A stretch of 43,624 bases of DNA from a virus. Lineage: Duplodnaviria; Heunggongvirae; Uroviricota; Caudoviricetes. Below the pieces are notes generated by a model that was given only the letters and a program-made list of their open reading frames with translations, was not told the origin of the DNA and ran no database searches. A program made the translations under genes and the position numbers. This document shows, one piece after another, positions 1-43,624 of the stretch; within the stretch, counting starts at the first letter, position 1; the number at the start of each line of letters is the position of its first letter. The stretch is from positions 1 through 43,624 of IMG/VR virus record IMGVR_UViG_2869924733_000007; one strand, 5' to 3'.

Positions 1-9993: not shown

Positions 9994-10542
9994 TTATTTT
10001 AAAGAAAGTAATTGTTCCACAGTCATATTTTTAATTGCGCCCCGGTTAACAAGAGTCCATCCCTGTTTTTCCAGATAAAACCGGAAAGTCTCCAGGGTAC
10101 AGACCAGTGCGCCATCAGGAACGGTTTCGGTGAATTCGACATTGCCGAATTTGTCGAAGTGAACAACCAGAGTGCGACCATCACCCGGAATCATCTTGTC
10201 AGCAGGTGGGGTGTTATTCTGGCGCAGTTCGGCCTCCATGCGGTCGAACTCAGCAATGTAGGCTTCCTTGAATGCGGCGGCTTTTTTGCCAGTGAAGCCC
10301 ATCACCAGGAAAACGAAGCCGTTTTTGGTGATTTGGTACATTGGGAGTTTGCGCCCGGTTGAGTCGGTGTATTCGCTCGCCTCAAAATTGAGGGCAGTAA
10401 ATTTATCTGAGCATTCAATATTTGCGATGGCACGTAACACATTGTCGTGTCGTTTGTGGAAGAACTCTGCAACCGCAACAGACGTAGTGACAGCGCGACC
10501 GTTTTCTACGGTTACACAAGGGTGAGAAAGGGTAGTAGCCAT
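9994..10542 (-). CDS. rha: Rha-family phage regulatory (antirepressor-like) protein
   Basis: MATTLSHPCVTVENGRAVTTSVAVAEFFHKRHDNVLRAIANI... matches the Rha domain signature; start moved to the ATG at 10542 (GGAGG upstream) because the longer ORF would read through the upstream terminator. Confidence 0.6.
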   Translation of the reverse strand: MATTLSHPCVTVENGRAVTTSVAVAEFFHKRHDNVLRAIANIECSDKFTALNFEASEYTDSTGRKLPMYQITKNGFVFLVMGFTGKKAAAFKEAYIAEFDRMEAELRQNNTPPADKMIPGDGRTLVVHFDKFGNVEFTETVPDGALVCTLETFRFYLEKQGWTLVNRGAIKNMTVEQLLSLK

Positions 10543-10747
10543 GATGGCAGCCTCCGCGATGAATTTGATTAACTCACCACCGGAGGTAGCAATCTCATGG
10601 GTGGTGAGACGTACAGGGTTGCTACAACCGGTCATCACGGAACCCGGCCAGTCTTGCGACTGCCCCGCACGCCCCACCATAATTTGAATGTGGCTGTGCA
10701 TTACGCATAAAAAAACCGCCTGAGCGCGGTTATGCGCCGTGAATGAC
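10543..10747 (-). promoter_or_regulatory. Conserved structured leader with intrinsic terminator upstream of rha (copy A)
   Basis: Terminator accgcgctcaggcggttttttt (10708..10732 on the minus strand), then a conserved tcaccacc...ggtggtga stem; about 75 percent identical to the region upstream of the second antirepressor-like gene. Confidence 0.45.
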
Positions 10748-11231
10748 TTCGGGGTAGCAATCCCGGCACCCGTTTTATGAGGTGCAGGTGCACTATAATT
10801 CCACCCGTTCTGGTTTTCAATAGCTACATTCAACATTTTCTCTTTCCTTTCATCACCGAAGTGAACTTTGTTGATGCGGTGCCTGGTGCCTCCAGGTGAC
10901 GTTAACCAGTTAATAATTAACGCCGGAATAAGGGATTTTCCTTACTGTTTTAACTGTTCCGCGTGCGCTGAGCCGCATTCACCGCATCACAAAATTCACT
11001 TTAAAAAGGGCGGACATCAGCCAGCAATTAAACCGATGCCGCCAACTGGTACTTCACACAGCAATGTCGTTATTTACAACCGGAGGCGCACTCCCACCAT
11101 TTAAATTTAACAGACAAGACCGACTCTTTATGGATACCGGAAATGCGCCTTCGTGTTGTGCCCGGTTTTATTTCACCACCTCCGGGCTTTGGTGGTATCT
11201 TTACTGAAGTTCTCGCACAACCAGTAAGGAA

Positions 11232-11528
11232 ATGAATATGCCAACGTATCTCGCCAGAGTAGAACTATATAATGCTGAGCCAGAGGATTACGAAGGGCTT
11301 CATAAATATATGCTCTCACTAGGATTCAGGAGAACGATCCCCCATGGAGATGGTTCGTATAATCAACTCCCGGACGGAACTTATGTTTCCGAAAAGGGCG
11401 GTGATATTTATCAAATTCGCAGCCAGATATCTGACTATGCAGACCGACTATCCGGGTATCGCGCGTCTGTTTTTGTTTGCGAATTCAGTCAATGCGCATG
11501 GTATTTATACCCCGCCAAGACCCGGTGA
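11232..11528 (+). CDS. Hypothetical protein (98 aa) in the immunity-proximal region
   Basis: ORF MNMPTYLARVELYNAEPEDYEGLHKYMLSLGFRR... preceded by AAGGAA; function not recognised. Confidence 0.4.
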   Translation: MNMPTYLARVELYNAEPEDYEGLHKYMLSLGFRRTIPHGDGSYNQLPDGTYVSEKGGDIYQIRSQISDYADRLSGYRASVFVCEFSQCAWYLYPAKTR

Positions 11529-11708
11529 ATATCCTGCACGGCCTTCTGCTTTGTAGAAGGCTTCTTCGCTATCATAATCGCCAGATTCCAGCGCTTCTTT
11601 AGCCAGCCAGATGCGTGCCCCAGTGCCTGCATTTGGCTCCAGTTGCTGGAGGCGTTTTGCATCTTCTGGGAGTAGAGCGATAACGTGTTTTAATTCTGTC
11701 TCGTTCAT
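11505..11708 (-). CDS. Small Rac-prophage-like protein (YdaF-like, tentative)
   Basis: ORF MNETELKHVIALLPEDAKRLQQLEP...; start ATG at 11708 is 1 nt from the stop of the upstream ORF. Confidence 0.4.
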   Translation of the reverse strand: MNETELKHVIALLPEDAKRLQQLEPNAGTGARIWLAKEALESGDYDSEEAFYKAEGRAGYSPGLGGV

Positions 11709-11709
11709 T

Positions 11710-11865
11710 TTACTCACCTGAATGTCTTCCCAACCAACGACGTGCGCCAGCTTCGGTTTTAAACGTTTTGCTTTTGGTATACGTCATGGCGGTGAATGTG
11801 CCGTCCTGGTTGGGGAACACGCCGTACACCAGAGATTCGTTGTTGCCAAGATCGATAGTATTCAT
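11710..11865 (-). CDS. Small Rac-prophage-like protein (YdaG-like, tentative)
   Basis: MNTIDLGNNESLVYGVFPNQDGTFTAMTYTKSKTFKTEAGARRWLGRHSGE resembles recalled YdaG of Rac. Confidence 0.45.
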   Translation of the reverse strand: MNTIDLGNNESLVYGVFPNQDGTFTAMTYTKSKTFKTEAGARRWLGRHSGE

Positions 11866-11944
11866 GTTGACCCCATTTCCCCTTAACGCCGGGGTAGCGG
11901 AACTGTTTGCTGAGAACACCGTGCGGTGTCTTGATGAATGAAAT

Positions 11945-12000
11945 TTAGAATAACCTAAGGTGGGTGGTCAAGATTTTTATGTAGAAAAACCTAAGTTTTT
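11945..12000. promoter_or_regulatory. Operator-like CCTAAG repeats downstream of the repressor gene
   Basis: aacctaaggtgg at 11952..11963 and aacctaagtttt at 11988..11999; same core as the sites in the repressor/cro-like intergenic region. Confidence 0.3.
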
Positions 12001-12067
12001 TGATGTAAAAAACACAAGTGTTTGAAAGTTTGTGCTTTTTATTACAGGGTGTGGAGAAAAAAGGGGA

Positions 12068-12475
12068 TTATTTGTTTGCGCTTCTTTTGCGAGCTTTGAG
12101 TAGTTCTTCAAAAAGTTTGTTGAAATTTTCAACTCGAGCACGCATCTCTGACAACAGGGCCTTTTGCTCTGACTCAGGCAGTGCGTCGAACAGTTGAAGT
12201 AACTCTTTTTGATCTTCTGTCAGAATGGCTGGCTGATTATCCGGGATCGGTTCGCCTGGTTGTTTATCTTCATCCCCAAAAAGAAGCCAAGTCGGTGAGC
12301 ACTGAAGCGCTTGGCTCAGTGCGAATAATCTTTTCCCCGCCGGCTGTGTTTCATCTCTTTCCCATTGAGAAATTGTTACGTGAGCCACTTTGACCAGCTT
12401 ACCTAATGCGGCCTGAGACAGTTTTAATTTTTTACGCCTATGTAAGAGGCGAGCACCGAAGGTTTCGTTTTTCAT
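12068..12475 (-). CDS. racR: Prophage repressor, XRE-family HTH (RacR-like)
   Basis: 135 aa; HTH LKLSQAALGKLVKVAHVTISQWERDE; divergent from a cro-like gene across a 76-bp operator region. Confidence 0.7.
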   Translation of the reverse strand: MKNETFGARLLHRRKKLKLSQAALGKLVKVAHVTISQWERDETQPAGKRLFALSQALQCSPTWLLFGDEDKQPGEPIPDNQPAILTEDQKELLQLFDALPESEQKALLSEMRARVENFNKLFEELLKARKRSANK

Positions 12476-12551
12476 ATTAGGGAATTCTAATTTTTCTTGA
12501 CTTAGGTTTCTCTACGATCTGGTTTTCTTAGGAAAATCTAAGGAGCTCGAT
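12476..12551. promoter_or_regulatory. Divergent promoter/operator region between the repressor and the cro-like gene
   Basis: TTGACT at 12497..12502; CTTAGG at 12501..12506; palindrome CTTAGGAAAATCTAAGG at 12527..12543 overlapping the ydaS-like RBS. Confidence 0.4.
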
Positions 12552-12779
12552 ATGTTGAAAATTGATGCTATAGCGTTTTTTGGCAGCAAAACAAAGCTTG
12601 CCAATGCCGCAGGAGTTAGGCTGGCAAGCATTGCTGCATGGGGGGAACTGGTTCCTGAAGGTCGCGCGATGCGCCTGCAAGAGGCATCTGGCGGGGAACT
12701 TCAGTACGACCCCAAAGTTTATGACGAATATCGTAAGGCAAAACGACCTGGGAAGGTGATTCATGAAAATCAGGCATGA
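12552..12779 (+). CDS. ydaS: Cro-like HTH protein (YdaS-like)
   Basis: 75 aa, AAGGAG RBS, position and orientation of cro relative to the repressor. Confidence 0.6.
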   Translation: MLKIDAIAFFGSKTKLANAAGVRLASIAAWGELVPEGRAMRLQEASGGELQYDPKVYDEYRKAKRPGKVIHENQA

Positions 12780-13185
12780 GCACATCGAATCAGTGCTGTT
12801 AGCCCTGGCAGCCGAAAAAGGGCAGGCGTGGGTCGCTAACGCAATTACTGAAGAATATCTGCGGCAGGGGGGCGGCGAATTGTCTCTGGTACCAGGCAAG
12901 GACTGGAACAATCAGCAGAATATCTATCACCGTTGGTTGAAAGGTGAAACGAAAGCGCAAAGGGAAAAAATTCAGAAACTGATCCCTGCGGTTCTGGCAA
13001 TTCTTCCGCGTGAGCTGCGTCACCGACTCTGTATCTTCGATACCCTGGAACGCCGTGCATTACTGGCGGCGCAGGAAGCGTTGAGTACGGCAATTGATGC
13101 GCATGATGATGCTGTCCAGGCCGTTTACCGGAAAGCACATTTCAGCGGTGGTGGGTCGCCCGGCGATTCTGTCGTAGTGCATTGA
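12763..13185 (+). CDS. ydaT: YdaT-like protein (cII-position protein of Rac-like prophages)
   Basis: 140 aa, overlaps the end of the ydaS-like gene, same order as Rac racR-ydaS-ydaT. Confidence 0.5.
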   Translation: MKIRHEHIESVLLALAAEKGQAWVANAITEEYLRQGGGELSLVPGKDWNNQQNIYHRWLKGETKAQREKIQKLIPAVLAILPRELRHRLCIFDTLERRALLAAQEALSTAIDAHDDAVQAVYRKAHFSGGGSPGDSVVVH

Positions 13186-13262
13186 TTGAAATTAATCGTG
13201 CCGGATTGTTTTGTTCGGTATCAGTTAAATGTAACGCTGCGAGCGTTACAAGGTGAAAACAA

Positions 13263-14045
13263 ATGGCTTCAAACTGGATAAAGCTCGAGGTTATTACGCC
13301 GGATAAGCCGGAAATATTCAGGCTTGCTGAGATTCTGAATATTGATCCAGATGCCGCATTAGGGAAGGTTATTCGCTTCTGGGCATGGGCGGATCAACAA
13401 ATGATAGACGGTAATGCAGATTGTAACGCTCGCGGCGTTACAAAAAGTGCAATAGATCGCATCACTTTTATGTCTGGTTTTGCTGATGCGTTAATTCAGG
13501 TTGGATGGCTGGTCGAAAATGACGGTGGGCTTTCTCTACCTAACTTTGAACGTCATAACGGAAAAAGCTCTAAAAAACGGGCGGTTACAAACGAGCGAGT
13601 AACAAAAATACGCGAACTGAAACGAAAAGGTAACGTTGCCAGCGTTACACAAACGGATCAAAAAGCGTTACCAGAGGAAGAGGAAGATCTAAATACTGAT
13701 CTCCCCCTAAATCCCCCTCGCCAAAAACGAGCGTCTAAAAAATTCGAGCCGGAGGCTATTGAGCTGCCCGATTGGTTGCCGGAAACACTCTGGCATGAGT
13801 GGGTCCGGTTCAGACAGGCATTGCGAAAACCGATTCGAACGGAGCAGGGCGCTAACGGGGCGATACGGGAACTGGAAAAATTCCGTCAGCAGGGTTTTAC
13901 ACCTGAGCAGGTGATTCGACACAGCATCGCCAATGAATACCAGGGCCTGTTCGCGCCGAAAGGTGTTCGGCCTGAGACGTTGCTCCGACAGGTTAACACC
14001 GTCTCGTTGCCGGACAGTGCGATCCCGCCAGGCTTCAGGGGGTAA
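13263..14045 (+). CDS. Phage replication initiation/organiser protein (YdaU-like)
   Basis: 260 aa, immediately upstream of the DnaC-like loader, as in Rac ydaU-ydaV. Confidence 0.55.
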   Translation: MASNWIKLEVITPDKPEIFRLAEILNIDPDAALGKVIRFWAWADQQMIDGNADCNARGVTKSAIDRITFMSGFADALIQVGWLVENDGGLSLPNFERHNGKSSKKRAVTNERVTKIRELKRKGNVASVTQTDQKALPEEEEDLNTDLPLNPPRQKRASKKFEPEAIELPDWLPETLWHEWVRFRQALRKPIRTEQGANGAIRELEKFRQQGFTPEQVIRHSIANEYQGLFAPKGVRPETLLRQVNTVSLPDSAIPPGFRG

Positions 14046-14051
14046 CGGACC

Positions 14052-14798
14052 ATGAAAAATATTGCGACAGGCGGCGTTCTGGAACGCATCCGCCGACTGA
14101 CCCCGCCACATGTAACCGCCCCATTCAGAACGGTAGCGGAGTGGCGCGAGTGGCAACTTGCTGAAGGCCAGAAACGTAGCGAGGAGATCAACCGCCTGAA
14201 TCGCCAGTTGCGGGTGGAAAAAATTCTGAATCGCTCAGGCATCCAGCCGTTGCACCGTAAATGCTCGTTTGCGAATTACCAGGTGCAGAACGACGGCCAG
14301 CGATACGCGTTAAGCCAGGCGAAATCCATCGCCGATGAACTGATGACCGGGTGTACAAATTTTGCGTTCAGCGGAAAACCTGGTACCGGGAAGAATCACT
14401 TAGCGGCAGCTATCGGGAATCGCCTGCTGAAAGACGGTCAGACAGTGATTGTGGTTACCGTGGCTGATGTTATGAGCGCCCTGCACGCCAGCTATGACGA
14501 CGGGCAGTCAGGCGAAAAATTTTTGCGGGAGCTGTGCGAAGTGGATCTGCTGGTTCTTGATGAAATTGGCATTCAGCGCGAGACGAAAAACGAGCAGGTG
14601 GTGCTGCACCAGATTGTTGATCGCCGGACAGCGTCGATGCGCAGCGTGGGGATGCTGACAAACCTGAACTATGAGGTGATGAAAACATTGCTCGGCGAGC
14701 GGGTGATGGATCGCATGGTCATGAACGGCGGGCGCTGGGTGAATTTTAACTGGGAGAGCTGGCGTCCGAATGTTAGCCATTCGAGGGTTGTTAAGTAG
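14052..14798 (+). CDS. DnaC-like replicative helicase loader (IstB/DnaC AAA+ ATPase)
   Basis: Walker A GKPGTGKNHLAAAIG and Walker B LLVLDEIG. Confidence 0.7.
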   Translation: MKNIATGGVLERIRRLTPPHVTAPFRTVAEWREWQLAEGQKRSEEINRLNRQLRVEKILNRSGIQPLHRKCSFANYQVQNDGQRYALSQAKSIADELMTGCTNFAFSGKPGTGKNHLAAAIGNRLLKDGQTVIVVTVADVMSALHASYDDGQSGEKFLRELCEVDLLVLDEIGIQRETKNEQVVLHQIVDRRTASMRSVGMLTNLNYEVMKTLLGERVMDRMVMNGGRWVNFNWESWRPNVSHSRVVK

Positions 14799-15153
14799 TT
14801 TCAGGAGGATTTATGGCGAAACCTTTTACTCCCGAACAGCGGGAAGAACTGAAGACGCGAATTGTGGAACTCGTGCATCAGGACGGTCGGGTCACGATTC
14901 GGCAGTTGTCCGATGAAACAGGTATCAGTCGTGCGTCTGTCGGTCGCTTATGCATAGAACTGGTCGCAAGTGGTGATGTATATAATTCTGGCTACGGCTT
15001 ATTCCCGTCTGAACAGGCTCGCAAGGACTGGCAAAGCGCCCGCAAAAAACTCTCGAGAGTAAAGGTGAGGAAACCATCTGTGGTTGATCTGGATCTTATC
15101 TGGTCATTACTGAGGTGTACTGGCAATAGCGGACACTACCATTTGTTCTTTTT

Positions 15154-15972
15154 TTAAGCAGCCATCTGATGATATTGTTCCCTGAAGGCTGCCGGGGAGA
15201 TATTCCCCAGACGAGAGTGACGACGCTGACGATTGTAGAAAATCTCAATGTATTCCCGTATTACTGAGATGGCTTCATCCCGGTTATTAAAACGATAGTG
15301 GCTCAGGCTCTCATTTTTCAGCGTTCCCCAGAAGCTTTCCATCGGAGCGTTGTCGTAACAGTTACCTTTACGCGACATTGATGTTTTCAGACCAAACTGC
15401 TCCTGTATGACCCGGTAATCGTATGCGCAGTACTGTGAACCTCGATCAGAGTGGTGGATTAGCCCGGCAGGTGGGCGCTGGCTCCTGAGCGCCATAAACA
15501 GGGCTTTACCTGTCAGCTCTTTTGTCATGCGCTCTCCCATGGCGTAGCCGACAATTTCGCACGTATAAACATCTTTGATGCCAGCGAGGTACAACCATCC
15601 CTCCTGTGTGGCAACATACGTCAGGTCCGCCACCCAGACCTGATTTGGTGCTGTAGGAGCGAACGTCTGGTTCAGCAGATTTGGCGCAACTGGCAGATTG
15701 TGGTTCGGGTTCGTAGTCGCTCTGAACTTGCGTTTCTGCTTACAGCGTAGCCTTAGCTCCTTACGAAGACGTGCCAGTCGGTCACGACCAACGATGATGC
15801 CATTCTCTGCCAGCTCCGTCTGGAGCCGCCGGGTTCCATATGTTTCGCGAGTGCGGATATGTGCCACCTTAATCTCCAGTTTTAGCCGCTCATCACTTTG
15901 TTTTCTGTCTGAGGGTTCATGCTGTACCCAGTTGTAATAACCGCTCCTGGATACACCAAATACCTGACACAT
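15154..15972 (-). CDS. IS600 OrfB
   Basis: 272-aa ORF, one substitution relative to copy 1 (R to W at position 15). Confidence 0.8.
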   Translation of the reverse strand: MCQVFGVSRSGYYNWVQHEPSDRKQSDERLKLEIKVAHIRTRETYGTRRLQTELAENGIIVGRDRLARLRKELRLRCKQKRKFRATTNPNHNLPVAPNLLNQTFAPTAPNQVWVADLTYVATQEGWLYLAGIKDVYTCEIVGYAMGERMTKELTGKALFMALRSQRPPAGLIHHSDRGSQYCAYDYRVIQEQFGLKTSMSRKGNCYDNAPMESFWGTLKNESLSHYRFNNRDEAISVIREYIEIFYNRQRRHSRLGNISPAAFREQYHQMAA

Positions 15973-16049
15973 CGCTTCAATGGGAAATTGTTGTCGCCAT
16001 TGTTCGATTAACGCGTATTTTTCAGCGACTCCTGTGCAAAATACGCTGT

Positions 16050-17270
16050 TGTAGATTCAATCTGTCAATGCAACACCCCTTTCAATTATCTCTTTCGGTG
16101 TTTTGAACTTCAGTGTCTTTCTCGGTCTGTTGTTTAGCTGAGCAGCAACCAGATCTAGTTCATGTTGAGTATATTGGGCAAGACATGTCTTTTTAGGAAA
16201 GTACTGCCGAATTAGCCCATTTGTGTTCTCATTTGTTCCCCGCTGCCAAGGACTCTGAGGATCGCAGAAGTAAACTTTAACGCCGGTGCTGACAGTAAAT
16301 TCTAGATGTCTGGCCAGTTCCATTCCTCTGTCCCATGTCAGTGATTTTCTGAGTTCTGACGGTAAACTCAGGAATTTGTCGGTAAGAGCCTGATTTACTG
16401 AGACAGAATCTTTGCCCCTGAGTCTAAGGATGATCGTATAACGTGATTTTCGGTCTACAAGTGTGGCTATATGAGAGTTTTTTGTACCTGAGACTAAATC
16501 GCCCTCCCAATGCCCCAGAGAGCGTCTGTTATCGATATTTCGGGAACGTTCGTGAATTGGTGTTCCGTTCACTATGTTAATCGTACCTCTTTCGCCTTTG
16601 CGGGTATGACGCCTGCCATGGCGAAGGCTATGCGACCGTCGCAGATGCTGTATATTCAGGTGGTGTAGCGCTTCACGGCTACGAAAGTACAGCGTTTTAT
16701 AAATTGTCTCAGGTGATATTCGCAGCGTTTTTTGACGTGGTTTTGTTCGCCTTAACCATCCTGATATTTGCTCTGGAGACCATTTCATCTCCAGCTTTTC
16801 CAGAACAAGCTTTCGCAATGGTAAATTTTGATCCAGTAAGCACGGTTTTGGCCTTTTCGCCATTCTGTTGGCTCGGTTATTAGCATCAACAGCTTTGTAA
16901 TAGCGTCTGCCCCGATTACGCTGAACTTCACGTGAGATCGTCGAAGGACTGCGATTCAGCGCAGTAGCTATCGCACGAATGCTCATTTTGGCTGACAAAC
17001 CAGCTCGTATCTCCTCGCGCTCAGACAGTGTCAGGTGAGCTACAGCCCGCTTACGCTCATGGGGTTTTATGCCGCCAGTATCCCTTAACATAGTGAAGAT
17101 CGTTCCGGGTTTTGAACCCAGGATATTCGCTATTTCACTGAAGCCTGTTCCGTTCTTCCATAGTTCAAAAACAGAGGCTTTTTCCTCTGCTGTAAATGTT
17201 CGTCTCATTCAAAAAACCTCCGCAACCCCATGTTTTCACATAACTGTTGCGTTGACCAATTGAATCTACA
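16050..17270 (-). mobile_element. IS30 nested in IS600 (copy 2)
   Basis: Same offset inside the composite as copy 1. Confidence 0.8.
16057..17208 (-). CDS. IS30 transposase
   Basis: 383-aa ORF identical to copy 1. Confidence 0.9.
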   Translation of the reverse strand: MRRTFTAEEKASVFELWKNGTGFSEIANILGSKPGTIFTMLRDTGGIKPHERKRAVAHLTLSEREEIRAGLSAKMSIRAIATALNRSPSTISREVQRNRGRRYYKAVDANNRANRMAKRPKPCLLDQNLPLRKLVLEKLEMKWSPEQISGWLRRTKPRQKTLRISPETIYKTLYFRSREALHHLNIQHLRRSHSLRHGRRHTRKGERGTINIVNGTPIHERSRNIDNRRSLGHWEGDLVSGTKNSHIATLVDRKSRYTIILRLRGKDSVSVNQALTDKFLSLPSELRKSLTWDRGMELARHLEFTVSTGVKVYFCDPQSPWQRGTNENTNGLIRQYFPKKTCLAQYTQHELDLVAAQLNNRPRKTLKFKTPKEIIERGVALTD

Positions 17271-17533
17271 GTTGCTTTTTTTAATATATCTCGCTCAAGG
17301 CGAGCTTCATTTAACGCCTTACGCAGTTGCAGAATTTCAGATTCCAGTTCAGCCACCGTGCGGGAACCAGGAGTACCGAGTCCTTTTCTGGCGGCGGTAA
17401 CCCATTGTCCTAAAGTGCCTTCAGGAAGGGATAATCGGGAAGCGCCTTCACTGATCGAAAGTTGATTTTCAAGAACCGTTCTGACAGCTTCGGCTTTGAA
17501 CTCTTTAGAGTAACGTTGGGTTTTTCTGCTCAT
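17271..17533 (-). CDS. IS600 OrfA (3' end displaced by IS30)
   Basis: Identical to copy 1 OrfA. Confidence 0.8.
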
Positions 17534-17782
17534 TATTAGCTCCTTCTGATGCCATTCTATTTCAGGAAGGAGTGTCCGTTAAACTCAGGCTACCTCATAC
17601 CTGACGGAGAAATACATCGTTACGACAGGCGTCATAATATAATTTGTACTGAGTGTCGTAAAAGCGAAGTTATGCAGCGTGTACTGGCTTTCTATCAGGG
17701 TAATTTTCAGGAGGTGGTACTGTGAGTGAAATTAGTTATCAGGCACTAATTGCCGCAGGCATTCGCATCAAAGGAGAGTGAC

Positions 17783-18139
17783 GTGGAAATAAAACCAGAA
17801 GATGAGTTAAGTAATATTGTTTTATTTCCGGTAAAAGAGGATGACCCTCGTAATCAGGTTAATTTTCTTTATGATCCATCGGAAAGACCATATTGCCATC
17901 ACGCCTCTGTACGGGTTGACGAAAAAGAGCGTCAGGTCCGCTGTAAAATCTGCGGTGCGGTTGTGGAGCCGTTTGACTGGATGCTCTCTGTGGCAAAAAG
18001 AGAAACCAGACTGGCAGATGATGTAAGGCTATTGCGCCAGGAGGAACAGGAAAGGCGGAGAAATATAGAAAAGCTGATACAGATTGAGCGTAACGCGAAA
18101 GCGCGGATACGCAGGGCGACAAAATCCAGAACTGAATAA
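17783..18139 (+). CDS. Hypothetical phage protein with Cys/His cluster and basic coiled-coil C-terminus (118 aa from GTG)
   Basis: GTG start with AAAGGAGAG RBS; CHHASVRVDEKERQVRCKICGAV; arginine-rich tail. Confidence 0.4.
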   Translation: MEIKPEDELSNIVLFPVKEDDPRNQVNFLYDPSERPYCHHASVRVDEKERQVRCKICGAVVEPFDWMLSVAKRETRLADDVRLLRQEEQERRRNIEKLIQIERNAKARIRRATKSRTE

Positions 18140-18221
18140 TTAAATTTAGCACTGTTAAAAATTTAATCCTTAACCGGAGGGATTCCTGCACCCTCAAATC
18201 ATCAGGAGGCCGCCCGAAAGG

Positions 18222-19522
18222 CTGAGGAATTCCCAGAAAACGAGACAGACATAGCATTATGTGATCTACTGATTTGTGCCAACAATTCAATGAGATCACT
18301 GCTATGCCTGTTCATAAAGTATGTCAGAATTTCTTCCGGGATGCCTTAGCACCATTTCATCAGTACCGACAAAATGCCCTGATGGATGCCACAGTGGTGT
18401 TAATCAACGGAGCATCTCTGACGCTGACCAGTATCGGACGTTTTTTCCCGGGTAATGCACAAGTTAAGAATAAGAGCAAACGTATTGATCGCCTCATGGG
18501 TAATGAGGCGCTCCATCGCGATATTCCAATGATTTTCAGGAATATCACTTCAATGCTGACACGGCAGTTATCTTTATGTGTAATAGCCGTAGACTGGAGT
18601 GGCTATCCCTCCCAGGAGCATCATGTTCTTCGTGCCAGCCTTCTGTGTGACGGGCGTTCCATTCCGTTATTGAGTAAGGTTGTTCCTTCTGAAAAACAAA
18701 ATAATCCATTGATACAACATGATTTCCTTGATTCCCTTGCTCAATCCCTGCCCCCCGATGCCAGGGTTATTATTGTCACGGATGCTGGATTTCAGAGCGC
18801 ATGGTTTCACCATATTACTTCTCTGGGCTGGGATTTTATTGGTCGGATCAGAAATAACGTTCAGTATTGCCTCGATAACGCGCCTGAAAGATGGTTAAAA
18901 GTGTCGGATAGCCCTGAATGTAAAACACCGGAATATATGGGGGCTGGAAGGCTGGTTAAAGAAAGGAAAAAAAGCATCCGGGGGCATTTTTACACCTATA
19001 AGAAATCGGCAAAAGGGCGAAAAAAGAAACGTTCGAAAGGTCAGAGTGGTTTAAACAAAACAGACAAAGAACAGAGCAAATCAGCAAAAGAAGCCTGGTT
19101 GATCTTCAGCAGTACAAATGACTTCAGAGCGCGAGAAATCATCAAGTTATACAGTCGGCGAATGCAGATAGAGCAAAACTTTCGTGATGAAAAGAACGGG
19201 CGCTTCGGATTTGGTCTTCGGGCCAGCAAAAGTCGTTCAACAGGAAGAATTCTGGTTCTGAGTCTGCTGGCAACGTTGAGCACTATCGTAATGTGGTTAC
19301 TCGGTTATCACGCTGAAAATAAAGGGTTACACCTGAAATATCAGGCTAACAGCATTAAATCCCGGCGGGTTATCTCATATCTGACGTTAGCGAAGAATGT
19401 TCTTCGACACTCGCCACTTATTTTAAGACGAACAGTACTGAGCACAGTTCTAAACCATCTGTCCAGAACCTACCGAAATATGGTGTTGGTTTATTAGCAG
19501 TAATTTTGTGGGGATCCCTCAG
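18222..19522 (+). mobile_element. IS10-like (IS4-family) insertion sequence, about 1.3 kb, with target-site duplication gcccgaaagg
   Basis: Imperfect terminal inverted repeats CTGAGGAATTCCCAGAAAAC / rc CTGAGGGATCCCCACAAAAT resembling IS10 outside ends; flanking duplicate at 18212..18221 and 19523..19532. Confidence 0.65.
18304..19497 (+). CDS. IS4-family (IS10-like) DDE transposase
   Basis: KRIDRLMGN, TDAGFQSAWF...LGWDFIGRIR, and YSRRMQIEQNFRDEK (Y-R-E-K motif) align with recalled IS10 transposase. Confidence 0.7.
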   Translation: MPVHKVCQNFFRDALAPFHQYRQNALMDATVVLINGASLTLTSIGRFFPGNAQVKNKSKRIDRLMGNEALHRDIPMIFRNITSMLTRQLSLCVIAVDWSGYPSQEHHVLRASLLCDGRSIPLLSKVVPSEKQNNPLIQHDFLDSLAQSLPPDARVIIVTDAGFQSAWFHHITSLGWDFIGRIRNNVQYCLDNAPERWLKVSDSPECKTPEYMGAGRLVKERKKSIRGHFYTYKKSAKGRKKKRSKGQSGLNKTDKEQSKSAKEAWLIFSSTNDFRAREIIKLYSRRMQIEQNFRDEKNGRFGFGLRASKSRSTGRILVLSLLATLSTIVMWLLGYHAENKGLHLKYQANSIKSRRVISYLTLAKNVLRHSPLILRRTVLSTVLNHLSRTYRNMVLVY

Positions 19523-19543
19523 GCCCGAAAGGGCGGTAGTGAA

Positions 19544-19726
19544 ATGCGAAAGTTCAAAATTATTATTGAAACGGGAATAGCCGGTGGAGATTTCGAGGAT
19601 GAATTCGAAGTGGATGATGATGCGACGCCTGATGAAATACATGACGAAGCAAAAGATATTTTCTTTAACTACTGCAATTACTCATATCACGAAATAAAAG
19701 ACGAAGAGGAAGAACAAAATGGCTGA
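19544..19726 (+). CDS. Small acidic phage protein (60 aa), nin-region-like
   Basis: ORF MRKFKIIIETGIAGGDFEDEFEVDDD..., highly acidic. Confidence 0.4.
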   Translation: MRKFKIIIETGIAGGDFEDEFEVDDDATPDEIHDEAKDIFFNYCNYSYHEIKDEEEEQNG

Positions 19727-19895
19727 TTTTGGTTCAACTAAATACAACGTCAGTTTTGAAGAATGGCATGAACTGTTAATGGACTATGCAGAGTTACGTG
19801 GTGGCAGTGCTGCTGATGCTGAAGCATGGCGTGATGATTATGAAGCAGGAAAAACTCCGGTCGAAGCATATTGTGATGAGTGGGGCGATGAATGA
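19719..19895 (+). CDS. Small acidic phage protein (58 aa)
   Basis: ORF MADFGSTKYNVSFEEWHELLMDYAELRGGSAADAEAWRDDYEAGKTPVEAYCDEWGDE read directly from the sequence (below the ORF-track size cutoff). Confidence 0.35.
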   Translation: MADFGSTKYNVSFEEWHELLMDYAELRGGSAADAEAWRDDYEAGKTPVEAYCDEWGDE

Positions 19896-20256
19896 GCGAG
19901 ATTAATTATCAGGAAGGGCATGAAACGGCGGGGCAAGCAAAAACAGTGGCATGGCGATATCGCTACGTGAAAAAAAAGGCGTTACGGACTTTCAGGGGAA
20001 GTGGTGGTCTGGTGACTGGAAATATGTACCGAAAAAAGAGGATTGTAACGACAGGCCGAACTATGAAATTCAGGCCTTATTCACTGCCCCGCCAGTCCAA
20101 GTGACATCAGAAGGACTGGTTAAAGCCGTGCGCTTTTATGAACAGGTAAAGCGTGAGAATCCACCAGTCGAAACAGGAGCATGGAAAGACGCTGTTGACT
20201 GGGTACTCAAAGAGGCTTGCTGTGCTGTCATTCTGGGTAAAGCCGACAACCTACTA

Positions 20257-21409
20257 AATAGCTGCGCGGAATAGTAGATCACTTTGAGGGAACTTAGCCC
20301 GGATTGTGCGATCTGATCAATCGCCAAATCAAAACAAATCACCAACCGGACTGAGCAATGCCGATCATAGCACCAATTTCCCGTGACGAACGACGCCTGA
20401 TGCAGAAAGCCATCCATAAAACACACGATAAAAATTATGCCCGCAGACTGACTGCCATGCTGATGCTGCACCGGGGCGACCGTGTCAGCGACGTTGCCAG
20501 AACGCTCTGCTGCGCCCGTTCCTCTGTTGGACGCTGGATTAACTGGTTCACGCAGTCGGGTGTTGAGGGACTGAAATCATTACCTGCCGGGCGTGCCCGT
20601 CGCTGGCCGTTTGAGCATATCTGCACACTGTTACGTGAGCTGGTAAAACATTCTCCCGGCGACTTTGTCTACCAGCGTTCACGCTGGAGTACAGAACTGC
20701 TGGCAATAAAAATCAATGAGATAACCGGTTGCCAGTTAAATGCCGGAACCGTTCGCCGCTGGTTGCCGTCTGCGGGGATTGTGTGGCGAAGGGCTGCGCC
20801 AACTCTGCGTATCCGTGACCCGCATAAAGATGAAAAGATGGCAGCAATCCATAAAGCACTGGACGAATGCAGCGCAGAGCATCCGGTCTTTTATGAAGAT
20901 GAAGTGGATATCCATCTTCATCCCAAAATCGGTGCGGACTGGCAACTGCGCGGACAGCAAAAACGGGTGGTCACGCCGGGACAGAATGAAAAATATTATC
21001 TGGCCGGAGCGCTGCACAGCGGGACAGGTAAAGTCAGCTATGTGGGCGGCAACAGCAAAAGTTCGGCGCTGTTCATCAGCCTGCTGAAGCGGCTTAAAGC
21101 GACATACCGTCGGGCGAAAACCATCACGCTGATCGTGGACAACTACATTATCCACAAAAGCCGGGAAACACAGAGCTGGCTGAAGGAGAACCCGAAGTTC
21201 AGGGGCATTTATCAGCCGGTTTACTCGCCATGGGTGAATCATGTTGAACGGCTATGGCAGGCACTTCACGACACAATAACGCGTAATCATCAGTGCCGCT
21301 CAATGTGGCAACTGTTGAAAAAAGTTCGCCATTTTATGGAAACCGTCAGCCCATTCCCCGGAGGCAAACATGGACTGGCAAAAGTGTAGCGGTATTAAGC
21401 GCAGCTATT
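20257..21409 (+). mobile_element. IS630 copy 2 (1153 bp) at CTAG with TA duplication
   Basis: TA at 20255..20256 and 21410..21411; same terminal repeats as copy 1. Confidence 0.85.
20358..21389 (+). CDS. IS630 transposase
   Basis: 343-aa ORF, one substitution relative to copy 1. Confidence 0.9.
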   Translation: MPIIAPISRDERRLMQKAIHKTHDKNYARRLTAMLMLHRGDRVSDVARTLCCARSSVGRWINWFTQSGVEGLKSLPAGRARRWPFEHICTLLRELVKHSPGDFVYQRSRWSTELLAIKINEITGCQLNAGTVRRWLPSAGIVWRRAAPTLRIRDPHKDEKMAAIHKALDECSAEHPVFYEDEVDIHLHPKIGADWQLRGQQKRVVTPGQNEKYYLAGALHSGTGKVSYVGGNSKSSALFISLLKRLKATYRRAKTITLIVDNYIIHKSRETQSWLKENPKFRGIYQPVYSPWVNHVERLWQALHDTITRNHQCRSMWQLLKKVRHFMETVSPFPGGKHGLAKV

Positions 21410-21560
21410 TAGCATCCAGTAATCAGGTTAGCGAATTAACAATGTGGGTTAAACGACTGGTCAGTCAACTGAAAAAAGCTAAGCCTGACTGCAAATTACC
21501 GGAGAAGGCGATGGATTACCTGAAGCGAAATGGACTGATAAGCGTGGAGGATGTTTTACG

Positions 21561-21644
21561 ATGACCTGGCCTGAAGCATTCACCACGGTAGGAATTGCAA
21601 TGGCGGTGGCGCTGGTTGTGTATTCGATTTGCCGCTGGGGGTAA
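21561..21644 (+). CDS. 27-aa hydrophobic peptide, translationally coupled (ATGA overlap) to the upstream gene
   Basis: MTWPEAFTTVGIAMAVALVVYSICRWG; single predicted transmembrane helix; followed by a hairpin terminator. Confidence 0.3.
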   Translation: MTWPEAFTTVGIAMAVALVVYSICRWG

Positions 21645-21647
21645 GGT

Positions 21648-21670
21648 AAACCAGCCCCGAACGGGCTGGT
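21648..21670. terminator. Hairpin between convergent genes (ccagccccgaacgggctgg)
   Basis: Perfect 8-bp stem with aac loop between the + strand peptide gene and the - strand gene. Confidence 0.4.
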
Positions 21671-21673
21671 AAT

Positions 21674-21961
21674 TTAAAGAGGTAATTTGATGATGGCTGT
21701 CAGTGCGCCAACAGCAACGACGAGCATGCCACCAAATCTGACGGTCAGTTGCAGGCTGAGTTTGTCTATTTTTGCATCAAGGGCTGCAATGTCGTTTTTT
21801 AGTTCAGTTCTGACATCATTTAGGTCGCGCTTTGTGGCGACTTCTGCGGCTTCGTGAGAATCTTTCACTGCGGCAGATATAGCGCGCGCCTGAGCTGCCG
21901 GCATTCCTGCGGCTTCCAAGGTTTCGACGAACTTCAGTGTATCAAAATAGACCTGAGCCAT
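21674..21961 (-). CDS. Coiled-coil plus C-terminal transmembrane protein (DUF1640-like)
   Basis: 95 aa; heptad-rich region followed by hydrophobic tail GGMLVVAVGALTAIIKLPL. Confidence 0.45.
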   Translation of the reverse strand: MAQVYFDTLKFVETLEAAGMPAAQARAISAAVKDSHEAAEVATKRDLNDVRTELKNDIAALDAKIDKLSLQLTVRFGGMLVVAVGALTAIIKLPL

Positions 21962-22137
21962 GTTAAATCCTTCGTTGTTGGGGAATATTGTTAGTTTAGC
22001 CTGTAGTGGCTGTTGACGACAACGTTAATCCGGGGCTATATTCCTCACGCGCCAGCAAAATCTGGCGTCGGGATTGGCGTCCCGGATATCGAAATGAGGT
22101 GTACTGGCAATAGCGGACACTACCATTTGTTCTTTTT

Positions 22138-22956
22138 TTAAGCAGCCATCTGATGATATTGTTCCCTGAAGGCTGCCGGGGAGATATTCCCCAGACGAGA
22201 GTGACGACGCTGACGATTGTAGAAAATCTCAATGTATTCCCGTATTACTGAGATGGCTTCATCCCGGTTATTAAAACGATAGTGGCTCAGGCTCTCATTT
22301 TTCAGCGTTCCCCAGAAGCTTTCCATCGGAGCGTTGTCGTAACAGTTACCTTTACGCGACATTGATGTTTTCAGACCAAACTGCTCCTGTATGACCCGGT
22401 AATCGTATGCGCAGTACTGTGAACCTCGATCAGAGTGGTGGATTAGCCCGGCAGGTGGGCGCTGGCTCCTGAGCGCCATAAACAGGGCTTTACCTGTCAG
22501 CTCTTTTGTCATGCGCTCTCCCATGGCGTAGCCGACAATTTCGCACGTATAAACATCTTTGATGCCAGCGAGGTACAACCATCCCTCCTGTGTGGCAACA
22601 TACGTCAGGTCCGCCACCCAGACCTGATTTGGTGCTGTAGGAGCGAACGTCTGGTTCAGCAGATTTGGCGCAACTGGCAGATTGTGGTTCGGGTTCGTAG
22701 TCGCTCTGAACTTGCGTTTCTGCTTACAGCGTAGCCTTAGCTCCTTACGAAGACGTGCCAGTCGGTCACGACCAACGATGATGCCATTCTCTGCCAGCTC
22801 CGTCTGGAGCCGCCGGGTTCCATATGTTTCGCGAGTGCGGATATGGGCCACCTTAATCTCCAGTTTTAGCCGCTCATCACTTTGTTTTCTGTCTGAGGGT
22901 TCATGCTGTACCCGGTTGTAATAACCGCTCCTGGATACACCAAATACCTGACACAT
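22138..22956 (-). CDS. IS600 OrfB
   Basis: 272-aa ORF identical to copy 1. Confidence 0.8.
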   Translation of the reverse strand: MCQVFGVSRSGYYNRVQHEPSDRKQSDERLKLEIKVAHIRTRETYGTRRLQTELAENGIIVGRDRLARLRKELRLRCKQKRKFRATTNPNHNLPVAPNLLNQTFAPTAPNQVWVADLTYVATQEGWLYLAGIKDVYTCEIVGYAMGERMTKELTGKALFMALRSQRPPAGLIHHSDRGSQYCAYDYRVIQEQFGLKTSMSRKGNCYDNAPMESFWGTLKNESLSHYRFNNRDEAISVIREYIEIFYNRQRRHSRLGNISPAAFREQYHQMAA

Positions 22957-23033
22957 CGCTTCAATGGGAAATTGTTGTCGCCATTGTTCGATTAACGCGT
23001 ATTTTTCAGCGACTCCTGTGCAAAATACGCTGT

Positions 23034-24254
23034 TGTAGATTCAATCTGTCAATGCAACACCCCTTTCAATTATCTCTTTCGGTGTTTTGAACTTCAGTGT
23101 CTTTCTCGGTCTGTTGTTTAGCTGAGCAGCAACCAGATCTAGTTCATGTTGAGTATATTGGGCAAGACATGTCTTTTTAGGAAAGTACTGCCGAATTAGC
23201 CCATTTGTGTTCTCATTTGTTCCCCGCTGCCAAGGACTCTGAGGATCGCAGAAGTAAACTTTAACGCCGGTGCTGACAGTAAATTCTAGATGTCTGGCCA
23301 GTTCCATTCCTCTGTCCCATGTCAGTGATTTTCTGAGTTCTGACGGTAAACTCAGGAATTTGTCGGTAAGAGCCTGATTTACTGAGACAGAATCTTTGCC
23401 CCTGAGTCTAAGGATGATCGTATAACGTGATTTTCGGTCTACAAGTGTGGCTATATGAGAGTTTTTTGTACCTGAGACTAAATCGCCCTCCCAATGCCCC
23501 AGAGAGCGTCTGTTATCGATATTTCGGGAACGTTCGTGAATTGGTGTTCCGTTCACTATGTTAATCGTACCTCTTTCGCCTTTGCGGGTATGACGCCTGC
23601 CATGGCGAAGGCTATGCGACCGTCGCAGATGCTGTATATTCAGGTGGTGTAGCGCTTCACGGCTACGAAAGTACAGCGTTTTATAAATTGTCTCAGGTGA
23701 TATTCGCAGCGTTTTTTGACGTGGTTTTGTTCGCCTTAACCATCCTGATATTTGCTCTGGAGACCATTTCATCTCCAGCTTTTCCAGAACAAGCTTTCGC
23801 AATGGTAAATTTTGATCCAGTAAGCACGGTTTTGGCCTTTTCGCCATTCTGTTGGCTCGGTTATTAGCATCAACAGCTTTGTAATAGCGTCTGCCCCGAT
23901 TACGCTGAACTTCACGTGAGATCGTCGAAGGACTGCGATTCAGCGCAGTAGCTATCGCACGAATGCTCATTTTGGCTGACAAACCAGCTCGTATCTCCTC
24001 GCGCTCAGACAGTGTCAGGTGAGCTACAGCCCGCTTACGCTCATGGGGTTTTATGCCGCCAGTATCCCTTAACATAGTGAAGATCGTTCCGGGTTTTGAA
24101 CCCAGGATATTCGCTATTTCACTGAAGCCTGTTCCGTTCTTCCATAGTTCAAAAACAGAGGCTTTTTCCTCTGCTGTAAATGTTCGTCTCATTCAAAAAA
24201 CCTCCGCAACCCCATGTTTTCACATAACTGTTGCGTTGACCAATTGAATCTACA
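23034..24254 (-). mobile_element. IS30 nested in IS600 (copy 3)
   Basis: Same offset as the other copies. Confidence 0.8.
23041..24192 (-). CDS. IS30 transposase
   Basis: 383-aa ORF identical to the other copies. Confidence 0.9.
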   Translation of the reverse strand: MRRTFTAEEKASVFELWKNGTGFSEIANILGSKPGTIFTMLRDTGGIKPHERKRAVAHLTLSEREEIRAGLSAKMSIRAIATALNRSPSTISREVQRNRGRRYYKAVDANNRANRMAKRPKPCLLDQNLPLRKLVLEKLEMKWSPEQISGWLRRTKPRQKTLRISPETIYKTLYFRSREALHHLNIQHLRRSHSLRHGRRHTRKGERGTINIVNGTPIHERSRNIDNRRSLGHWEGDLVSGTKNSHIATLVDRKSRYTIILRLRGKDSVSVNQALTDKFLSLPSELRKSLTWDRGMELARHLEFTVSTGVKVYFCDPQSPWQRGTNENTNGLIRQYFPKKTCLAQYTQHELDLVAAQLNNRPRKTLKFKTPKEIIERGVALTD

Positions 24255-24517
24255 GTTGCTTTTTTTAATATATCTCGCTCAAGGCGAGCTTCATTTAACG
24301 CCTTACGCAGTTGCAGAATTTCAGATTCCAGTTCAGCCACCGTGCGGGAACCAGGAGTACCGAGTCCTTTTCTGGCGGCGGTAACCCATTGTCCTAAAGT
24401 GCCTTCAGGAAGGGATAATCGGGAAGCGCCTTCACTGATCGAAAGTTGATTTTCAAGAACCGTTCTGACAGCTTCGGCTTTGAACTCTTTAGAGTAACGT
24501 TGGGTTTTTCTGCTCAT
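24255..24517 (-). CDS. IS600 OrfA (3' end displaced by IS30)
   Basis: Identical to copy 1 OrfA. Confidence 0.8.
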
Positions 24518-24584
24518 TATTAGCTCCTTCTGATGCCATTCTATTTCAGGAAGGAGTGTCCGTTAAACTCAGGCTACCTCAAAA

Positions 24585-24775
24585 CGGTGCATAACCGCGC
24601 TGGCGGTTTTTTTATGCGCTAAGCACAGTCACATTCGCGATTTATGGTGGGCTGTGTGGGGGAGTTGAGAGACTCGCCGGATGTTTCGACCGGTTACGCC
24701 AACCCTGCACAGTTCACCACCCAGCGATTGGCGTCGCAGGTGGTGAGTTAAAAACCATCGAAACGCGAGGTCGTT
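24585..24775 (+). promoter_or_regulatory. Conserved structured leader with intrinsic terminator (24591..24614) upstream of the second antirepressor-like gene (copy B)
   Basis: gcataaccgcgctggcggtttttttatgcg plus conserved tcaccacc...ggtggtgagttaa stem; homologous to 10543..10747 in inverted orientation. Confidence 0.45.
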
Positions 24776-25333
24776 ATGACTGTTCAGATTTCTGTCAAAA
24801 ACCTTTCCCCTGTTACCTATAACCAGATTCCTGTTATTACCACCGAACTTTTGGCGCAGCTTTACGGCACTGAGCCGGTGCGTATTCGCCAGAATCATCA
24901 TGAGAACAAAGTACGCTTCGTTGAAGGGAAACACTTTTTCAAAGTTGTTGGTAATGACCTTAAAGAATTGCGGGTAGCTTTAAACTACTCACAAAATCCC
25001 ATCTCTCCCAAAAACCGCTCCCTCATTCTCTGGACAGAACGCGGCGCAGCCCGCCACGCAAAAATGCTCGAAACCGATCAGGCGTGGGATGTGTTCGAAA
25101 AACTGGAAGACTGCTATTTCAGTCAAAAGGAGCCGTCAACGCCAGTTTCATGCCAGAAAAGTTACGACACGCGAGTTCTCTGTTATCAGCAAGGCGGTGT
25201 CACTGTTTCCACAATTCAGTTGCGGGATGATGATATTGTTATTTCCCTTGAGTCATGGCTGGAACTGGCGAGAGCCAATGGTTGGTTTGTTGTTCGCAGA
25301 GATAAACTGGTGGAAAGGCTGATGCAGCTTTAA
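24776..25333 (+). CDS. Phage antirepressor-like protein (KilA-N/ORF6N-type N-terminal domain, tentative)
   Basis: 185 aa; N-terminal ...ITTELLAQLYGTEPVRIRQNHHENKVRFVEGKHFFKVVG... resembles DNA-binding antirepressor N-domains; shares its 5' leader with rha. Confidence 0.45.
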   Translation: MTVQISVKNLSPVTYNQIPVITTELLAQLYGTEPVRIRQNHHENKVRFVEGKHFFKVVGNDLKELRVALNYSQNPISPKNRSLILWTERGAARHAKMLETDQAWDVFEKLEDCYFSQKEPSTPVSCQKSYDTRVLCYQQGGVTVSTIQLRDDDIVISLESWLELARANGWFVVRRDKLVERLMQL

Positions 25334-25424
25334 AAAGTTCTTGCAATTTTAGCCATAAACTGCTTCAATTCTTGTACGCTTCGCAAAGCTGTACCGCGAG
25401 GCGAATAGCAGACATGGACATTTG

Positions 25425-25452
25425 AAAGAGCCCGCTTTATGCGGGTTTTTTT
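25425..25452 (+). terminator. Intrinsic terminator after the antirepressor-like gene
   Basis: gagcccgc tttat gcgggt followed by tttttt. Confidence 0.5.
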
Positions 25453-25540
25453 ATACCTGAAAAACGGCACAGGACGTTAAACGTGCTGGTGGTCAGATGA
25501 GTTTGCAGATGTGATGACATATGGTTATTATTCTGCCTCC

Positions 25541-25617
25541 GGCCCTTTAGCTCAGTTGGTCAGAGCGAGCGACTCATAATCGCCAGGTCGCTGGTTCAAG
25601 TCCAGCAAGGGCCACCA
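25541..25617 (+). tRNA. tRNA with CAT anticodon, Ile2 (lysidine)-like
   Basis: Cloverleaf: acceptor ggccctt/aagggcc, T-arm gctgg-ttcaagt-ccagc, anticodon loop ctCATaa, 3' CCA; resembles recalled ileX/ileY. Confidence 0.7.
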
Positions 25618-25618
25618 A

Positions 25619-25695
25619 CCACCACTAGCTCATCCGGATAGAGCATCAACCTTCTAAGTTGACGGTGCGAGGTTCGAGTCCTCGGTGGTGGGCCA
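25619..25695 (+). tRNA. tRNA-Arg (anticodon TCT)
   Basis: Acceptor ccaccac/gtggtgg, anticodon stem tcaac/gttga with loop ctTCTaa, T-arm cgagg-ttcgagt-cctcg, 3' CCA. Confidence 0.65.
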
Positions 25696-25697
25696 GC

Positions 25698-25773
<76 letters not shown>

Positions 25774-25776
25774 TAT

Positions 25777-25851
<75 letters not shown>

Positions 25852-26463
25852 GCGAGATTTGAGACGAAGGTTGTTATTTGCACTGACACAATATTGTGTG
25901 GGAATGTCTGACTCCTTACCATCTCCTGTTCTGTGATGTTGTTTTGTTGCAGTTCCAGTGCTCTTTTTTCAGCACCAGAATGGTGCATTGTCGGTCAGGT
26001 TACGTAGTGAACCTCTGGCAGGGGACTGATAATGCATCATTCTGGTGTTGTAAATATCTCTTCGGACAACTTACAAAATATTCTAAGCAAACCCCGGGAA
26101 CACACTCTTAACTGCCTTGGCTGGCGGTTTTTTGTACAGTGCTCGGTATGTGTGAGCTGGAAATCAGATTTTGCATGGACTGGAATCATGCTGTTATTTA
26201 GGGGCGAAGAACTGGCTTTTTCTTCCGCCTTCTCACCAGTAATGATTAGAAAAATAATGAAATGCCCCCTCCGGGGAGGAGGACCGTAGAAAAAAGGACC
26301 CGCCAGCAAAAACATTGGGGATGAACAGCTTTCGCTACTCAGATTGCTGGCGGGTAAAGTTCCTCATGAATTAAGAATGCTACGCGATCTTTTTTAATGG
26401 AAATGAAAATTATTGTCAATTAGACGTGCGTGTTTTTTCATACAATATTGGTAAAGGTGATTC

Positions 26464-26496
26464 AGGCCATCAGAGTTTTGCTGATGGCCTTTTTTC
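26464..26496 (+). terminator. Intrinsic terminator just upstream of the lysis cassette (tR'-like position)
   Basis: aggccatcag agtttt gctgatggcct followed by tttttt. Confidence 0.5.
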
Positions 26497-26530
26497 TTTC
26501 CGATAGCACAGGTCTGTCGGGGGGCGGGAT

Positions 26531-26746
26531 ATGTATCAGATGGAAAAAATATCAACAGGCATTGCCTACGGCACCTCCGCCGGCAGTGCCGGCTACTGGT
26601 TTTTGCAGTGGTTGGATCAGGTCAGTCCATCACAGTGGGCTGCGATTGGTGTGCTGGGAAGTCTGCTTCTGGGGCTTCTGACTTATCTGACGAATCTGTA
26701 TTTCAAAATAAGAGAAGATAAGCGTAAGGCTGCGAGAGGTGAATAA
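26531..26746 (+). CDS. Phage holin (lambdoid class II-like)
   Basis: 71 aa, two hydrophobic segments, charged C-terminal tail ([13 protein letters not shown]); first gene of the lysis cassette. Confidence 0.7.
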
Positions 26747-27243
26747 TGTCGCCATCATTACGCAAGGCTGTTGCAGTTGCTATTGGTGGCGGGGCTGTTG
26801 CTATAGCATCTGTGTTAATCACTGGCCCAAGTGGTAACGATGGTCTGGAAGGTGTCAGCTACATACCATACAAAGATATCATTGGTGTATGGACTGTATG
26901 TCACGGACACACCGGAAAAGACATCATGCCTGGTAAAACGTATACCGAAGCAGAATGCAAAGCTCTCCTGAATAAAGACCTTGCCACTGTCGCCAGACAA
27001 ATTAACCCGTACATCAAAGTCGATATACCGGAAACAACGCGCGGCGCTCTTTACTCGTTCGTTTACAACGTGGGCGCTGGCAATTTCAGAACATCGACGC
27101 TTCTTCGCAAAATAAACCAGGGCGATATCAAAGGCGCATGTGACCAGCTACGTCGCTGGACATATGCTGGCGGTAAGCAATGGAAAGGGCTGATGACCCG
27201 TCGTGAGATTGAGCGTGAAGTCTGTTTGTGGGGGCAGCAATGA
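26746..27243 (+). CDS. Endolysin (phage lysozyme) with N-terminal signal-anchor (SAR-type)
   Basis: 165 aa; hydrophobic N-terminus [18 protein letters not shown] then a lysozyme-like domain; start overlaps the holin stop (TAATG). Confidence 0.7.
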
Positions 27244-27704
27244 GCAGAGTCACCGCGATTATCTCCGCTCTGGTTATCTGCATCATCGTCTGCCTGTCAT
27301 GGGCTGTTAATCATTACCGTGATAACGCCATTACCTACAAAGAGCAGCGCGATAATGTGAAGGAAAAACTCAACCAGGCGACCGCAATCATTACTGACAT
27401 GCAGATACGCCAGCGTGATGTTGCTGCACTCGATGCAAAATACCTGAAGGAGTTAGCTGATGCAAAAGCTGAAAATGATGCTCTACGTGATGATGTTGCC
27501 GCTGGTCGTCGTCGGTTGCACATCAAAGCAGTCTGTCCGTCCGTGCGTGAAGCCACCATCGCCTCCAGCGTGGATAATGCAGTCTCCCCCAGACTGGCAG
27601 ACACCGCTGAACGGGATTATTTCACCCTCCGGGAACGACTGGTAATGATGCAGGCCCAACTTGAAGGTGCTCAGCAATACATAACCGAACAGTGTTTAAA
27701 GTAA
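27240..27704 (+). CDS. Rz-like inner-membrane spanin
   Basis: N-terminal TM ([16 protein letters not shown]), coiled-coil periplasmic domain; start overlaps the endolysin stop (ATGA). Confidence 0.7.
27460..27645 (+). CDS. Rz1-like outer-membrane lipoprotein spanin, embedded in the +1 frame of Rz
   Basis: 61 aa with lipobox LVVVGC and proline-rich mature region. Confidence 0.65.
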
Positions 27705-27841
27705 AATCTTAACTACAATATGATTCATTTTGATGATTGTTTCATAAGGAACAGTGAAGTAAGATCTTAGAGGAGTTAAATTTTATACAGTATAATCATA
27801 ATATTGCAGCAAGGTGGTTATAATTGAAAGAATATTTATAT

Positions 27842-43624: not shown

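Follow-up and report, generated by a model that had tools for sequence, protein, structure and literature searches.

Two leaders upstream of Rha-family and ORF6N-family genes as probable P1-type RNA immunity modules

In the P1/P7 immI region, as the work of Citron and Schuster (1990) is relayed in PMC2864571 and PMC12197685, the c4 antisense RNA and the segments a1/b1 and a2/b2 are followed by icd and ant1/ant2. The isrK-orf45-anrP-isrJ locus of Gifsy-1 in Salmonella has been experimentally dissected (Hershko-Shalev et al. 2016, PMC4825925), the processed RNA there being STnc1160. With IsrK provided in trans, anrP translation rose by more than 100-fold (139-fold); extra STnc1160 did not relieve IsrK toxicity, and the authors regard the region as an mRNA that can fold in alternative ways, not as a trans-acting C4 repressor, while drawing a parallel with the seqA/seqC arrangement of P4 CI RNA (PMC4825925). 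In P22, the small RNA sar pairs with the translation start of ant and limits antirepressor synthesis (PMC12197685). Here, we compare with these systems two leaders found in a stretch of 43,624 nucleotides from a member of the Caudoviricetes (IMG/VR record IMGVR_UViG_2869924733_000007), from this point on the window.

Two homologous leaders and their parts

An earlier note on this DNA, made from the letters alone, had described the regions of roughly 200 nt upstream of two antirepressor-like genes as homologous at about 75% identity. A global alignment between 10543..10747 on the minus strand and 24585..24775 on the plus strand agrees: 143 positions are identical, or 76.1% if gapped columns are set aside and 68.8% if they are counted. 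The sequence blocks listed as common to both leaders are all in place, and a terminator scan finds the same intrinsic terminator at the head of each (10731..10709 and 24593..24613). This similarity does not arise by chance, given C4 covariance-model E-values of 5.6e-14 (copy 1) and 2e-11 (copy 2). The similarity fades from about 10570, some 30 nt 5' of the start codon, beyond which identity drops to background, about 0.5 when the forced global alignment is read in 30-nt windows. The downstream proteins are indeed unrelated, one matching Phage_pRha and the other ORF6N in Pfam, and BLASTP between the two returns no alignment.

The earlier note had taken the element for one not previously described. 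That view does not hold: the shared leader is an already described P1-type immunity module, an ordinary member of a known system. Counting only scores above the curated gathering scores of RF01695 (C4, 45), RF01394 (isrK, 50) and RF03163 (c4-a1b1, 46.7), Rfam finds C4 twice, isrK twice and c4-a1b1 in the window, colinear with P1 immI and Gifsy-1 isrK. From 5' to 3', the module runs from the promoter through a1/b1 (IsrK) and the terminator to C4 with its a'/b', followed by a2/b2 and the ant gene. The module does not start at the terminator, as had been supposed, but reaches further 5' to a sigma-70-like promoter and the a1/b1 region; the shared terminator belongs to IsrK (RF01394) and to the c4-a1b1 motif (RF03163). 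The features of copy 1 are as follows.

10543..10836, minus: open stretch of 98 codons, in frame from ATG 10836 into rha, called coding by annotation pipelines
10792..10820, minus: promoter TTGAAA-17 nt-TATAGT (consensus scan, 10/12 positions)
10709..10785, minus: IsrK-like small RNA (RF01394, 64.8 bits against a gathering score of 50, full length)
10754..10760, minus: a1, TTGCTAC (7-bp Watson-Crick match to C4 a')
10737..10746, minus: b1, TCATTCACGG (complementary to the C4 b' loop, one bulge)
10709..10731, minus: intrinsic terminator, AACCGCGCTCAGGCGGTT+T7, given earlier as gcataaccgcgctcaggcggttttttt (terminator scan)
10597..10684, minus: C4 antisense RNA (RF01695, 79 bits against 45, E=5.6e-14)
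10632..10643, minus: b' specificity loop, GTTCCGTGATGA (C4 hairpin-2 loop)
10619..10625, minus: a' specificity segment, GTAGCAA (unpaired internal strand of the C4 fold)
10586..10592, minus: a2 target in the rha leader, TTGCTAC (complementarity)
10573..10581, minus: conserved GGTGGTGAG arm, able to pair with the C4 3' strand CTCACCACC
10552..10562, minus: b2 target, TCATCGCGGAG, overlapping the Shine-Dalgarno GGAGG at 10551..10555
9994..10542, minus: Rha-family gene, 182 aa, regulated gene of copy 1 (Pfam Phage_pRha, E=1.5e-32)

The copy 1 promoter lies just before the point where the Rfam isrK match begins and would drive IsrK, C4 and rha. The small RNA folds into a 5' hairpin, an a1 hairpin, b1 and the intrinsic terminator, which forms its 3' end and coincides with that of the isrK model. 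By analogy with P1, mature C4 is predicted to span about 10678..10599. The a' segment is complementary over 7 bp to a1 as well as a2. The b'/b1 duplex contains a 6-bp contiguous match (-12.8 kcal/mol) and b'/b2 pairs over 11 bp with G-U allowed; the bulge in the former and the G-U pairs in the latter count against the module reading. The Rha-family protein is a putative antirepressor, to judge from its family name. The features of copy 2 are these.

22013..22042, plus: promoter TTGACG-18 nt-TATATT (consensus scan, 10/12 positions)
22036..22094, plus: a1/b1 region, the 5' part of IsrK (c4-a1b1 RF03163, 52.9 bits against 46.7)
22074..22080, plus: a1
22089..22094, plus: 5' part of b1, which is broken by the IS
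22095..24581, strand not assigned: 2487-bp IS within b1 (repeat finder; one of five identical copies)
24585..24613, plus: final two bases of b1 followed by the intrinsic terminator, AACCGCGCTGGCGGTT+T7 at 24593..24613 (terminator scan)
24640..24724, plus: C4 antisense RNA (RF01695, 68.7 bits against 45, E=2e-11)
24644..24751, plus: 35-codon ORF from the AUG of the C4 5' arm, counterpart of Gifsy-1 orf45
24681..24689, plus: b', ATGTTTCGA
24696..24702, plus: a', ACGCCAA
24728..24734, plus: a2, TTGGCGT (complementarity)
24739..24747, plus: GGTGGTGAG arm
24758..24765, plus: b2, TCGAAACG (complementarity)
24767..24770, plus: Shine-Dalgarno GAGG, 1 nt past the end of b2
24776..25333, plus: ORF6N-family antirepressor-like gene, 185 aa, regulated gene of copy 2 (Pfam ORF6N, E=2e-20)

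The upstream part of copy 2, promoter and a1/b1 (22013..22094), is parted from the rest by the IS and shifted 2.5 kb upstream. The ends of the IS (TGAGGT...) resemble IS600, and the target duplication is AAA; without the IS and one AAA, the junction matches the uninterrupted homologues L008, L026 and L054 exactly. Because the insertion separates promoter and a1/b1 from terminator, C4 and ant, copy 2 is probably inactive. Many other repeats in the window, as returned by the repeat finder, are IS copies of 100% identity.

RNA structure, specificity and a proposed mechanism

Related DNA is present in 214 phage records, and 42 homologues were aligned for analysis of structure and covariation. The C4 fold is recovered in both copies (z=-4.2 in copy 1, where the minimum-free-energy fold equals the family fold, and z=-4.0 in copy 2) and carries compensatory changes among the 42 homologues. 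Its outer stem is 100% paired, with six pairs changed on both sides, and all five pairs of C4 hairpin 1 covary, as do all five of the IsrK 5' hairpin. The observed values were reached in 0 of 500 shuffles, and slid controls drop to 37-46% paired. The stem between tcaccacc and the GGTGGTGAG arm, which the earlier note had placed just before the ribosome-binding site, can form, but as an alternative: tcaccacc is the 3' strand of the C4 closing stem, where its principal partner is tatggtggg, and the ggtggtgag stem is the alternative pairing. The CTCACCACC/GGTGGTGAG stem would put a2 into its loop; across the 42-sequence set, 89.7% of its cells are paired, yet it is nearly invariant, and the P1 version is compensated (CCTGCCACC/GGTAGCAGG). 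In the minimum-free-energy fold of the full copy 1 read-through RNA, a1/b1 pair in cis with a'/b' and the rha Shine-Dalgarno and AUG are sequestered, a fold resembling the published inactive 'structure A' of Gifsy-1.

Among the 42 homologues there are 21 distinct a'/b' specificity types, and every C4 matches its own a1/b1 and a2/b2. The b' run complementary to its own b1 and b2 is 6-12 nt long, whereas non-cognate pairs average 5.4-6.3 nt, and 20 of the 21 types, with four different a' sequences among them, have an a' that matches its cognate a1 and a2 exactly over 7 nt. Within the window, complementarity extends over 6-11 bp for cognate partners and over 3-5 bp from one copy to the other. Because a and b are not the same in the two copies, we predict orthogonal behavior of the kind known from P1/P7 heteroimmunity. 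In both copies and most homologues, b2 lies directly at the Shine-Dalgarno of the regulated gene, overlapping GGAGG in copy 1 and stopping 1 nt before GAGG in copy 2. The earlier note's idea of a dedicated regulatory module for antirepressor expression holds, the module probably acting through antisense RNA pairing, one of the modes suggested there.

We propose the following course of events. Transcription would begin at the sigma-70 promoter, which looks constitutive from its consensus, and the first 77 nt would form IsrK, with a 5' hairpin, a1 in a hairpin loop, b1 and an end at the terminator; its membership of the IsrK family is clear. Transcripts reading through the terminator would carry C4, a tRNA-like RNA of about 80 nt with single-stranded a' and b', probably processed by RNase P as in P1. 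Its a'/b' would then pair with the complementary a2/b2 just downstream and, since b2 covers or abuts the Shine-Dalgarno, block translation of the antirepressor-like gene, keeping the prophage quiescent; such repression has been shown in P1 and is expected here by analogy. IsrK has the same a/b sequences as the target, so it would pair with C4 whether as part of the read-through RNA or as a separate small RNA, and may relieve repression as a decoy, a role shown in Gifsy-1. With a and b differing between the copies, each C4 should control its own gene only. In copy 2, the IS cuts promoter and a1/b1 off from terminator, C4 and ant, presumably silencing the module. P1 works through icd, coupled in translation to ant, and Gifsy-1 through orf45; copy 1 has no icd or self-terminated orf45, and the copy 2 ORF stops 24 nt before the ant start codon, so that C4 binding may lead to loss of Ant by a different route here.

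Alternative readings

The 98-codon stretch open into rha crosses promoter, IsrK, terminator and C4, and could make the copy 1 leader coding, with the true Rha a 280-aa product from ATG 10836 and the similarity a conserved N-terminal domain. The rha frame has no stops in 98 codons, against six and seven in the other two frames, a state reached in 119 of 5000 dinucleotide shuffles; nearly all Rha-type homologues are open for at least 294 nt with indels of net multiples of three, several have an in-frame ATG with a GGAGG-type Shine-Dalgarno just 5' of the -35 hexamer, and RefSeq (a 282-aa Rha) and GenBank (a 381-aa 'peptidase') annotate across the module. We nevertheless judge this reading distinctly improbable. 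Variability in the leader is 0.39/0.45/0.41 at codon positions 1/2/3, without the third-position excess of the Rha body (0.63/0.54/1.05), so that the conservation is, as first proposed, that of a non-coding leader; the RNA pairs are conserved and the predicted peptide is not. Moreover, the stretch holds a promoter, an intrinsic terminator and two covarying RNA families, the frame is broken in L073 and L074, and in-frame stops occur in copy 2, P1, Gifsy-1 and other non-Rha loci. A strong GGAGG Shine-Dalgarno serves ATG 10542, and the Pfam domain begins at residue 19 of the short form. Two further readings fare worse. That the leader is an undescribed structure, such as an attenuator or protein-binding site, might be suggested by the conserved CTCACCACC/GGTGGTGAG stem and the terminator, but all conserved blocks map to named parts of C4 or IsrK, and the family matches and the homology to P1 immI and Gifsy-1 isrK contradict it, leaving it very little likelihood. 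A larger recent duplication that includes coding sequence has practically none and was ruled out: no evidence was found in its favor, the copies are 76% identical with the coding sequences outside the similarity, the proteins are unrelated, and closer relatives of each copy lie elsewhere than in the other copy.

With the P1-type module as the preferred reading, C4 might still act mainly by premature transcription termination, Rho-dependent or like P4 CI at seqA/seqC, and not by blocking the ribosome-binding site. C4 and c4-a1b1 share one Rfam clan, CL00128, of which P4 CI RNA is presumably also a member. For P1, Biere et al., in 1992, reportedly found that C4 represses icd translation and that transcription then terminates ahead of ant. 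The Gifsy-1 authors compare their locus to P4 CI and seqA, and IsrK in trans also lifted a transcriptional fusion 8-fold (PMC4825925). However, the translational effect, at 139-fold, was far larger (PMC4825925), and the position of b2 directly on the Shine-Dalgarno in both copies and most homologues argues against termination as the main mode, which we consider unlikely. The two may operate in series.

Comparison with known systems

The P22 sar/ant arrangement, offered earlier as an analogy, is a loose likeness only. Fully complementary to its target, sar is transcribed from the opposite strand over the ant ribosome-binding site, whereas C4 is encoded upstream on the same strand and in the same transcript and makes loop-target contacts through two short stretches of complementarity; sar and C4 are not homologous. 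P4 CI RNA is likewise processed from the transcript of its own targets, one lying upstream and one downstream, but works by transcription termination on replication genes, and no P4 CI family match is reported by Rfam in the window.

In Gifsy-1, Rfam matches to isrK, c4-a1b1 and C4 occur in the same order between Q and anrP, and the published compensatory mutants G28A/C162U and G31A/C159U fall exactly on its a1 and a'. The copy 2 protein is 52% identical to AnrP (E=7e-61), a tRNA cluster and lysis genes follow downstream of copy 2 as they do in Gifsy-1, and the C4 5' arm supplies the first AUG of orf45. Unlike the Gifsy-1 locus, copy 2 carries an IS insertion; immediately upstream of copy 2, where no Q gene was identified, stand a divergent 95-aa ORF and IS elements, and Rfam gives no isrJ match in the window. 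Nor is orf45 (45 codons, its stop overlapping the anrP start as AUGA) conserved: its counterpart has 35 codons and ends 24 nt upstream in copy 2, and runs in frame into rha in copy 1.

For P1, we used NC_005856, where a1, b1, c4, a2, b2, icd and ant are annotated features. There b2 masks the icd ribosome-binding site and ant is translated by coupling, whereas in the window icd is absent and b2 lies on the antirepressor-like gene's own site. The regulated proteins are of the Rha and ORF6N families, not Ant1/Ant2, and the modules sit in lambdoid/Rac-like chromosomal prophages, whereas P1 is a plasmid prophage. Nevertheless, isrK, c4-a1b1 and C4 match P1 immI in window order, isrK below threshold, and the four-way alignment of both copies, Gifsy-1 and P1 is colinear. 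P1 shares the succession of promoter, 5' hairpin, a1, b1, terminator-like hairpin, spacer, C4, a2 and b2 at a ribosome-binding site, as well as the C4 fold, with a 5' arm (UUAUGGUGGGGCGUG) identical in P1 and copy 1. It is a and b that set the specificity, as for P1/P7 heteroimmunity, and each copy is, with high probability, an RNA immunity module of the P1 immI type.

Family identity of the two leaders

The leader of the Rha-family gene (copy 1; 10543..10747, minus strand) and that of the ORF6N-family gene (copy 2; 24585..24775, plus strand) are homologous, as an earlier note had claimed, with 143 identities that make up 76% of the ungapped columns in a global alignment. The similarity fades about 30 nt 5' of the start codons and stops short of the coding sequences. 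The downstream proteins are indeed unrelated, one belonging to Phage_pRha (182 aa, E=1.5e-32) and the other to ORF6N (185 aa, E=2e-20), and BLASTP returns no shared alignment between them. Because the similarity ends before the start codons and the proteins do not align, a recent duplication that included coding sequence, the alternative raised in the same note, is ruled out.

The view that the leader is an undescribed element did not hold. The whole window was scanned against Rfam at curated thresholds, and both copies match C4 (RF01695), the antisense RNA of the phage P1 immI type, and isrK (RF01394), the small RNA of the Salmonella Gifsy-1 isrK-orf45-anrP locus. The parts of the module are as follows, where a1/b1 and a2/b2 are the upstream and downstream targets of C4.

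Parts of the module in the two copies
10820..10792, minus: copy 1 promoter-like site, TTGAAA, 17 nt, TATAGT, in a place equivalent to that of copy 2
10785..10709, minus: copy 1 isrK (RF01394), 64.8 bits against a threshold of 50, full length
10731..10709, minus: copy 1 terminator, AACCGCGCTCAGGCGGTT plus T7
10684..10597, minus: copy 1 C4 (RF01695), 79.0 bits against a gathering score of 45, E=5.6e-14, model positions 1-87
10562..10552, minus: copy 1 b2, TCATCGCGGAG, overlapping the Shine-Dalgarno GGAGG
22013..22042, plus: copy 2 promoter-like site, TTGACG, 18 nt, TATATT
22036..22088, plus: c4-a1b1 (RF03163), 52.9 bits against 46.7, about 2.5 kb upstream of copy 2
22049 onward, plus: copy 2 isrK (RF01394), 52.4 bits, its 3' third within an insertion sequence (IS; 22095 onward)
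24593..24613, plus: copy 2 terminator, AACCGCGCTGGCGGTT plus T7
24640..24724, plus: copy 2 C4 (RF01695), 68.7 bits against 45, E=2e-11, model positions 1-87
24758..24765, plus: copy 2 b2, TCGAAACG, stopping one base short of the Shine-Dalgarno GAGG
b', loop of C4 hairpin 2: GTTCCGTGATGA in copy 1, ATGTTTCGA in copy 2
a', unpaired 3' internal strand of C4: GTAGCAA in copy 1, ACGCCAA in copy 2

For comparison, C4 scores 68.8 bits in P1 itself and 69 bits in Gifsy-1. Copy 1 has no separate RF03163 match in the scan of the window. Taken alone, the C4 of each copy folds into the family structure (minimum free energy, z about -4), which comprises a 17-bp closing stem, hairpin 1, hairpin 2 with b' in its loop, and an unpaired 3' internal strand bearing a'. 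The conserved blocks singled out earlier are named parts of the known RNAs: in the closing stem of C4, tatggtggg forms the 5' strand and tcaccacc the end of the 3' strand, whose beginning lies in caaccctg together with the end of the a' segment, and gaccggtt forms the 3' strand of C4 hairpin 2. The element was thus correctly observed and is already known. The function of the module as an RNA is regarded as established, and the leader should be annotated as IsrK, C4 and their targets rather than as an unknown RNA.

C4 has a stem resembling an acceptor stem, and the 3' overhang behind it reads CCCA in copy 1 and CCCAG in copy 2, where P1 instead ends in ...CCACC. The C4 sequences are consistent with a putative RNase P cleavage that would free C4 from its precursor and with action in trans as an immunity repressor. 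Remnants of tRNA-like structure in the leader were also considered and were rejected, with ARAGORN finding only four tRNAs in the window, at 25541..25851.

A terminator scan locates an intrinsic terminator at the start of both leaders, as previously claimed, and the full-length isrK match of copy 1 has its 3' end exactly at this site. Promoter-like and terminator-like sites occur where the IsrK family expects them, and read-through into the antirepressor gene is predicted. The neighborhood of copy 1 is a Rac-like early-left region, with a cI-type repressor gene upstream and YdaE and exonuclease VIII (recE) homologues downstream on the same strand; beyond the repressor gene, on the opposite strand, are a YdaT-family gene and a DnaC-like gene. 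A reading of the terminator as a Q-dependent late terminator (tR') was dropped because the context of copy 1 is early-left and Rac-like and the isrK model has its 3' end at this terminator.

In copy 2, the isrK match enters the IS and is authentic in its 5' portion only. It reaches 44 nt into the element (22095-22138) because a T-run at the IS end (ttgttcttttttt) mimics the missing terminator, and a truncated copy 2 IsrK might end there. The insertion point is inside b1: the promoter, the 5' hairpin, a1 and most of b1 remain on one side of the IS, and the terminator, C4, a2/b2 and the ORF6N gene on the other; we infer that copy 2 is inactive. The IS copy at 22095..24581 has AAA on either flank, and when the IS and one AAA are removed in silico, ...GGATATCGAAA joins CGGTGCATAACCGCGCT... 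to give a sequence that is colinear with copy 1 over the whole stretch between promoter and start codon. Across the restored junction, it is identical to three public prophage sequences that have no interruption (L008, L026 and L054), and isrK is complete in L008. A public contig, L093, has the same IS-interrupted form as copy 2.

A repeat search of the window finds this 2487-bp element five times at 100% identity (3839-6325, 15111-17597, 22095-24581, 33880-36366 and 40337-42823). Its ends begin TGAGGT and resemble IS600, and it contains transposase ORFs of 122 aa (HTH_Tnp_1), 383 aa (HTH_38 and rve, IS30-like) and 272 aa (rve, IS3-family orfB-like). The element looks like a composite, one IS nested within another, that later spread as a unit.

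Specificity segments and their covariation

In each copy, a' has two exact 7-nt complements, a1 upstream, which a small hairpin carries in its loop, and a2 downstream, and b' likewise has complements in b1 and b2. Pairing of a' with a2 is 7 bp in both copies, and that of b' with b2 is 11 bp in copy 1, allowing G-U, and 7-8 bp in copy 2. With the upstream targets of copy 1, a' matches a1 over 7 bp and b' matches b1 over 6 bp plus a bulge. Complementary runs between the two copies are only 3-5 nt long, and from this the two switches are predicted to be orthogonal, with no cross-reaction.

The conservation first noticed between the two leaders extends to other loci: the module is present in 101 of 118 loci from a pattern scan of IMG/VR. 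These represent 48 distinct sequences, 42 of which were aligned. Folding and covariation analysis supports the proposed structure through compensatory changes in the 42 homologues, with 90.8% of cells being standard pairs as compared with 37-46% in slid controls. Seventeen pairs changed on both sides, and none of 500 shuffles attains any of the values observed. Pairing is 100% in the C4 closing stem, where six pairs are double changes, and covarying pairs account for 5/5 in both C4 hairpin 1 and the IsrK 5' hairpin. The terminator rests on the terminator scan, its helix being off register in this alignment (26.8% paired, a meaningless value).

The homologue set contains 21 distinct a'/b' combinations. 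Every b' has a complementary run of 6-12 nt in its own b1 and b2, the mean runs being 9.2 nt (b1) and 9.9 nt (b2) for cognate targets versus 5.4 and 6.3 nt for non-cognate ones; b':b2 runs were sought per sequence, since differences in loop length shift some alignment rows out of register. The a' segment, of which there are four different sequences, matches its own a1 and a2 exactly over 7 nt in 20 of the 21 types, with the locus L073 as the exception. Judged from the sequences, this co-variation of the a and b segments, with cognate complementarity throughout the 21 types, is the signature of an antisense system that bears specificity.

The stem proposed in the earlier note just before the ribosome-binding site, CTCACCACC/GGTGGTGAG, is 89.7% paired in the 42-sequence set with scarcely any variation, so that the set neither supports nor opposes it. 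P1 keeps a compensated version, CCTGCCACC/GGTAGCAGG, in which a2 is again enclosed, and this suggests that the stem does form, as an alternative hairpin, before the RNA is processed.

The open rha frame

In copy 1, the rha frame is free of stops for 98 codons upstream, to an ATG at 10836, a span that takes in C4, the terminator, IsrK and the promoter. Stops number six and seven in the two remaining frames of the leader, and the rha frame is open in 2.4% of dinucleotide shuffles. Almost all Rha-type homologues have the open frame (L003, L005, L010, L017 and L126 are examples), including lineages with other a/b segments, and indels sum to multiples of three. It is also present in other genera. 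In several of the lineages, an ATG in the rha frame, served by a Shine-Dalgarno of the form GGAGG or GGAGAG, sits about 15 nt 5' of the -35 hexamer.

The open frame may reflect either chance together with shared ancestry or selection for translatability. Under selection, the Rha-type RNA switch would also be translated: during transcription from an upstream early promoter, ribosomes would load at the in-frame start 5' of the -35 hexamer, open up both the terminator and folded C4, and pass over the C4-b2 duplex, making a long Rha isoform whose peptide is irrelevant, only the open frame being selected. We consider it unlikely that the switch has such a C4-insensitive, translation-driven bypass of immunity. 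Several observations speak against coding by the leader: third codon positions show excess variability in the Rha body and none in the leader, the leader peptide is unconserved among homologues, the frame is broken in L073 and L074, and modules of non-Rha type are mixed. Upstream ORFs of up to 1347 nt that are in frame with rha at some loci were rejected as evidence of a fusion protein, because their translations look non-coding or like the shadow of another frame; L003, for instance, has a plausible 59-aa gene in another frame.

Public records carry coding calls across the module. RefSeq annotates a 282-aa 'Rha family phage regulatory protein' across promoter, IsrK, terminator and C4 (L120 2927-3775, NZ_CP065615.1), and GenBank a 381-aa 'peptidase' across the whole module of phage Lys8385Vzw (L119 3154-4299, MT225100.1); neither of these two records has an ncRNA annotation at the module. 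Such calls are probably systematic mis-annotation, and, contrary to RefSeq and this GenBank phage record for homologues, the leader should not be annotated as the Rha N-terminus.

Separately, the first 8-10 codons (MATTPTQ.../MTTLPTL...) are common to Rha proteins and to unrelated short proteins 3' of the module (L041, L062, L074, L136 and L137 as compared with L003 and window 10513-10542), so the module seems to have its mosaic boundary within the coding sequence.

Genomic setting and relation to P1 and Gifsy-1

Four tRNA genes (Met-CAT, Arg-TCT, Thr-TGT and Gly-TCC; 25541-25851) lie between the ORF6N gene and holin/lysozyme genes (26531..27243). The prophage regions are heavily rearranged by IS elements, which also include two identical inverted 1160-bp copies of an IS630-family element (343-aa DDE_3 transposase; 1703-2862 and 20253-21412) and an IS4-like transposase (407 aa, 18274..19497). 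An IpaH-type E3 ligase effector gene with LRR and NEL domains (38297-40012, minus), a TrkH-family gene like trkG of Rac (27824-29299), a phage integrase gene (735-1745, minus) and the Shigella chromosomal small RNA CssrB (40141-40323) point to a Shigella chromosome. Other small RNAs are RalA, the RalR antitoxin and a Rac prophage marker (3324-3502), and the SraC/RyeA-SdsR/RyeB pair (463-607). A single Shigella-type chromosome region carries, on separate prophage remnants, two C4 switches that are predicted to be orthogonal; one is intact, and the other is disabled by an IS.

The P1 record annotates, in order, promoters P2c4 and P1c4, a1, b1, c4 RNA, a2, b2, icd and ant1/ant2. By Rfam, P1 has C4 (68.8 bits) and c4-a1b1 (51 bits), with isrK below threshold (35 bits), and a terminator-like hairpin is located between b1 and c4. 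In the P1 prototype the target ribosome-binding site is that of icd, and ant is translated by coupling, whereas neither window copy has an icd-like ORF in the gap that separates C4 from its regulated gene, 54 nt long in copy 1 and 51 nt long in copy 2. This is a departure from the prototype, not a criterion of the C4 family.

In Gifsy-1, the stretch from the Q gene to STM2616 (AnrP) has Rfam matches to c4-a1b1, isrK (79.3 bits) and C4 (69 bits), and beyond STM2616 come isrJ and a tRNA. Copy 2 is the probable positional counterpart of this locus, because its ORF6N protein is 52% identical to AnrP and a tRNA cluster, holin and lysozyme genes lie downstream; the tRNA-Arg downstream of anrP is in a position equivalent to that cluster. 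No Q gene was recognized upstream of copy 2, in a stretch broken up by IS elements. The published orf45 starts at the C4 5'-arm AUG, covers C4, a2 and b2, and has a stop that overlaps the antirepressor start (translational coupling), an arrangement absent in both window copies. Copy 2 instead has a 35-codon ORF (24644..24751) ending 24 nt before the ATG, and the equivalent AUG of copy 1 reads in frame into rha.

The published Gifsy-1 'helix b-I' mutations can be mapped by sequence: IsrK G28 and G31 are in a1, and C162 and C159 in a', so that the mutants G28A/G31A and C162U/C159U are a1 and a' changes (L122 1525-1770, NC_010392.1). With these mutants and the C4 match in the orf45/STnc1160 region, the processed species of about 80 nt reported as STnc1160 (PMC4825925) is, by sequence, C4 RNA. 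A literature search, with results dominated by plant 'C4-like' papers, found no paper equating STnc1160 or orf45 with C4. The Gifsy-1 paper (PMC4825925) does not cite the P1 c4 work, and a recent review spanning both, in the portions consulted, handles each in separate passages (PMC12197685).

C4 is described as being processed from the transcript and blocking translation at b2 (PMC4825925, the P1 record and PMC12197685). IsrK terminates at its own terminator, with a fraction of transcripts reading through; in trans it raises antirepressor translation more than 100-fold, and AnrP favors prophage induction (PMC4825925). By analogy, the same events would take place in the window copies, with IsrK acting as a decoy for C4 and the Rha-family and ORF6N proteins as putative antirepressors. 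The read-through RNA of copy 1 has a minimum free energy of -109.4 kcal/mol (z=-5.2), with a1/b1 paired in cis with a'/b' and the rha Shine-Dalgarno and AUG buried in a local hairpin, and this fold resembles the inactive structure A of the Gifsy-1 paper (PMC4825925). Beyond the correction of annotation, the practical use of these results is to link two descriptions: the P1 c4 and Gifsy-1 IsrK literatures appear to describe one mechanism.

Follow-up and report, generated by a model that had tools for sequence, protein, structure and literature searches.

Genes and predicted promoter elements of the immunity region

The stretch of DNA analysed here, called the window, comprises positions 1 to 43,624 (43.6 kb) of the Caudoviricetes record IMGVR_UViG_2869924733_000007. 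Its immunity region contains a ydfA-like gene and a repressor gene, both read leftward, and a divergent cro-like gene followed by ydaT (Table 1). The product of the ydfA-like gene is 92% identical to K-12 YdfA over 51 aa (11865-11713, tblastn), and a homologous CDS is annotated in the aligned locus L009. The repressor matches the DicA model over its full length (residues 1-135; cut-off 101 bits) and is 62% identical to K-12 DicA. Its N-terminal helix-turn-helix resembles that of P22 c2: Pfam matches were to HTH families only (HTH_3), and a phmmer comparison with PDB returned the P22 C2 N-terminal domain (1adr, 2r1j) at E = 1e-21 and 434 Cro at 2.5e-4. Pfam detected neither an S24/LexA-type self-cleavage domain nor a CI-type C-terminal domain in this 135-aa protein. 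The cro-like protein, which is 75% identical to K-12 DicC and passes the DicC model (cut-off 130 bits), also matches Pfam P22_Cro (3e-13) and, in PDB, P22 Cro (1rzs); its ATG at 12552 is preceded by an AAGGAG ribosome-binding site at 12540-12545. YdaT, encoded outside the operator set and listed for context only, is 94% identical to K-12 Rac YdaT. DicF had no Rfam match at the gathering score in the window, and DicB, YdfB and YdfC had no tblastn match there. The missing dicF and dicB are a difference in cargo that leaves the operator/repressor module unaffected, and the region as a whole combines, as a mosaic, an immunity module of Qin type with a ydaT/replication module of Rac type.

A promoter-like element was found on each side of the repressor gene. 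On the left, a GGTCAAG block occupies the same aligned position in K-12 Qin and in other DicA loci, and by analogy this promoter probably functions like dicBp (PMC10448788). On the right, the first-pass annotation had pointed to a TTGACT -35-like hexamer adjoining the repeats; it is indeed present, and it is nearly invariant across 14 aligned loci. The corresponding -10 reads TATCTT in K-12, TAATCT in L010 and TAGTTT in L002 and L009, whereas its second base in the window is G, not A. With this poor -10 (TGGTTT), the switch may be partly disabled here. On the minus strand, a -10-like TAGAAT (12489-12484) lies 7-9 nt before the repressor ATG at 12475 and is overlapped by the operator-like site nearest that gene. 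Its position, and the analogy with λ cI and paaR2 (PMC8630535), suggest a PRM-like promoter that would produce a nearly leaderless repressor mRNA. The hairpin between the repressor stop codon and the left-hand sites, with a predicted RNA fold of -9.6 kcal/mol (z = -2.4), is possibly the terminator of the repressor transcript.

Table 1. Features of the immunity region (window coordinates)
Feature	Position	Strand	Sequence or evidence
ydfA-like gene (DUF1391), first gene of the leftward (PL/dicBp-like) operon	11710..11865	-	Pfam DUF1391, 8.7e-28
Predicted leftward promoter, PL/dicBp-like	11942..11971	-	-35 TTGACC (11971-11966), 18-nt spacer, -10 TAAATT (11947-11942); consensus scan
Candidate left operator 1 (OL1)	11944..11959	-	TTTAGAATAACCTAAG, minus-strand reading CTTAGGTTATTCTAAA; exact TTAG-N6-CTAA; PWM 21.1 bits
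Candidate left operator 2 (OL2)	11980..11995	-	TGTAGAAAAACCTAAG; TTAG-N6-CTAA with one mismatch
A/U-rich hairpin between repressor stop codon and left operators	12006..12041	-	inverted repeat, 12-nt arms, 92% complementary
Repressor gene, DicA family, 135 aa	12068..12475	-	NCBIfam NF007257 (DicA), 237.3 bits
Candidate right operator nearest the repressor gene	12476..12491	+	ATTAGGGAATTCTAAT; exact TTAG-N6-CTAA
Predicted rightward promoter, PR/dicCp-like	12497..12525	+	-35 TTGACT (12497-12502), 17-nt spacer, -10 position TGGTTT (12520-12525)
Candidate middle right operator	12501..12516	+	CTTAGGTTTCTCTACG; one mismatch; PWM 20.0 bits
Candidate right operator nearest the cro-like gene	12527..12542	+	CTTAGGAAAATCTAAG; exact TTAG-N6-CTAA; top PWM score, 21.4 bits
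cro-like gene, DicC family, 75 aa	12552..12779	+	NCBIfam NF007282 (DicC), 158.3 bits
ydaT (CII-like), context only	12763..13185	+	Pfam YdaT_toxin

Operator-like repeats on both sides of the repressor gene

The repeats were originally noticed as a hexamer, CCTAAG, on the plus strand at 11954-11959 and 11990-11995, and as its complement CTTAGG at 12501-12506 and 12527-12532. All four occurrences were found where they had been placed, and they account for four of only five copies in the 43.6-kb window. The hexamer itself, however, did not hold as the functional unit. The hexamers are parts of a longer inverted repeat with a 14-bp core, TTAG-N6-CTAA, and a fuller form, CTTAGG-N4-TCTAAG, which makes a pseudo-palindrome of 16-18 bp; in a 7-4-7 reading the operators are aCTTAGG-N4-TCTAAGt. 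The palindrome CTTAGGAAAATCTAAGG described at the cro-like ribosome-binding site is likewise an inverted repeat, but its arms are really CTTAG and CTAAG (12527-12531 and 12538-12542), separated by a 6-nt spacer. Exact copies of the core lie at 11945-11958, 12477-12490 and 12528-12541, with no other exact copy in the window, and a mismatch scan placed copies with one mismatch at 11981-11994 and 12502-12515. There are, therefore, five copies in total, two 3' of the repressor gene and three in the 76-bp divergent region between the repressor and cro-like genes; the fifth, next to the repressor start codon, had been overlooked at first.

The left cluster mirrors the right one across the repressor gene, and in both the CTTAGG half is upstream relative to lytic transcription. 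The leftward promoter is overlapped by OL1 in its spacer and -10, and OL2, 36 bp from OL1 centre to centre, is directly upstream of the -35. OL2 is 94% complementary to the middle right-hand site. The right-hand sites are spaced by 25 and 26 bp centre to centre: the middle one overlaps the -35 and spacer of the rightward promoter, and the one nearest the cro-like gene is directly downstream of its -10, overlapping the transcript start and the ribosome-binding site. Only two left-hand sites are evident here, whereas Qin and λ are described with three; neither the mismatch scan nor the PWM gave a convincing third one between 11900 and 12067. A candidate at 12003-12018 was set aside as part of the hairpin.

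Clustering of the hexamer turned out to be a weak statistic. CCTAAG is under-represented across the window (5 copies against 13.5 expected), is the sole hexamer to have 80% or more of its copies within one cluster, and reached four copies in 607 bp in 6 of 1000 dinucleotide-preserving shuffles. Nevertheless, 260 of 2063 strand-collapsed 6-mers reach four copies in some 607-bp span of the window, so the argument was moved to the 14-bp pattern. Neither three exact copies of that pattern in 607 bp, nor five copies with at most one mismatch, appeared in any of the same 1000 shuffles. With a PWM built from the five sites, these scored 18.4-21.4 bits, and nothing else in the window scored above 10.6 bits; the best other match (39734-39751) lies within a 571-aa ORF and was put down to chance.

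Conservation and co-variation with the recognition helix

Conservation of the repeats in homologous immunity regions, the lack of which had been named as evidence against operators, was examined, and the sites were found to be conserved. Aligned loci from Escherichia, Enterobacter, Citrobacter, a Klebsiella phage, Yersinia and Rahnella keep the half-sites and TTGACT but vary in the spacers, and the sites hold the same aligned positions even in diverged loci. The position of OL1 is kept, with a variable spacer, in 12 of 13 aligned loci, and that of OL2, together with the 36-bp spacing, in L002, L004, L009 and L010. The site nearest the repressor gene is the best conserved across the family. The middle right-hand site is recognisable only in the subgroup of the window (L009 and L002 with one mismatch, L006 and L010 with two) and is degenerate in Qin-type and L004-type loci. 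Part of this conservation could stem from overlapped signals, namely the ribosome-binding site at the cro-side site and the -10-like hexamer at the repressor-side site.

The motif also follows the recognition helix of the repressor. In the 12 loci whose repressor helix reads xHV(T/S)(I/V)SQWE, 28 exact copies of the motif fall within the 2.5 kb of intergenic DNA flanking the repressor gene, against a single one in the 29.7 kb outside it, which makes the motif about 330-fold denser in the homologous intergenic regions. For sites with at most one mismatch in the same 12 loci, the Fisher p value for this enrichment is ~3e-33, although several of the loci are related and the p value overstates their independence. 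In contrast, eight loci with other helices (e.g., SGSSISLWES) carry the motif at most once, with one mismatch allowed, and have other palindromes, such as TTGAGAAAACTCAA, at the corresponding places. In the DicA family, the last 65 residues stay conserved from one of these operator-specificity classes to the next. Among 5426 complete E. coli genomes, 2886 match a 901-bp query, and in 751 of these 2886 the divergent region of the present allele is found at 95-99% identity.

A probable Qin-type immunity switch and its alternatives

The aligned conservation, the co-variation with the recognition helices of both the repressor and the Cro-like protein, and the core common to the DicA operator Oc all argue for the proposal that the repeats belong to an immunity switch. 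We consider it very probable that they are the operators of a lambdoid switch of the Qin (DicA/DicC) type. The DicA-like repressor would bind each operator as a dimer, using its P22-c2-type helix-turn-helix and in competition with the DicC-like Cro protein. The cro-side and middle sites lie over the start site and the -35/spacer of the predicted rightward promoter, and the repressor bound there would shut off dicC-ydaT and the replication genes. At the repressor-side site, which overlaps the promoter presumed to drive the repressor gene, Cro or excess repressor would turn that gene down. The left operators bracket or overlap the predicted leftward promoter, from which ydfA and the early-left operon would be read; this promoter would be repressed through occlusion, in a counterpart of Qin dicBp and λ PL/OL. 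The second cluster 3' of the repressor gene, which had been regarded as a possible basis for looping, thus exists, but it is better described as the ordinary operator set of a leftward promoter. The analysis shows the sites themselves, how they cluster, are conserved and vary along with the recognition helices, and the families of the genes; binding, the preference of each protein for particular sites, the roles given to the promoters, and possible cooperation or looping of the clusters are inferred.

Looping itself, by repressor bound to both clusters about 0.55 kb apart and tightening repression as λ CI does at OL/OR, would add to this explanation rather than replace it. The mirror-image clusters keep a constant distance since both flank the 408-bp repressor gene, λ CI and CP-933P PaaR2 octamerise, OL/OR-type arrangements have been found for PaaR2 (PMC8630535), and conservation of the DicA-family C-terminal residues across operator classes is what would be expected of an oligomerisation module. 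Yet a DicA-type repressor of 135 aa with an HTH only does not have the λ CI C-terminal domain, and each cluster overlaps its own promoter, so that local occlusion is enough to explain repression. Looping is, in our judgement, possible but unlikely. We see even less reason to restrict the true repressor operators to the cro-side site, and perhaps the first left site, with the others being sites of the DicC-like Cro or of host factors, or decaying remnants, although several observations lean that way. Of the K-12 sites Oa, Om and Oc, DicA bound only Oc in an in vivo assay (PMC3441716), DicC ChIP-seq gave its strongest peaks at these regions, and regulation of DicA targets by a host factor, YjdC, has been reported (both PMC11430063); moreover, most family members have a degenerate middle site. 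As K-12 Oa carries a perfect TTAG-N6-CTAA core, the core alone is no guarantee of repressor binding, and some of the sites may mainly serve the Cro-like protein. However, the sites in the subgroup of the window are far more alike than those of K-12, at 18-21 bits each, and the middle one is kept in L002, L006 and L010, loci that have diverged in other parts.

Two further readings are far less credible. The repeats might have recurred by chance in AT-rich promoter DNA, or might be only promoter and ribosome-binding signals without any protein-binding function, as the many hexamers that reach four copies and the overlap of one site with the ribosome-binding site and of another with a -10-like hexamer would allow. 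This is very improbable, given that the 14-bp pattern did not cluster in any shuffle, that the motif is concentrated in homologous intergenic DNA and is exchanged for a different palindrome when the recognition helix changes, and that the site is kept in L004 and K-12, where the ribosome-binding site is separate. The proteins had initially been labelled RacR-like and YdaS-like, and operators of a Rac-type RacR/YdaS switch would be in keeping with the Rac-like downstream genes, YdaT in particular, and with the TTAGGC repeats and the TTAGGCGTCGCCTAA palindrome in the K-12 racR-ydaS intergenic region. The proteins themselves speak against it. BLASTP against K-12 Rac (L030) revealed no similarity of the repressor to RacR beyond a 5-residue match (E = 2.9), and the cro-like protein gave no alignment to YdaS; its Pfam YdaS_toxin score, 20.4 bits, is below the 30-bit cut-off, whereas both proteins pass the models of the DicA and DicC subfamilies. 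A RacR/YdaS switch is refuted at the sequence level and hardly deserves further consideration, and the family labels are corrected from RacR/YdaS to DicA/DicC.

The value of the Qin-type assignment is mainly one of annotation, as it locates the operators and promoters of a prophage switch that is very common. The co-variation of helix and operator across the family also provides a ready table of presumptive immunity specificities, which could guide work on heteroimmunity or synthetic switches. More speculatively, the DicA family may comprise short non-cleavable repressors of at least four operator-specificity classes, in which the CTTAGG-N4-TCTAAG class of the window is an immunity type distinct from that of K-12 Qin (GTTAG...CTAAC), and mirror-image clusters 0.55 kb apart loop via the conserved C-terminal helical domain. 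Taken as a whole, this combination is doubtful; if true, it would represent a looping architecture unrelated to the λ CI C-terminal domain.

Comparison with known systems

The Rac prophage has the same overall layout, and YdaT and the following replication genes of the window are of Rac type, but the repressor and cro-like protein of the window have no sequence relationship to RacR and YdaS, and the TTAGGC-type repeats in the Rac intergenic region differ in architecture from those described here. YdaT was also considered as the binding protein and rejected, the known YdaT box, TTGATT-N6-AATCAA (PMC9986795), not being the repeat. With at most two mismatches, that box was no more frequent in the window than expected by chance (5 against 3.9).

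The PaaR2/YdaS/YdaT region of CP-933P from E. coli O157:H7 is also lambdoid in layout, and there too the cro-like gene is followed by a YdaT gene; its OR-like and OL-like operator sets have been demonstrated by EMSA and footprinting (PMC8630535). It differs in its repressor, PaaR2, in the inverted repeats of its operator consensus, GTTTAGTAA, and in having a toxin-antitoxin pair after the repressor gene. The GTTTAGTAA operators were rejected as members of the same family on account of the different repressor.

Phage λ, like the window, has a divergent repressor/cro pair with three operators between the genes that overlap both promoters (that of the repressor being presumptive in the window), and a second operator set at the leftward promoter beyond the repressor gene, the two sets being mirror images. 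The right-hand sites of the window, in order from the repressor gene, are the equivalents of λ OR3, OR2 and OR1. The λ operators are, however, unrelated in sequence to those of the window, and the λ clusters are 2.4 kb apart instead of ~0.55 kb.

The operators of P22 are 18-bp sites with 7-bp half-sites (ATTTAAG) around four non-contacted central base pairs. This architecture matches the 7-4-7 reading of the operators in the window, with TTAAG in the P22 half-site in place of TTAGG. The N-terminal domain of the repressor aligns with the DNA-binding domain of c2, and the cro-like protein with P22 Cro. However, P22 c2 has a C-terminal cleavage/oligomerisation domain, which the 135-aa repressor does not have, so that induction would need an antirepressor or another route. 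Such induction has been shown for Rem of Qin (PMC10448788).

Qin of E. coli K-12 shares with the window the gene order (ydfA and the repressor gene leftward, then the divergent cro-like gene), the TTGACT -35, a short repressor without a RecA-cleavage domain, and the TTAG-N6-CTAA core, which aligns position for position on either side of the repressor gene. The three right-hand sites correspond, in the same order, to Qin Oa, Om and Oc, and the cro-side site aligns with K-12 Oc, TTGTTAGTTATGACTAACAA. PMC3441716 gives TTGTTAG-N6-CTAACAA as the sequence of Oc, to which DicA binds in vivo; binding is lost when CTAA is mutated to CTCA. Operator sets between dicA and dicC and between dicA and dicBp are described in PMC10448788, and ChIP-seq of DicC gave peaks on both sides of dicA with the palindromic motif TT(A/C/T)G...C(G/A/T)AA (PMC11430063). 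The differences lie in the half-site flanks (G-TTAG...CTAA-C in Qin, C-TTAG...CTAA-G in the window), in the middle operator, which is well formed in the window and degenerate in Qin, and downstream of the cro-like gene, where the window has a Rac-type ydaT/ydaU/ydaV module and Qin a ydfX remnant. The recognition helices also differ, being AHVTISQWERDE in the window and SHVSVSQWERGD in K-12, and the specificity of immunity may therefore differ as well. The same switch layout has already been described for the E. coli Qin prophage, and the finding reported here is real but ordinary.

Operator-like repeats flanking the repressor gene

The four hexamers reported by the first-pass annotation lie exactly where it placed them, as CCTAAG on the + strand at 11954-11959 and 11990-11995, and as the complement CTTAGG at 12501-12506 and 12527-12532. 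Taken alone, four copies per 607 bp are unremarkable, because 260 of the 2063 strand-collapsed hexamers also reach four copies in some 607-bp span of the window. CCTAAG is under-represented window-wide (5 found vs. 13.5 expected), four of its five copies in the 43,624 bases fall at these positions, and no other hexamer of the window has 80% or more of its copies in a single cluster; four copies per such span occurred in 6 of 1000 dinucleotide-preserving shuffles.

The 6-bp core is too short as the repeat unit, each hexamer forming half of a larger inverted repeat, TTAG-N6-CTAA. The list of four sites was correct but incomplete, as the site beside the repressor start codon had been overlooked (see the table). 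All three exact copies of the repeat in the window are among these sites, and neither three exact copies nor five with at most one mismatch were found in 607 bp in any of 1000 shuffles. Read as an 18-mer, all five sites fit xCTTAGG-N4-TCTAAGx, in which the CTTAGG half is strong and the other half weaker. The strong half is on the + strand in the three right-hand sites and on the - strand in the two left-hand sites, where no third site is evident; therefore, the two clusters are mirror images about the repressor gene. When a position weight matrix made from these five sites was run over the window, they scored 18.4-21.4 bits and the rest of the window at most 10.6 bits.

Positions of features in the window
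Feature	Position	Strand	Remarks
TTAG-N6-CTAA, left-hand	11945-11958		exact
TTAG-N6-CTAA, left-hand	11981-11994		one mismatch
TTAG-N6-CTAA, repressor-nearest	12477-12490		exact
TTAG-N6-CTAA, middle right-hand	12502-12515		one mismatch
TTAG-N6-CTAA, cro-nearest	12528-12541		exact
Putative leftward promoter	11971-11942	-	TTGACC-18-TAAATT
Hairpin, A/U-rich	12006-12041		-9.6 kcal/mol, z = -2.4
Repressor gene	12068-12475	-	135-aa HTH protein, DicA family (NCBIfam DicA subfamily model)
Repressor -10-like hexamer	12489-12484	-	TAGAAT
Rightward -35	12497-12502		TTGACT
Cro-like gene	12552-12779	+	DicC family
ydaT	12763-13185		94% identity to K-12 Rac YdaT; overlaps Cro-like gene
ydfA (DUF1391) homologue	left of repressor		92% identity to K-12 YdfA
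Base change	11965		T for C; adjoins leftward -35
Base change	12521		G for A; rightward -10 TAGTTT to TGGTTT
Base change	12526		T for C; flank of cro-nearest operator
Three-ORF unit, ~2.4 kb, five copies	3903-6282, 33944-36323	+	
	15154-17533, 22138-24517, 40380-42759	-	
DDE_3 transposase ORF, 343 aa, two copies	1726-2757	-	second IS kind
	20358-21389	+	
Rfam match	463-607		SraC/RyeA with SdsR/RyeB
Rfam match	3324-3502		RalA
Rfam match	40141-40323		CssrB
Rfam match	25541-25848		tRNA cluster

Conservation and co-variation with the recognition helix

Homologous loci were gathered from the closest relative (L009, 99.7% identity), the ompW-site prophage PPompW of Shiga-toxin-producing E. coli, including O157:H7 (L002, 93.6%), L003 and L004 (~70%), K-12 Qin (68%) and a Klebsiella phage (L006), and, via repressor alignment, from 20 loci of other species. 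In the aligned intergenic regions, the TTAG and CTAA half-sites and the TTGACT -35 are conserved and the 6-bp spacers are variable. Thus, the conservation in homologous immunity regions that the first-pass annotation had asked for was found. It covers the repressor-nearest, the cro-nearest and both left-hand sites, as well as the 36-bp spacing between the latter two; only the window's subgroup retains the middle right-hand site.

Across the 12 loci whose repressor has the helix xHV(T/S)(I/V)SQWE, 28 exact motifs fall within the 2.5 kb of intergenic DNA flanking the repressor gene and one in the 29.7 kb outside it, counts that are not fully independent, as some of the compared loci are mutually related. 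The motif is essentially absent from the eight loci with other helices (SGSSISLWES, SHATISLWES, SSVSVFKWEN and others), and different palindromes occupy the same positions. In the intergenic DNA around the repressor genes of L008, L007, L016-L022 and L027, TTGAGAAAACTCAA goes with SGSSISLWES, TTGTTAAATAAACTCAACAA-type sites with S(H/Y)A(T/S)ISLWES, and ATAACT...AGTTAT with SSVSVFKWEN. The recognition helix of the Cro-like protein varies in parallel with that of the repressor. Such co-variation is the pattern expected for operators of heteroimmune relatives, and the pairing of helices with palindromes points to four or more presumptive immunity specificities among DicA-family proteins.

A Qin-type immunity module joined to a Rac-type module

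The repressor fits the DicA model from end to end (237 bits against a cut-off of 101) and shares 62% identity with K-12 DicA; the Cro-like protein passed the DicC model (158 bits against a cut-off of 130) and shares 75% identity with K-12 DicC. The DNA-binding domain of P22 c2 is homologous to the N-terminal domain of the repressor (E = 1e-21), and P22 Cro to the Cro-like protein. As the repressor lacks similarity to RacR of K-12 (E = 2.9), and as no alignment of the Cro-like protein to YdaS was obtained, the earlier RacR-like and YdaS-like labels are wrong. Downstream of ydaT come an ORF of 260 aa, in a position that is annotated in close relatives as a ydaU-type or replication protein, and then the ydaV counterpart, an ORF for an IstB/DnaC-type ATPase. 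The region combines, as a mosaic, an immunity module of Qin type with a ydaT/replication module of Rac type, the boundary being within 12068-14798; this mosaic structure probably explains those labels.

The 10862-11045 stretch matches, at 82% on the DNA level, a part of the K-12 Qin segment that separates dicB from ydfC, and may be left over from a Qin-like early-left operon; no homologues of DicF (Rfam), dicB, ydfB or ydfC were found in the window. The YdaT box (TTGATT-N6-AATCAA) has two weak matches with two mismatches each, one at the dicC/ydaT junction (12756-12773), the position of the main YdaT operator of CP-933P, and one directly past the ydaT stop codon (13182-13199); the five matches in the window are no excess over the 3.9 expected by chance.

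The ORFs of the ~2.4-kb unit encode a 122-aa HTH_Tnp_1 protein, a 383-aa IS30-like transposase (HTH_38 + rve) and a 272-aa rve protein, so that the unit looks like an IS30-type element nested in one of the IS3 family, the whole being repeated as a block. Such an IS load is unusually high for 43.6 kb and, together with the Rfam matches, which include CssrB ('chromosome-encoded Shigella sRNA B'), RalA, the antitoxin sRNA of Rac RalR, and four clustered tRNA genes, suggests a Shigella-like host.

Putative promoters and base changes against the closest relative

On the left, a promoter scan revealed a putative promoter whose spacer and -10 are overlapped by the first left-hand site, the second lying directly upstream of its -35. 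It would be the counterpart of dicBp, the Qin leftward promoter, and of PL, reading into ydfA and beyond. The hairpin between the repressor stop codon and the left-hand sites may terminate the repressor transcript.

On the right, the -35 is nearly invariant in the family, and the -10 position, 17 bases downstream, reads TATCTT in K-12, TAATCT in L010, TAGTTT in PPompW and the closest relative, and TGGTTT in the window. The middle site overlaps this -35 and the spacer; the cro-nearest site lies directly past the -10, over the presumed transcript start and the ribosome-binding site. The repressor-nearest site overlaps TAGAAT (TAGCAT or TAGTAT in relatives), which is 7-9 nt before the repressor ATG, and no Shine-Dalgarno sequence precedes this ATG within 12473-12491. 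Together, these features suggest a PRM-like promoter and a near-leaderless repressor mRNA, as in λ cI and paaR2 (PMC8630535).

The window differs from its closest relative at three positions in 901 bp, all in regulatory intergenic DNA. PPompW has A and C at the equivalents of 12521 and 12526; hence, at these two positions the window has the derived bases. Of 5426 complete E. coli genomes, 2886 matched the 901-bp query, and 751 of these have the divergent region of this allele at 95-99% identity. None of the 751 reached at least 99% over 12450-12600, the best, with the closest relative's genome included, having 98.7% (two mismatches). Judging by its -10, the window may carry a promoter-down allele of the lytic promoter.

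A putative switch and its relation to known systems

The arrangement would most likely function as a P22/λ-style bistable switch, in which repressor dimers on the right-hand and left-hand sites would occlude both lytic promoters, and the Cro-like protein would compete for the same sites and shut off the repressor promoter. Looping between the two clusters, as had been proposed, may occur; since each cluster overlaps its own promoter, local occlusion would be enough for repression. As the repressor has no cleavage domain, its induction would depend on an antirepressor or some other route, like Rem, the antirepressor of Qin (PMC10448788). Further left, in the leftward operon, a Rha/Ash-family regulatory gene (9994-10836, - strand) overlaps Rfam matches to C4 antisense RNA/isrK (10597-10684 and 10709-10785, - strand), a combination known from the P1/P7-type antirepressor control module; it is a candidate for such a route, by which a DicA-type repressor that cannot be cleaved would be counteracted. 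A further set of C4/c4-a1b1/isrK matches, interrupted by IS elements, lies at 22-24.7 kb (22036-22138 and 24640-24724, + strand).

In K-12 Qin, DicA binds in vivo to the operator Oc, a 20-bp inverted repeat, TTGTTAGTCATAACTAACAA, and a single A-to-C change in its CTAA half abolishes the binding (PMC3441716). Om and Oa, another two operators predicted from the sequence, were not bound in that assay (PMC3441716), which warns that the core alone would be an insufficient predictor of binding; some sites may be mainly those of the Cro-like protein. In ChIP-seq of DicC, peaks flank dicA on both sides, and the two arms of the enriched palindromic motif are TT(A/C/T)G and C(G/A/T)AA (PMC11430063). The K-12 Rac racR-ydaS intergenic region (L030, 1280-1345) contains CATTAGGCA twice and a TTAGGCGTCGCCTAA palindrome; its TTAGG core bears a superficial likeness to the window sites, although RacR is unrelated in sequence to DicA.

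Overall, the operator interpretation of the first-pass annotation is essentially right, although it named the wrong family, left the site list incomplete and took too short a unit. According to the part of PMC10448788 that cites Bejar et al. 1988, Qin has three operators between dicA and dicC and three more between dicA and the dicB promoter, sets called analogous to λ OR/PR and OL/PL. Read directly, the K-12 sequence has Oc as TTGTTAGTTATGACTAACAA, Oa as TTAGCTAATGCTAA, and a TTAGCCATGACTAA site adjoining a TTGACC -35 between dicA and ydfA. Operator core, spacing and positions are the same in K-12 Qin and the window, and the arrangement represents a new allele of a known immunity region, the DicA/DicC (Qin-type) one.

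Follow-up and report, generated by a model that had tools for sequence, protein, structure and literature searches.

In a 43,624-nucleotide viral sequence assigned to the Caudoviricetes (IMG/VR record IMGVR_UViG_2869924733_000007; hereafter the window), two open reading frames overlap across a run of eight adenines containing A_AAA_AAG, a heptamer shared with the frameshift sites of dnaX and of IS3-family elements. The question raised by this locus is whether the run is a recoding site at which a fusion protein is made or a lesion in a gene that is normally read in a single frame. A sequence-only reading of the window had put forward a programmed frameshift, a homopolymer slippage mutation, and two overlapping start choices. 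The mutation was among these three alternatives and agrees with the single-frame orthologues described below, in which six adenines (A6) stand in place of eight (A8), but the title and emphasis of that reading leaned toward programmed frameshifting. Judged from sequence comparison, the A8 run is very probably a two-base expansion in a doubly disrupted prophage pseudogene, in which the heptamer would be a by-product and no programmed frameshift signal would exist.

Layout of the interrupted gene

The features of the locus, all on the plus strand, are as follows.

19719..19895 (+): upstream 58-aa prophage ORF, phrog_519; its TGA overlaps the ATG of the phrog_660 gene (ATGA, 19892-19895)
19892..19969 (+): codons 1-26 of the phrog_660 gene in frame 0, MSEINYQEGHETAGQAKTVAWRYRYV; conserved in all intact orthologues, where it runs on directly into the rest of the protein
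19951..19953 (+): chance out-of-frame ATG that opens the apparent -1 ORF; A6 orthologues read these bases as GCA-TGG (Ala-Trp), and there is no upstream SD-like sequence
19970..19977 (+): A8 tract where intact orthologues have A6 (Lys-Lys); a +2 expansion; contains A_AAA_AAG (19972-19978)
19979..20104 (+): out-of-frame tail of the frame-0 ORF (ALRTFRGSGG...RQSK*), without a coding signature
19978..20256 (+): gene body in the -1 frame (GVTDFQGKWWSGDWKYVP...ILGKADNLL), ending at the IS630 insertion point
20257..21409 (+): IS630-family element of 1153 bp with a 343-aa transposase (20358-21389); TA duplicated at 20255-56 and 21410-11
21412..21564 (+): 3' end of the gene (ASSNQVSELTMWVKRLVSQLKKAKPDCKLPEKAMDYLKRNGLISVEDVLR*), lying beyond IS630 and thus cut off from the body; matches the 171-aa orthologues at their C-terminus

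The frame-0 ORF (19892..20104; MSEINYQEGHETAGQAK...) encodes 70 aa and stops at 20102-20104, and the second ORF (19951..20274; MAISLREKKGVTDFQGKWW...) encodes 107 aa. The two starts lie 59 nucleotides apart, so the 107-aa ORF is in the -1 frame of the 70-aa ORF. In the frame of the ATG at 19892, the codons across the tract are GTG (19967-69), AAA (19970-72), AAA (19973-75), and AAG (19976-78), which places A_AAA_AAG (19972-19978) in the canonical X_XXY_YYZ register at the overlap of the frames. The sequence statements on which the programmed-frameshift idea was built, that is, two overlapping ORFs across an 8-A run with A-AAA-AAG, thus all hold against the ORF list and the A8 at 19970-19977. 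The overlap of the upstream stop with the ATG at 19892 occurs in the same arrangement in the RefSeq annotation of orthologues, which identifies 19892 as the true start.

The description of the gene as IS630 disrupted was also borne out. The element at 20257-21409 has terminal inverted repeats (AATAGCTGCGC...), a TA on both sides, and a transposase matching NF033545 at 252 bits (DDE_3 type), all as in the IS630 family, and two relatives of the window allele, L020 and L051, carry the empty site. When the element is removed, the -1 frame joins 21412-21564 and ends in a C-terminus of the same type as that of the 171-aa orthologues, in agreement with the earlier statement that it is the downstream frame that continues across the insertion.

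The gene, an accessory gene of lambdoid prophages, falls into PHROG 660, a family labeled "unknown function" whose profile spans residues 2-171 as one unit. A Pfam search with an intact orthologue gave only a subthreshold AphA_like match (14.9 bits against a cutoff of 27), NCBIfam and PADLOC searches with the intact protein gave no match, and a PDB search with it returned designed proteins only, at E values of 0.0015 or worse. No transposase (HTH, DDE/rve) or dnaX-like content was found in the gene with Pfam and NCBIfam. Members of the family are mosaic. They have in common an N-terminal part of about 110 aa, after which comes either a brief ...NIGIKGE tail (119 aa) or a C-terminal module of 60 aa (171 aa), and the ...PVAWRYRYVKKG... 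segment occurs also within longer proteins with unrelated N-termini.

Tract length in orthologues and the history of the A8 allele

The segment is widespread: of 5426 complete E. coli genomes, 2342 have it, as do many records of phages and prophages. The intact gene is one coding sequence, for example, that of locus L002 (1693-2208; 171 aa; MSEINYQEGHETAGQAKPVAWRYRYVKKDVTDFQGK...), and the 119-aa mosaic form also exists. When the window was aligned with four E. coli loci, the intact coding sequences read GTG-AAA-AAA-G(G/A)C at the site, translated as ...RYRYVKKDVTDFQ..., and the window and one of the four, L001, have two extra A's. A census of tract length covered 124 loci, made up of 119 IMG/VR loci collected by a pattern scan, the four E. 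coli loci, and the window. The tract was AAAAAAGG at 53 of them, AAAAAAGA at 32, and AGAAAAGG at 8; A8 occurred at 20 loci, A7 at 5, and A6 with one G deleted at 6. A six-base tract (A6 or AGAAAA), with the site in frame, was present at 93 of the 124 loci, and for 60 of these 93 a single open frame over the first 110 codons was verified (...RYRYVKKGVTDFQ...; 171-aa or 119-aa proteins). Native ORFs of 171, 119, 129, or 104 aa were confined to the six-base class, and every A7, A8, and G-deleted allele among the 124 was broken. The same length difference was seen from the window's side: among the full-length matches listed in complete E. coli genomes, the best 40 to an IS-free reconstruction of the gene and the best 30 to 19860-20256 were all exactly 2 nt shorter than the query and annotated as plain coding sequences. 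Longer mosaic relatives with other N-termini likewise read straight through the site (...EPVAWRYRYVKKGVTD...).

Since the orthologues have a single frame with A6, the window carries a +2 homopolymer expansion. The sequence-only reading had proposed comparing the A run among orthologues and had anticipated, for a simple mutation, a single continuous frame with seven or nine A's. The continuous frame and the different run length were found, but the run is A6 rather than either guessed length, A6 and A9 being equivalent modulo 3. An orthologous family in one frame with a different A run refutes the programmed frameshift on that reading's own terms.

The following course of events would account for the locus. 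The normal gene is one ORF, of 171 aa or in the shorter mosaic form 119 aa, with an ATG coupled to the stop of the upstream ORF and an A6 tract made up of the Lys-Lys codons AAA-AAA. Replication slippage in the lineage of the window has probably lengthened this tract to A8 (+2 nt), with slippage of DNA polymerase as the presumed mutational mechanism. With A8, translation passes into a frame that ends after 70 codons, and the real frame is left behind as an apparent -1 ORF; the A_AAA_AAG heptamer would then be a product of the expansion and not a selected signal. Drift would have followed, and insertion of IS630 at a TA 279 nt downstream is the second break. The order of the two lesions is indicated by L020 and L051: over this locus their identity to the window is 99.4-99.8%, and they have A8 with an uninterrupted TA at the IS630 site, and so the frameshift came first and the insertion second.

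The A8 allele is common. We sampled 60 evenly spaced records from 1705 E. coli records matching a 55-nt probe, using an A6 query and taking tract length from the length of the aligned target. Among these were 38 A6, 17 A8, and 2 A7 tracts, with 2 more that were one base shorter, which puts A8 at about 28% of E. coli carriers in this sample. Common as it is, A8 appears from its sequence to be a dead allele. A TAG stands at codon 37 of the true frame, eight codons past the tract, in 17 of the 20 A8 loci of the census, and all five A8 alleles inspected in RefSeq are labeled "frameshifted; internal stop." The L001-type allele additionally loses homology beyond window position ~20167. A8 combined with TGG in place of the TAG was found only in the window, L020, and L051, in which the -1 frame is open for 143 codons.

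In a neighbor-joining tree made with the tract removed, the window, L020, and L051 fall inside A6 clades. In a binned comparison, the window allele proved to be a mosaic, nearly identical to the A8+TAG clade over its 5' half, A8 tract included, and similar to the 171-aa A6 alleles over its 3' half. An independent origin of A8 in the clade of the window was weighed, and the near-identity of this 5' half to the A8+TAG clade speaks instead for descent, so that the A8 of the window is probably identical by descent with that of the clade. Haplotypes that are otherwise nearly identical differ in having 6, 7, or 8 A's, for the most part in alleles that TAG or truncation has inactivated anyway. The tract is thus unstable, and by this comparison of haplotypes it appears to have changed length several times.

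The TAG at codon 37 is common to A6, A7, A8, and A6-with-G-deleted alleles (E. coli loci L001, L003, and L126-L129 and IMG/VR loci). Two of the lesions, A8 and the G deletion, lead independently of each other into one alternative frame, with an ORF of 84-85 aa. The pattern is probably the result of drift in a defective prophage passed on vertically.

Recoding signals and rival explanations

The surroundings of the heptamer were examined for the features that accompany recoding. No GGAG, AGGA, or GAGG that could act as an SD-like 5' stimulator is present within 25 nt upstream of the heptamer. The stem-loop or pseudoknot that had been suggested downstream did not appear: the 83 nt past the heptamer have a minimum free energy of -16.1 kcal/mol against -16.7 kcal/mol for shuffled sequences (z 0.24; with flanks, z -1.26), and a scan of 19800-20260 against all 4227 curated RNA families of Rfam gave no match at an E value of ≤10. 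With eight A's, the run lies below the run of at least nine A's or T's taken as the criterion for a transcriptional-slippage recoding site. The A8 motif is no commoner in the window than chance would give (5 runs observed, 8.1 expected); AAAAAAG occurs 33 times against 14 expected, and ten of the 33 lie in five copies of one IS composite.

Conservation of both frames, which the programmed-frameshift idea called for, was not found either. Among 30 distinct intact haplotypes, there were 18 variable sites past the tract at first, 19 at second, and 35 at third codon positions of the true frame; one mosaic outlier haplotype was filtered out of this tally, as it inflated the counts. In the same 30 haplotypes, the synonymous fraction of codon differences was 0.54 in the true frame and 0.16, the lowest value, in the register of the window's zero-frame tail. 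A fraction this low implies that the tail of the 70-aa ORF is no genuine protein.

One close counterpart among known sites is that of E. coli dnaX, where the -1 frameshift uses A_AAA_AAG together with an upstream SD-like element and a downstream stem-loop. The site in the window has the identical heptamer in the correct zero-frame register, decoded by a single tRNA-Lys. It differs from dnaX in lacking an SD-like element, a significant 3' hairpin, and an Rfam match, and its heptamer is not conserved; moreover, the dnaX shift makes a second, truncated product, whereas here the shift would be needed for the only functional product. IS3-family orfA/orfB elements also have A_AAA_AAG at the overlap of two frames, as in the IS600-like copies within the window itself (heptamer at 4155-4161). 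The phrog_660 gene, unlike these, has no HTH or DDE transposase domains and no inverted repeats and is not an IS, whereas the IS600-like ORFs of the same window do match NF033516; the two-frame layout is conserved throughout the IS3 family, and here it is a minority mutant state. It is exceedingly improbable that a programmed -1 frameshift of the dnaX or IS3 type slips at A_AAA_AAG to make a selected fusion protein beside the 70-aa zero-frame product. The register of the heptamer and the open -1 frame in the window, L020, and L051 are what such a mechanism would have, but the heptamer is absent from the 93 of 124 relatives whose site is in frame, the zero-frame tail has no coding signature, in most A8 alleles the -1 frame is closed by a stop after eight codons, transposase or dnaX-like content is lacking in the gene, and neither stimulators nor an Rfam frameshift element accompany the site. 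A bare heptamer shifts far less when the stem-loop is missing (PMC6924986).

Another rival to the pseudogene reading concerns what might still be made from an A8 allele. The facts that sit least easily with a plain mutation are that A_AAA_AAG lies in the correct register, so that the full-length protein plus one Lys would result from a -1 shift, as it would from an A9 transcript; that the -1 frame is open for 143 codons in the three A8 alleles without TAG; and that A8 is frequent among E. coli carriers. The junction peptide predicted from a -1 shift is ...YVKKKGVTDFQGK. A leaky pseudogene or phase-variable switch, in which a contingency tract of 6, 7, or 8 A's has an "off" state at A8 that is partly rescued by ribosomal -1 slippage or by polymerase slippage to A9, with low-level expression tolerated or useful, would draw on the different lengths among near-identical haplotypes. 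It would also draw on the intrinsic shiftiness of A_AAA_AAG, the most shift-prone heptamer in E. coli, for which unselected low-level frameshifting is described in weakly expressed genes (PMC5009743), and on the rescue of 1-nt deletions by C_AAA_AAA alone in pDEST17 (PMC1851650). Against this, A6 to A8 is short for a contingency tract; the runs at which efficient RNA-polymerase slippage is documented have a length of 9 (PMC5009743); the length variants are found for the most part in alleles that TAG or a 3' truncation had killed before, which gives the variation the look of drift in dead DNA; a share of the A7 and A8 calls may stem from sequencing errors in the homopolymer; and in the window the native product is blocked by IS630. 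We consider this explanation improbable, and its stronger form, in which the A tract is a hypermutable switch in a widespread E. coli/Shigella prophage gene and A8 alleles of the L020/L051 type make a selected low-level full-length protein (+1 Lys) by either kind of slippage, decidedly improbable. "Savior" decoding of indels, as in the G run of herpes simplex virus (HSV) thymidine kinase and C_AAA_AAA in pDEST17, resembles the present case in that the indel lies inside a homopolymer that is itself slippery, so that a small rescued fraction is possible. It differs in that there is no sign here of rescue or of selection for it. With IS630 in place, rescue in the window could give only an IS630-truncated product; some ribosomal -1 or RNA-polymerase slippage on A8 is plausible, but it would be adventitious and low level, and no native protein would be possible there.

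Initiation at the ATG at 19951, with the 19892 ORF as a separate small gene, is an explanation that the automatic gene caller might seem to favor, as it called 19951-20274 in the source genome. We regard it as extremely unlikely. No intact orthologue has the ATG at 19951 in frame (GC-ATG-G, read as Ala-Trp in ..VAWRY..), and this ATG has no Shine-Dalgarno sequence, so the proposal of two overlapping start choices also falls away; the N-terminal 26 residues are conserved and fused to the rest in orthologues and in the PHROG 660 profile; and the 19892 start is coupled to the upstream stop by the ATGA overlap. The chance that the run is a sequencing or assembly error appears negligible. Homopolymers are error prone on several platforms, and A7 calls do sit among A8 haplotypes, but the NCBI chromosome CP027027.1 (100% identical to the window) has the same A8, as do a second assembly (L125), both L020 and L051, and about 28% of E. 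coli carriers, and a +2 error recurring across platforms is implausible.

The gene of the window belongs instead with the frameshifted prophage pseudogenes of IS-laden Shigella and E. coli genomes, with which it shares intact single-frame orthologues, a homopolymer indel, a second lesion (IS630), sister alleles with a nonsense codon, and the RefSeq label "frameshifted; internal stop"; there is no material difference. Cases of this kind are known already, and RefSeq annotates this very allele as a pseudogene. Beyond annotation its significance is small, apart from documenting a common dead allele, carried as A8, usually with a nonsense codon, by about a quarter of E. coli segment carriers. Two ORFs overlapping at a homopolymer are what any frameshift mutation gives, and a textbook slippery heptamer at a frame overlap can arise from the frameshift mutation itself, through expansion of a Lys-Lys AAA-AAA tract. 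For this reason, the motif and the overlapping ORFs are no evidence of recoding without conservation in orthologues.

Other mobile elements and RNAs in the window

A second copy of the IS630 element lies at 1703-2862 (-) and is 100% identical to 20253-21412 (+). Five 100%-identical copies of a 2487-bp composite were found at 3839-6325 (+), 15111-17597 (-), 22095-24581 (-), 33880-36366 (+), and 40337-42823 (-). The composite is an IS3-family (IS600-like) element carrying an IS30-family element (1264 + 1221 + 2 = 2487). In copy 1, the 1221-bp IS30 part lies at 4167-5387 with a 2-bp "AC" duplication, 5 nt past the IS600 A_AAA_AAG heptamer (4155-4161) and between orfA and orfB. The composite has multiplied as a unit despite this interruption of the orfAB fusion, which suggests mobilization in trans. 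A literature search for an IS600/IS30 composite found no description of one. L020 has the plain element without IS30. In the window, an IS4-family transposase ORF (18274-19497, +; NF033591, 360 bits) lies directly upstream of the DUF7167 gene; in L020, an IS600-like element abuts this sequence at window position 18992, which indicates nested IS insertions.

Rfam matches at gathering score were obtained at 463-607, 3324-3502, 10597-10785, 22036-22138, 24640-24724, 25541-25848, and 40141-40323. The RNAs matched in the window are SraC/RyeA and SdsR/RyeB; RalA, an antitoxin sRNA of the Rac prophage; four clustered tRNAs; two C4 antisense RNAs with isrK and c4-a1b1 elements (prophage immunity); and CssrB, a chromosome-encoded Shigella sRNA. 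The many IS copies and the Shigella-specific sRNA are consistent with a genome that is accumulating pseudogenes.
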